Made by a program: the position numbers and the translations under genes
Source: Zootoca vivipara
Taxonomy: Eukaryota
Direction of reading: 5' to 3'
DNA length: 64,000 nucleotides
Assembly: GCF_963506605.1 (NCBI RefSeq)
Contig: NC_083276.1
Location: 65,472,001-65,536,000, forward strand
Part shown: positions 1 through 64,000 of the stretch, piece by piece
Layout: each line of letters opens with the position of its first letter
Numbering within the stretch: the stretch's first letter is position 1
The notes under the pieces: generated by a model
The model's database searches: none
What the model saw: only the letters and a program-made list of their open reading frames with translations
Told to the model about the DNA's origin: nothing

Positions 1-99
1 AGCCACCCAAAGCAATTGAGCGCCAACGGGCAAGGAAGGGAAGGACTAGGGAAAATTCAAGAGGGCCTTCAGCATAGGTGCCGAGCAGAAATGTCTTGA
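1..99 (+). CDS. Probable 3' end of the last coding exon of an unidentified gene
   Basis: Purine/GC-richer open stretch (frame 1 SHPKQLSANGQGREGLGKIQEGLQHRCRAEMS*, alternatively frame 3 ending at 77) followed by 1.4 kb of repeat-free AT-rich UTR-like sequence. Frame and identity unresolved. Confidence 0.4.
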   Translation, partial: SHPKQLSANGQGREGLGKIQEGLQHRCRAEMS

Positions 100-1444
100 A
101 AGGACAAGCACACTTATCAGTTAATGCACGAGATTAGGCTGGTGCTAATTTTTGTGTCTCTGGTTTTCAGATATCTAAGATTCAATTATGTTTTGCTTCA
201 ATGAATTCTACATTAACTTCCTCCCATTATATACTTATTCAGTCCAAATATGCATGAAATATGTAACCACTGGAATATGCCCAGTTGCATTTACTTGCAA
301 AAAAACAAAGCACCCTGCATTAAAATGTTTTGATTCTTTTACGCTGTGCTTGTATTAAATGCTAGTAATTGTCCCAGAAAGAGTGCTGGCTCTACTGAAC
401 TAAGTAAGAATTTCCATGAACTTAATAATTTGACTTTCACCATCCCCAGTACTTGATTGACACAGCAGCTGCTCTGTGTAGTTGCTTGTAATTTCTTTAA
501 TATCTAATAGTATTATGCTTGGTTGGCTGACTTTTCAAAGGACTGTGATTCGAAAGCATGAAAGAGCTTGCAGCTGAAGACAATTTGGTTGTTCCATCAA
601 CTGATAGCATAGCTGTCCCAGTCCAAATTGACAAATTTCTTCTAATTTGATCCAAATAGTGGTGGGAATCATTACTTTTTGTAATAATGATAATTTTTTT
701 AAAAAATGAAACAAAAAATTAATGAAAAACAGAACAGCCCCAATCCAGCTAATCACTTTTAGTGGAAATTTAATTATGACTACCTTGTTCCATTGGTTTT
801 AATGGGACTAAGACTGCAATGCTATACACACTTAACCTGGGAGTAAGTCGACTGAAGTCATGAGACTTACTTCTGGGTAGAGATGTGTATGATTGTGCTG
901 TTAATCACACCTGATTTTAGCTTGATAGAGTCTCTTAAGGTTGATTTTTCTATTAAAGAAATGAATCCCAAAGTGACATGGAATGCATAGCATTATTGCA
1001 AAGTTACTGTAAACCTTCTAGTAGTGTAATATTTTTTTGCAAATATTACAATAATAGACCACACTTCTTATCTTGTACAATAATTCATGCCTGTTGCACA
1101 CTCTGAAACCAAAAGCACAGGTATAGATCTAGGAATTTTATACACCTCACTTACCATTTATTAACATCCTCTGTATTTTATTTTCTTACATAATCTGTAG
1201 AAACTTTACAAGCAATGAAACAGAAATGTTAGGGGGCTTATATGTACAATAGGTTTTAATAAAAGCAACTTGGTTTTTTAAAAAACAAAACAAAAAAGGC
1301 CTTTTTGTTTTTATGTTTTCTTTGTTGTTGTTTGTTTTGGTTCACTATGGAATTTCTGAGAAAGCTGTCATGGATATATTTCTTACCAAAGTCTTGTGTA
1401 GATGTTTTGTATGTAGTTGTCTGGCTAACACATTATTATTTTGG

Positions 1445-1495
1445 AATAAAGACATCTTTACTATGAAAACAACACCACTTGTTTGTTTGAGTTTA
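1445..1495 (+). terminator. Polyadenylation signal with GU-rich downstream element
   Basis: AATAAA at 1445-1450, then TTGTTTGTTTG about 30 nt downstream; a second AATAAA at 1258-1263. Confidence 0.55.
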
Positions 1496-1501
1496 ATGGT
1501 A

Positions 1502-1848
1502 AAGGTAAAGGTAAAGGGACCCCTGACCGTTAGGTCCAGTCGCGAACGACTCTGGGGTTGGGGCGCTCATCTCACTTTACTGGCTGAGGGAGCTGGTGTA
1601 CAGCTTCCAGGTCACATGGCCAGCATGACCAAGGCGCTTCTGGTGAAACCAGAGCAGCGCATGGAAACGCTGTTTACCTTCCCACCTATTTATCTACTTG
1701 CACTTTGACGTGCTTTCGAACTGCTAGGTTGGCAGGAGCTGGGACCAAGCAACGGGAGCTCACCCCGTCACAGGGATTCGAACCGCCGACCTTCTGATTG
1801 GCAAGCCCTAGGCTCTGTGGTTTAGACCACAGCGCCACCCGCATCCCC
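1502..1848 (-). mobile_element. Sauria SINE, full length
   Basis: (ACCTTT)n tail and tRNA-like head with B box; 14-bp TSD TGAGTTTAATGGTA at 1488-1501 and 1849-1862. Confidence 0.95.
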
Positions 1849-1874
1849 TGAGTTTAATGGTACAAGTACATAAA

Positions 1875-2440
1875 TGTTGTTGGCATCCGTCTGTCTTCAT
1901 AAACAATGGACTGTGCCTCCAGGGGTCAAACCACTGCATTAGCAGTACCAAAGTGACCTACCCAGGGGGCAACAATGGCCCTCTCTCAGCCTCATTGATG
2001 TGGCCCAAAAGAAAGCAGAGCAACACATTTGACACCAGCTTGGCTGCACAAAGGAAGCTTACATAGGAACCACCCAACCTTTTTAGGGATTCCACTCTGA
2101 ATTTAGTCTTTTGTTCTCCTAAAGATATCCCACAGAGCAGTGGGAGGTTAGGATCAGAGTTTCCCTTCTCCTAAATGGGTTACCTTCCCAGGTTCACAAG
2201 CTCCATCTGCCCCTCACTTTCCCCTACAGTACGTGCAAAAACCGGCATCTTGACTTGGACCCACTATTGATCTCATCCGCTCAATCTGCTGGAGCCTGCC
2301 TTCGCATGCAGGGGAAGTCCCTAACTCACTGAGGGTTTCAGACCTATTGGCTATCCTCACCTGGTTTAGCAGGCCAGTTGAAGCCATTCCCAGACACTGG
2401 CCACTGTTGCATGCTGACAGCTTCTAGGACCAGCAAGAAC
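1875..2440 (-). mobile_element. Degenerate RTE-clade LINE 5' region (approximate bounds)
   Basis: Resembles recalled squamate RTE 5' UTR motifs (tcagagtttcccttctcctaaatgggttaccttcccagg). Confidence 0.35.
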
Positions 2441-3844
2441 AGGCACAAGTTGGGGGGCCTGATGATCAGAAACTCAGAACAGAGAGGAAGAAACTGTTTT
2501 TGAAAGCACGCACAAACTTGGGTAAGTCCTGATGTATAAGGATAAAAGGTTAAAAAGTGTTGATGAAGACATCACAAAAGAATGAGGTGGTTCTGGAAGG
2601 AAAGACCAGCTCCATATTTAGGGCAGTGTGTGAGGTTCCCCCACTCAGGGTGCCAAATTAAGGGGGTGCAAAATTGAGAAGATCCATAATGAGAAGATCA
2701 ATTTGGGGGTCCCAATTTTGGCCTCACATAGGGCACCATATAACAAAGATTACCAAAGTCCACTCCGGGAAAGAAATTATATTGGGCTTGTCTAACAAAA
2801 AAAGTGGTCCCTGCTTCATTGACTTTCAAAGTAGGGCTTATGTTACTTCTAATATAGCATTCATCAGGTTTTGAAAAGATTGAAACCATAGGGAATAAAG
2901 AGCACTTTCTGGTCACCTAAAGATGTCAGTTACTAGGGCCATTCTATTGTCTATTGTATTGAGGTTTTGGTGGGAAAACCTACACTTAATTTTGATTTTG
3001 GACTATGCAGCAAAGTCTCTGCTTTTCAGACCCTACAAAATGGAAATGGTTTGGGGGAGGTACTAGGAAACAGTCATCAAAAAGTAGAACTTGCTTTCCT
3101 GGGCTTAGGAAGAAGTGTGTTTGAATCAGTGTGTTTGAATCGTCTAAAGAGACGAACTCCAGCAACTCTTTTCTAGAAAAAAGCAGTGGTCCCTGTATGA
3201 TAGTATCAGAAATAGCTCAGAAAAGAAATATAAACCCTGTCAGTGCCACATGCAATGCGCGGGGGGGGGGGGGAGAGAGAGAGAGAGTTAACTTATGCAA
3301 TTTAATTCCCTTGACCTTTGATGAGTGTTCTGATAATGCCATCACATTTCCACTTTAATAACTGCTGAGAGCAAATGTACACTTTCATTTATCCTCCTTG
3401 GAAGAAGCTGTGTTATTGCAGCCTAAAGACTTCACCAGCAAAAATGGACTGCGCTAAAGTTCCTTCTAAGAGGTATTCCAGACACCTGTCATTCTTCACT
3501 CGGCATGCAAACTCATTTAAGGCCTTTTATCGCTAGGCTTTCAACAGCCAACCTTTACTTCCTGTTGTTTTTTGCAACGTTCTGTGAAACAAAGGCAATT
3601 ACAGCCCACCTGAATGATATTTAAGCATCCTCTCCTCCTATTTGTAAGCTCCAGAATGGTTTGCACATTAACTTGATGCACAGCATTAACTGCTCAGTAG
3701 GCACAAAGCAAGAGTATTCCTTACACTCTCTTATCGGCACCACAGATCTTGTACTGTTGAATTTGCAGTCTCTCACAGCTCTTACGAGACAGGCTACTTT
3801 GATAATGGAAGACCCAAAGAGTAAACTTCAAAAAGGAAAGGATA

Positions 3845-4400
3845 TCTATGGAAATGTATAGTGCACCCGTTAGCAGAGACACATCAATAATGCAGCTGCA
3901 GTCCAGAGTGAAAATCCTGGTAAAGGTTTACTGAAAAAACCTGAACAAAACAGGAACTGAGAACTAATGGGAAATGAAGTTCTAGACCTAATAGACAAAA
4001 TAAAGACAGGCAAATCACTGTATCTGGATGGCATCTACCTGAGAGTTGTCAGATAACTCAAATGTGAAATGGCTGGTTTTCTAACAATAAATATGTCCTC
4101 CATACCTGAGGACTGGAAAGTAGTCAATGTAGCACCATTTTTTTTAAAGGGGATGCAGGGGGGGATCCTGGGAAATACAGGTCAGTTGGCTTAGCATCTG
4201 TCATGGGGAAGCTGGTGTAGTTAAAAATAAAATAAGCAAGCATATAGAAGAACAAGCCTTGCAGAAGCAGAGCCAGTATGGCTTCTCCGAGGGCAGTTGA
4301 TGCCTCATACACCTATTAGAGCAGAAAAATATAGATAGAGGTGGTGCAGCTGACACAGTGTACTTGGACTTTCAAAAGGTTTTCAGCAAGGTACTTGAGC
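3845..4400 (+). mobile_element. Old CR1 LINE ORF2 (RT) fragment
   Basis: Degenerate CR1 motifs PEDWKVVNVAPFF, DPGKYRSV, QYGF, VYLDFQKVF, with stops and frameshifts. Confidence 0.8.
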
Positions 4401-4682
4401 AATTGCAGCATTGCCTCTGGTTGAACATATGAACCAAAGTGTTTAGCATTAAATTCTAGGATGTTTGATGGAAGGCAGCTGGAATATGGCCTTACTATAC
4501 CTCAAAGAAGGCTGGACTCCCTTAGCACTGAGTTTGTCTCTATCTTTTAAACACCTTTTGTAGGCCAGAATTGCCTAGGATAACCACAAAGAAAACAAAT
4601 CCTCTTGATGTATGCCACCTTACAAATATGTGAGGACTGAATACAATTAAGCAGTATTATCAGTTTGTCTAAATGCAACATT

Positions 4683-4935
4683 TAGAACATAAAAAGGGTC
4701 CTGCTGCATCAGACTGAAGGGCTATGTAGTCATGAGAACAAAAGAGGAGCCTGATAGCTCAGGCCAGTGGCCCATCTCCTCCAACATCATGTCCTCACAT
4801 TGGTCAACCAAATGCTTATAGGAATCCTGGGGGGGGGGGGAATTCAAGCAATCTCCCATTCTACTAGTATCCAAAGGCACATCACCTCTGCAAGTGGAGG
4901 TAATACATAGCCATAATGACTAGTAGCCATTGAAC
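4683..4935 (-). mobile_element. CR1-type 3' end fragments
   Basis: agaacataaaa..gctgcatcagac / ggcccatct..ccaacatc motifs; a related copy lies at about 9505-9730. Confidence 0.55.
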
Positions 4936-5235
4936 ATATGTTAACCTGGTTTGAACTTAAGACGCAATACCAAACTTATCCTATCCTACTTCCTTTAGCC
5001 CCAGGAGTGCAAAGAGCGAGGTTGCTGGAAGTTAAAGCACCGGTCTTGATCCTGGCTATGCAGAGTGTGACTCCTGACAGGTAACCTCTTTCTACCTGAC
5101 TATAAGTGCAGTTGGCTGTCCAGTTTAATGCTTCGACTGCTTGTTCTGATATTCTACTCAAGGTTCTTATGTTGTATGGTTATTATGTTGCTTATTATCT
5201 GGTATTTTTGGCAAAATTAAGGGCAGCGCATATGG

Positions 5236-5320
5236 AGGTGGGTAGCTCAGTTGGTTAGAGCGTGGTTGCAGGTTCGATTCCTGTAAGGGACAGCTGCATA
5301 TTCCTGCATTTATGATTCTG
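5236..5320 (+). mobile_element. tRNA(Ile)-like SINE remnant
   Basis: GTAGCTCAGTTGGTTAGAGCGTGG..GGTTCGATTCC A/B boxes with the anticodon arm deleted, followed by a CR1-like tail (tatgattc). Confidence 0.6.
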
Positions 5321-5884
5321 TGAAATAAATTTCTTAGCCTGGTCATGGGCTTCAGGCTTATGCACTCCCTCCCCTCACTCTTTCTCTGCTTCCTTCACTG
5401 CCGTAAAAGGCAACCACTAGGTTACCTAGAAAAACCTCAAATTAAAACACATGGTGGGGCCTCCTAGCTCAATATTTACCTTCTACACTTGGTGGGTGGA
5501 GTAATTTGGATTCACCCTAACATAGCTGTCAAGTTCTCCCCTTTTTTAAAGGGAAATTCCCTTACGCTGAATAAGAAAAGGGAAAACTTGACAGCTATGC
5601 ACCCTAAATATAATCCCAAATGCTGAATAAATCTGAGGAGGTCCCAAAGTAGCGTCACCAAGGATATTGGTGCAGGGAGCGGGGGCTTGCCACCATCCCA
5701 CACCTGTTCTTCCCAGGACACAGAACACACCAGGCAAGGGACTCTTGTATCAGATCCTAGCAGCTATGTAATGGTGTAGTCCTGACCTGTAACTTATTTG
5801 CTTGTTTTTGTTAATTTGTGTCCTTGGTAAGGTGGAAGAATAGGGGGAAGAACACTGAGCATGCCAGAAAATATAAACAAAATA

Positions 5885-5900
5885 CCACTAGATGGTGCTA
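5885..5900 (+). promoter_or_regulatory. CTCF-like motif
   Basis: CCACTAGATGGTGCTA matches the CCACYAGRKGGCRSTA consensus with one mismatch. Confidence 0.4.
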
Positions 5901-6039
5901 AAAGCACAGCTATTATTTATATAGTACAACAGTATGTGTTTTGTGGTTTGAAAGACTTGACTATGCAACTGGAGACTATTAAAGAGTTAAGGTGCACCAG
6001 GAGACTATGCAACTGGAGACTATTAAAGAGTTAAGGTGC

Positions 6040-6256
6040 GACGGGGAACCAGGGAGCGCGGCACGGTGGGCGGGAATGCCGAACTCGCGCTCCGCTGGGC
6101 TGGGCTCCGCCTCCGCCCACCAGCCCTGCTTCTAGGGAGGGGCACAGCCCGGCGGAGCGCGAGTTCGCCGTTCCTGCCCACTTTGTGGCCCCTCCCCTTT
6201 CGTGCCTTGGCCCCTCCCCTTGCCCCCCCCTAGTTTTGATCCTGGGTACGCCCATG
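6040..6256. mobile_element. GC-rich non-autonomous hAT-like element, one end only
   Basis: Right end (cccactttgtggcccctcccc...tagttttgatcctgggtacgcccatg) is shared with the 12465-12775 copy; internal inverted repeat. Confidence 0.65.
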
Positions 6257-6390
6257 CCGTGGGGTACAGCAGCTTCCTCAGGCGGTGGAAACTGAAGAGA
6301 TGACGCCCACCTCACAGCTTCTGCCACCACCAGAGAAGCATCCAAGGTAAGGGAGATGTTGGCATTCGCAGAGTGACACAGCATTCTGCC

Positions 6391-6579
6391 AGTTACAGGT
6401 AGGTAGCCATGTTGGTCTGACGCAGTCAAAACAAAATAAAAAAAATCCTTCCAGTAGCACACTAGAGACCAACTAAGTTTGTCATTGATATGAGCTTTTA
6501 TGTGCATGCACATGAAAGCTCATACCTATGACAAACTTAGTTGGTCTCTAAGGTGCTACTGGAAGGATTTTTTTTATTT
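6391..6579. mobile_element. Penelope-like element fragment with fold-back inversion
   Basis: Homologous to 57694-57880; arms of about 73 bp (6434-6506 / 6507-6579) centred on TGTGCATGCACA. Confidence 0.8.
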
Positions 6580-7613
6580 AGCATTCGGCCACACAGTTTT
6601 GCCGCCAGTGGCAAAACTCAATGAGAGGGAAGCATTCCAAAAGTTTGCCCTCACACATCCCAGCAACACTTTGCAAGGGCTTTTCCATGAGTGGGAGGAG
6701 GATGTTTTGCTTCAGGCTCCAAAATGTTTTGGGCCACCTCTGACCTAAGACATTATGATGTTTTTTCCCCCAGGAAGGCAAGACCTGCCTGGGGCTTAAA
6801 GTGGCTCCAAGCAAATACTTTGTTCTGTCTTTTAACATTTTTAAGATTTACAATATCTTACAATATCTTAAAATTGATATTTAGTCTAACAAAATCTGAC
6901 CAATTAAATTTTATCCCAGTGGGATTATTGTGGCTCTTTTTTATGCATTTGTCTTTTTGTGTGACCGTGCTGATATTGTATTTTATCTGATTTTTTTGTC
7001 TGTCTTTTAATTTTTATTGACTAAATTGGTTTGCATCACATAGAGAACTAGGCAAACATGTGACTTATCAATGTAAACTGTAACAAACAATGCACCTGAC
7101 ATGTTAATGGAGACTCCGCTAAAGCTTTTGTTTTTATGTCACACCCTTCTTCAAGGCTTGTGACTGACAAGATTTATTGTTGCGTGAGCTTCTGTCTGAG
7201 GGCAACTAACCAATTACTTCATGTCTGTCAGGAGACATATTACACTAGCTGAGAGGAAAAGCCTTCTTAAAATGTTTCCCAAGACATCCTGAGCTCTACA
7301 TAACCTGTCACCTCCAAAACTGTTATACTTGCTTTTAACCTATAAATATCAAATCCTAACACTCTCCTGGGTGGGGAAGGAGACAGCTGAGTTAAGAAAT
7401 CTTTCATTTTTAAAACAGGGTATCGATCTCCAAGCAGAACTTTCAGCTCAATTCTCATGTGCTTGGCAATGTAAGGGTATTCTCGTCCCCGCAAGAGCTC
7501 ATAAGGTTAGGCTCTGATTGGATTAAAATGAGCTTGTCCCCATTCCTCAGTTCATGTAAAGGAGGAACAAAAGAAGTGTGTGGGGTTTAGGGGTGTTCCG
7601 TGCATGGAGGTAC

Positions 7614-7845
7614 TCTTCTCCTCATGAGAAGAGAAGACTCCCTGGAAAAGACCCTGATGTTGGGAAAGATGGAGGGCACAAGGAGAAGGGGACAACAGAG
7701 GACAAGATGGTTGGACAGTGTTCTCAAAGCTATCAACATGAGTCTGACCAAACTGCGGGAGGCAGTGGAAGACAGGAGTGCCTGGCGTGCTCTGGTCCAT
7801 GGGGTCACGAAGAGTCGGACACGACTAAACGACTAAACAACAACA
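7614..7845 (+). mobile_element. BovB LINE 3' fragment
   Basis: Encodes REDSLEKTLMLGK...WRALVHGVTKSRTRLND; (CAA)n tail; 14-bp TSD GTGCATGGAGGTAC at 7600-7613 and 7846-7859. Confidence 0.95.
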
Positions 7846-8289
7846 GTGCATGGAGGTACCTTTTCATGGTGCAACAGCAAGGCTCTGAAAGCAAAATTTC
7901 ACTATGCCATTCTCACTTTGTGCCTGTAGAGGGGAGTAGATAGCTATTTTATGATGCACCTCGCTCTACTTTTACCGTAGCTAATGAATCCTTGCCTTTC
8001 CATTGTAAAGCCTGAACTAAGGTCATTTATACAGGTGATGTTCAAATCCATTTTTCCCTACCTCTGAATGTCCACATCTATAATTTGCATATAATTCCTG
8101 CTTCCTGTCTCTCTTTAACAGCAGCAAAAGGTGACCCGTTTCATATATGGAGAGCCAGCATGCCAGAGGGAGAAAGTTTTTTCTGTCCACCATCTAGGCC
8201 AGAGAATGTTTCACTCTGTTCCTCCAAAGGCTGGTCCTTCCTCCCTCTGCAGTCCTTTAAAGGGGCTCCTATTACTGCTGAGGCTTTGT

Positions 8290-8582
8290 GACTTTCCAAA
8301 CAAATGCACAAAAAATGAACATCCAAGTTGCACACATTTTAATGCACTTTGCACGCATTCTTCTAATAAAATACTTTGTTTCAATGCCCTAAAATATATA
8401 CACATATGCATTTGCTAACACAAAATATGTTTTTGGTGTGTACATTATGGGATCTAAACTGCACCACAAACTCTGGAGAAGTGCATGATTGAACTGATAG
8501 TGTGTTCCAGTCTCCAAGCACATGCAGGGACACTGAATCAGGTTGGCTCACTGTGGATCAAACAAATTTCTCCCCCATCCCT
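8290..8582 (+). repeat. Old squamate interspersed repeat (approximate bounds)
   Basis: aaatgcacaaaaaatg...ctggagaagtgc pattern; an inverted homologue at 48170-48905 hosts the Helitron. Confidence 0.5.
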
Positions 8583-9747
8583 AGCAGAAATAAAACTGCA
8601 TGATGGGGAAGGAGCCAGCCTCCTCCCCACCCCTGTGCTTCAAATTGTCGCATCAGCAGCTACAAATCTGAAACGAAAACGAATCTCCAAACCATGCAAA
8701 ACTTCTTCGACTTTAAGATGCTAGAGCCAGGATCTCTTACTCGAAAGCAGCCTCACCAGTTTGTGAAGATGTGGTTTTTGGCCTCTGTTTTCCCCTTTCC
8801 CCCCGCTGCCATGAAGGCAGGAAAAATAGGAGGCAATTTCTTCTGTCCCAAACCACAATCACAAGCCAGCTTGGAATGTAAATATTTTACAAACTGTGTA
8901 GACCTGCTTTAGGATTCCAGAAATAAATAAAGGGCACTGAGATAAATATCTATATCTATCTATATCTATATGTTTATTTTCAAATGCAGGTTTGAGAATA
9001 GCTATCCACGGGCCTTTCCTCCCTCTAAGCCAAACATCCCTGGTAATGATGAGAGTGTGTTGAATCTCACTCTTAATGGCATGCACTTCAAATCATTCAA
9101 CCTGTACAGTATACTTAAATTACCAATTAACCCTCACAAAAAAAGATCAGGTCGGGTCAACGGAAAAGATCAAGGCTGTCTGGTCACTTCCATTACCACC
9201 ACGAAGCAATCAGGAATAAACCGACTGGCAGTTTTGTGACCTCTGCCCCCAAACAAAGGTCCCGTGCTTTGTGATTAATGGTTGTATGGTTCACCTTTTG
9301 TTCCCTGACAAGCAGCACTTAACCAGCTTTCATTTCATTTCTTTTTTGTATTCTGCTGATCAAGAACCTTCAAAAATGTGCCTTCCTGAGAAAGCTAGGA
9401 AAGAAAAATAAAATAAAAACAATTTCAGGAATTGGGGTGTGTTTTTTTTAAAGGTTCCAGAACTATGGGGGTTCTGGCTCATGATCTTGTCATCAGTTGC
9501 ATTTCATACTAAGAACCCATATGAATCAGACTACAGGTCTGTTTAATCCAACAGTCTGTTCCCAACCGTGGCCAATCTGCTGCCTATGGACAGTGTAAAA
9601 GCCAGGCATGAGTGCAGAAGCCATCCACTGATTGTGATTCACAGCAAGTGATATTCATATAGCCATCATGACTGTAGCCTCCCCCAATCCCCCCTTTAAA
9701 GCCATTTAAACTAGTAGCAGCCATCACCAAAATCCATCAATTAAGGC

Positions 9748-9830
9748 TGCAATCCTACACAGATTTATTTGGGAAGAAGTCTCATTGAACACAGTGGGGC
9801 TTACTTATAAATAAACATGCATAGGATTGG
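9748..9830. repeat. Short (about 85 bp) palindromic MITE-like repeat
   Basis: TGCAATCCTA...TAGGATTG termini; related copies at about 812-902, 17408-17468, 45137-45375 and 55418-55502. Confidence 0.7.
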
Positions 9831-10849
9831 GGTGTGATTATAAATTAATTGTGCTATCAGGATTTATAGCTGTAGTGTTGAAAATTTCAATGACTTTGCA
9901 TTTTGGTCATAGGCACATTTTACACGGCCATCTCTGCACACCTTTGGTTTTGAAAGATGAGGAGAGAAAGATGGCAATGTACTGTGTATTATACTCAATC
10001 TGAAGAAAATGGAAGGGGACACACTATGTGAGTGCATTGACCAAAGCATGGAAATCTGGGATTTATGACAGCATATATATATTTTTTTAAAGTCATCAAC
10101 TTCTTTAATTGATCATCATACTTGTTAACAATGATCAAGATGCATGCTTGACCAAATAACATATTGATTCATAAGAAAATGTGTATTAAGAATCTAAAAA
10201 TGTCTTTAACGGACACAAATATTTATTTATCATTAAGCAACAGCTATATATAACATCCAGATTAGTTGATGCGGAAATTTTGTGATTTGAAGTGTTTTTA
10301 GAACCTCAACCATCACAGGGATTATGCAGTGCTAAGTCACAATGTCTTGCCTGAGAATGATAGCTGTTAATTGCTTTCATGAATATGGATCTGAAAACTT
10401 GCCTACAACAGAAAGGTGCCATGCACTTAAAAATGTAGATTAGCCATGGGAGCAAAGGTAAATAAGTTCCCACTGGCATATTACTCTCTGAAGTAACAAA
10501 TATGTTTTATTAAGGGCAGCACAATTAATTGGAAGTCAAATATTACTGGGAATTTGACATTTTGATGTGAATATTCATTGGTATCCGATTCAATATATGG
10601 TTATGAACTCCTTCCCTGGCTGATTCCAATTTTGAGCCTATTTGACTGCAAGCCTATTTTTCACTTCTCCTTAGTACTCAAGGGCTGAGAGGTGTCAAAG
10701 ACCCATTATCATTTTTGCAGGAGGGTCCATGTCTCCAACATCCTACCAGCCACCCAATCAACATGAAACAGGAGCTTTCTAGCACCAGGGCAGTCTTTAC
10801 CATTTGAAGCAGGGGGTAAAAAATTGTGTCCTCCCTTAAAGAGGGCATG

Positions 10850-11178
10850 TGTTGCGGTGCCTGGCAACCAAATCCTTGTGAGGGGTTGTGCCCGTGCCTG
10901 AGTCCAGGGGAGCATCTGGGGGGGGGGGGGGTGTTAACAGAGTCTGTTCCCGGGCTTTTCACCTATCTCAGGTGTTCACCCTTGGCTGACCTATGATAGA
11001 GCTCTGGGTCAGCGCTACCTGCAACGGTGTAAGGAGCTAGTCGAACCAGAGCTGACGCAACCACTCGCTTGCTGTAATCAATCAAGTTGTGGCCTAAATT
11101 CTGCCGAAAACCAAACCAAAATTATGAGTCTTGAGTGAATTTATTTTAGGGGAAGGTTCAAAGGTCTGAACACGCAAA
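10850..11178 (+). mobile_element. Probable solo LTR (Gypsy-like)
   Basis: TGTTGCG...CGCAAA termini, possible 4-bp TSD CATG/CGTG; nested in a GC-rich element. Confidence 0.5.
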
Positions 11179-11693
11179 CGTGCTCCCCTGGGGCTGTTGT
11201 TGTTTTTGACAAGCAACATGGGCGTAGGCAGGGGGGCAGGAGGGGGCAGACCATAACCAGCACTTTTCCCCTCCAAAAACTGAAGTGGAAAAGGCTTTGC
11301 TTTAGCAAGAGCAGCTCAGTCTCCGCTTGCTGGGGGGGGGGGAACACAGCAGTAACAAAAACACATCAAATAAATAAAGCAAAGTGGCTGCCAGTAGTTA
11401 AGCAGTTAAGACAATGGAGCATATATCCCCAGGCAAGATTTGATAGCTGACCATTTCACCCTATTGTTCTTAAGTGGGACTTGTTAATGAGCATTCAGGA
11501 GCATTAAGAGTTCTATTGGCGATTTAATGAGGGTGCAGACTCAGAGGATTCAATTTGACTAAGGTGGCTCTGCAAGGCTAAAAGGAAGTGAATAAGAAAG
11601 GGGGGGGGCTGTAGCTTTGACAGACACAGTGATGTTTATAAAAAGCATTGGTGTTCCAGTCTGCCCCTCCTCCTGCATCTGTATACTGTAAAT

Positions 11694-12029
11694 CAGGGGT
11701 GGCCACCTCCCAAGAGACTCTGATCTACTCAGAGTTTAAAACTGGGGGTGATCTACCCCCTTTGGGGGGGTTCAGGTCAAAGCTGTTGAGTTTTTTTTAA
11801 AGGAAGGGAAGCCCTGTTTTGGGGGGTTTAGGTCAAACTTGTTGAGCTTCTTTTAGGAGGGAGGGAGGCCCATTTTTGTTTAGGGCTTCAGGTCATAGTT
11901 CAATTTTTTTGAGGGAGGAGGAAAATTTTGGGTGAGCTTTTTTTAGGGGTGCCAGTGACCTACTAGTGATCTACCACAGACATCCAGTGATCTACTGGTA
12001 GATCACAATCTACCTGTTGGACGTGCCTG
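11694..12029. mobile_element. Non-autonomous hAT (Charlie-like)
   Basis: CAGG...CCTG termini; perfect 8-bp TSD CTGTAAAT at 11686-11693 and 12030-12037; internal tandem ttcaggtcaaa repeats. Confidence 0.9.
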
Positions 12030-12357
12030 CTGTAAATCAAGCAGAGAGAAAGCTGCTTACAAGGCTCCTGTACATGCAGAGTTCCAGCATCACAGCGTCA
12101 CCCAGAGGCACCCACAAATATGAGTTATCCCTCTCTCTATTTCTTCCTTCCTTCCCTCCCTCTTCCATCCTTAATAAAATACGGGGGGCAGATAAGCCCC
12201 ACATAGAAAGCCCATCAACATGGGGGGATGACTCTTTCAAATACGGTATTTACCAGTAATTGGGGGGGGCACCTAGGCCTCTAGGAGTTGGATGCTATGC
12301 CTAGGAGTAGGACAATTCAAGAAAGCAGAATGATGCATATGCTATGGTAATATATCA

Positions 12358-12455
12358 ATAGAATCATAGAATTGTAGTCGGAAGGGACCACAAGGGTCAT
12401 CTAGTCCAACCCCCTGCAATGCAGGATTTTTTTCCTAAGGTGGGGCTTGAACCAT
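12358..12455 (-). mobile_element. tRNA-Lys/CR1-tail SINE, 3' part
   Basis: atagaatcatagaattgtag...ctagtccaaccccctgcaatgcagga...gtggggcttgaacc; same family as 60305-60440. Confidence 0.75.
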
Positions 12456-12464
12456 GGTTGAAAT

Positions 12465-12775
12465 ATTATGCTGATATGCAGCAACGCCTCGGAGCCGTCG
12501 TGGCTGCGGCCGTGTCTTGCCTCACCCTCGCCCGCCCTGCCACCCCCTCTCGCCTGCCCGACCCTCCCGTCCTCTCCAGCCAAGCAGGGTAGCCGCCAAC
12601 GCTACCAGCCCCAGAAGCACAAGGTGGCCGCTGCTGCCACCGCCACGATGTCATCAGGCCTGTTGGCCCTTTAGCCCCGCCCACTTTGTGGCCCCTCCCC
12701 TTCTGTGCCTTGTCCCCACCCCTGAACGACCATGGCTTCCCCCCCCCCCTAGTTTTGATCCTGGCTACGCCACTG
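12465..12775. mobile_element. GC-rich hAT-like element with unique interior
   Basis: Ends in GCTACGCCACTG (the TIR of the CAGTGGCGTAGC family); left TIR not seen. Confidence 0.7.
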
Positions 12776-14304
12776 ACAAGCAATTTGAAAATGGGGGTCA
12801 TGAAGGAGGTGTCCCTGGACCAAAAAAAAAAAAGCACACCAAATTTCAGACAAACATGTCCTGGGACAATTGTGCTTCTTTATTTTACCTTCATTATAGA
12901 AAAATGGAAAAGTCACCCTTTTCTCGTTCTTCCCTCCCCCTTTCCTGGAAGTGTTCTCTGTGAAGAAAAAGAGAGTGCTTTGGGGGTTCGCTGACACACC
13001 TTATTAATGGCGCAAACCAGCTCAGAGACATGAAAGCTTGTTCCAAATCAGCTGATTCACCTCATTCTGGGTATTTACAGAAGATGGAGAGAAAAATGAA
13101 GCTAGGAAAATATGGGTAACAATTGATTTGAGTACCACAATGGCATCTGCTTCGTGTATTTATATATTTTTAAAAGAAAACATCTGCTGTTGGGAAATTT
13201 GAAGTATTTTCCTTTCACTCCAGTTAGCTGTTGCCAGCGACTACTACACATTCACTACACAAACACTGGTTTTGTATTCTGACTAACAACAAAAGACGAC
13301 AGGAGCAATTCCACCAGTGCTATTTGGACTTGCAAACCATGGATAAGCATAGAGAATATTGTCATTCAACTGACATTTTCTACAGAAGCCGGTGAATCGG
13401 GTTACTGCAACACATATCCTAAGGTTTATATATTCAAGATTTCAAGGCTATTCTTTGTCTCTTGGTGATGCTTTACACTGTGGTTTCCTCAATAGAGATA
13501 TATTTATCATAGGATTTTGATGAGAAAAGACCTGTCTGTTTCACACACACACACACACACACAGGAACTATGCCAATTTCTTCTATTTCTTCTAGCAGCG
13601 ATGCTAAAGAGCTAAAGCATTGGAATGCCATTTTTATCATTAGTAAATGACATGTTACTTACAGGTGCTAATACTGAAGTCCTGGTGATTTTTAAAATGA
13701 AAAGCAGCTGGGATTCGGAAACACAGGAGTGGGGTGGGTGGGGGTGCTTAACTGTTTTCTCATCAGTCATTTTTCCCCGTTAAAAATCACTCCTCTGGCT
13801 GGTTCCCCCCACCCCCACCATCCAACAAGAGTCCCAGTATATGTTAACAGGTGATTGATTTATATAAGCTCACAACTCTAGGTTCCTATTTTTTAAAAAA
13901 AATCGTGTCTATGAGAACAGTGGCTTATACGATGACTTCATCACATATCAGAAAGGTTATGATGACAAACAGAATTCTCTCTACCATAATAGCCCCCGGA
14001 GAGCTACAGTGAGTCAGGAGAGATTACGTGCTCCCAGAAGTATATAAAGGTTCACAGGCAGAATTCAACTAAACAACTGCGTGAGAAGAATGATGTCCAC
14101 TTATGCAATGGGACTTTCCCACCCTAGAACAGATTTAGGGTGGAAGAGAGGGGGAGATCATTCTGTTGCACAAGGAAAAATCTGTGTGGTGATGGAACAT
14201 TAGCCGTAGTGCTACAATGAAGTCTTCCCACAGAGTAGAATGAGATGCTCATATCTAGTGCTAAAACAAAGTACAGTACCTAATATGCTCCAGTCTGCTG
14301 TCAC

Positions 14305-14640
14305 AAATGTTGCTATGGGGGGTGCGGAGAAAGGGGGTGCAGTAGGGGTGGTCTGCCCTGGGTGTCACCACTGAGGGGCGGTGACAAAATGCCGGGTGGC
14401 CCTCACTGCGGGGCCTGCAGCACGCCTGAGCCACGCATCTCTCCTGCGAGTGACGCAGTGGCTTGGGTGACCGTAGACTCCACGATGCCCCAAACGGTCC
14501 ACCCACTGCCTGCCCCACAGCTGTAGGGGGCTGAGTGGGAGGAGGCTCCTCAGAGGCCCCGTGGAGTGTCTTGCCCCGATTGGCCCTGCCCCTGGGTGCA
14601 GGGTACATGTGCCACCCCAGGTGCCCGACTGGCTTGCTCT
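14305..14640. mobile_element. GC-rich DNA-transposon-like element
   Basis: Reverse-complement homologue of 26123-26444 (gggtgtcaccactgagggg..tgacaaaatgccgg). Confidence 0.65.
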
Positions 14641-15024
14641 TGAGCGGGGGGAGACTCTAATCCAGCACCAGGAGTATGGGTGTGGGGTCTCTTGCACCGT
14701 GTTTTTGCCACCAAGTAAGGCCTACCAGTTTGGCTTGCGCCAAGTGCTCCCTTCTCTTCTCAGTAGGCGATTAGCAGTGAGGATCTCTCTTCTCTGCGGA
14801 GAGAGTACTGCTGTTCATCACTTTCCACAAAAAGAGGTCTCAAAGCGACTTACAAATCCATAAAATTCAAAACACCTTGATAATCAATTAAAAGCCAAAT
14901 CCATAGAAAAAGATATAACAGAATCCCCCCCCAAAAGTGTCCACCCAACAATAACAATAAAAAGGATAACTTTTTATTCTGACTGACACCTAATTCTGAC
15001 TGACAACAAAAGATGACAGGAGCA

Positions 15025-15521
15025 TGGGGGGCTCTGGGGCGAGGGGGAGGGGGGAGGGCAAACCCAATTATAAAATGAACCACCCTCGACTGCCTGCCTT
15101 CATGGGACTTGCTCGTGGCAGGAGGGGTCCTGTGGGAGGGGGGATTGGAAGAAGGTGGAAATAGGTTATGAATATTTTGTTTTTCCTTTTTATATTTTTC
15201 TTTTTTCCTTTTTTACTCTTTTTGGGGTGGTGGTTTTGGGATTCTTTATTTTTCTTTTTTGGATAAATGGTTGGGTGGACATTCCCCTGACTTCTCCCTT
15301 GTTTTTCTAGAGCTCCCTGGTGGCAGGGGGGGCTTTGGGGCGGGGAAGAGGGGAGGAGGACAAACCCAGTTCTAAAATGGACCACCCTCAACTGCCTACC
15401 TTCATGGGACTCACTCGTGGCAGGAGGAGCCTGTGGAGGGAGAGTTGGAAGAGGGTGTAAATATGTTATGTATAATTTGTTTTTTATTCTGAAAAATTTA
15501 ATAAAAAAATTTATATAAAAA
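15025..15521 (+). mobile_element. 5'-truncated poly(A) retroposon (L1-like 3' UTR) with an internal duplication
   Basis: AATAAA at 15500 plus A-tail; 17-bp TSD AAAAGATGACAGGAGCA at 15008-15024 and 15522-15538; a unit of about 120 bp is repeated at about 15060 and 15362. Confidence 0.8.
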
Positions 15522-16157
15522 AAAAGATGACAGGAGCAAATCCACCAGTGCTATTTGGACTTGCAAACCATGGACAATGGAGAACATTGTCATTCAGCTG
15601 ACATTTTCTACAGACCCCGGAGAATCGGGTTACTGCTAAGTGATGAACGCCACAAACTAGGCTAAACATCATAACAAAGTCTTACCCATGTTAATGACCC
15701 AAAGCCTGGGCAAGGAAAAGTGTCTTAGCCTGACACCTGCAAACTGACAATTATGCTATGTTTCCTTCAGAAGAAAACTGCACAAACTCGCGGGTAGATG
15801 TACCTGTCTGTAGTATATATCTATATTGGGTTCAGTGACTTTTGAAGTGTCTGAAGCCTCAAAACAGAGCCTTCCGGTCTATCAGTTTTGTTCTGCAGTC
15901 CATCATATTGACTGAATTGTAGCTTCAGAAGCTAGTGATCATTCCTGCTCTATGTAGCATGCAGAGAGCTTAGAAGAACATGGGGGGGTCTAATTAGAGA
16001 GTGCTAATTGCTCTCCTCTTATGCACCTGCACAAAAGTATAGGCACAAGAGCTGCCACAAAAGTTGCTGTAAGAGCAACAAATTGGTTTTTAATGCTGTA
16101 CTTTCAGAATATGAATACAATCTGGTATTTCCTAGTCCAGCCTCTTAACTCTCCTAC

Positions 16158-16289
16158 CTGGTATGATGCTGTCATCCTTTAGCGCTGATGATGGTGTGAG
16201 CGTGTCATAAAGGAGTGTCTGTTGCACACTCCTTTCATATTTAGTATCAAAGACAGTTTGGTCGTGACAAAACAGGTTCCGCATTCTGC
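16158..16289 (-). CDS. Candidate internal exon (phase 1-1, 132 nt) of an unidentified gene
   Basis: Long polypyrimidine tract + AAG acceptor, CAG|GTAGGA donor; only one frame open: (G)RMRNLFCHDQTVFDTKYERSVQQTLLYDTLTPSSALKDDSIIP. Confidence 0.45.
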
Positions 16290-17829
16290 CTTGAACAGCA
16301 GGCGGAGGAGGCAGGGGAAAAGATGTGTGAAGATAGAATTTGTTATCACAACTACTTAATCTGAATATTTTTAGGAAAGGAAAAAGATTTGTCAAAACCC
16401 AAGCTTAAGCCCCCACCTGTCTAGAGCACTCTGGAACTCTAGACACTCCCATATCATGATGTAGCAGGTCCAATCTCTACTTCACTACCCCCATCTCACC
16501 ATAATCAACTCTGGAATACGTTGTCACCAGATAAGACAAGGCCAGTTGCTCAGGTGCTTCTTTGTGTTGTCTCCTGTTCTTTCTTAAATTCAGAATTGTT
16601 GTGCATAGATTCACTGCAGGGTTTTTGTTTTTAAGGCAGTTCAGCTTTAGAAGATTCTTCTACTAAATTTATCTACAGTCATATAAATTACACGCGCACA
16701 CACATCATAGTGTGAAATGCTTTAGGACAGTGGCTCAAATCCTATGAACACTTCCCTAGGAACACATTGGGACTTGCTTCTTATATATCACAGAATAATA
16801 AATGTTATGTGCAACTCTCATTGTCAAGTTTGAATTAAATTTTGGTGGCATCACCCTCTTTTGTGACTTCTATAGATAGAATGAGCCTGCGTTTAATATT
16901 CAGGGAGAAGGGTATGATAATATTGTAATCTAGCAGCCAACAAATGAGAAAGCCGAACTATAAACATTTCCTTTGCCTTTTCATAGGTAGGCAAGACAAA
17001 TTCACTATTTGCCCTATAGCCTTTTAAAGATCTAAATTGTTGACTATGGGAACTCTATATCCTGAGATGGGCTAACTATATATCCCAAGATGCACAGGGC
17101 TTGATTTAATAATCCAAAATTGCTCCCAGGCCCAGAGCCTGCAATAGCATCGTTAACCTTAGCTCCAGAATTAGAGTTTCTACTTCAGTTCTAAAGTTCC
17201 ATTAGCCCACAGGCTATTTTCATCTTTCTGCCATGGACCTATGCGATTAGTGCTGAAACAGGGCATGTAAAAGTTGACACAGAGTCTGCATTTACTGTAT
17301 TTCTGCATGCCTTTTTGTTCACTGAAGATCCTCAGCTGACCTGAGACAAGGTTCATGCAAACAAATGAGAGATGATCACAAAGTAAGGCTCTTCACACAC
17401 ATTAAGAGCACAATCCTACGCATGGAGGAAGTCCCACTGAGGTCAATGGGATACCTCTAGGTAAGTGCCCTTACCTGGATGAAAGGAGGATATCTTGATT
17501 GGTAAAGCAGCCCTTCTGCCAACATGCTCACAGGATGATTTGACCACAATCTCATTCTCTCTCCAAGCACAAGCCATTAACTTGTTAAAATCTTAGATTG
17601 CTTTGCTTTGCTTATTACTTCTTTCTGCTTGTTTCATCTTTTTTTGAAATTTGCTGTTTGATTTTCCATGCTAGTCTCTTCCCCTAATCCTCCTTCTCTG
17701 CCACTCTGTCTCTATTCTAATATCTCTACATCTATGTTTCATTGCTGGTGAAACATAGCATATTTTAGGGGGGAGCATATACTGGTAATATAATCGCACA
17801 AAAGTAGTGAAGAAAATTATGTATTAAAA

Positions 17830-17835
<6 letters not shown>

Positions 17836-17887
<52 letters not shown>
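17836..17887. repeat. (GA)n microsatellite
   Basis: Direct read. Confidence 0.95.
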
Positions 17888-17891
<4 letters not shown>

Positions 17892-20402
17892 ATATCTGTC
17901 CATTAATAATTTCACTTTTTGCCTTAACCCCCCCCCCCAACTCTGATTTAATTCTGACTTCTTCTTTTTTACAATGCACTGCTATTTTGGGTGTTATTTG
18001 CAGAATTAACATTGTCTTGTTATTTTGTAGACAATATCACAAGGAGCTGAAGCTGTCTTATTGGCATAACCTCACTGGCTTCAGTGAATACCCACCAGGG
18101 ATGGATCTACCCCATTGTGTTCCAAAAAGAAATTGTAAGGCAATAATGTATTTTACACACACTCTTCTGAGCCCAATTGCTCTATGTGGAAATATAGAAA
18201 TAGACTGCCAAAGGACGATTCATTTCAATTTAATTATTCCTGGTAACTCACTGAGAGGAAGCACAACATCTGACTTCTCTATCTACATTTTCAGAGGGTT
18301 GATTAGTACCAACAAAAGGCAGTACTTCTTCAGATGTATTAATTAAGAACTATAAATGGAAAGTGCATGTCTTAGACCCAATTCAACAGGCCAATATGGA
18401 CATGGTAAGCAACTGAGATGGACATAGGACAGAACGTGTTTTAGTGCACTGGGCCATGTTAAGACAGTGAGCATGAGTCACCTCAGATGTAATCTTTTCC
18501 ATTCTTCAGCCATAGTTAAGGAGTTAACTAGGCCATAGTTAAGGAATTCCACTTCAAGGGCAAATTTCCCCTTGCCATCAAGCATTGGTATGTGTGTGCA
18601 TGGAGGGTGAAAGGTGATAGGTATTTTTTGCCTCAGTGGGAAGTTATTCCCTGGTAGTGCACAGATGCCATCAGCTTCAGTGCCCCCTTTGCAATTCTTC
18701 ATGGAATATCTAATGCGGCCTGCAGGGGTTATCTCCACAGCATGAAATCACAGGTGGACAGATCAACCCAGGTAGCCAAAATGGTGCACTCCAACTCTTG
18801 TTGGCTTCCAACTTCCATCATCATGGTCAGGGATCATGGAAGCTTTAGTCAAACAACATATGGGCACCAGATTGGCTATTCTGACCCAAGATTTCAAAAG
18901 CAATGATATTGTTATTATCATTTAAAAAAAAACAGCACAGGGCAAAGAGACCAGATAGCAAGAAAGTGGTTCCATTTGCTCCATGGTGGTCTGATTCTGA
19001 GCCAGTTATATAACATGCAATTGTACAATTTCAAAGGGTCAGTTTTTTGTCATAAAAGTTGCTTGCTGTCATATACCAGTTCGCACCATTGGAAAGCTAT
19101 AATCATAAATGTGGAATAATGCTTCATGCAGTTTTCAGGGGGCAATTGTTATTTCCCCCCTCTCAGCTGAGAAATGCCATGACAATAACCCTGTAATGCT
19201 TTAGAATAGCAATCTGATAAGCAGATTAGTTTTCAGAAATGTATTCAGGCAGTAGTTAAGTTCTTTTTTTATTTATTTCAGCTGTCTCCACTGGAGATTT
19301 ATTTTTAAATAAATGAACACACATCATGTACTAATAGTTCTGGCTTTGCAGAACCATTATGGGAAGGATCATAAGTAATGCTTTCCCATAAGATCTAAGC
19401 GATAGAGTTGGCTGGAGTAATCATCTGTTATTGTAAACATTTCCTCTTCAACATGTGCACGTACCAAATCACAAAGCCTTTAATACAAGAAAGCAATGGA
19501 ATTAAATATGCCTGCTTAATGCTTCTGGTGCCTTTTATCTTTTGAGATGCAGTGGTAGTTAAAACCATTTGTGCTAGATTCAAAAAGAATGGAGAGTCAA
19601 TTACATAAAATTCTATGGTTTGCTACAATCCTTTGCCCAATTACAGATTCTTAAACGCTTTTATTTTATTGGAACTGGAGGCGCATAATAATTATTTTTC
19701 AAGTTGCTTTTTGACAAAGTTATTCAAAGGTAACGGCAGTCCTAAAAACAAACCGCATGCCAATAAAAATTGAACAGTAAAAGAATTTTTTTTATCAATT
19801 GCCCCCCCCCCCAAAAGCAGCAAGTGGTCAGTAAAACAGCAGGCAAAAACGAAGAGCTACTAAAGCAGTAAAAACATCAGAGCAATATTCTAGAAGTCTT
19901 GGGTGAAGTTTTAACCTGGCCACCACATATAATTAATGAAGAATCTTCCATAGTTCTCTACCCTTGACCAATGACGTGCTGGCACATAGCACTGTGTGGT
20001 CCATAGGGAGGCAACTTCCATTCTTCACTACTTACTCTCCTGTCCACTATTGCTAAGCTTTCAGGTCTGAAGCTGAGACAGGCATTCCTTTGGGATCAAA
20101 GCACTCCATCTGCTTACTCCTAGCAAAGAAGAATGGAGTTAAGTATCTCCAGCACATTACTAACCAAGAGAGCAATCCAAACCTCATTTGCAGCAGCAGC
20201 AGTGGCATCTGCTCTTAATGAGCACATAGGGGTCTATCCCATGTGACCCACCCTCTTCATATTACATCTAAAAAGGGCTATGGATTGTACCATTTGAGAT
20301 TAACAGACCCTTCAAGTGTCCCTATTTTCCAGGGACAGTCCTGGATTTACAGAAGCCATCCTGATTTCCAGTTTGATCCCCGAATGTCCCGCATTTCCTC
20401 CG

Positions 20403-20660
20403 TTGTTGCTGTTGTTTAGTCATTTAGTCGTGTCCGACTCTTCATGACCCCATGGACCAGAGCACGCCAGGCACTCCTGTCTTCCACTGCCTCCTGCAGT
20501 TTGGTCAGACTCATGTTGGTGGCCTCGAGAACACTGTCCAACCTTCTCGTCCTCTGTCATCCCCTTCTCCTTGTGCCCTCAGTCTTTCCCAACATCAGGG
20601 TCTTTTCCAGGGAGTCTTCTCTTCTCATGAGGTGGCCAAAGTATTGGAGCCTCAGCTTCA
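20403..20660 (-). mobile_element. BovB LINE 3' fragment nested in a MITE (about 20307-20700)
   Basis: Same 3' end and (CAA)n tail as 7614-7845. Confidence 0.92.
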
Positions 20661-22609
20661 GTAGGACACTCCTATTTTCATTGGAGAAATGTTGGATAGG
20701 ATTGTCTAAAGATATGTGCAGTTAACATTTGAATGTTCCTCCATAATGAAACAAAAACAAAAATACCCACCCCAATGATTTGACTGAGCATTCTTAAGAA
20801 CACTCCCGTACCTTCCTTAAACTGAAAGGCAAATGGTCACTGTGCTGGGATCAATAGAGTTGTGTATATTATCACTCAGCCCACCCCTGAAAGTATTTTT
20901 CTGTTCAAATCCTTCCATAATTAGCAGCAGTATTCAGAGCTAAAAGGCAGATAGTCCCCTCAATTAAATTTATGAAAATCTAATTCCTTTTGGTATCTCT
21001 ATTGAACTGCAGCCATACCATTTCCCTTTCAGGCAAGGGAAGCCATTTCAGAGGAGGGGACAAAAATGAAATAAGAGCACAACTTGATTATTGCCCAGAT
21101 GAGCACAGATATCATTTAATAGTACAGGAAACAAAAACATTGGTGTTCTTGATTGAAGTCACTGCCAGTCAGCATGGAGACAATACCAAGCTAGATGGAT
21201 GAATGGTCTGACTTGGTGAAAGGCAGCTTTATAACATCTCTGCTGTAGATGTTTGCTAGACGTTACAAGAAATATGGAACTGCCACCAGAGTCCATGTCT
21301 CTTTCTCACTTGTCCTTATCAAGCACTATGCATGATGTGATGTGTTTCGCCACATAGATGGGAAGTGGGGACAAAAAGATACCACAGTGGCAGCTGAACT
21401 CTATGTTCTTTAATGCTCTTGCTTGAAGATTAAATACACAGAATTGCTTGCTCACTGCTCATCTTGACAGAGCACCAGTTGTTCTATCGTCCATTTTCCC
21501 ATTTTGGATATGGGGAACTGGGGACTAAAAGCTGGCAGTCTTTGCAATTGGGGGGATTTGAGTTAAGGTTAATGTTCAGCACCCTGCCCGCTATGTCACA
21601 TTAACTCTCATACATAGCACAGCATAGGGGGACTGTCTTTTTCTATTTATTTATTATTTAAAATCAGGATTGCGCTTTAGCAAGCATTTATGGAGGTCAA
21701 GTTGACCCTGGTCAAATATTAAGATGCAAATATTTAAAATAATAGATTTTGGCTTTAAATGAAAAGCTGTGAAATCAGACCTTATCTAGAATAGTGAAAT
21801 GTGATTCTGGCATTTGTAACCACCAACTGTAAGCATCATCAAGGGGGAAAGGACTGTGTTCATTTTCATCAGCAAGATTAAATTGCAGTGGTGGAGCTTT
21901 CATAAATGAAGCACAGAGGCATTAGAATGTTGGGCTTAATTACGTCTTCTGAGCACTATCCAAATACTAATATTTACCTTTGAGTCTACAACTAAATTGC
22001 ATGTTTTCCAAACCCACAGAAGGCACTTTCTGAAGTCAATATGCAGATTGCTTTGGGGGATGCATCTAATAATTATGCCACTGATTGGAAGTTTCTTCAA
22101 TAATTTACACAGGAAGCAATGCAGCTAAATTACATTTTTAAAACCAGCAAATCTGTTTGTTGACTGGGTTAATCATCAGGCTCTGAGAATACTCTCCATT
22201 TATTTTCTTCTTTACAATCTTTTTTTTTTGAGTAGGAGGTCTTTAACTATGGAAGAGGTTTTAAAGATAAATCCATCTTAGATTCTAGGCAAAAGGAAAA
22301 CAATGCTTATACAGTACAGGAAAGCCTAATTCTTTTTCTGATCCTCAGAAAGGTACCTTCAAGAAGCAAACATTCCAGTTCAAATCAATCAATTAATTAA
22401 TTAATATGCCTATTTGGATGCCACCTTACCAGTTACTCAGTTTCTGATGCTACTTGAGAATTCAGAGGGTATGGGCAATCTCTCCAGAAGATGTTTGTAT
22501 TTCGAGAGGTTTAGTGATCTAACCCCCTGTTCCTTCCCTTCCCCTCTCTCAAAGTTCTTTGATGGCTGAAGAACAGCCTTTAAAAAGAAATAAACAACTA
22601 TCTGCCATT

Positions 22610-22720
22610 TAGAAGACACGTGAAGGCAGCCCTGTTTAGGGAAGTTTTTGATGACTGATGTTTTAATGTATTTTTAATCTTTTGTTGGAAGCCGCCCAGT
22701 GTGGCTGGGGAAACCCAGCA
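22610..22720 (+). mobile_element. L2-type LINE 3' fragment
   Basis: gaaggcagccctgtttagggaag...gttggaagccgcccag; homologous to 42612-42928. Confidence 0.65.
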
Positions 22721-23343
22721 CCTTCACCTTCTTTGATCTTAGACACTGTTTGAAGAAAGTTAGGCATTGGGAGAGGTGGCTCAAGAATAATCTGCATGCA
22801 GTTAGTAGCACATAGGCAGTCAGGCAAGCCACACAGGCTATATATAGCTATATATAAATCAGATGGTACTGGGCCAAGTTCTGAGAAGCTCATGCATGGA
22901 CTGATGGCCGCAGAGCTGTGCAACCTGGTGCTACCTGGGGGATCACTTTCCCACTTCTTGGGGGCTTCCAGGTGGCAGATTGAAGTGCTTGCTTGATAAT
23001 GTATATAATGCTTGCTGTTTAGAATAAAATATTTAATCTTCTCACTCACTCGTGTTTGCATTGCCTCTGAATCTCATTTTAAAAGGACCACCTTGCATTT
23101 GGCAAGGCACAGAGTTTTCTCTTATTCCGGATCATCATCCCAGTCTCAGTGAACATAATGAATGTCTATTAATTGCAAATCTCATAATTCTGTGGATTGT
23201 AATGGATGTACCTTGCCTCACACATAACAGGAATCACCTTTTGCTGGTCTTTGACTGTATTAAAGTTTACTTACTTACATAACAGCAATCAAGTGTACTG
23301 ATTGTTGATCAAGACAGACAAGTCTTTCTTATTCTGAAATATC

Positions 23344-23558
23344 TAGGGTTGCCAGACTCAACAGAGGACAGGACTTCTGCGCCTTTAATTGCCCTGCTCT
23401 CTTCTGAGTCTGGAAACCTTAAAGAGAAACCAGCAGACCCTTTGTTTAATTTCCAAGCAAAGGGTCTGCTGGTTTCTCTTTAAGGTTTCCAGACTCAAAA
23501 GAGAGCAGGGCAATTAAAGGCACAGAAGTCCTGTCCTCTATTGAGTCTGGCAACCCTA
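23344..23558. mobile_element. Near-perfect palindromic hAT MITE
   Basis: TAGGGTTGCCAG termini, arms of about 100 bp; TSD GAAATATC/GAAATATT. Confidence 0.9.
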
Positions 23559-26122
23559 GAAATATTTGACACCCTTTAGAAAACATAGGGCTTGAGTCAT
23601 ACAGAGAGTAAAAGTACAATTGTATGATTTTGCCATTGAAAAAAATTGCCATTAGTGCTGAAATTGTGACATACTTATTTTTCTTATTTCCCCCCCATGT
23701 TCCATCACCCACTATTTTTAGAATCATGCATCTAGATGTCGGTAGCACTGACAGTTTTTTCACCTTTGCTTCTCAGTCTGTTCAGAGGAAAGGCAGACAG
23801 AATAAGGCCATCTTAGGATAAAGTAAGGCTCTGTTAATTCTTTAGCACAATGAATTGCTAATGATAAATCAGGTGGTCTAGTCCTTGAACACCAAGCGCT
23901 TCCAGCACAGGGAATAAAAGACACTGCATGACTGGGGTGTTTCTTACATCAAAATGCTGGATTAGGTCTTTTTTTATATAAAAAAAAAAGGCTGAAAGAA
24001 TTGTGGTCCTTGTTGTGGGCAGACTTTGAGTATAGTCCTTTGTGTATCTGTCAAATTTCTGTTATGAATAGAGTGAGCAGAACTACTCTGTGCTGGGAAG
24101 GTTGTAAGGCTAAGATTGATTGGTGTGCATGTATGTGTGTGTAATTTATTATTTAATGAAAAGAAATAGATTAAGTAAGCAATTGATCCGTCTTTTACAA
24201 AAGGAGAGCGTACATTCTAACTAAGTAATTGATCAATTAGTTAAAAGAAGAATAGTTAATCCACCAAAAAGACGTTTAAAAGTTTGACTGCATCCTCTTT
24301 TCTAAAGTGGGAATTCTCATCAATACAGCATTGTACAAAGCCCTTAATGAAATGAAGAGACCATACAGTAACTGTTTGAAAACCATAGTCTTCTTCCAAA
24401 CCCATCTTTATCCAACTGAGCATAGCCCACAATGAATAGTAAAATAAACAACTGGAAACAAGGTTAGGAACTGCAATCCCAGGTTGATATCCCCAAAGAC
24501 GACAATCTGATTTGAAAGTGGGGGAAGGCAGACTATAGCAAGGTAGAGACCAGTCAGAAAGCAGGAAGCATTTATCACTGTTAATCTGGGCCCAGCAAAC
24601 GGGTATCTTCAATCCAACAATAGATGTGCAAGAACTTCCCCCAGATGTGGTTGGTCCTTCAAAACCTGCCAAATCTTGGCATATCAATAAATCAAAGGAT
24701 CTGCCAGCTCCAAAGCCAAAAGGAACTGCCAATTGGTGCTCTTGTCCCAAAACATTCCAGTGGCTGCCAGCAGGAAACAGGAAACAATTCTCTGTGTTGC
24801 TGCAGCTCACAGTTACCTCAGGCTGTCAGTGAAACAGAGACAAGGGAAAAATTCCTCAGAGGCTGGATAGAAAGTGATGCAAAGGAGTCAAATGGGCATG
24901 CAATTTTGAGTCAGGAAAGTGTGGAAATGTAGGAGGGATGTCACTTAATTGAAGTTTGAAATTCGTTACACTGCTCCATTACTTCACAGATGCCCTGTTC
25001 TTACGTTGTAACAAACCAGCGCTCGTGTCCACGCACATGGAACTGCTTGATGGAGGGAGAAGCAGACTAGGAGGCAAAGTTTAGTGGGAAAACAGCAAGC
25101 AGATAAAATGTACCACCTTCACCCATCATGCCTCTACCGAAAATTGCATCTTCCTAAGAGTGGCTTCAGTTAAACAACAACCAGAAGCCCTATTGCAACT
25201 TTGCTACGCTCACTGAAATGTAACACCTCCTTTGCCCCCGACATCCTTTGAAACCAGGGTCATAAGGCTCTGCAAACATAGTTTCACCCTAAGATTTCTC
25301 CTTATTTATCAGACTCTCTTCTTCTCCCATGCTGGAAAAATTTAGGTGAACGTGACCCAGCAAGTGTAAGTAATATTTCAAATGGCAGTATACGTTTCCA
25401 GAGATATAAATAATTCCTTTCTGTGAAACCCATCATCCACAACACTGACACGCAATCTGTACAGAAAGAAACAGTATTTAATACTTTGAAACCCAGCCGA
25501 CCAAATGTACAGTTGGTTTAATTTTTTTCTTAAGCAAAAGACGGAAATATGCCAGGATTTCAGGCACGAGGCTTCTACAGTGGCAGGTCATGTATGATTC
25601 ATAAAGAGCCCTTCTCTTTAGGGATGCTCTAGTTGTTCTGGATCTTCCACATAATTTCAGGCAGAAAAGGGGCCATATGGCCAGCAAGGACCATTGTCAG
25701 CTGGCAATAGGTAGAGCGCTGAAATGTTTAGCAGCTTGGCCAGCCGATCATTATTTAAATTCAACATGTCACCCTGTTGCATTTCATTAGACAATAACAG
25801 GATGGAGCTTAACAACATGCAGAAGCTATTCCTGCTGGAAGCTTATAGCTAAGGCACAAATATCTCCTCTCACCAAAAAGAAAAACATACTATTTGGCCA
25901 GTAATCCACAACTTCCTTGGGAATAAGTTGCATTACATTCACTGGGGTCACAACCACACCATGAAGTGCTCTTATGCCACAGGAAAAGTCATGGCTTCTG
26001 CCAACAAATTTCAGGAACGGTAGTTTGTATAGAGCACTGAGAGTTCTTAGGAGACCCTTGATGAACTACGGATCTCAAGATCGGGAGGAGGGCTCATGAC
26101 CAGGTGCAGCAAGAAACAACAA

Positions 26123-26444
26123 TGGAGGAAGCCGCTCGGGCGCCTGGGGCGGCGCGCCCAGGGGCAGGGCGTGCCGCCCATAGGGGCGGGGTAAGCACCA
26201 CAGGGCCTCCCAAGTCTCCCTGCCTCCTCCCACTCAGCTGCCCTACAGCAGGGGGAGGCAGGGGGCGGACCGTTTGGGCAGCATGGAGCCTGTGTGCGCT
26301 CAAGCCATCGCGTCTCTCCCAGGGGAGATGCATGGTTCGGGCGTGCTGCAGGCCCCACAGTGAGTGCCGACCGGCATTTTGTCATCCCCTCAGTGGTGAC
26401 ACCCGGGACAGCCCGCACCCACTGTCCCGCTTCCTCCAGCCCTG
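26123..26444. mobile_element. GC-rich hAT-like element abutting BovB
   Basis: Inverted termini GGAGGAAGC / GCTTCCTCCAGCCCTG; homologous to 14305-14640. Confidence 0.65.
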
Positions 26445-26448
26445 CTAA

Positions 26449-27810
26449 CTCTCCTCCGCTATTTGTAAGGCCTCGTTGGACAGCCATTTTGCTTTCTTGC
26501 ATTTCCTTTTCCTTGGGATGGTTTTCGTTGCTGCCTCCTGTATAATGTTACGAGCCTCCATCCATAGTTCTTCAGGCACTCTGTCCACCAAATCTAAATC
26601 CTTAAACCTGTTCCTCACTTCCACTGTGTATTCATAAGGGATTTGATTCAGATTGTATCTTACTGGCCCAGTGGTTTTTCCTACTTTCTTCAGTTTAAGC
26701 TGGAATTTTGCTATAAGAAGCTGATGATCTGAGTTACAGTCAGCTCCAGGTCTTGTTTTTGCTGATTGTATAGAGCTTCTCCATCTTTGGCTGCAGAGAA
26801 TATAATCAATCTGATTTCGATGCTGCCCATTTGGTGATATCCATGTGTAGAGTCGTCTCTTGTGTTGTTGGAAGAGAGTGTTTGTGATGACCAGCTTGTT
26901 CTCTTGACAGAACTCTATTAGCCTTTGCCCTGCTTCATTTTGAACTCCAAGGCCAAACTTGCCAGTTGTTCCTTTTATCTCTTGATTCCCTACTTTAGCA
27001 TTCCAATCCCCTGTAATGAGAAGAACATCCTTCTTTGGTGTCATTTCTAGAAGGTGTTGTAGGTCTTCATAGAATTGGTCAATTTCACTTTCTTCAGCTC
27101 CGGTAGTTGGTGCATAAACTTGGATTACTGTGATGTTAAAAGGTCTGCCTTGGATTCGTATCGAGATCATTCTGTCATTTTTGAGATTGCATCCCATTAC
27201 AGCTTTTGCCACTCTTTTGTTGACTATGAGGGCCACTCCATTTCTACTACAGGATTCTTGCCCACAGTAGTAGATACGATAGTCACCCGAACTGAATTCG
27301 CCCATTCCCTTCCATTTTAGTTCACTGATGCCCAGGATGTCGATATTTATTCTTGTCATCTCATTTTTGACCACATCCAGCTTACCTCCACTCATGGTTC
27401 TTACATTCCAGGTTCCTATGCAATATTTTTCTTTACAGCATCGGACTTTCCTTTCGCTTCCAGGCATATCCGCAACTGAGCGTCCTTTCGGCTTTGGCCC
27501 AGCCGCTTCATCAGCTCTGAATCTACTTGTACTTGTCCTCCGCTCTTCCTCAGTAGCATGTTGGACGCCTTCCGACCTGAGGGGCTCATCTTCCAGCGTC
27601 ATAACTTTTATATGCCTGTTGTCTTTGTCCATGGAGTTTTCTTGGCAGGGATACGAGTGGCTTGCCAGTTCCTTCTCCAGGTGGATCACGTTTAGTCAAA
27701 ACTCTCCACTATGACCTGTCCATCTTGGGTGGCCCTGCATGGCATAGCTCATAGCTTCTCTGAGTTATTCAAGCCCCTTCGCCACGACAAGGCATTGATC
27801 CATGAAGGGG
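26449..27810 (-). mobile_element. BovB (RTE clade) LINE, 5' 1.36 kb including the APE endonuclease; 3' part absent
   Basis: Uninterrupted 414-codon ORF with CIGTWNVR, ILGISELKW, QVYAPT, GDWNAKVG, NQIDYIL, SDHQLL; BovB-type 5' end CCCCTTCATGGATC..GCCTTGTCGTGGCGAAGGGGCTTG. Confidence 0.95.
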
Positions 27811-27967
27811 ATTCCTGACATACATGCCTCCAATACACTGTACCTCCCTCTTGTCACAATTCACATTGAGTTTATATATACAGTAGACTCTTATCCATCC
27901 CATTACTGCCCTCATTAGGTACAGTATTTGGACATCTTTACCCAACTTTGATGCACTGAGTCTAGAT

Positions 27968-28158
27968 CAGGGGTTGTCAAACTGGTCCCTACCACCCACT
28001 AGTGGGTGTTTCAGGATTCTAGATGGGTGGTAGGGGGTTCTACAGCACAAGCTGAATCCTCCTTCCATCGAGCACTGGTGGGCGGTAAGGAAATTTTACC
28101 ATCAAGAAAGATGCATTAGTGGGCAGTAGGTATAAAAAAGGTTGACTACCCCTGCCTG
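27968..28158. mobile_element. Non-autonomous hAT
   Basis: CAGGGGTTGTCAA...TTGACTACCCCTG termini; TSD GTCTAGAT at 27960-27967 and 28159-28166. Confidence 0.85.
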
Positions 28159-28248
28159 GTCTAGATTCTCACATTTGTAAAACTGTTGTGCCTTACCATG
28201 CAATGCTTTCCTCGATCACCTTTCCATGTGGTGCTACCATCATACCAT

Positions 28249-28582
28249 GGGGAATGGGCAGAGCTTAGTGGTATAGCATCTGCTTTGCATGCAGAAGGTC
28301 CCAGCTTCAGTCCTCAGCATCTTGAGGTAGGACTGGGAGAGAACCTGGTCTGAAATCCTGAAGAAAGCTGCTGCCAATCTGTGTAGACCATATTCATATC
28401 AGGCATGTCAAACCTGCAGCCCTCCAGATGTTTTGGACTACAATTCCCATCTTCCCCAACCACTGGTCCTGCTAGCTAGGGATCATGGGAGTTGTAGGCC
28501 AAAACATCTGGAGGGCCACAGGTTTGACATGCCTGAGCTAGATGAACCAATAGTATAACACAATACAAGGCAACTTCCTGTG
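28249..28582 (+). mobile_element. Squam3-type tRNA SINE interrupted by a hAT MITE (28400-28535)
   Basis: A/B-box head (agcatctgctttgcatgcagaaggtccc); MITE termini CAGGCATGTCAAACCTG...CAGGTTTGACATGCCTG. Confidence 0.8.
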
Positions 28583-30899
28583 TTTTTATCACATTCTGGA
28601 CCTTGTGGTGCTATAGTGTGGCAATTAAACCAGTTCCCTCACATGTCAATGACTAGGGTAAGCAAATGCTTCAGACTTCCACAGGAAACTCTGGATGTAA
28701 GCAGAAACCTACTTGCAAACCAATCTTTAGAAAGTTCTCACAAAATTTAGGCAGGCTCTTAAAACCCAATAAAACGAGCCAGATGAGAATTGGCATTATG
28801 AGTTGGCATCTCAGAAGTCTGCCTCATTTGAAAAGAAATGTCCAAAGTCTGTAATACAAAAAACTGCATACTTTCAGTATTTAAAACCATGGACATATGG
28901 CGCATTGGCATTTTGTGCCTGTGAGCTGGACTTCCGAGAGAATTATAAATCACAGTAAGGAATACGTGGTTAAACATTAGCATTCAGAACAAATTCATTG
29001 CAACTTTTCTTTCCTTCAAAATCTGGATTTTATTCTCATGCTGCTGAGGCAACCTCGAAGCAGGGTCATGCTTAATGTCACCTCTGAGGCACTGCAGTAC
29101 TAACATCTAAATCTGCTACATCAAGATAAAGAGCTCAACCCCATACAAATTAAAGCAATAAAATATTCAGTGTTCTATACTAAACACTAGTTCTCAGCCT
29201 CTGAGATCTTGATGAGATCACTTTGAAGAGTACAAATTGTTTGGAGAGGAAAGATATAAATTTAATAAATGCAGAGATTAAAGGATAAGGTGGGCTATAC
29301 ATTCTTAAAATAAAGAAATGAAATGCGTTTATTTGTCATATCAATTCTTCCTTTTAGCTTTGCTATCATAGGCCTACTTTAAAAGTCATGGCTGGTGTTA
29401 AAGCTGCACCTTCTTTGTATGATGGAATTTCATTATTTTAATCAAGGCATGCTAAAACAATTTTCTTGATGAGATAATTAGAAAATGAATGGGTGTGATA
29501 CATAGCTTGATTAAGAGCAGTCAACTGGATTCTTCAAGGGTAGAAATGGAGGACCATCCTTGAATGTAGGGAAAGTTATTCTGGGAACAGCCGATTTCAG
29601 TCAAGTACTGTACTGTATACTGTATACAACCCAGTCAGATGGGTGGGGTACAAATATTAAATTAATATCATCATCATCATCATGTAACAAAGGGGATCCA
29701 TGCTGCTCTGTTGTAAGATTTGGTTCCCAATCCTATGCAGAAGCAGAATGGCCATCACAAACATCTCTAGAACGTAACATAACTTGCAGTACATAACAGA
29801 TGCAACAGATTAACTCTGAAGGTCAACTGAAAGCTGAAACAAAGCTCCTATACCAGTGCCTCAGTCCAGAAATACCTTGTAGGTACAGAAACTTTAATCA
29901 GAGATGGATTTAGGGCAGCACAGCTGATTCCGCTGCACTGGGCACTGGGCCTAGGGGGCGCCACAGGGCATCACAACTATGGTGTTGTGCATGGAGCAGT
30001 ACAGAAGGCGGGGGGGGGAGAGCACCACATTTTGGCGTTGCACAAATTTGAAAGTCCTCCCTTACTTTGGTGCACACATGAAGCTCCCCCATAATTTGTA
30101 ATTCTCTATTCTCTTCGATGGAAGAGTCAGAATCAAATGGAATCACATACCCAGGGGTGCTACGATCCACTTTGGGAAGCACTGCTCTAGACCCACCCGA
30201 AACCACTGGAACCCCCCTCAAGGCCTTCTTCAAACTGATAGACTCCACTCCCAGGCCCTGACAAAATCGGAAATGTTTTCTGGTTGGCAACCCAAGTGGA
30301 GAAGCTTCTGAGGAGTTAAAATAAAATATCTGACATTGTGAATAACTTATGAGGATGAGCTATATGAGCAATTACACCAGAATTCAGGAAATCATCTCTT
30401 AAAATATTGATCTAAATGACCCTAGCAAAATCCCCTCAATTTCAGTGGAGCCAAATAAACTTGCAACAGATGAAGATCTGTTCTCCCAAAGGTACATTTA
30501 TGACGAGCGGATTGTGATGAGAAGGGAAAACTGAAAACTGCTAGAAGCAATGGCTATGACTAGTGCGAAGTGTGTGTGTCAGATTTTGTGTGTCAGATTT
30601 TATGCATAGAGTGGGAAGAGTTTCCTTCTCTTTTAGCACAGTAGACCTGCGACATGACCACAACATGGGTTTGTAAAGTCCAATCATCTCAGTGTGACCA
30701 CTCGCTGTGGCTACAGAATTAAAGAAGTGGACTTAAAAATGCAAATGTTAGACAGCACTGTGGTTTACAACATCCTATTTGTGCTAGAAAAGTTAGTTGA
30801 TTGAAAATGCCTGTCTCTGCTGCCCAGAACCATGCTCAAGAGCTCATTCAGACTTCCTTTTGTGCTGCATTTCTAGGCACAGGTCTGGGCTTTAGAGCT

Positions 30900-30995
30900 A
30901 AGAGTTCCTGGCTAAATATACCCAACTCCCTCAACTGTTCCTCATAAGGCTTGGTTTCTAGATCCTTGATCATCTTCGTCACCCACCTTTGCACT
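30900..30995 (-). mobile_element. CR1 ORF2 C-terminal fragment
   Basis: VQRWVTKMIKDLETKPYEEQLRELGIFS. Confidence 0.8.
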
Positions 30996-31515
30996 GCCCC
31001 TGGTATGAATGGCTTAATGGCATTGTAAATAACCGCAACATTTAAAAACACCACCACCCACTTCTGTTTAAATATCTATGATTTGACAAGCCTATTTGTG
31101 GACATCACAGTGCGAGAAGTGACAATCCAGAATGGGACGATCTGGGATACATCACTCTCTGCATTTCAAACTCGTCTGGTACACAGATTTCAGGTCAAAT
31201 GCTGCCAGTTCTGGGTCTGAGTTGCTGTTCTTCACAGGGGCTAAATTCATCTTTATTGTGAAATTGCAGCACTCTGGCTTGAGTTTCATGGAATGCAAGT
31301 CTGACACTAATTTCAACAAGCTTCATCAAGCAGCATTTTTCAGGCACCATGTAAGTATAAATATAAAACAGGTTATCATTGCTTTCATAAAAAATGTTGG
31401 TCTATTGCAGTGCATCAAGACTGTTAAGCATCAGGAGTCTTAATAAGAAAAATGGGGGGGGGGATCACAGTCTAAGGAGACTGACTGCCACACACCTATA
31501 TTCCTATACATATGC

Positions 31516-31517
31516 GA

Positions 31518-31573
<56 letters not shown>

Positions 31574-31590
31574 AGAAAGAAAGAAAGAAA
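31516..31590. repeat. (GAAA)n microsatellite
   Basis: Direct read. Confidence 0.95.
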
Positions 31591-32151
31591 ATCCTCAGCA
31601 CAAATTAAGGTGTAAGTGTCCTGTATGATGGAAGCTAATTGCCTGGAAGGCATCCTGCAGTTCTTCTGCAAGAGCAGTTCACTCATAATACTGTATATGG
31701 CTCCGCATAGAAACCACTTTACCCCTTTTTTATCCAACGCCTACATGAAACAAATACAAAGAAGTTCTTCAAGGTGTATAAATCTGCCAATCGTTAAAGC
31801 TTTGATAGAAACTCTCTGTTTATGAGAGGCAAATTATAACTCTAAAACTTTCTGCAGCTCTCTTGGCAAAAGCACTATGATTACACCAGAACTGACTGAT
31901 GGTGGATTCCCATAATGACCTTGTAGAAGGCAGGCAATGAACCTTGCTAAAAGGGGGGGGGGGGAGAGAGAGAGAGAGAGAGAGAGAAGAAAACACCTCT
32001 TTATACAACACATGCAAGTTTTGGAATTCATGACTCTCATTGTGGTGATGCCGGCGGCAACAACGGTGGCTTATTTAACACCACAGAGTTCACATTAGGA
32101 AAATTATTGATGTGGGTGATGGGGCAGCACAGACTTGGAGTGGGGTGGGGG

Positions 32152-32624
32152 CAGTGGCATAGCCCCAGGCACAAATTTCTGAGGGGGTACAACCGGGCAC
32201 CCTAATGACAGGCTCCTCATCGAGGCTGGAGCCGTTGGGAGGCAAGCTGCAACTGGGCCAGGCCTTCAAGGCTGGTGCAGTGGCACGTCCTTATCCTCAT
32301 GGCCGGCAAAGGAAGGCCCTCACACTCCCCGCCCCTGGCCGGTTGAGAGGGAGAGCAGCAGCGGCACCCAACAAGGAGGAAGGGAAGAAAAGGCAATCAG
32401 GAAACACTTCAGGAGCCATGTGCATTGCCCAAAGGATAGGAGGATGAGGTGACACAGCAGCGCTCCTGGCTTCTCATTTCTCTAACTTATCTCTTCTCCC
32501 AGGTTGGGGCTAGTCTACCCTTGAGTAGACAGTGGCCGGCGAAGGGGCTGATCACTGGCCAGTCCACAAGGGGGGCACAACACTTGTCCCGTCCCAGGTA
32601 CCAGCAACCCATGCTACGCCCCTG
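32152..32624. mobile_element. GC-rich non-autonomous hAT
   Basis: CAGTGGCATAGC...GCTACGCCCCTG TIRs; 8-bp TSD GGTGGGGG at 32144-32151 and 32625-32632. Confidence 0.88.
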
Positions 32625-34614
32625 GGTGGGGGATGCCTGTCCTTTGAATAGCTGTAGGGGAGGTAGCTGACTGGCAGGTGTGGCTTCTTTCATTACAATG
32701 TTAAGAGTACATTTTGCTGCAGCATCTGTAACAAGCATTTCTGTAGGTACCAGATCCCCCTTTCATATACCTGGATTACCAGGATACTGGGCTGGTGCTG
32801 AAACTGAGGAGAATTCAGGCCATTTACTGCTGCCACTCTCAGTGAAAGGGCTTACATGACATTTCCTCGAGCACACAAAGTCTGCAGAGAAATTTCTTAA
32901 ACACACACACAGCCTCCATAAGTCATTGGGGAAACATCTGAATCTTTAAAGGGAGGACAAATGGTTGTTATATATTGATTTCCACCCACTTCAAGCACTT
33001 TCCTAAGCAATGGCAATGTGCCATTATCCCCATTATAGAGCTCAATGTGAAAGTGCAAAGAGGGAAAACGGTTTGCCTAAGGTCACACTTACACAGGTTC
33101 TGAGTGGAGCAGGAACAAGAGACGTATCTCCTGAGTCCCATTCTAGCATCCTACTTAGTGGGAAATCACAGCGCGAGTTTGGCATTTTCTTCTGCCCTGG
33201 GATGGCCCGCTATATGTGATTTCAGGTTTTTGCAGCAAAAATTGGCACGTCACTTTATTTAACTTAATGGGCAAAACAGAAATAGTGAGTATACACTAGC
33301 TCGGGGCAGTGCAAGAATCATCTCAATGTGTGAATGTTGAAGAAAGCCATGCTAAAAGCAACATGGATCAAAATAGAATGTGGTAATGCAACATAATTTA
33401 GCAGGCTTCCATTCTGAGCTGTAAAAACCCTACAGTCATAATAGGGGAGAGCTAGAATGGGCCTTAAAAATGGCAAGGTAGTAATATTTAGATTAAGCAC
33501 TTCAAAATGTTGAAGGTGCTTGACCTACACTTTCTTGCAATCTTTACAACAACCCTGTAAGGTAAATAAATCAATATGGGTGGGATGTTTCTCCTCTTAG
33601 TTTTAATTTATCTATGTGGGGCTTATTGTCTGTTCGGTTGAAAATTGCTTTGGGTTGCCCTGGGCAAGATATAGCTACAGTACTGACAAATTTAAAAAAT
33701 AATAAAAATGACCAGTGTTATTACGGTATTCCCCCTCCAATGTGGAAGGAGGCACTCCTTCCGGTAGTTTGGCTCCAAGTCAACTTCGGGCATTGCAGGT
33801 TAACATGAACACATTTAATTGGGCTCAGACACAATATAGCAGTTTCCTCAGGACTGATGCCATTTGGGCCCATCTCACTGCTCTGGTTTACATCCTGGCT
33901 ACTACTACACCCCACAGAGTGCATTAAGCAAGAGTATCTCAGATGCTATTAGACTCCTATCAGCCCCAGCAGGCAAGCAGTCACCAGCATCCCGAGCATG
34001 TGGGAGAACTTCCTCTACTTCTCACCCACCCCCACTTCTCCCCACCCCCGCTAACCCAGCATGGGGCAAAAGAGGCACCTGCCTGAGTGTGCACCCCTCC
34101 ACCCCTTCCTTCTCTCCCCATGCTCTTTTTAAAAAAAGGCAAGACCCACTGTGAGCCCCACCTGGCTGGCAAGCAGCAATGGCCTGAGCATGCAGGTATA
34201 GTCACACTGCTCGAATCTCTTTTCAGAAGCCCCTGCACAGGTCAAAGGAAGCACCTACCACCAGCTGCATGTGCCTAGCGGGCAACAGTGGTAAAGGTGC
34301 TGGCACAGTACTCTGTAACAGAGCGTTCTAGCAGGGGAAAGAACACACTGCTTGGAACTACATCATAGCAGTGGTGATTGTATCTATGTATGTGCATCTG
34401 TTCACATAGTGCAGGAGTAGCTGGTGTGTTGCCCTCCAGATGTTGATGGACTGCAACTTCCATCAGCCCCAACCAACATGGTCAAGGATGATGGAAGTTG
34501 TAGTTCAATGGGCTCCAGGTCTACAGAGGGCACCACTTTGGCTACCCCCTAAAGTAGTCCATAAGATGAGTAGTCCATGAGTGGAGTAGTTCATAAGTTG
34601 AGTGCTGTTGTAAC

Positions 34615-34810
34615 CAGGGCTGTCTTAAGCATATCGGGCACCCTGGTGCTGTGGTGCGAAGATCGCTCCGGCGCGCCCCCCCACAGTTTCCCGCCGCGGC
34701 TGTCTGGCGGGCACAGCACTACTGCAGCGGGCGCAGCCGTGCGGCGCCCCCCAGGTGGCCCGGCGCCCTGGTGCCCTGCGCCACCCAGCCTTGCCTTAGA
34801 GCCGGCCCTG
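34615..34810. mobile_element. GC-rich non-autonomous hAT (cargo-free relative of 61065-61468)
   Basis: CAGGGCTGTC...GCCGGCCCTG TIRs; perfect TSD GTTGTAAC at 34607-34614 and 34811-34818. Confidence 0.9.
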
Positions 34811-34969
34811 GTTGTAACCCAAATTTCTGACCCAATCTACCCTTGATATAATATTCCCTCTCTCCTCATTTATTTGGCACGGTACTGAGCTTTGGGAAAC
34901 TGCTTTAGTGCAGCCTTCGGGTTCTATTGTCAATCCCCTCCAAACAAAATGGGAAAAGAAGTGGAAAAT

Positions 34970-34973
<4 letters not shown>

Positions 34974-35022
<49 letters not shown>
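34974..35022. repeat. (GA)n microsatellite
   Basis: Direct read. Confidence 0.95.
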
Positions 35023-35026
<4 letters not shown>

Positions 35027-35489
35027 CCCTTCCTCTCCTTCCAAGTAGAACAATTAGTACAGTGTAGTAAGATCAAGATATAGTTTCATAAACTCAGCAA
35101 TTAATGAAAGCTGATGTGACAGATGGAAGAACATGCACTGGGAACTGGAAATTAACTGTGCACTTTTTACATTAGGCAATCCTCTCATCAGGTTTCTTCC
35201 ATAGTTCTACAGACTTTTTTACTTTTTAGATTTTGCTGACCCTGACCCATTTTGCCACCCACAGGTCAGCAGTACTTCAGATAAAATGATGTAGTAGGTT
35301 TGAGATCATTTCCCAACTGGGTACTTATACTTGACCCCGGTGGGTGAGATGAATGAACAGTTTACACCGCAGCTCATCTGCCATCAGATTGCAAGCAATA
35401 TTTTAAAATCTATTGACTCAAGCAATTGCACAGGCTGTTTATCATTAAAGAAAATGTACCAAATGGAGCAGACATGTGAATAAAACCTA

Positions 35490-36385
35490 CAGGATTAAAG
35501 CGAGGGCAGGGGAATAAAATTTACTGCCTTCAGTGCATTGAAAGAAAACATTATGAAAGTGATGTATGAATGGTATATAACATCAGCAAAATTAGCTAAA
35601 ATGTATAAAACAGATAATAAATGTTGAAAATGTAAAGAAAAAGAGGGTACCTATTACCATATGTGGTGGGAATGTAAGAAAGTGAAGGGCTTCTGGGAAA
35701 TGATTTATAATGAGATTTTAAAAATGTTGAAATATACATTTGTTACAGAATGTTACAGAAATTCATAAGAATGATAAAAAAATGTTTTTTATATGTGATA
35801 ACTGCAGCAAGGATACTATCAGCCCAAAGATGGAAACAAAAAGAAATACCAACTAAAGAAGAGTGCCAAGAGAAACTGATGAACTGTGTTCAGATGGCGA
35901 GACTAATGGGAAATTCGGAACCAGCAGGACCAGACTTTCCTAAAGGAATAGAAGAAGTTTTCGATATACTGTATCTGGAAAGCAATTGTAATCAACTGAC
36001 ATCATTTACAGCAGTGTTCCTCAACCTTGGGCCTCCAGCTGTTTCGGGACTACAACTCCCATCATCCTGAGCTAGCAGGACCAGTGGCTGGGGATGATGG
36101 GAGTTGTAGTCCCAAAACAGCTGGAGGCCCAAGGTTGAGGAACACTGATTTATAGGGTTAAAAGAAGTTTTGTAAGGAGCAATTTATAAATTATTGTGAA
36201 AAGAATTAAGAATAGATGCATTGGAAATTTGAGTTTATAGCAATAATTATAGTAACAAAATGCATAATTAGAAAGACTTTAGAAAACCATCAGTCTTAGG
36301 CTGTGATAGCCAAAATTTTTGAAAGGATGTTATGCTGAAAAATATGTGTAAAAACTAATAAGAAATAATTTTAAAAATAAAATAA
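35490..36385 (+). mobile_element. L1-type LINE 3' end (ORF2 zinc knuckle + 3' UTR), degenerate
   Basis: C*KCKEKEGTYYHMWWEC CCHC motif, AARILSAQRWK, A-rich tail. Confidence 0.85.
36012..36147. mobile_element. Palindromic hAT MITE nested in L1
   Basis: CAGTGTTCCTCAACCTTGGGCC TIRs; TSD ATTTACAG/ATTTATAG. Confidence 0.92.
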
Positions 36386-37530
36386 AGAATCATAGAATTG
36401 GAAGAGACCACAAGGGCCATCCAGTCCAACCCCCTGCCAAGCAGGAAACACCATCAAAGCATTCTTGACATATGCCTGTCAAGCCTCTGCTTAAAGACCT
36501 CCAAAGAAGGAGACTCCACCACACTCCTTGGCAGCAAATCCCACTGCCGAACAGCTCTTACTGTCAGGAAGTTCTTCCTAATGTTTAGGTGGAATCTTCT
36601 TTCTTGTAGTTTGAATCCATTGCTCCGTGTCCGCTTCTCTGGAGCAACAGAAAACAACTTTTCTCCCTCCTCTATATGACATCCTTTTATATATTTGAAC
36701 ATGGCTATCATATCACCCCTTAACCTTCTCTTCTCCAGGATAAACATACCCCAGCTCCCTAAGCCGTTCCTCATAAGGCATCATTTCCAGGCCTTTGACC
36801 ATTTTGGTTGCCCTCTTCTGGACACATTCCAGCTTGTCAGTATCCTTTTTGAACTGTGGTGCCCAGAACTGGACACAGTACTCCAGGTGAGGTCTGACCA
36901 GAGCAGAATACAGTGGTACTATTACTTCCCTTGATCTAGATGCTATACTCCTATTCATGCAGCCCAGAATTGCATTGGCTTTTTTAGCTGCTGTATTGCA
37001 CTGTTAACTCATGTCAAGTTTGGGGTCTACCAAGACTCCTAGATTCTTTTCACATGTACTGCTCTCAAGCCAGGTGTCTCCCATCCTGTATTTGTGCCTT
37101 TCATTTCTTTTTGCCCAAGTGTAGTACTTTACATTTCTCCTTGTTAAAATTCATCTTGGTTGCTTTGGCCCAGCTGTCTAATCTGTTAAGGTCATTCTGA
37201 AGTGTGATCCTGTCCTCTGGGGTATTAGCCACCCCTCCCAATTTGGTGTCATCTGCAAACTTGCTCAGGATGCCCTCAAGCCCATCATCCAAGTCATAGA
37301 TAAAGATGTTGAATAAGACTGGGCCCAAGACAGAACCCTGTGGCACCCCACTAGTCACTTCTCTCCAGGATGAGGAGGAGCCATTGATGAGCACCCTTTG
37401 GGTTCAGTCAGTCAGCCAGTTACAAATCCACTGAATGGTAGCATTGTCTAGCCTGCATTTTACCAGCTTCTTTACAAGAATATCATGGGGCACCTTGTCA
37501 AAGGCCTTGCTGAAATCATGATAGGCTACA
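36386..37530 (-). mobile_element. CR1 LINE, 5'-truncated (RT + 3' end)
   Basis: [48 protein letters not shown]; (ATTCTATG)n tail. Confidence 0.96.
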
Positions 37531-38160
37531 TTCTGGTCCGTGGTTCGAAGGTTCAGGGTCGAGACAGTCCAAAGTAGCTGAAGCTGGGAGAAGGGCAGGG
37601 CATCAGGTGAGGTCAGGAACAGGTACGTAGGTCGGGAACTAAGGCAGGTCAGAAGCGTCGGCAGGGAAGCTAGGCAGGTCAAAGGCAGGAACACTGGCAG
37701 GGTCTAGCAGCCAACAATGTTGCTGCTGCAACCCAGGGCAGGGTTTGGCCACCTTTTATCTAGAATGGGGTAATGGACAGCCCCGATCCCCTGGCAACTC
37801 ACTTCCTCGCCTCGGCTGGAGGCAAGCACTCCTGCGAGTACTCAGGTCTCTTCTTCTATCAGCCCTGAGTCTCTGCAGCTCAGGAGACGCCGGTGGGTTA
37901 CTGGACCCAGGAGCCGCCTCAGTCCCAGCTGGCAGTGGGCCGGCTGCTGGTGACGACCCAGCTGAGGGCAACAAGGTATCCTCTGCATCTGGAACCAAGG
38001 GAGGCTCAGGCCCCAGACTCGGCTCAGCTGATGCTTGCTGCAGAGGAGGTTGAGCGGACTGAGGCTCCTCAGGACCAGGCTCCAAACTTGGTTCAGCTGA
38101 TGTCCCAGGCAGAGGGTCTGGTACAGGCTGCGATTCCTCTGCGAGTCCCAGGCCATCACA
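37531..38160 (-). mobile_element. Probable Gypsy-like LTR
   Basis: Starts TGTGATGGCC on the - strand; GC-rich U3-like region, ATAAAAGG TATA-like box, cctgacc-type repeats; similar layout at 46270-46855. Confidence 0.55.
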
Positions 38161-38189
38161 ATCAGAAACTAAAACAACTTAATGACCAC

Positions 38190-38444
38190 CTGATACAAAT
38201 GGAATGCAAATATCAGAGAATCCATAATTCCCTCCATCATAGGATGAAGATGTTGAGTTTTGATGTAGAAATCCTTGTCCTTAAAGTGGTTTTTCCTCCC
38301 CAGAAAAGAAGATAGAAATTCTTTTGTTCTTCGTTTGAGTTTGTAAAAATGGAATACGTACAAAGATGCGCTTTGGCACAGACCAACAAGGTGGCTGTCA
38401 CTTCTACCCACTATTGAATGTATACATTGCCATCTTGAGAGCAT
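38190..38444 (-). CDS. Candidate coding exon (255 nt, phase 0-0) of an unidentified gene
   Basis: ttctcctctggcaag acceptor, CAG|GTGGTC donor; one open frame MLSRWQCIHS...DSLIFAFHLYQ. Confidence 0.45.
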
Positions 38445-38522
38445 CTTGCCAGAGGAGAATGTGTGATGATTGTGTGGGCAGCACTCAGTGAGAAAGAACA
38501 CAAATCTCTCTGTTAAACCTAC

Positions 38523-38621
38523 TTTCTTCACAACCTGACGGTGATCTTTTAGGATGCTGCGAAAAACCTTAATTGTAACAATGCCAGCTCTGCACATTGT
38601 GTCGTCGTGGAACGCCTCCAT
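38523..38621 (-). CDS. Candidate start-codon exon of the same gene
   Basis: Strong acceptor (tttgtcctccttttctcttcag) ending at 38628, ATG 6 nt downstream, MEAFHDDTMCRAGIVTIKVFRSILKDHRQVVKK, AAA|GTAGGT donor, then a 78-nt intron. Confidence 0.45.
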
Positions 38622-39341
38622 TCAAAACTGAAGAGAAAAGGAGGACAAATTCTGTGGAAGATCGGCCTAAATCATTTTGGGAAATGTCTTTCCAGCTGAC
38701 AACGGAAAATTCAGAGAGGAAGCAAGTAAGATATGGATGTGGTGAAAAACCCGAAGAAACTGTATGAAACACCACTTTTCTTCATGGAAGGGGCCTGTCT
38801 CCTAAATGCAGCCTTCACTTATATGAGACCATATTCTGGAGGTTGCCCACTAGATTTCCCTGGGATAGTAGTACTCTGCCCTTTTCCTCATCCTGCCAGT
38901 TCTTTCTCCTGAGCAACTACCCAAGTGGCCCACTGCAAATGCGCAGAAAACTCTTCCCCACCCTTTAGTTGTACCCTGAAAACTGGTACTGCTGCTCAGA
39001 GGTTTCCTGGCAGTCCCCCAAGAAGCAAGTGTTACTCCAGAGTTGTTCTTTCCCTCTGTCAGGGAGAGAAAGAGATGGGAAACAGTTGCAGAGCTCAATA
39101 GGAGCTTGGCCAGGTGAACACAACACTTCATGCTGCTCTAGCACCAGGATTGTGGAGCAGAGACAGCAGCCCCACCTGCCAATCTCCAGTTAGGACCAGA
39201 AGGCCTTAAGAGGGTCAGGCAGAGCTGCCACCAGCCTCAGCTTCAGGAGGAGGATGGTCCTGCTTGGCTCTCTCATGGCCTTCTGGAATTAACTTACAGA
39301 AGTGCATAAAGAATGGAAGACACTTTCTAGTATTTGGCAAT

Positions 39342-39752
39342 ATGGAACACAATCTGCCTTGTATGCAAAGGGTCCCAGGTTCAATTCCCAGCATCTCCAA
39401 ATAGGGCTAGGAGAGACTTCTCCCTGGATAGCTGCTGCCAGTCAGTGTAGACCAAGGGATCCCAAACTAAGGCCCGGGGGCCAGATGCGGCCCAATCGCC
39501 TTCAAAATCCAGCCCGCGGAAGGTCCAGGAATCAGCATGTTTTTACATGAGTAGAATGTGTTCTTTTATTTAAAAATGCATCTCTGGGTTATTTGTGGGG
39601 AATTCGTTCAGATTTTTCCCCAAAAAATATAGTCTGGCCCCCCACAAGGTCTGAGGGACAGTGGACCCCTGCTGAAAAAGTTTGCTGATTCCTGGTGTAG
39701 ACAGTACTGAGCTAGCTGGACCAATGATATGAGGCAGCTTCCTACATTCCTA
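39342..39752 (+). mobile_element. Squam3-type SINE interrupted by a hAT
   Basis: ggtcccaggttcaattcccagcatctcc...gctgctgccagtcagtgtagac [insert] agtactgagctag...ggcagcttcctacattc. Confidence 0.8.
39453..39694. mobile_element. Non-autonomous hAT resembling OposCharlie1/OC1-type elements
   Basis: Perfect TSD GTGTAGAC; caaactaaggccc..ggccagatgcggccc and ggtctgagggacagtg..aaaaagtttg subterminal motifs. Confidence 0.75.
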
Positions 39753-40407
39753 TGTGAATGTGACGAAGCTGATCGTGGTGCACAGATGCATTATATGCCA
39801 TCATAAATTTGTTACTTGCCACAAGACCCTTTGCTGCTTTCATCATAAGTAGCTTCTCAGAGCAGCCAAGAGAAAAGACTGGCTTTCTTTGGTCCTTTTC
39901 CATGGCTTCCTGACTACTTTTCACATTCATCTCACAATAGTCAGGACCTGCTGAGGCCTTAATGAATTATCTAGGAAATTTTCTAGGTGGTTTCCTTTAA
40001 CTGCTGCATAATGGTAGTTGATATCAAATGTGTTCGTTACAAGGAAGTTTTGAAATGTATTAGAGATTTAAAGTAACGAATGTAGCCTGCTGTCAGTAAT
40101 TCCAGGAATAGGAAAATTGACTCCTTTTTTAAGCTTTATGCATTGTGGCTTAATGCTGGAAATAGGTTTACTGTTGTTTTTAGGGCTTTCTTGTGAGAGA
40201 TTGTTCGATATAATTATTTCTGGAGTTGTCTTTTTACAATATGTAATTTTGTATCCTTGTATCCTTTCAGTATGTATTTTGTATTGTTTTCTACAGAATC
40301 AAATCCCACATTCAGCTGTATGTTTCTCCTTGTTTGACATTCCACTCAGCCCCTTCATTGGGAAATGCACCTGAAGCTTGCTGTGGTGCACTCAGTTTCT
40401 AAATATT

Positions 40408-41050
40408 TGTCAATCCAGAACTAAACATCATGTGGTCAAGACATTATTTCCAAGCCATGATTGTCAGGATTTTTTGAGAGGTGGGCAGCATTAGGAAGAA
40501 GTGAAGATCCTGAAGACCAAACCAAGTTGAGTCCCTGGATTCCTTCAACGGAATACCCTTCACATAGGGATGGCGAGACCATTCTCCCATCCCTATCACC
40601 TGAACCAGAGCCTATCCACAATCTTACAAGTTGTGACGATTTGCTATGCAGCAAGTGAAACCCAAATGGCAACAGCCAATCAGCCAAGTGGGAAAAATTC
40701 CTGCCATGCCCCTGTCCCAACAACGGATAACACACGACGGCATAGCAAGGTCAATCACAAAATGCCCTAAAAGTTGGGAGAGGTGGGCAGGTGTTCCAAT
40801 GCACGAGCCAAAAGAGGAAGCTCTGGGTCATGTGCATGGGTATATATAGGTCCCTCGATCCATTTAGACTGCACCCCATTGGCCAGATTAAACCCAGCAA
40901 TGAGGGACCTACCAATCGGGTGTTGTGGCTATCCAAAAGACCCACCCACAACCAGGAGGTCAGTCTCCAGGTCTCACCACAATACGTGCCCTCTTTTAGG
41001 GAGGACATGCTTTGCATAGCATGCAATGTCTGGATCATGATACCCCCTGC
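40408..41050. mobile_element. Old LTR-like repeat (approximate bounds)
   Basis: TGTCA start, internal TATATA and a composition shift; weak recognition only. Confidence 0.3.
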
Positions 41051-41892
41051 TTACTTCTTTTCTCTGCATTTCAAATATTCATAGGCTGACTTTATGAGTA
41101 CAATTCACTCATGCAAAGTGTTCTATCTAAATGCTTCTTTGTGGTAGCAGAGAGGCATCTAGAGTTTGGAAATGTGATTTGCCCAGCCAACAAATAATAC
41201 TAGCCTCAGCTATGATCAATTTAGAGCAGTCCATGGGTTCGTTTTTGAAGTTGTTTGGCAGTGGTTGTCTTGAATATTTTGTAAACTGCCAGTTACAGGA
41301 ACTGGAAGCAGCTCTGCACCCCAGTTGTTCCTTAGGGAGCAGTCCCAAGTCCCAGACAGGGAACAATGAGGCTGAAAATAAGTGGCACATCTGAAACCCT
41401 GCCACTCACACTGTCCAGGGGAGAGGATTTCTTTTTTAAAAAAATGTTTAAAGGGCCAGTCCTGCCCCTCCCCATTCCACCTCATTTTGGGGCCTTATAC
41501 TTGTCATTGAAATTCTACTCAATATTCACCCAGAGCAGATTCCAATGTATAGTTAGCAGAGTAAAAACTTAAACACGTTGCAGGATTCCCAAAAATAGAC
41601 CAGAGGCAATTAATATTTCATCCCACAGAGCTTTACTGCTACTGAAGGCAAATGAGCAGAACGGTCACAAATCCAATACATTCAGGATTGGCACTGTCCA
41701 TAAGAAATCCAGTTGCAGCAGACTTAACTTAAACTTACAATAACTTATAACTCTAAACCTTAACACTAAGCATACTATGTACAGAACACCACACCAGAAG
41801 GAAAAGAGAGACAGAAAGAGAAAGTGAAACCCAGGCTCCTTCTGGCCCTACTTTTATAGTCAGCATGACCTTGACTGAAGAGGTAACAGAAC

Positions 41893-42420
41893 CAGTGGCA
41901 TAGCAAGGGGGCGTAGGGGGCAGTTCGCACCAGGTGCCACCCTGGAGAGGGGGTGACACTCAGCGCGCCCCCTGCGAGCGAGCAGCCAGCCACCGCCCAG
42001 TAAAAAGCCTCGCTTGGAGGCTGGCTGCTCACTCACTTGTTTGGCCGGTGCACTTTGCTTCTTCCTGCTGGGGCGGAAGCAAGGGGTGGGCCAAAGAGAC
42101 ATGCGATATGCAAAGAGATATGGCGGCCACTGACACCCCTCCCTGGCCCGCCCCTTGCCTCCACCCCAGCAGGAAGAAGCAAAGCATGCCAGCCGAGCAA
42201 ATGAGAGAGCAGCCAGCCGCCAAGCAAGGCTTTTTTTAAAAAAAAAACTTAGCTCCGCGGCTTGCTCACAGTTTGCTCCAGTGATCCTCTGTGATCCCAG
42301 CGCTGGAGCGCTGCCGTCGGCAACCCACTCCATACAGCGCATGCACCATAGCGGCACGACGCATGCGCCATATGGAGCGGGTTGCCGCTCCGGGTGCCCC
42401 AAGAACTAGCTACGCCGCTG
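41893..42420. mobile_element. GC-rich non-autonomous hAT with internal inverted repeats
   Basis: CAGTGGCATAGC...GCTACGCCGCTG TIRs; perfect TSD AACAGAAC at 41885-41892 and 42421-42428. Confidence 0.92.
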
Positions 42421-42611
42421 AACAGAACCGGATTAAGCCAGCTGTACTCAGCTTCTCTGAAAGAATAACCCAAACATCATGAACCATCTGCTTGTTTCTT
42501 TCACACAGAGAATCTTCCAGAACCCTCTTGAATTAATTAGAATAGGAAAGCTCTCTACACATCAGATCAATACTTTCACTAAGAAATGCAAACTGACAAT
42601 ACTATCTACCA

Positions 42612-42928
42612 CTAACAATAATAATTTATACCCCACCCATCTGGCTGGGCTTTGGCAGCCACTCTGGGCAGCTTCCAACAAAATATTAAAATACAGTAAT
42701 CCATCAAACATTAAAAGCTTCCCTAAACAGGGCTGACTTCAGATGTCTTCTAAAAGTCTGGTAGTTGTTATTCTCTTTGACATCTGGTGGGAGGGTGTTC
42801 CACAGGGTGGGTGCCACCACCGAGAAGGCCCTCTGCCTGGTTCCCTGTAACTTGGCTTCTTGCAGTGAGGGAAACGCCAGAATGCCCTCGACACTGGACC
42901 TCAGTGTCCAGGCAGAACGATGGGGGTG
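42612..42928 (-). mobile_element. L2-type LINE 3' end
   Basis: RAFSVVAPTLWNTLP...FRRHLKSALFREAF, (TTA)n tail. Confidence 0.85.
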
Positions 42929-42929
42929 G

Positions 42930-43055
42930 AGGCATCCCCAAACTCGGCCCTCCAGATGTTTTGGGACTACAACTCCCATCATCCCTAGCTAATAGGACCA
43001 GTGGTCAGGGATGATGGGAATTGTAGTCCCAAAACATCCGAGTTTGGGGATGCCT
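42930..43055. mobile_element. Palindromic hAT MITE
   Basis: AGGCATCCCCAAACTCGG / CCGAGTTTGGGGATGCCTG termini; same core as 36012-36147. Confidence 0.85.
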
Positions 43056-44055
43056 GTACTTTATGATCCCTTAGAGTGGATGGAAACATGAGGGTAGATT
43101 TTGGAGGCATGAAAATAGAAAGAACGGGCGGACAAAGGTGCACAAATGAGTACACAGAAATTGTGACCCACATACACCTTGACACCCTAGTGTGGACACA
43201 GCTTCTGTGTCTCTTCCAGTCCCTTTCTGAATTTCATCATCAGCTTGGTGACATCATCCCACACAGGGAGAGGGAAACTCTGGGAAGAAAGGCATGCTGT
43301 CTTCCAGAAGGCCATGCAAAGGTGTTTGGGCCCATCAGCACCAATCTTCTCAACAAAAGAAAATCTGCCAGGCTACACTTGTCCAATAGTCTTGACCCAC
43401 TCTAGCCATCTCTTTTTACAACCAAAGTAACCTCCATGGGGATTACAAAAAATATTATCTAGATTTCCAGTGAAATGATAAAAAACAATACCAGTGTCAT
43501 TTAAATGGCTAGATATACAAACCAGGAAAATATTGTGCTATTATCTGGAGGAAGATGAGCAGATGCTTATGAGTTGATTTGCATGAATATCAAGGAGCTT
43601 TGCATAATGGTTCTGTTCTTCCACTGGCATAATCGCTTTCAAGTTAGTGAATTCTCTCAAATTCATATTGGCTGAACATCTGATATCACTGGCTTAGCAT
43701 ATCTACTTTCCCCTCTACCTTCCTAATCAATTCATGTTATCATACACCTGCCTTTCTTAGACAAGAATAAATATTCCTTCGTAGCCATGGCTAAACAATC
43801 CAAAATGAGAAATGTAAGAGATCCATGCTGAACAGCTAGGAAAAGTCTCTGAAAAATTTACCCTCTCTCTTCAAAACCATCTCCATGGTATTAGGGTTTG
43901 TTTCTTCTCCCTACATCTTTTGTTTATTCATCTTTCTGATAAAATGCAGCTGAAGGCAAAACATTGCAAACAGAAAAAAATGTGAATGAGCAAATTCTTG
44001 TAACAATTTTTTTTATTAGATCACTATTAGATCTTAGGAACTGAAAGAGTAACTA

Positions 44056-44376
44056 CAGTGGTACCTCGGTTTATGAACACAATTGGTTCCGGAAGTCTGT
44101 TCATAAACTGAAGCGAGCTTTCCCATTGAAAGTAATGGAAAGTGGATTAATCCGTTCCAGGCGGGTCCGCGGAGTACTTAAACTGAAGCGTTCATAAACT
44201 GAAGCATGGGTGTAATTGGTTCCGGAAGTCTGTTCATAAACTGAAGTGTTCATAAACTGAAGCAAACTTTCCCATTGAAAGTAATGGAAAATGAATTAAT
44301 CCGTTCCAGATGGGTCCGCGCCGTTCATAAACTGAAAATTCATAAACCGAGGTGTTCATAAACCGAGGTTCCACTG
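44056..44376. mobile_element. Tc1/mariner (Tigger-like) MITE
   Basis: TA|CAGTGGTACCTCGGTTTATGAAC...GTTCATAAACCGAGGTTCCACTG|TA; internal tandem duplication. Confidence 0.92.
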
Positions 44377-46139
44377 TACTGATGTTTGAGGCATTTAGAA
44401 AATGCTTCAGGATATACCAATGCATTTATTTTCTCTCTTTTTTGAAAATGATTTTTATTTGATTTTACAAGCGTGGAGTTATAACAATGCCAAGTAAATA
44501 TCCACATTTAGAGATTTCTCCGAATCTCCATACTTCCCACCATCCCCTCCATGGGTCTTATTGTCAACATTTTCAACTGCATATTATTTCATATTCCATA
44601 TTTGTATCTGTCCATATTGTCCATAGTGATTGTTACATTACAAGTGTTATTAAAATCTTGCCATTGTTTTCATCTGATTGCAGTGGTCAGATACACCAAT
44701 GCATTTCTACACTGCATAATGTCCAAAGTCCGTTTTGGGGGCCTAATCCAGCCTGCCGGTCAGTTTAATCCAGCCCCTGTGGCAGTTTATTTCCTGGGGT
44801 AAAATCCCAAAAAACCTCAACAACTTCACTTCACCAAATCTGGCCCTCTTTGAAAAAATTCTGGACACCCCTATGCAAGGGGGTAGAAAGTTTGCTCACA
44901 TACACAACCCTTAAGGTTCTTTCAGACCTTTCAAAAGCAAGTATTGAATTATCTATTATTTAATAACAGAAATTATGGAGAAACCTGGAGAAAAGACTGA
45001 AAGGTAGTATGGTAGCCATTGTCAAACACCTGAAAAGCTGCATAAGAATCCTTCCATGAAGTTCCTTCAGATGTGACCACTGCTTCTGAGGAAGAAGCCA
45101 GATGGCCTGTCAAGCGTAGAGTTCAGTTTACTTACAGTACAATCCTAGGAAAATCTGTTCAGAAGACAAGCCTACTGATTACAATGGCACCTACTCCCAG
45201 GTAAGTTTATATAGGATAGCAACCTTACATCACAATTTTATATATGTCAGTTCAGAACTCTCACTGACTTCGGTGCAGATTGCTTCCAGGTAGGTGTGTA
45301 TAGGATTGCAGTCAAAAGCTCTATTGATCTTAATGGGACTTGAGTGTACGTAACTCAGTACTAGATCGTACTCAAGTGCTACAGAACACAAAAACCATAC
45401 CATTTTCATCACTGACAAAAGCAGATAATATTTAGGGCTTTGCCTCGCATTTTCTTTGCTTTCTTGGTAGACTTAAAGACAGTTTTGACAAGGGAAAACT
45501 GCAACCTGACAAAGAAAAGAACCTGTTACGCTGGCAATCTGTCAAAATTCTCTTTCACAAATAGTGAAAATTCTCTCTGGAACAAGTACGAATTTGCCCA
45601 CTACAAGTCAATGCTTTGTTCACAGTTGGAACTTTGTTTTCCTGCTGAAATGGTGTCACTGGTCAAATTTCCTTGAAAAGTCGAGAGAAAGCACCTTTAA
45701 AACCAAAGTAGCTGTGCCCTCTCCCAGTTGCCTGGACCAAATACATCTTTTGTCACAGCCTTGGACTTGAGAACCTTTTACAATGGAAAAAAAGAAGAAT
45801 CCCTCGTGGGAACCATGGTTGCTTGACATGAATTCACTTGTGAAATCTTTTTTCCTACTCTCCTTGACCATGTTGGTGGGGCTGACCTAGTTGTAAACCA
45901 CATCTGGAGGGAACCACAGAGGCCATCTCAGATTTAGTGTGTAAGATCCTTGGATCTTATACCAAGCAGCAGACTTGGTGTAGGGGCCTGGGTTCAGCAC
46001 ATCCATAGCTGACACTGCTGGTCCTCTTGGTGCATCTAGGTCTGTCTCCTCTGTGTCAGTGATGGGGCTGACCCAAATAGGACCAGAACCTCTGTAAAAG
46101 AGTTCCACCCACTCCCAACTTATACATCTGCTTTAGAAT

Positions 46140-47060
46140 AATTTCATGGTCAATTGTATCAAAAGCTACTGAGAGATCAAGGAAAATCAACAAGGTCACA
46201 CTACACACACATCTCTCCACCTAGGCAATAAAGAGGCATTATCACAGTTGAAGGACACATTCCAGCTATCCTGAACCCCTGGCCTACCTGACAGCAAGTC
46301 CAAAGTCCAACAGTCAGGATACAGTCCAGAGTCAAACTCAAAGCACAGTCCAGAAGAGCTCCTTGGAACAGCTAAGCTGTGGACCAACCAACCTAAGTAG
46401 TTGAACAGACACAGCACCTCAGCTCTGCTTGCCTTTTATATTATGCATGCTAATTGCAGCATGTGGGTTTGATGAGGCGTGTGACCCTCACATGCTCCCA
46501 GCCTACTCCAGCTGAGGAATCACACACCTACTCCCAGAGCTAGCGAGCCCCACCTGGCCAGCTACTGAACTGGGCTGTGGGCCCTTGCCTGCTTCAGCCT
46601 CCTAGAGTGCCCCACCCACTGCTCCCTATACTGGCTGTCTTCATGGATACAGGGTCCCCTCTGGCTCTGGTGATGGGTCCTGCTGCTCTGGTTCCTATGC
46701 ATTGACACCCCCCAATCCCCTCGTGATGACCTCCATCACCCTGTGAGTACTTCCTATACCAACCTCTCCTTCCCCATCCCCAGCTTGCCCTGGTGTGTCT
46801 CAGTCCTGGATACACCCCTCACCAGGATCCTCTCCTCCTCCCTGCATGACCATGAGCAGCAACAAAGAGTCACAAACAGAGGAGGAGGCAACTGGGTGCT
46901 GAAACCAGGCACAAAATAAGCAGGCCAGGAATCTCTTCATCTGGAGACTCATGAACTGGGAACAACATCCCCTGAACCAAAACTTCCCAAGCGACTGTCC
47001 CGCTTGATACAAGGTGATAGCCAACTAAGAGATGACACAGCACTAGGCTCCTGGTCAAAG
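46140..47060 (-). mobile_element. Old L2 RT fragment split by an LTR-like insertion (about 46270-46855)
   Basis: The - strand reads SVTLLIFLDLSVAFDTIDH at about 46145-46202, with a PGFST-like motif near 46900. Confidence 0.65.
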
Positions 47061-48318
47061 GTTCTCTACAATTCAGAAAGAAGGTGGAAACTTGATGGTG
47101 TAAACTAGCTCAAGAGGGACAAAGCGCTTCCATTGAACTCCAGACCACAGTGAAGCAAATTGTCTGTCTTGAGCTGTCCAAGGTTCTGCAGTGTCAGCTT
47201 GACCTAACCTGGGACTGACTTTTGACTCTTGGGTTGCCACTTGTAGCCATGAAATCTTTTCTCTCTGCCCCTCCTTCCACCCACTCTCAAGACTTGCAAC
47301 TCTTGTTGCTCTGCATCTTTAGTGTCTTCAGCGTTAAATTTTGCAATATGCTTCAACTTTCTAGATGCCTACTTCTGGAAACCATTTAGTGTCCAAAGAA
47401 TTTATTTCATAACCATAAAATTCAGATATGTACTTCCACTAAGCAGGCATGCTCCTCTTACGCCTGTTGTTCAGTTGGCAGCCATGTCTTGATCAGGGGG
47501 CTTTGCTGAAAGGTATCCTCAGAGTGTTGTCTGAAAGTGAGGAAGGACAGCGGGTGGAGGAGAGGGAAACAACAGCTCCTAAAACCAACAGGGCTGCTGT
47601 TTCTGAAAGTCTAATTAAAAATGAATGTTGATTATGTCTTGCGATAAAAGGGAAGGGTCAGGAAGCAAACACTGAGGTGATGGATAATTAATGGCCAGGG
47701 AAAGATGCTGGAAAGCAAGGAAGGAAATTAGTATGATAGATGCATTTGCTTTGAGAGGGTGTGAACAACAGGCAATTATCCATTTGCCATGTGCATAGCC
47801 ACAAGTAACTGCGAGGCACAAAACACCCAGGGTGGAAACTCAAGCCTCACTAAACTATTTTCACATGGGAAGAAGGAATAATAGAAAGGAGAAATATACC
47901 AGTGGTGCCATCTCTAACATGCTGTACATGTAATTAACACATACTGTGCATGGAAAATATATAAGGAGTACAACAGGCTCACTGCAGTGTTCTTGTTCAG
48001 ACATTGCTTGATCAGAACAATGCCTTGGTTCTATATGAAGTTGTTTTTAGGATAATATTTTTTTTAAGTTGCCTTTTCCTCTTTCTGAGCTAAGGTTCAA
48101 TTCAGACTTTGCAGTAGTCTGCTCTCTTTTTTTCTCACAATCATCCAAAATCTTCATTCAGGTGACTAAGGTTATAAGACTCTGTCAATCTTGGTTTCTC
48201 TCAGTTTTCTAGTTTCCAAACTTAAATTTGGTCCAACCAATTTCTGCCTACATTTGCAGTTTTCTTTTTCAAAGTTTGCATGAAAATTTGTATGCATTTT
48301 CATTGACATCTCTCCTAA

Positions 48319-48803
48319 TCTATATATAAATGTAAACTGGGCATGTGAGTGTGTTTCCACTTTTCACCAAAACTGCTTGACTGATTGAGGTGAAATTTTG
48401 ACACAACATCACATGCGAATGTCTGAAGGCTATAGGAAAGTTTGCTAAGACAGATGTCACACTGCCAGGTAAAAAACTGGGAAAATAACCAGGTTGCAAA
48501 CCAGCGCCCTCTAGCGGCGGCTACACTGGTACTGCACCTATAAAACCTTCCCTCTCAACAGCACCTCAGCTCCCGTTTACATACTAGGCCAAAGCCTTTA
48601 CAGACTAGGCCGAATGGAGGTACTGACTCGCCTGGGTGGGGGGTGGGGGGAGGAGGGGATGGGATAGGTCAGGACATGGTGGGACCAGTCACAGGGATGA
48701 GCCAGGGGGTGGGGGGCAGAGAGGGCATGATACATCATGGGTCGGGACAGGGTAGGGGGAATCACAGGGGTTAGCCACAGAAATGCGTGGCAGGGCCAGC
48801 TAG
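48319..48803 (+). mobile_element. Non-autonomous Helitron
   Basis: A|TCTATATATAAA 5' end; 3' GCCAC..GTGGC hairpin then CTAG|T; no TSD; removing it restores the host repeat (ctcctaa|taaacacat). Confidence 0.85.
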
Positions 48804-49992
48804 TAAACACATATTTCTATACCATTTTGCCTAGTATATGAATTTTTGCAGTAAAGTTTTTTTCTAATGGTATATTATTTTGGTACGTTATTTCCACTAA
48901 TTTGGTTAGTTCACATTAAAATGTGAGCCTTATTAAAAACAACCTGTTAACATAGCAAATGTCTCTCCCTGTCTCTAGTATGTGCCCTCAAAGGCTATGC
49001 ATTTGACTTTGCAAATACATATTACGGATGTTTATTTTACTAGAGGCCTGACTGAATCTGAAGCTACTTACTGCGAACCCCAGATAACAAAACTTTTCAG
49101 TGGCTGCTGAAGGAGTGTTTGAAAGCAAGCAGATGTTTTATAAATCTGTTTCTACACTGTACTCTTAAGGGTAACATCAATCAAAGCAATGGCAGGTTGA
49201 GAAAGAAGCTTTTTGTCTTTGCCTGCCTTGGGAAATATCCCTTACAATTCAGTAACAACCTGAAAACTTAAAGCTTTAGATATCGTGCAAGAAGCCCAGT
49301 CTCTGTTTTAACTATTAAGCAGAATCTATGGAGATTTCATAAATTTCATAAATTATAGATTGTACCTACGACTCTCTTAGGGGTAGGGAATGCAAAGAGA
49401 TTTCCTCAGTTTTTAATGCAAACCTACTTAACTTGCACTTCCTGAAGGAATATAGGAGCCAAAACATGGCTTCCCTTCAGAATTCACACTTCTCCATATT
49501 TTGCAATGCAGTTCTCCAGCCAAAAATGCATGTGTGTGTGTGTGTGTGTGTGTGTGGAGAGAGAGGGGAGGGGAGGGAGAGAGGGAGAGGGAGAGAGTGG
49601 GGGGAGGGGAGAGGGAGAGAAATAACCTGAGACTGAACCACCTTGTTGGACATGTTGGCCCCTCAATGGTGTTGTGGAATACTTAATATGGAATTATGTA
49701 ACACTGCATATGATAGAAGGGTGGTCTAGAAATATGGAAAATTAATTAAACATAACAAAATACATGCCCATCACATTTTATTTTGATGGGGGGTGGGGAA
49801 TGAAGGATGCACTTAACTTTCCCTTGAAATAACATAGCAAAGTGCTTCACAATGGCTGAACCATGCCCAGAAGCAATAGCAAGGCACGTACAAACCAACC
49901 CAACCCTGGAAATTGTATTCCAGAACATTGGACAAAGGAACTGAGGGGATGCTCATCAAATTTGCAGATGACACCTAATTAGTCATTCACCA

Positions 49993-50130
49993 NNNNNNNN
50001 NNNNNNNNNNNNNNNNNNNNNNNNNNNNNNNNNNNNNNNNNNNNNNNNNNNNNNNNNNNNNNNNNNNNNNNNNNNNNNNNNNNNNNNNNNNNNNNNNNNN
50101 NNNNNNNNNNNNNNNNNNNNNNNNNNNNNN
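49993..50130. other. Assembly gap (138 N)
   Basis: N run; preceded by a short CR1 RT fragment (KFADDT) at about 49945-49977. Confidence 1.
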
Positions 50131-51228
50131 ACAAACATGCGGACTGAGTACATAAAGAGAAGGAGCCTCTCAAGAGGATTTTAAGTGTGCAACGATCTGG
50201 TCAGCAGGAAGCTAATGACTTGCCTGATGGTCACATTGTTAACTCAGCTGTTATTTTTTTACATCTGGAAACTAGGACAATGCCACCTAGCTCTGCTCTG
50301 CTTTCCTGTACGTATATGTTTTCTAAAAGTCCTTACTCCAAAGGTTTGCTGTTACAGACTTGTTCCTGTCCTTGGAACAAGGCATTCTGGATAGCCCTGG
50401 GCACAAATGGTGATAGGCAGCTCCACTTCATTCTCTGCTTGTGGTCAAAACAACCATCTGGCTCCTTTGGAGTGATTGTTGGTTATGGTGCCACCAGAGA
50501 AAGGGAGGGTACTAAATTATACCGCCAGAAGTGACAACACAGTCCAAGGGCAGGAGTTTAATTTAAGGAGAGTTTTAATTGGTACCGGAAGTTTGATCTG
50601 GGAGTTTCTTCTACAACCTGGAAGTATCCTCTCCACCCGTTCTGTTGTAACAAGTGCTTTCTCAAAATTTATCTTATGTACCATGAAAATAAATAAAAAC
50701 ATTATTTAAAAAAATGTGACAGCAAGTGTACCTAGCTGTTTACTCCCCATTTATTTGTGTGAACTACCGGTATGTGTTAAGATATCAGCTCCCCTCCCAT
50801 CTCCTCCACACTTTATATGCCTAAGCTTGCAGCATCTTGGAATTTGAAATCTGCTCCACTGCTTTGGTCCTGCCAGGAGCATACCATGTATGAGTGAGAA
50901 AAGTTACATGCTTTAATTCTACACACCTCTTAAAGAGATGGGTGGGGAGCAATGGCTGTGACACACACCGTGCATTCAAAGCACATTTAAAGCACGCCCC
51001 ACCCAAAGAATCCTGGGAACGGTAGTTTAGCTCCCTCACAGAGCTACAATTCCCAGCACCCTCAGCAAAATACAGGTCTCAGGATGTGGGGTGTGTGTGT
51101 AATTGTGGTTTTAATGTATGGTGTGTACGTCCCTTTTCTCCTTTGCATGTACTAACTCTTGTGAGATTGTTTTCAAGGCGCCTGTAAAATCTCACTGGAC
51201 GTGTGGTATTAGTAATATAAGCACAAGG

Positions 51229-51245
51229 GCCAGTAGGTGGCAGTG
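51229..51245 (+). promoter_or_regulatory. CTCF-like motif
   Basis: GCCAGTAGGTGGCAGTG matches the core consensus; lies outside recognisable repeats. Confidence 0.45.
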
Positions 51246-51412
51246 TGCAAAGAGGTCAGAGGCTGCAGGTAGGAAAAGACTGTTCCTTGAGTGTGTTAAA
51301 TTTAAAGAAGACCTGTTGGCATTTGAGAATGGAAAAGAAAGGTCATGTGTTCCTCAGAATCCCTTTCCATAACATATTTAATTTAAATCAGTCAATTGTT
51401 TCCATGTAAACA

Positions 51413-52103
51413 ATGGAAAGAAGCAAAAATCCCAGTAAAGGTAGGTGAAGGTAAAGGGACCCCTGACCATTAGGTCCAGTCGTGACCGACTCTGGGGCTG
51501 CGGTGCTCATCTCACTCCATTGGCTGAGGGAGCTGGCATACAGCTTCCAGGTCATGTGGCCAGCATGACTAAGCCGCTTCTGGTGAAACCAGAGCAACAC
51601 ACAGAAACGTCGTTTACCTTCCCGGTGTAGTGGTACCTATTTATCTACTTGCACTTTGACGTGCTTTCAAACTGCTAGGTGGGCAGGAGCTGGGACTGAG
51701 CAACAGGAGCTCACCCATTGAATGGATCCCAACAGAAAGGTAGAATGGATCCCAAAACTTACAGAATATGCAGAAACAGTGAAACTTACAGGAAGAATAA
51801 GAAATCGAGTTAACAAACATTTTATAAAAGAATGGAAATGGTTTTTTGAATATTTACAGATAAATTGTAAACAGATAAAAAACATTAGCTGTATTATTGT
51901 AACAACCTGTAGTTTTAAAAGAGTTTATATTTACAGATAATTATATGAGCAAGTTAAATTAATTTGGATATGCAGAAGATATTAACAAATTTAAGGAAAC
52001 ACAGAAAGAGGGGGAAGAAAGTCAAATGCTGAGATGTTAAATTGATTGTAAAACTAATGAAAATGTATAAATTTGACAAGTATAAATAAAAAACTAGAAA
52101 AAA
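51413..52103 (+). mobile_element. 5'-truncated L1 containing a truncated Sauria SINE (51436-51720, - strand)
   Basis: 15-bp TSD GTTTCCATGTAAACA at 51398-51412 and 52104-52118; EWIPKLTEYAE..FIKEWKWFFEYL; AATAAA plus A-tail. Confidence 0.85.
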
Positions 52104-55100
52104 GTTTCCATGTAAACACCAAAAGCTTCACACTAGCCATTTATCAGCCTAGTATTTCTGAATAAAGAAATGTTCAGTTGACTTCACCAATTAAATTCCT
52201 CTGGATTGTGGCATGGCAGCAGTCCCATTAATATTCAGTAACACACAGATCTCTCCAATATTTCTGGGGCCAATGGTCCATTATCAAAACTGAAGTTTAA
52301 AATGAACCTGTCCGAAGGATCTCCACTGGTTATAAAATTACAGTTCGGCCCTTAACTGTAACTTGGAGATAAATCTAAAGGCATTTCGAGCTATTTTTAG
52401 ACCTATTTAATACCAACTTATTCCCCTGACATGAGCGTAGCCATCTGTCAGATTCCTTCTGGAGCTCAGAAATCAAATGTATAGCTAATTTAGAAATTGC
52501 AGGCTACATTATGACCTCTGTATAATGACATGCCACATCTCTGGTAACTCATTTAAAAGTAACATCCTATTGATATTACATAATAGCATTAATCTCCCCC
52601 CGCCCCCAATATGTGAGGGATGGGAAGTGAAGCTTTGAATCAGAATCCACAGAGCTGCTTAGACCCATGGAACAGTGCCAGCCCTAGACATTTTCCTGCG
52701 CTATTCCCATCTAGGGCAAACAATTTAAAATGCGCTTTTCCAAGGCGGCGCCCGTGGGCACCAGTATGACCACCGATACTTCCCATGGTACCCACCAAAA
52801 GGTCTCAGTAAATATTTCCCCAGAAATTTACAAGACACAAGAGACCGCTTGTTGTTTCTGCTCAGTTCCTGTTTTCATTGGCTCAGCCTCTCCTCCATTG
52901 AACACCCCATTCCTTAAGTATGCCCACATTTCATTAGAAGTCCACCCTTGCAACTATTCTTCTCTCACACAAGACAGATGAAGACACCTTCTCTCCATGG
53001 GAATGGCAATGCCTTTCCTCCCCATTTATGGGCCAGCTGACATACGCTATCTTTAATAATCAACTACCTTTATTAACATTTTTTATAGTTGGAAAATATC
53101 TAAAATATGAAGGGATTGATACTAGAGATAGCAGCACTATGAGAAAGTGGTGCTTGCCTCATTTATTTCAGAAGAAGCAACCAGACCCACCTAGAATCAT
53201 AGGGTTGGAAAGAGCCACAAGAGTCATCTTGACATTCCCGAATTGACTCATATCAGTCTGCCACAGGTAAGGGACAGGACCCTTTGTTGAGGCCCACCTG
53301 AAGCGCTTATTTGCTGACACCCTGAGTTGCAGTTTCAGGCCTCAGGAGCATTTTGCAGTGCAGCCAGTGTTTGAGGCTTGACCATTTAATTATTCCGTTT
53401 ATCAGGAGTTGAATCTGACATGATGCTTTTGAGAGCAGCACACTCAAGGGGCGGTGTGTTCTTGCCTGTGGCGCCACTTGCCGTCAATACTTTTTCTTGT
53501 GCCTAAAACAGCCATGTTGAGTGTTGCATCTTTTAAAAATGAAATTCATTTAAAGAGTGTCATAGTTCAATCAAGGTGCCCATCCTTTTCAGCCAATGTA
53601 CATTCTGCTTCTCATATCAGTATCTTTGATTTGCTTCCCCCACTCAAAAAAACCCCCACCCCATAAGAGGAGTATAGTAGAAATCTGACAGATAATGTAC
53701 AGAAAGCGAATTGCTGAGTCTTTTGTGAATTATACAATGGAATCCCAGAGCCATGTCTTCAGAAGCTCTTGACACCATGGGAGGCCTTGAAAGTCTAGAC
53801 TCAAAGGACTTTTATATTTTGGAAATACTTTGCTCTGTTCTGTGCCTTTCTTTCCTTATACATAGCAGGGCTTGAAAGTGGAAAGTAAATACTCCTGTAA
53901 CCGAATGAACAAGGCTCCGAGCCCAGAAGTAGCAGATCGGGTTTTGATTATTATGAAGCATTCTGTCGATATGAAACATTTTCTTCCCTTCAGTTGTCTG
54001 CATTTGGGAGCCGGTTCTGCTGCTTTGGGCCACTCCTTTTGAAGGCCCCATCTGGACAATACATTTAAAGCAGTATCATACCACTTTAAACAGCAATGGC
54101 TTCCCCCAAAGAGTCCTGGGAATTGTAGTTTGATAAGGATACTGAGACTCATTAAAGGTAAAGGTAAAGGATCCAACAACCAGGCCTTGTGTTGTGGGTG
54201 GGATTATTGGAGCATTATTGGTGGTCCCTCAAATCCGGGAGCAATTGGGCTAGTGGGATGCCAATCAAAACAATTCAAGGGACCAATACTTAAGTGCTGC
54301 ACTTGGCCCAGAGCTTCCTCTTTCGGGCCTCTGTGCATCAGTACCACACCTGTGTGTTCGCTGCCAACCCGAAAGAAACACCAATCCTTCGAGGAAAGCA
54401 GTCTACAAACAGAGACGGTGATTCATTTCAATTTTCCCTTACTGTCCTTTCCCTGGTTTAATTTTCCTTGGCTTAATTCCTTCCTTTTTCGTTAAATTTT
54501 CTCTCCCCCACAACCCCTTCCGACCCCCCCCCTTTCCCTTAGCTCGGTAGGGCCTTTGGCCTGGGGGGGGGTTCTCCCCCTTCCACATTTAGCTCGGATT
54601 TTACCTCTCAATTTATTTACTTCTCAATTTATCTGATGTTTGTTTGGTTTGGGGTTGGGGTTTGTTTGTTTGTTTTCATTTATCTAGGCCAGCATTTTCT
54701 ACACTGGCTGGCAGCAGCTTTTCAACTCTCATCCAGGGAGTGTTCCAAGCCATTGCCAACAGGAAATGACCAGGACTGATATAGGGGGATTTTTGATGTG
54801 AATGCATGTGTTCAACCACCTAGCAACGATTCCTCACATGAAGACACAGGGAATTGGCCTGGCTTGCCACCAGCACACCACACTGACAGATGTCTTCTTG
54901 CATAGCAAGTTTAGAGAGTGATGATGAAAGAAAGCAAACTTTTGACTGATGTCGCAAACTGTCTCTAAGGAGATTCAGTTTCAAGCCTTTCATGTCATTT
55001 TACAATGGGAAAAGATGTTATTTCAGAAACGTTATGTAATCCATTTATTGTCTCCATTGTTCGGGTAGCAGTACTGGAGTGTTATTACTTTTTAGAACAT

Positions 55101-55554
55101 GTTTTCAAGAGTGGCGCTATCAATTCCAAATGACAAAGCTGGAAGTCTATCACAATCTGCATTCAAAGGCTGTGTGGAACAAGTATTGTGAGGGGCAGAC
55201 CAAGCTCAGAAGCCAGGGAAATTGAATCTAATTCTCAGCTATGTTCTCCATCACCATCTTCGCGGGGAAATTGAGGCACCAAACCACTTTTCTCACGGTA
55301 CTACCAAGAATAATAAGCATCTGGATGCTTCATGGCACTCGCACAAGGGATGCAGTTGCAAATGTAGAAACCTCATTTGCAGAGCGCTGTAACACCGGCA
55401 CCCACAGAACAGAAATTTGCAATCCTACGTGTGGCTTTTCAGAAGTAGATCTCATTGATTTCAATGAGATTTACTCCCAGTTTAAGATGGTATAGGATTG
55501 CAGCCAGGGATTTTGAGAGGGAAACATGTACTGTAGCGCCAATAGCTAATCACT

Positions 55555-55755
55555 AAGGTCACATCCACTAAGGCCACATTTAAAGCACCATGACACCACT
55601 TTGAACAGTCATGGCTTCTGCCAAAGAATTCGGAGAGCTGTCGTTTATTAAGGATGCTGAGATTTGTCAGGAGACCCCTATACTCCTCCTAGATTTACAA
55701 TTCCCAGGATGGTTCAACAGTCAATCCCTCTTCACAAGGAACTCTGCGAGTTGTA
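55555..55755 (+). repeat. Abundant squamate interspersed repeat
   Basis: cacatttaaagca..ccacttt.aacagtcatggctt..ccaaagaat motif; other copies at about 25945-26060, 50960-51125 and 54050-54150. Confidence 0.65.
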
Positions 55756-55949
55756 GGAAAAAAGAGAGAAGATAAACAAAATGCCAGAATTTTTTTATCT
55801 AAAGATATAGTTTAGAGCCAAACAAGCGTTTACAATGTACAGATCTGTATGAGGAAGAATTATGCTAACGAGATAGAGATGTGCTTTCTTTATCTTAAGA
55901 AATATTAGTGAAATCATGCTCTTGATGTGTTCAGGATCTAATATAGGTA

Positions 55950-56297
55950 AAGGTAAAGGAACCCCTGACCATTAGGTCCAGTCGTGACCAACTCTGGGGT
56001 TGCAGTCCTTATCTCGCTCTATTGGCCAAGGGAGCCGGCGTACAGCTTTCAGGTCATGTGGCCAGCATGACTAAGCCGCCTCTGGCGAACCAAGCAGTGC
56101 ACGGAAATGCAGTTTACCTTCCCGCCGGAGCGGTACCTATTTATCTACTTGTACTTTGACGTGCTTTCGAAGTGCTAGATTGGAAGGAGCAGGGAACGAG
56201 CAACAGGAGCTCACCCCACCGCGGGGATTCAAACAGCCGACCTTCTGATCGGCAAGCCCGAGGCTCTGTGGTTTAACCCACAGTGCCACCCGCATCC
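55950..56297 (-). mobile_element. Sauria SINE, full length
   Basis: (ACCTTT)n tail; TSD CTAATATAGGTA at 55938-55949 and 56307-56318. Confidence 0.95.
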
Positions 56298-56885
56298 AAT
56301 TCCTACCTAATATAGGTAGGAATGATCAAATGTATTTATTTACACTCTCGTTATATACACCCTCAAGGGTGATGCTTACTCTTGTAATTATCAATGGTTT
56401 TTATTTGTTTGTTGTGATATTTATTTATGTGTTATTTAATTTATATACCACCCTATACCCAGAGGTCTCAGGGCAGTTCACAGAACAAAATCAGAATATT
56501 AAACCATAAAATATATAATCAAAATAAAAACAACAACCCAATAAGCTCCCCGTATAGAAATATTCTGTTCTGACAATAATAAATAAAAGTTTTAAAAACT
56601 TTTTTTAAAAGTGTGAATTAAGTGGAATTAAAATGCAAACTGAACTTATTTCTCTCCTAACACTGCCATTAGCCGAAAGACACCGTTGGATACAATGCCT
56701 ACATTGTAATCTGTCACAGTGTAGTACCCTTATCCACTGTGAGGTAAACATGATGTCATACTTAACCTGAAGAGTTTCTGTTGGGAAGGCACTTATTTGT
56801 GCCTCAGACGCTCAGGTGTTTAAAGAGAAGTAGGGGTTTTTTTCCCCTTCTGGGAAGGAAGAACCCTCAAATTTAACAGATATAC

Positions 56886-56950
56886 CTGCTTTCTGTGGAG
56901 CCTGCTGTGTACCTTTTCCAGATCAATGTGCTGAATCATAGAAGGAGCTT
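56886..56950 (-). CDS. Candidate exon (65 nt, phase 1-0)
   Basis: tgtcttaatttctgtag acceptor, CAG|GTATAT donor; open frame APSMIQHIDLEKVHSRLHRKQ. Confidence 0.25.
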
Positions 56951-57693
56951 CTACAGAAATTAAGACACTCAGAGTGATCATAGTAGTTCTACAATTTACC
57001 ACAGAATACACTAAGGAACCGGGAGAGGCAGCTATATTAAAGAAGCTGGATATTGCACTCCAATTTAAATCAAAACAATAATCTCTAAGCTTCTAAAACA
57101 GAGTTTCCATAGTAACATGTCTTCAAGTATGGGAATATGCATCCATAAATAAGTCATTTTAAGAATGTTCAGTCTCTTTTTTTTCATTCAGAGAAGCATC
57201 CATATTCAGGTTCTAATTCACAGCTCAAGTAGCCCCACAGCTCAAGTGGTGTGGAACTGACACTCACAGCATAGTCTTTATTCACAAAACACTGCACTCT
57301 TCCCTCAGATACTTTAATTTATTCAAGTAAACAATATAAGCAGCTTTTGAAATTCTGTAGCATGTTAATACAAATTTTCAGGACCTTTACAACCTTTCAA
57401 TAAATCTAAGGGCTGAGTGAAGTTTTACATATTTGGGTAGGCTTGTCTAAGCAAAAAATGTTTCTTTTAGCAGACAGAGAAAAGGATACAGTGAAGGAAC
57501 CTGCCTGAGATCAATAGGCAGGGAGTTCAAAGGTGTAGATGCTGCCACACTAAAATATCTATTTCTTATAAATGCAGAATGAGTATGATGTGGCAGCTGT
57601 AGCAGTGCCAGTTCTGCAGCGTGAAGCAGCCAACTGGGCATGTGCACCAATACGCTTTTAAATTTATGCTTAAGAAATCTAGTACAATGAGGT

Positions 57694-57880
57694 AGTTACA
57701 GGTAGGTAGCCGTTTTGGTCTGACGTGGTAAAAACAAAAAATAAAAAATTCCTTCCTGTAGCACCTTAGAGACCAACTAAGTTTGTCATAGGTATGAGCT
57801 TTCGTGTGCATGCACACTTCTTCAGATACACTGAAACAGAAGTCAGCAGACCCTTATGTATAGTCAGAAGGTGGGGAGTA
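57694..57880 (-). mobile_element. Penelope-like element terminal (pLTR) fragment
   Basis: gttacaggtaggtagccg..ggtctg, gtagcaccttagagaccaactaag motifs; contains a minimal hammerhead. Confidence 0.82.
57792..57829 (-). ncRNA. Minimal type I hammerhead ribozyme (PLE-type)
   Basis: GUAU CUGAAGA A GUGUGC AU GCACAC GAAA GCUC AUAC: both catalytic core boxes, stem I GUAU/AUAC, stem II, palindromic AGCU loop III, CUC cleavage triplet. Confidence 0.75.
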
Positions 57881-58404
57881 CAATGTGGTGTTTGCCTTTT
57901 TAATACAGATCGTTCGCATCTTACGTCCATTTAGCTCACACAATTTCAACCATATTCCATTGAGGGTTGGCTGGCTGAAGTTCTGCGAGTTAAGTGTAAG
58001 CAAAGCAGAGAGCTTAAAAGCTCTTTTTGCACTGGGCTTTCAGGGCACAAAAAGAGCTTTAGAGTTCTCTGCCTTGCTTGGGAAGCAAAGCCCTCTTGGC
58101 ACACTGGTTCTGGGATGTTCTTCCGTGATTTCACGGGGCTGCCTGAGTTCCCATAAAATCTTGCACAAGCATCCCTAGTCTTCTGGAGCCAGCACACCAA
58201 GAGGGCCTTACCCCCAAGCAAGGCAGAGTGCTTAAAAGTTCTTTCTACGCTGGGTCTGCTTGAGTTACCAAATACCTTTGGCACCAAATATCTGACGAAA
58301 TGCCTGCTTCCATCACAACCAATCCAAATGAAAAGAGCCTCTGTTAGTGGCAGGTATAAGAAGGGCTTCTGTGCGATGGCCCCTAGATCACAAAATTATC
58401 CTAC

Positions 58405-58488
58405 CTTCTGCAGGGCGTTTTACACCATCATAAATGTCCATCCCTGCAGTCTTGTGCTCAAGTCTTTTTGTCTCTTCAGGAAATGACA
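58405..58488 (-). CDS. Candidate exon (84 nt, phase 1-1)
   Basis: ttttgtctccccttttcaag acceptor, AAG|GTAGGA donor; only open frame SFPEETKRLEHKTAGMDIYDGVKRPAE. Confidence 0.35.
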
Positions 58489-59624
58489 CTTGAAAAGGGG
58501 AGACAAAACTCAGATATCCGAAGAACAGGGGTGTGGGGAGAGCAGTGGGGAGAAATCCCCCCTGAAAGAAATACACAGCTACTTTTTTTGCTTCTCTGTT
58601 GCCTTTCTAATAATGCCCTGAGAGTTAGAGGTCTCCTAACTAGCAGTTCGAAAGCACGTCTCTATTATGTGTCCTTTGAAGATGGCCACAGATTAAGTGT
58701 TCAGCACTTACATACTAAGATGTGTGGGGTTTTTTCTTTTGACAGAAGGCTCATCATTTGTGCCCAAACACCGCACAACACACACAGTCGTGTTTGGGAA
58801 AGAATACATTGGAGTTCTTAGCATAAATCACTCAGAGGTAAAATCTAGGGCATGATCTAGTGAAAAGCAAGAAGACTTAAATCTGCTGGTTGCAATGGGA
58901 GAGATTTAAGTGTGTGCTGAGGTCTCCCTCTGAAATTTTTGGCATTGCTCGGAGCCTGGTTTTGGTTAGAGCCTGACTTCATAATTCAATCCTTTTGCGG
59001 ATTATTTGGGCTAGCCTTTGATGTACTCTCGGTGGAAGAGCAGCTTCCATACAAATAAAAACGGATGGCGCCAGAGGCATAGCCTAAGTAGTGCAACTTG
59101 AAGCAGCTCTCAGATTAGAAAGGTACGCATTCTTGCTTCACTTGGTTTTACAGGGTTTTGCTTTCATGAAAACTCCTTGAGTGGTGTTGCAGTAAGTGCT
59201 TCTCCTGCACCCTGCAAGCCACAGCGGATACATAAAATTATCCAGCAATATGACAGACATTTATTTTAAAGAAGGAGCAGCTTTTGTCCATTCATTTCCT
59301 CTTTCTCCTGCCTGATAGAACTGGCATGCCAATGATGTGCTTTTATATTGTGTCCATGTAGCTGCAATTCAGTATCTGGCCAGCTACAAAATGCCATTGC
59401 CTCCATTTCTCCCGTGTGCACCAATATGAATAAAAAATCAGAAAGAAAGGGAAGAGCATTCGGAAAGAAACATTTCCCACATCCTGCCTTCTCACAGGAA
59501 GCTTTTAACCTGCTTCCCCCCGCCCCCACCCGAGAGCAATCTCTTTTCATTGCATAACTACCTTTGCAATTCTGGGACACGGCTGAACTGCAGCTTTTCA
59601 TGTTCCCTGGAGGCATAGGAAGCA

Positions 59625-60183
59625 ACGGTCCCAATTCTAGGCTGCATCAACAGAAGTATGGCATCCAGAACACGGGAAGTAACTGTGTCACCCTATTTTG
59701 TCTTGATCAGACCTCACCTGGAGTACTGTGTCCGGTTCTGGGCACCTCAATTTAATAAGCAGTATAGCGAGTTGGAATGTGTGCAGAGGAGGGATGACAA
59801 AGGATCTGGATACAAAGACTTATAAGGAACAGTTGAGGAAACTGGGTATGTTATACCTTGGAGAAAGAAGGACTGAGGGGTGATATGACAGGGCTGTCAA
59901 ATGGAAGATGAAGTAAGCTTGTTTTCTGCTGCTCCAGAGGGTAGGACCCAAACTAATGGATTCAAGTCACAAGAAAGGGGATTCTGACTCAACACCAGGG
60001 AGAACTTTCTGATGGTAAGAGCTGTTTGAAAGTGGAACAAACTACTTCATAGGGTAATGGAGTCTCCTTCATTGGAGATTTTTAAATAGAGCCCTACGTT
60101 GGGGAAAAGATTCCTACATTGAAAGGGCTTGGACTAGATAATCCTTGGGGTCCCTTCAAACTCTACAATGCTATGATTCTATG
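59625..60183 (+). mobile_element. CR1 3' fragment fused to a SINE-type 3' half
   Basis: [23 protein letters not shown]1 motifs to about 60085, then gagccctacgttgggg..attcctacattg and a tatgattctatg tail. Confidence 0.8.
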
Positions 60184-60304
60184 AAAGGAAGGCACTTCTC
60201 TTCATCCCAGGATACCCTGGTAAAAAGCTAGTCATCTGGGTGGCACATGACTGGCTTCCATTGGCTGGAAGGTCTAGAGAAGGATTTTTATTTTATTTTT
60301 TGGA

Positions 60305-60440
60305 GAATCTTAGTACAGTAGTAGAATCATGAGGGCCATCAAATCCAACCGCCTTCAATGCAGGATTTTTTTTGCCCAGTGTGGGGCTCAAACCCACAAC
60401 CCTGAGATTTGGAGTCTCATACTCTACCAACTGAACTATC
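60305..60440 (-). mobile_element. tRNA-Lys-derived SINE with CR1 tail (POM/Squam1-type)
   Basis: Reverse complement reads gatagttcagttggtagagtatgagactc..atctcagggttgtgggtttgagccccacactgggca. Confidence 0.8.
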
Positions 60441-60931
60441 AGAGACTACTATTGAAGTTAGCCACTCAGATCCTCACTCCAATTTCCAACTTGTTCCGTG
60501 ATAACAATGAGAGGCTTATTATCTTTTTATTGTTTCCACTAAAAGTATGGACAATTTTCACTTTACTATAATAAACATATTATAGTCACATACCCTCCAG
60601 GTTCCTAAAGTAACCAGTGCAAGAACAAATACATATTAAAATACACATAACTGCATATAACTGTACTGTATTTGCATAAGTGCAGATGCTTCTGCATTCA
60701 TACTTATAAAATGATGCTGCAAAACTATTATTAGTATTATTGATAAAATTTGTATACTGCCCTCCGTCTGGAAATCTCTGGGTGGTTGACCGCATACAAA
60801 GACAAGATAAAAATTGCAAAATTCATCATATAAACAAGAACAAAAGCAAAGCAATAATGCCCCTACCCCCTCCCAAAACACGTTTAAAAGGCATGCCCAT
60901 ATAAATGCTTATATCCATTTTGTTGTTGACA

Positions 60932-61057
60932 GACAGGTAGCTCAGCCAGTAGAGCATGAGACTCTTAATCTCAGGGCCGTGGGTTTGATTCCTGCATTGT
61001 AGGGGGCTGGACTACATGACCGCGATGGCCCCTTCCAACTCTACAATTCTATGATTC
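60932..61057 (+). mobile_element. tRNA-Lys(CTT)-derived SINE with CR1 tail
   Basis: TAGCTCAGCCAGTAGAGCATGAGACTCTTAATCTCAGGG head; ttccaactctacaattctatgattc tail. Confidence 0.85.
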
Positions 61058-61064
61058 TTCAGCG

Positions 61065-61468
61065 CAGGCCCGTCCCTACGCCGCCGCCCCCCAACTCACC
61101 GCGGACGCAGAGGAGGGACATGGCATGGGCAGGCCGGGCGCTGAGGGTGGGCCGGGCTCAGGGGCGCCGCAGCAGGTGGGCCGGGCACCTGGTTGTCCTC
61201 CGGGGCACCAGCAGCGCCACCTCCTCCTGCACGGAGGCCTCTGCTGCGGGGGCAGTGCCGCGCAGTGCCCGGCCTCTCGTCCTCCTCATGCCCCTGGCAA
61301 CCCACCAGGCTGAGGCCAGGACTCGAACCTGCGGTGGGAGGGAGGGAGGCAAGAAGCAGGGCGAGCAGGAGGGCGGCCGGGCTGTCTGGCGGGCGCAGTG
61401 TGGCAGCTCCTGGCGGCCCAGCGCCCTGGCGCATTGCGCCACCCAGCCTTGCCTTAGGGCCGGCCCTG
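61065..61468. mobile_element. GC-rich non-autonomous hAT carrying captured host sequence (Pack-TIR-like)
   Basis: CAGGCCCGTCCCTA...TAGGGCCGGCCCTG TIRs; TSD CTTCAGCG (61057-61064) / CTTCAGTG (61469-61476); right 90 bp shared with 34615-34810. Confidence 0.85.
61094..61124 (-). pseudogene. UNC13B: Captured copy of a UNC13B (Munc13-2)-type first coding exon end
   Basis: gcc ATG TCC CTC CTC TGC GTC CGC G|GTGAGT = MSLLCVR + phase-1 donor after 22 coding nt, matching the recalled N-terminus and exon-1 boundary of UNC13B. Confidence 0.75.
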
Positions 61469-63673
61469 CTTCAGTGATTATTCCATTGCAGAAGGACTCT
61501 AGGCCAGATCTCTTCAGGTGTTGTGCCTTGTTATAATTGTGTGATTACAGTTGCATGAGGAGGAAAGGAGGGCTTCAGTCACTGGCCTAACCCAAAGCCC
61601 TCTGCCAGGCCTCCTCTCCTCCATCCACATGTTAAGGTGGAAAGTCCCAGAAAGGAAGTAATGCTGCACATGTCGAGGGATCTCCATATGGTTTAGAACC
61701 CTCTAAATGGCACAGGAAGCCTATGCACATAAAGCATGCTACTCTCTTCATACTGCGCCCCCCCCCAAAAAAACCATGCCTGACAGCAGGGTGTGACAAC
61801 AGGGAAGAGGCCAGCGCATGTTCTGTTCCACATGTGATTGTAAGCATCAAGGCATAATGCCTGAACAAGGCCAAATCTGTCATCTGACAATTACATGTCA
61901 CAACAATTACATTGTTTCGGGCTGTTTTATGGGAAGCAAATCATAAATGAAGTAAATAAATAAAGTGGCAATGGTGTTTGGGTGATTTTGTAGAAAATAA
62001 ATCTTTCAACCAATTATTTATAAAATATAAAAAGAAATATAGTAATTACCAGGATGTGATGAAAGCAAAACAAGAGTCACTCTTTTTAAACCAGTGCTTC
62101 TATTTTAAACTATCCCACCTCCACCACCCCTTTCTGCTCTATAATGTTTTGGAGTGAAAACATTCTTTTGAGAAATGCTTCTAAACAGCTTTTCTGGTTA
62201 ACACTATCCCTGGTCTTTTAAAAATAAACACTTTCACAAAACATTTTCAGCACAACCAGCCCATTCTGTGACAAATATGACATTAACTGCTGAGGCCTAC
62301 TGTGTGTTTATTTACTGCAAGTTTCCTTACTTGATAAGATAGTTCTTCTAAATAGATGTACTGTGCAGATTGAAAATGCCTTTCAGTTTAAAACAACCTG
62401 GCAATGATTTATCGTTCTGTAAAAAGCAGAGGTTATTTAGAAACAATCACTCTCTAACAGACCTGGGGCACTTCCACCTGACCTGTTTATTGATCCTGCA
62501 TCCTGATTTGCTTGCAGGGAGATTAGAAAACACTGGCTATTTAATGAGCCTTCATTCTGATTTCTTTTAAGGAAAGGTTGGATGATGATTTGTAAATGCA
62601 AGTTTAAATGCCCACACTTTCCAGTACATTTTCACATCACTTTCCTTCTTGCAAAAAGTCTGATTTTTGGAGAACTCTCTGGTTCTACACTGAATGACTA
62701 TTGGTTTGTTTCATAGATATGCATTTCAAGGCCACAAGTCTCTTTTTTGTAAAAAGAGTGATTGCTGCATGATGCTATAATTTTATTTCAAGGTATTGGA
62801 GCTGGTGTCAGAGGTTGGCAGAGTTGGGTTCCTGCCAAGGCCCACACCTCATAAAGTATAATTGTTTAATTGCACACTGAAATTGAGAATGCCTGTATGC
62901 AGGTTGTAAAAGGTTTAACATTGGAAAATTCCATTCGAGTATACTAAGCTAGAAAGAGCACTCTCTAAGCTTCTGAGTTGATAATTAACTGTTGGTGTTC
63001 TCTGCTAGCCTTCACTTGAGTGTTTAACCTTAGATCATGTGATTAAGGTATTCAATTGCAAATCTCCATCTTGAAGGGAGTGGCAAGTTAGTCTTTCCCT
63101 GGACACCACTGAGAACAAAAGGATGTGATCACGGCTCTCCAGGAGCTGCATAGCCTTAGGCTGGATGCAAGTTAATGCAAGCTATGGGAGAGACAAAGAT
63201 TTGATTTTTACGTTGATCATAATTATGTTATATATATGAAGATATATGCTTGAATATGCATGTGCTTTACACAACTTTCTGGGTGTATCATTGATTGTTT
63301 TGTACCTGTTTTTGAAGAAGTTCTGGTTAGTAAAGCTCTGAGTAATACTTATGCGTCCAAGAGGAGTCAGTTTTTATGCACCCAGTTGCTTCATACTGCC
63401 CAATATTAATATGTGCAATGCACCTCAGAAGAGGGTCCACAGCACATCTGACGACCAGAGCCCCTAACCTTGCTGGTGCTTCTCTTGCAACTTCTGCCTT
63501 TATACCTGTGATCTCCCTCTAGCCTAGAGAGTGAGAGTGAGTAACTGGGCGAATGAGTAAGTGGTGCAAGGAGAAGGAACAGCTGCTTCTGCTCACTTTC
63601 ACACTTGCCCTTTTATCCCCAATGGGAGCATCTTGCTCTAGGTCAGTTTCAAACGCTGGCTATGAGCTGTATG

Positions 63674-63896
63674 TTGTTGTTGTTTAGTCGTTTAGTCATG
63701 TCCGACTCTTCGTGACCCCATGGACCATAGCACGCCAGGCACTCCTGTCTTCCACTGCCTCCTGCAGTTTGGTCAAACTCATGTTGGTAGCTTCGAGAAC
63801 ACTGTCCAACCATCTCGTCCTCTGTCGTCCCCTTCTCCTAGTGCCCTCAATCTTTCCCAACATCAGGGTCTTTTCCAAGGATTCTTCTCTTCTCAA
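63674..63896 (-). mobile_element. BovB LINE 3' fragment
   Basis: ESLEKTLMLGKIEGTRRRGRQRTRWLD; TSD ATGAGCTGTATG at 63662-63673 and 63897-63908. Confidence 0.95.
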
Positions 63897-64000
63897 ATGA
63901 GCTGTATGCATGGACTTTATGTAGAGCTTCACAAACAAGATCTCTGAACACTGTACTTTCTTAAAGAACAATAAACAAAAATATATAAATTGAAGATAAA

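Follow-up and report, generated by a model that had tools for sequence, protein, structure and literature searches.

We hold with considerable confidence that the seven hAT families represented in the GC-rich patches of the window, a 64,000-nt stretch of Zootoca vivipara (NC_083276.1, positions 65,472,001-65,536,000, forward strand), keep ends that match transposase-coding hATs, and that at least one of them, the 61065 family, carries exon 1 of the host gene UNC13B, likely captured once and then multiplied by the partner elements.

All eight GC-rich patches singled out by an earlier, sequence-only reading are present (GC 0.59-0.75), and each is, as had been proposed, a repeat-family copy with hAT-type ends, here short imperfect terminal inverted repeats starting with CAG or CAT (Table 1). 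The patches also make up most of the CpG-rich islands of the window, as stated there: counted in 500-nt bins, they account for six of the ten that contain 16 or more CpG and for all five that contain 22 or more. Where that reading saw a single family with an unrelated interior in every copy, the patches are copies of seven high-copy non-autonomous hAT families with four kinds of ends; whole-element searches each gave family copies for 40 scored candidates, and each interior is the sequence of its family rather than a one-off capture. Elements 34615 and 61065, described as completely different inside, have ~65 nt in common at one end and ~115 nt at the other, and the element placed at 12465-12775 makes up just the right-hand fifth of a longer one, 1559 nt in length, with a perfect 8-bp target duplication (TSD). 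Four TSDs had been called clean; those at 32152, 34615, and 41893 are perfect, and the one at 61065 has one mismatch. Sample by sample, full-length copies had an 8-bp TSD in 23/30, 21/25, 16/25, 6/25, 11/30, 27/30, and 24/24 cases, with duplications distinct per copy in 23/30, 21/25, 27/30, and 24/24. Among the 20 of the window's 69 long frames that were scanned, no host exon was recognised; one frame in this set is a LINE endonuclease.

Table 1. Features of the window, in window coordinates.
Feature	Position	Strand	Remarks
Right part of a young 388-nt element	6042..6256 (sequence-only reading: 6040-6256)	+	Without left 173 nt; end lineage that of 11217
Composite non-autonomous hAT, 1.6 kb, young	11217..12775	+	Perfect 8-bp TSD
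Nested hAT MITE, other end type	11694..12027	+	Inside 11217 element; own 8-bp duplication
Internal unit, 500 nt	12075..12575	+	2-3 tandem repeats in many 11217-family copies; 6-nt microhomology joints
LINE 3' tail fragment	12356..12455	-	Inside 11217 element
Decayed copy of 332-nt family	14305..14640	+	Orientation opposite to 26123
332-nt family copy	26123..26444	-	~8 nt clipped from one end; donor-like site near end junction; parent not traced
Old lower-copy family	32152..32624	+	65-85% matches; acceptor-like site inside; perfect 8-bp TSD
High-copy short element, ~197 nt	34615..34810	+	End lineage that of 61065; nearly all end/subterminal sequence; perfect 8-bp TSD
Mirrored-interior family	41893..42420	+	Mirror 42002-42235 of promoter-like sequence; donor-like site; parent not traced; perfect 8-bp TSD
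Pack-hAT with UNC13B exon 1	61065..61468	-	Family length ~437; copy without ~39 nt near 61072; 8-bp TSD, one mismatch
Captured UNC13B piece	61094..61382	-	Predicted 5' UTR, start codon 61121-61119, seven codons (MSLLCVR), splice donor GT 61099-61098

The interior of the 61065 family covers UNC13B exon 1: the 5' UTR, 22 bases of coding sequence from the start codon on, and the splice donor. Its parent lies inside a CpG island at 62.96 Mb (G000:C11:62964667-62964953), matches the family majority at 81.7% with gaps over 317 columns (E 1e-86), and is the sole match of any family in the 200 kb upstream of the C11 MUN exons. All 30 copies fetched show identity to it, 75.6-81.3% with gaps or 85% by substitutions only; by substitutions, the parent differs from the majority by 10.2% and the copies by 6.1%. 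A search of ~5 kb either side of the parent found no element ends, and hAT ends are present at 30/30 family loci. In the parent, exon 1 joins in frame to exons 2 and 3, the latter matching the Munc13 C2A domain (2CJT, E 8e-15). The C6 paralogue is identical to Munc13-1 at 48/48 residues, and the C11 paralogue is not identical. A PDB search with a 20-aa read of exon 1 into the intron gave no match.

The family has at least 85 and probably ~150 copies, so that a single gene start has been spread to ~150 sites. Of 23 aligned copies, 19 have an intact predicted start codon and 22 the putative donor GT. CpGs retained in the parent are lost in the copies. In the captured piece, donor and intron bases are still present, and exon 2 and a poly-A are absent. 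On both sides, hAT ends flank internal non-transposon sequence, and the copies carry differing target duplications. The family thus has the defining traits of a multicopy Pack-TIR: both ends, an end-less parent, distinct TSDs, and DNA-level capture.

Two sister families outside the window use the 6040/11217 ends, an end lineage that has taken up two or more additional CpG-rich stretches of host DNA. One of them, with ~49 candidates, derives from the promoter and exon 1 of AP4E1: hAT ends are present at 29/30 fetched loci, and the one locus without ends is the parent (84.9% over 377 columns), whose exon matches human AP4E1 residues 1-50 (9U9I, E 4e-9). The captured piece reaches the upstream promoter, past the likely start site; this, together with the donor and intron bases of the UNC13B piece, shows DNA-level capture. 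One of the AP4E1-family cargoes is common to elements whose ends we take to be of the rolling-circle type. The parent of the second sister family is a single-copy CpG-rich site on C4, the one of four places without ends (89% over 441 nt); the frame at this site had no match in Pfam. The traced parents are CpG-rich in 3/3 cases, a hand-picked set that is not a fair sample because the cases were picked for their gene-start look. Capture of host DNA by Pack-hATs, which the earlier reading proposed for promoters and first exons, holds for the 61065 family and the two sister families, with one of the seven window families traced; capture repeated copy by copy gives way to capture once per family followed by amplification. 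Instead of interiors mapping only to transposons or their deletion derivatives, end-less host parents were found.

Of the four end types, three have partners among hATs that code for a transposase, elements whose identification had been suggested; for the 26123/41893 type, none was found among 13 loci. The 6040/11217 ends are matched by the transposase-coding loci L204 (5.6 kb, both ends, a 591-aa frame with DUF4371 and Dimer_Tnp_hAT), L205 (737 aa, the same two domains), and L208. One 34615/61065 end is matched by two decayed loci, L209 and L215, and one 32152 end by L207 and L212. Judging by their domains, the DUF4371 and Dimer_Tnp_hAT partners presumably belong to the Tip100/hATx branch. 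Sharing between partners and elements is confined to the outer 34-79 nt; the interiors gave no match to the transposase-coding partners found and are not deletion products of them. The left subterminal region of the autonomous element is itself CpG-rich.

Among the other window families, that of 11217 has at least 381 copies, on average 1.0% from the family majority. Its nested MITE is gone from some copies, with footprints left (excision), and its LINE tail is presumably CR1-like. In parent hunts with a junction-negation pattern (28 loci) and with an older-subfamily query (30 of 40 loci examined), every locus had some or all of an end. Copies of the 6040 family are 97-99% alike, and their interior is built from one GC-rich module, repeated in direct and inverted orientation; this module occurs also in the AP4E1-carrying family and in a MITE with other ends. 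Since the AP4E1 cargo and the 6040 module occur in other transposons, some GC-rich interior may be transposon-derived. No parent of the module was found among 34 loci, nor one of its older, longer form among the 30 of 40 loci examined, and a long frame of an older 6040-type family matched nothing in Pfam or the protein atlas. The left 69 nt of the 41893 family are common to the 26123 family; in a parent hunt with the 41893 arm, all 40 scored of 507 candidates had mirrored arms and none was a parent. Hunts for the 32152 parent found none, and two seemingly end-less matches were rejected as decayed copies.

Parents were not found for six of the seven window families, but a positive control shows that this kind of search misses true parents of large families. 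A 61-nt query taken from the exon end of the 61065 family gave 154 candidates, and the 40 scored did not include the known UNC13B parent, so the blank hunts carry little weight. Much of the interior sequence arose within the elements by foldback and tandem duplication (6040, 41893, 11217) or is common to other transposon families, and the untraced interiors are likely a mix of older captures and transposon-derived sequence.

Could these be ordinary MITEs that owe nothing to the host, with interiors left behind by deletion within GC-rich hAT subterminal DNA or formed by foldback of it? Every interior being high-copy family sequence would fit this, as would the internal repeats and palindromes of 6040 and 41893, the near lack of anything besides end sequence in 34615, the CpG-rich left end of the autonomous element, and modules common to several transposon families. 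The end-less host parents refute it for 61065 and the two sister families, and the interiors do not match the partners found; we consider it doubtful overall and likely for 34615, with up to five other window families also possible cases. That, in the reverse direction, UNC13B (and AP4E1) gained exon 1 by domesticating an element copy is scarcely credible: both parents are without ends or end remnants, the AP4E1 exon matches human residues 1-50, UNC13B exon 1 opens a frame running on into conserved C2A exons, and CpGs lost from the copies are still in the parent.

Capture through RNA or another mobile element, as a retrocopy into a MITE or a rolling-circle hand-over, would explain why the AP4E1-family cargo also sits in elements with rolling-circle-type ends. 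We regard it as improbable, given a UNC13B piece with donor and intron bases and without exon 2 or poly-A, an AP4E1 piece with DNA upstream of the likely start site, and junctions microhomologous with end sequence. In the capture that we favor, a single event of template switching in the course of repair or replication, probably guided by microhomology (a 3-nt match at the promoter-side junction and a G-rich match on the intron side), would have brought in UNC13B exon 1. The DUF4371/Dimer_Tnp_hAT elements with the same ends would mobilise the families in trans, and foldback, tandem duplication, nested insertion, and module swapping between families may have remodelled them later. Most probably, the copies decay as neutral passengers through the loss of CpGs.

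A multicopy animal Pack-TIR of this kind, Pack-hAT-N8_XT, carries 291 bp of CAPSL 5' UTR (Tan et al. 2021, PMC8277862). Four vertebrate multicopy families with 3-5 copies each have been published, and the only lizard of that survey had 0 Pack-TIRs and 0 annotated hATs. Its parent-identity cut-off of >=90% is a detection filter for young cases and not a property of the kind; the 61065 family lies below it on both measures given above. The lizard elements belong to this known kind at a copy number far above the published one: they have in common with it a distant end-less parent, distinct TSDs per copy, junction microhomology, and a GC-rich piece of 5' gene DNA, ~290-430 bp long, framed by two hAT ends. 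They differ in copy number (at least 85, probably ~150, and ~49), in the greater age of the captures (76-82% with gaps), in several captures within one end lineage, and in chimeric, folded-back interiors. Plant Pack-MULEs and Pack-TYPE elements, as summarised in PMC8277862, likewise favor GC-rich 5' gene pieces and have multi-source chimeras and distant parents, whereas here a vertebrate hAT made few captures, each amplified to many copies.

Such cases are overlooked by standard pipelines because old high-copy Packs get annotated as plain MITEs. We only tentatively entertain the wider idea that most GC-rich hAT MITE families are high-copy Packs of host promoters and first exons, with thousands of CpG islands, start codons, and donors being moved gene starts on the scale of rice Pack-MULEs and some acting as new first exons. 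The families offer a reptile test case for two questions: can cut-and-paste elements give rise to new CpG islands and alternative first exons, and do small RNAs or methylation aimed at copies reach the parent promoters?

Among non-autonomous lizard hATs, the hobo-N and orphan hAT-N elements of Anolis (Novick et al. 2011, PMC3014272) show similar ends, family-specific middles, transposon-fragment filler, and inter-family recombination, a pattern that the 11217 element closely fits. Unlike the ends found here, those of hobo-N are of the hobo TAGGCTTG type (their Table 1), and the accessible portion of that paper names no gene parent and describes no promoter/exon-1 cargo. The openly searchable literature held nothing on UNC13B or AP4E1 capture, nor on squamate Pack-hATs beyond Novick et al. 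In public contigs compared with positions 11150-12850, one other organism matches the 11217 element in pieces, and three others match only ~11525-11731, the nested MITE, and the LINE tail.

All eight stretches that the sequence-only reading had picked out as GC- and CpG-rich were borne out as such, and these elements (named here by window start) do form most of the CpG-rich islands: of the 500-nt bins holding 16 or more CpG they make up 6 of 10, and of those holding 22 or more, 5 of 5. The 8-bp duplications, four of which had been called clean, are perfect at 32152, 34615, and 41893; the one at 61065 has one mismatch. The stretch at 12465-12775, taken for an element of its own, really forms the right end of an element that begins at 11217, measures 1559 nt, and has a perfect duplication. 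Clipped copies stand at 6040 and 26123; the one at 14305 belongs to the 26123 family as well, but is decayed and inverted. Just before the clipped 6040 copy, about 39 nt of the flank is directly duplicated, and a LINE endonuclease frame stops exactly where the 26123 element ends.

Whole-element searches of the genome (1.44 Gb, 48 contigs), with 40 candidates scored per family, gave family copies every time. Candidate totals, which are not copy numbers, were 3668 (11217), 2904 (34615), 1915 (26123), 1769 (61065), 1238 (6040), 995 (41893), and 151 (32152). Full-length copies with duplications numbered 24/24 for 6040, 27/30 for 11217, 21/25 for 34615, 23/30 for 61065, 16/25 for 26123, 11/30 for 41893, and 6/25 for 32152. 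Instead of the single family first supposed, the window holds seven families in four end types, and because every stretch belongs to a family of copies, the interiors were not captured separately by each copy.

Transposase-coding elements sharing these ends, proposed earlier as a check, were found for three of the four end types. Thirteen genome loci carry DUF4371. One of them, L204, is an element of 5586 nt that matches 6040/11217 at both ends and has a frame of 591 aa (DUF4371 + Dimer_Tnp_hAT); another, L205, has the 6040/11217 right end and a 737-aa frame with the same two domains, and its left end was looked for and not found. Judged from its sequence, the L205 frame looks intact and is a candidate for recent activity. 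The 34615/61065 end terminates L209 and L215, the 32152 end terminates L207 and L212, and no partner for the 26123/41893 ends was found among the 13 loci. Since likeness to the partners is confined to 34-79 nt and then stops, the interiors did not arise by deletion from the partners found.

Exon 1 of UNC13B makes up the interior of the 61065 element. Taken on the minus strand, the majority sequence of this family runs from a GC-rich leader through a start codon and MSLLCVR, a start that pointed to UNC13 and was then tested, to a donor site adjoining the end junction. MUN-domain exons lie on contigs C6, C11, and C14. The C6 gene is identical to Munc13-1 at 48/48 and the C11 gene is not; from established knowledge of the family we take C14 to be UNC13C and C11, bearing C2A exons, to be UNC13B. 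Across 200 kb of C11 upstream of these exons, a single match to any of the families turned up (81.7% over 317 columns, E 1e-86). It sits in a bin with 80 CpG, it has no element ends, and its exon reads in frame into exons 2 and 3, the latter fitting the Munc13 C2A structure (E 8e-15). A host parent without element ends, as the capture idea implied, therefore exists for this family. Copies match the parent at 75.6-81.3% in 30/30; counting substitutions only, the parent differs from the family majority by 10.2% and the copies by 6.1%. Among 23 aligned copies the start codon is intact in 19 and the donor GT in 22. The promoter-side junction shows a 3-nt match with 34615-type subterminal sequence, and the intron-side junction a G-rich match. 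The start-to-donor pattern occurs 86 times, once in the gene and 85 times in copies, and as it catches 22/39 known copies the family size is about 150, in line with 154 candidates from a short 61065 query. One copy lies on the same strand between MUN-domain exons of a C10 gene and is a candidate for splicing.

Capture of host DNA recurs, with end-less parents for two further elements among end-bounded elements with new interiors gathered from 1.58 Mb of sequence. The interior of L329, which has 6040/11217-type ends, gave 49 candidates; 29/30 fetched loci have ends, and the single end-less locus, on C14 (84.9% over 377 columns), holds the promoter and exon 1 of AP4E1 (match to residues 1-50 of the human protein, E 4e-9), the next AP4E1 exons following downstream. 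The resulting Pack-hAT family (~49 candidates, two sub-families) carries the promoter and most of exon 1, in chimeras of the AP4E1 piece and the module forming the 6040 interior. One sub-family bears a second, tandemly repeated cargo, also present, as a shared 120-170 nt, in 5 GC-rich loci (L477, L484-L487) that lack hAT ends and bear rolling-circle-type ends instead. The L483 interior belongs to a Pack element with three copies: of the 4 sites holding it, 3 have ends, and the fourth, on C4, lacks them; a gene was sought at the C4 site and none was identified. Further end-bounded elements hold different GC-rich interiors.

Coordinates of parents, elements, and minor features
Feature	Location	Remark
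Window	G000:C1:65472001-65536000	
UNC13B parent	C11:62964667-62964953	
AP4E1 parent (L389)	G000:C14:11898523-11898896	end-less
Third parent (L520)	C4:47498584-47499028	CpG-rich, single-copy, 89% over 441 nt to L483 interior
AP4E1 element	L329:114-653	
C4-parent element	L483:1426-2149	
Other end-bounded elements	L186:2090-2355, L236:1058-1588, L156:1257-1437	
UNC13B-exon-1 copy	G000:C10:16622863	
Transposase locus L205	G000:C7:80407505-80409715	
Flank duplication	window 5956-6039	
LINE endonuclease frame	window 26445-27695	416 aa, minus strand
Nested MITE	window 11694-12027	
11217 copies without it	L220, L251, L261, L263, L266, L267, L271	
11217 tandem array (L225-L232)	G000:C19:39.66-39.72 Mb	~8-kb units
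11217 interior in other organisms	window 11525-11731	

The proposed Pack-hAT system is real in part but unproven as a rule. No parent was found for 6040, 11217, 26123/14305, 32152, 34615, or 41893, with 26123 and 34615 covered by the whole-element searches; such searches fail on large families, the short 61065 query not having recovered the known UNC13B parent. Sites resembling splice donors (26123, 41893) or a splice acceptor (32152) are no more than suggestive. Established are the ends, duplications, amplification, three end-less parents, and partners for three end types. The copies are losing CpGs and are probably neutral.

The 61065 family has the features of multicopy Pack-TIRs except for the 90% filter of PMC8277862, set for young cases. 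That paper gives four multicopy families among 370, a multicopy example with three copies, and a lizard listed with no Pack-TIR and no annotated hAT. Lizard hATs with common ends and filler DNA appear in excerpts of PMC3014272, which describe no gene parents. The kind of element is known; new are the copy number, the repeated capture within one lineage, and the clade.

The 11217 family (at least 381 copies, differing 1.0% from their majority) resembles Anolis hobo-N elements. Its element consists largely of AT-rich DNA that does not recur in the rest of the 0.83 Mb sampled, is CpG-rich only in its last 310 nt, and contains a nested MITE as well as the tail of a LINE. Among 53 matches listed, 7 distinct copies have lost the MITE. 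The junctions left behind are of five kinds, which is what repeated excision of a passenger element would be expected to give. The footprint in L252 is occupied by another MITE. Each unit of a tandem array carries a copy of the 11217 family that is interrupted close to the left end, and one segment is the only part of the interior covered, nearly difference-free, by contigs of three other organisms.

What the first reader, a model, noticed from the sequence alone, without database searches (positions are those of the whole stretch)
61065..61468. hAT transposon carrying the first coding exon of UNC13B (Pack-TIR-like gene capture)
Seen: TIRs plus an 8-bp TSD enclose about 290 bp of CpG-rich sequence that is absent from the sibling element at 34615-34810. 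On the - strand this cargo ends in Kozak gccATG, MSLLCVR and G|GTGAGT. Established: UNC13B begins MSLLCVRV and its exon 1 ends after 22 coding nt; Pack-MULEs and Pack-TIRs capture host fragments, with GC-rich 5' gene ends favoured in Pack-MULEs. Inference: this is a DNA-level capture (the intron donor is retained, so it is not a retrocopy) of the UNC13B 5' UTR/exon 1. The out-of-frame upstream ATG at 61124-61126 may be CpG decay, consistent with a non-native copy.
Basis: partly seen in the sequence, partly recalled or inferred. Interest (0 to 1): 0.88.

Follow-up and report, generated by a model that had tools for sequence, protein, structure and literature searches.

The report
hAT MITE carrying UNC13B-like first exon
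A 404-base non-autonomous hAT transposon in a lizard genome holds about 300 bases of foreign CpG-rich DNA that ends in what looks like the start codon, first seven codons and splice donor of UNC13B; this kind of gene-fragment capture is already known in animals, and I could not confirm the UNC13B source here.

Summary
Window 61065-61468 is a genuine hAT-type non-autonomous element. It has an 8-bp target-site duplication (CTTCAGCG / CTTCAGTG) and terminal inverted repeats matching at 12 of 14 positions. This combination appeared in 0 of 100,000 composition-matched simulations.

Its right 91 bp match the 196-bp sibling at 34615-34810, which has a perfect TSD (GTTGTAAC). Its TIR matches the published Anolis hAT-N6/N7/N8 TIR at 11 of 12 positions. 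The left arm is reduced to 14 nt.

Between the arms lie 299 bp (75% GC) that occur nowhere else in the window. On the minus strand this cargo ends in ATG-MSLLCVR-G|GTGAGT, followed by only 21 nt of intron-like sequence.

The most likely reading (about 0.6) is a Pack-hAT, with filler DNA copied from an UNC13B-like 5' end by double-strand-break repair.

The UNC13B origin rests only on seven codons, the donor position and recalled knowledge. No parental copy, copy number, orthologous empty site or transcript could be checked.

The exon lies inside the TIR/TSD boundaries, so a plain native-locus reading is unlikely. Tan et al. 2021 already reported 208 animal Pack-hATs, including one that captured a 291-bp 5'UTR. 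This would therefore be a new member of a known kind, of modest interest.

The parts
61057..61064 (.). Left copy of the 8-bp target-site duplication, CTTCAGCG. It overlaps the last bases of a SINE 3' tail.
   Evidence: 7 of 8 identical to 61469-61476. The SINE homology to copies at 60109-60180 and 12360-12426 ends at about 61058.
61065..61078 (+). Left terminal inverted repeat, CAGGCCCGTCCCTA. This is all that remains of the left arm.
   Evidence: 12 of 14 match to the reverse complement of the right TIR. It shares the left-end-specific 'GTC' with the sibling's left TIR, CAGGGCTGTC.
61079..61377 (-). Cargo of 299 bp, 75% GC, CpG o/e 0.58. It is absent from the sibling element and unique in the window.
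   Evidence: no other blastn hit in the window; alignment with the sibling; composition.
61079..61099 (-). Intron-like remnant of 21 nt that begins with the consensus splice donor GTGAGT (61099-61094).
   Evidence: read directly from the sequence.
61100..61121 (-). Exon-1-like coding piece, ATG TCC CTC CTC TGC GTC CGC G, encoding MSLLCVR plus the first base of a split codon (phase 1).
   Evidence: this is the only MSLLC in six frames of the window. One search gives the chance expectation. The match to the UNC13B N-terminus comes from recalled knowledge and was not checked with a tool.
61124..61126 (-). Out-of-frame upstream ATG, 5 nt before the main ATG, in a weak context (C at -3).
61378..61468 (+). 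Right arm of the MITE, including the right TIR (61455-61468). It is homologous to the sibling.
   Evidence: 82% identity over 84 bp to 34727-34810, and the terminal 33 nt differ at 1 position.
61469..61476 (.). Right copy of the target-site duplication, CTTCAGTG.
34615..34810 (+). Sibling hAT MITE of 196 bp without the cargo, flanked by a perfect 8-bp TSD, GTTGTAAC (34607-34614 and 34811-34818).
   Evidence: Its TSD fits the NTTRYAAN pattern published for Anolis hAT-N6_AC.

Best explanation
This is a Pack-hAT: a non-autonomous hAT element of the CAGRGSCGGYCC-TIR group, related by its TIR to Anolis hAT-N6/N7/N8_AC.

Shown: the element inserted at the 3' end of a SINE and made the 8-bp duplication CTTCAGYG.

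Inferred: its interior and nearly all of its left arm were replaced by about 299 bp of filler DNA. This would happen during repair of a double-strand break by template switching (gap filling / synthesis-dependent strand annealing), either in place after insertion or just before transposition. The template was genomic DNA from the CpG-rich 5' end of an UNC13B-like gene. The copy comprises about 256 nt upstream of the ATG, the 22 coding nt of exon 1 and the first 21 nt of intron 1.

The copy encodes only 7 codons. It is most likely an inert gene fragment, although it retains a start codon and a consensus splice donor pointing along the minus strand.
For: - TIR plus TSD are real: 0 of 100,000 simulations reproduced them. 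The same partner-end search recovers only this element and the sibling.
- Family membership: the right arm is 82% identical to the sibling. The TIR matches the published Anolis TIR CAGAGSCGGYCC at 11 of 12 positions. 8-bp TSDs and YARNG ends are the hAT hallmarks in lizards (PMC3014272).
- The interior is unrelated to the sibling and unique in the window.
- The GC-rich block ends exactly at the TIRs, while the flanks are CpG-depleted.
- ATG-MSLLCVR-G|GTGAGT is present and very unlikely by chance for this peptide. The similarity to the recalled UNC13B N-terminus stops exactly where a consensus donor begins. The split codon G|.. is compatible with the recalled next residue, Val.
- Precedent: Tan et al. 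2021 found 370 animal Pack-TIRs, 208 of them hAT. These include a frog hAT-N8_XT carrying 291 bp of the CAPSL 5'UTR. Most single-copy cases arose by in-place gap filling (PMC8277862).
- Anolis non-autonomous hATs frequently incorporate extraneous DNA.
- A left arm of only 14 nt fits in-place replacement better than a transposing unit.
Against: - No parental copy was seen, and the 256 nt upstream of the ATG were not compared with any true UNC13B 5'UTR.
- That UNC13B begins MSLLCVRV, and that its exon 1 ends after 22 coding nt, comes from recalled knowledge only. A full-text search for the peptide found nothing, and a PDB search with the 20-aa read-through found nothing.
- Residue 7 is the only thing separating UNC13B from UNC13A.
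- The copy number of the 404-bp form in the genome is unknown, so it could be a regular multi-copy subfamily.
- The coding piece and donor are fully intact although the MITE arm is 18% diverged from the sibling. That is slightly unexpected for an old neutral fragment.
Confidence: 0.6

Rival explanations
1. The interior has another origin. It may be the ordinary interior of a longer (about 400 bp) CpG-rich hAT-N subfamily, or filler from some other GC-rich locus. On this reading the ATG-MSLLCVR-GTGAGT string is a coincidence, recognised after the fact.
For: - Non-autonomous hAT families that share only TIRs are common in lizards, and the hAT-N6/7/8_AC families are 288-810 bp long.
- The sibling's own interior is equally CpG-rich (o/e 0.73).
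- First-stage notes on the same genome mention several hAT MITEs of about 330-440 bp described as CpG-island-like (unchecked).
- The match is only 7 residues. Across all vertebrate N-termini and the 2,459 ATGs in the window, some 7-residue match is not rare.
- No tool confirmed the UNC13B sequence.
Against: - The specific peptide is expected 1.4e-7 times in the cargo and 3e-4 times in the window.
- The match ends exactly at a consensus GTGAGT donor, with a phase compatible with the recalled next residue.
- There are only 6 ATGs in the cargo.
- The homology to the sibling is asymmetric (14 nt on the left, 91 nt on the right). This looks like a replaced interior rather than a distinct subfamily.
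Confidence: 0.22
2. This is the working first exon of UNC13B in this lizard. The window would be the UNC13B locus, the 61 kb below the exon would be intron 1, and the exon and its promoter either are carried by the transposon or only appear to be flanked by it.
For: - The start codon, 7 codons and consensus donor are intact. The block is CpG-island-like (404 bp, 75% GC, o/e 0.59).
- No other host exon is seen in the 61 kb downstream on the minus strand. Only LINE and SINE fragments are present. This is compatible with a very long first intron.
- Tan et al. report that single-copy Pack-TIRs usually lie near their parent on the same chromosome. The window could therefore be in or near UNC13B, and the copy could serve as an alternative first exon.
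Against: - The exon lies inside the body of an element whose TIRs and TSD cannot be chance.
- The CpG-rich block is cut off exactly at the TIRs.
- A SINE begins 35 nt after the donor, and MITE-arm sequence begins 256 nt before the ATG. That leaves very little room for a native promoter.
- No exon-2-like motif (FNTY, YVTLK, WEQDF, AKF and others) occurs anywhere in the window.
- There is an out-of-frame upstream ATG 5 nt before the start.
Confidence: 0.08

Closest known systems
Animal Pack-TIRs, specifically Pack-hAT (Tan et al. 2021, Nat Commun 12:4280, PMC8277862), for example frog Pack-hAT-N8_XT carrying 291 bp of the CAPSL 5'UTR
   Same: TE sequence lies on both sides of a short non-TE insert of about 300 bp taken from a gene's 5' end. 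The superfamily is hAT, the TSD is 8 bp, and the proposed origin by gap filling or template switching is the same.
   Different: The parental copy, which their strict definition requires, has not been seen here. The left TE side is only 14 nt. The cargo would include a start codon and splice donor, not only UTR. Copy number is unknown.
Anolis carolinensis hAT-N6_AC / hAT-N7_AC / hAT-N8_AC non-autonomous families (Novick et al. 2011, PMC3014272)
   Same: The TIR CAGGGCCGGCCC matches the published CAGAGSCGGYCC at 11 of 12 positions. TSDs are 8 bp, and the sibling's GTTGTAAC fits NTTRYAAN. These are short orphan non-autonomous elements of 288-810 bp. The paper notes frequent incorporation of extraneous DNA.
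   Different: Position 4 is G rather than A. The host species here is unnamed.
Plant Pack-MULEs
   Same: A non-autonomous TIR element carries a GC-rich 5' gene fragment that includes a first exon.
   Different: The superfamily is different (Mutator, 9-10-bp TSD). Pack-MULEs are often multi-copy and have long TIRs.

Membership tests
hAT superfamily, non-autonomous element (MITE) | 8-bp target-site duplication | tested here: met
   CTTCAGCG / CTTCAGTG match at 7 of 8 positions, with a CpG transition as the difference. The sibling's GTTGTAAC matches 8 of 8.
hAT superfamily, non-autonomous element (MITE) | Short TIRs with the terminal YARNG motif | tested here: met
   The right end, CAGGG, fits. 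The left end, CAGGC, fits at 4 of 5 positions. The TIRs match at 12 of 14, and chance gave 0 of 100,000. The YARNG criterion is from PMC3014272.
hAT superfamily, non-autonomous element (MITE) | Homology to other copies of a TE family | tested here: met
   The right 84 bp are 82% identical to the sibling at 34727-34810. The TIR matches Anolis hAT-N6/7/8_AC at 11 of 12 positions. Only one sibling was available.
Pack-TIR (Tan et al. 2021) | TE sequence on both sides of the internal sequence | tested here: met
   14 nt on the left and 91 nt on the right. The left side is minimal.
Pack-TIR (Tan et al. 2021) | The internal sequence is non-TE | tested here: inconclusive
   It is unique in the 64-kb window and unrelated to the sibling's interior. 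No genome-wide repeat check was possible.
Pack-TIR (Tan et al. 2021) | A parental copy exists elsewhere in the same genome | not testable with these tools
Protein-database and metagenome scans were blank.
UNC13B exon 1 (as source of the cargo or as the native exon) | Encodes MSLLCVR and ends after 22 coding nt in a phase-1 donor | tested here: inconclusive
   The sequence has exactly this. The reference N-terminus and exon boundary are recalled, not obtained from a tool (searches were blank).
UNC13B exon 1 (as source of the cargo or as the native exon) | Extended similarity of the upstream 5'UTR and intron flank to the annotated gene | not testable with these tools
   No reference sequence was available.
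UNC13B native locus | Exon 1 is followed by C2A-coding exon 2 and spliced to it | tested here: inconclusive
   No exon-2-like motif occurs in the 61 kb downstream, but intron 1 may be longer than that. No RNA reads could be laid.
UNC13B native locus | Exon and promoter are not part of a transposed unit | tested here: not met
   The exon lies inside the TIR/TSD-bounded element.

The most novel reading that the evidence does not exclude
The element lies in or near UNC13B itself, since in-place gap filling usually copies a nearby parent. Alternatively it lies upstream of another gene. In either case its CpG-rich promoter-like cargo, start codon and splice donor would work as a transposon-borne alternative first exon, producing UNC13B or chimeric transcripts.
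Probability: 0.1. Interest if true: 0.55.

Novelty: new member of a known kind. Interest (0 to 1): 0.3.

Why it matters
If confirmed, this would be a clear squamate example of a DNA transposon duplicating a gene's promoter-proximal region together with its start codon and splice donor. Such a module could seed alternative first exons or chimeric transcripts.

The phenomenon is already documented across 100 animal genomes. The value here is therefore as an annotated case and as a caution for gene prediction, because a decoy UNC13B first exon could mislead annotators. It does not establish a new principle.

Tried and rejected
No reads evidence exists.
- Protein searches: the search for homologous proteins with the 112-aa minus-strand ORF and the 161-aa plus-strand ORF across the element gave nothing.
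- Metagenome scans: two scans for the MITE end gave nothing.
- PDB: a search with the 20-aa read-through gave nothing.
- Literature: a full-text search for MSLLCV gave nothing.
- Earlier findings: look-ups by place, by words (UNC13 and neighbouring gene names) and by sequence were blank or unrelated.
- Exon-2 motif scan: six-frame scanning of the whole window found none.
- RNA scans: ARAGORN and Rfam on 61000-61600 gave no tRNA and only sub-threshold noise. The B-box-like GGTTCGAGTCC in the cargo is therefore unexplained.
- Step left out: I did not type a Munc13 sequence from memory as a query, because it has no reference.
- Rejected reading, retrocopy: a donor and intron-like bases are retained.
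- Rejected reading, chance TIR/TSD: 0 of 100,000 simulations.

Full report
**What is there**

- An 8-bp direct repeat brackets a 404-bp block: CTTCAGCG at 61057-61064 and CTTCAGTG at 61469-61476.
- The ends of the block are inverted repeats. The left end is CAGGCCCGTCCCTA. The reverse complement of the right end is CAGGGCCGGCCCTA. They match at 12 of 14 positions.
- The single TSD difference is a C/T at a CpG.
- In 100,000 first-order Markov simulations of the local 406 bp, a TSD of at least 7/8 directly followed by a TIR of at least 12/14 never occurred.
- I applied the same partner-end search to seven TIR-like sites in the window. Partners turned up only for this element and for the element at 34615-34810.

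**Family**

- The element at 34615-34810 is 196 bp long and has a perfect 8-bp TSD, GTTGTAAC.
- Its terminal 33 nt differ from those of the 61468 end at one position. The right arms are 82% identical over 84 bp.
- The alignment places the start of shared backbone at about 61378. On the left, only the 14-nt TIR is shared.
- The left TIRs of both elements carry GTC where the right TIRs carry GGC. This speaks for a true left end.
- Novick et al. (PMC3014272) list 8-bp TSDs and YARNG termini as the hallmarks of Anolis hATs. They give the TIR CAGAGSCGGYCC for the orphan non-autonomous families hAT-N6/N7/N8_AC (288-810 bp, more than 1,000 copies). The TIR here matches it at 11 of 12 positions.
- The sibling's TSD fits their NTTRYAAN pattern.
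- Their abstract also stresses 'incorporation of extraneous DNA sequences' in non-autonomous lizard transposons.

**The cargo**

- Positions 61079-61377 (299 bp, 75% GC, CpG o/e 0.58) have no other blastn match in the window and are absent from the sibling.
- The GC/CpG-rich block stops exactly at the TIRs. The 2.5 kb to the right have CpG o/e 0.18, and the 2.9 kb to the left have 0.25.
- The left flank is the 3' tail of a tRNA-derived SINE. Its homology to other copies ends at about 61058, so the hAT landed at the SINE's 3' edge.
- On the minus strand the cargo reads: about 256 nt, then an upstream ATG (61126-61124), then ATG TCC CTC CTC TGC GTC CGC G (61121-61100), then GTGAGT (61099-61094), then 15 more nt, then the TIR.
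- This is the only MSLLC in any frame of the window.
- With the cargo's own base composition, MSLLCVR is expected 1.4e-7 times in the cargo and 3e-4 times in the whole window. Adding G|GT lowers both by about 50-fold.

**Is it UNC13B?**

No tool could confirm it.

- The full-text library holds no paper with the peptide.
- The PDB search with the 20-aa read-through was blank.

The sequence itself shows two things. The resemblance stops precisely where a consensus donor starts, and the split codon (G|..) is compatible with Val as the next residue.

There is a look-elsewhere caveat. Across all vertebrate N-termini and the 2,459 ATGs in the window, some 7-residue match is not rare. However, the cargo holds only 6 ATGs, and the donor coincides with the end of the match. 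I therefore judge chance unlikely but not excluded, at about 0.2. That figure also covers the possibility that the 404-bp form is an ordinary multi-copy CpG-rich subfamily. First-stage notes on this genome (unchecked) mention several hAT MITEs of similar size described as CpG-island-like.

**Native locus?**

The exon lies inside the body of the element. The left end, CAGG..., opens rightwards over it, so a plain native exon 1 would require the TIR and TSD to be chance, which one search rules out.

The window has no exon-2-like motif and no host-exon-like ORF. Its longer open frames are LINE endonuclease and RT fragments or GC-rich noise. This neither supports nor excludes a long UNC13B intron 1.

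A transposon-borne copy that serves as a first exon remains possible, at about 0.08-0.1. Tan et al. find that single-copy Pack-TIRs usually arise close to their parent.

**Mechanism**

Tan et al. 2021 (PMC8277862) found 370 Pack-TIRs in 100 animal genomes, 208 of them hAT. One case is a 291-bp CAPSL 5'UTR captured by frog hAT-N8_XT. They showed that single-copy cases mostly arise without transposition: a resident TE suffers a break, and the gap is filled by template switching to another locus.

The element here has a left arm reduced to 14 nt, a retained 91-nt right arm, and one TSD. That fits this model. The MITE inserted first, which is shown by the TSD. Its interior was later replaced, which is inferred. 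Capture before transposition cannot be excluded.

There is no evidence that the fragment is expressed. It encodes 7 codons, and an out-of-frame ATG precedes the start.

**What could not be done**

- Protein-database searches with ORFs across the element and metagenome scans for the MITE end were blank.
- The look-up of sequencing runs shows that the locus is held by runs of one species from several studies. Relatives B-F hold 12-17% of its sampled words. Three RNA runs exist that could settle expression.

**Verdict**

The interpretation as a Pack-hAT is well supported structurally. The UNC13B source is plausible but unverified. The finding is a new member of a known kind, with interest 0.3.

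Noticed in passing
window 61319-61329 (minus strand): The cargo contains GGTTCGAGTCC, a match to the tRNA/SINE B-box consensus, next to an imperfect T-arm-like stem. ARAGORN and Rfam find no tRNA there. Part of the cargo might derive from a tRNA-related repeat rather than from a 5'UTR.
   Followed up: partly
window 61130-61186: An imperfect 28/29-bp direct repeat lies inside the cargo, ending in GGTGGGCCGGGC both times. A third, partial copy is at 61365-61382, next to the cargo/right-arm junction.
   Followed up: no
window about 60935-61058 (+), 60109-60180 (+), 12360-12426 (-), 36385-36450 (-): These are copies of a tRNA-derived SINE with the tail ...CCTTCCAACTCTACAATTCTATGATTCT.
   Followed up: partly
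window 26448-27695 (-): A 416-aa open frame contains a LINE-type endonuclease domain (Exo_endo_phos, E = 7e-14).
   Followed up: partly
window 37104-37403 (-), with neighbouring frames 36457-37003 (-): A reverse-transcriptase fragment (RVT_1, E = 4e-15) belongs to a decayed LINE that is split over several frames.
   Followed up: partly
window 61469-61500: The right flank (GATTATTCCATTGCAGAAGGACTCT) loosely resembles the core of the same SINE family in the alignment. The MITE may sit between two SINE fragments.
   Followed up: no
window 49993-50130: A run of 138 N, either an assembly gap or masked sequence. I left it untouched.
   Followed up: no
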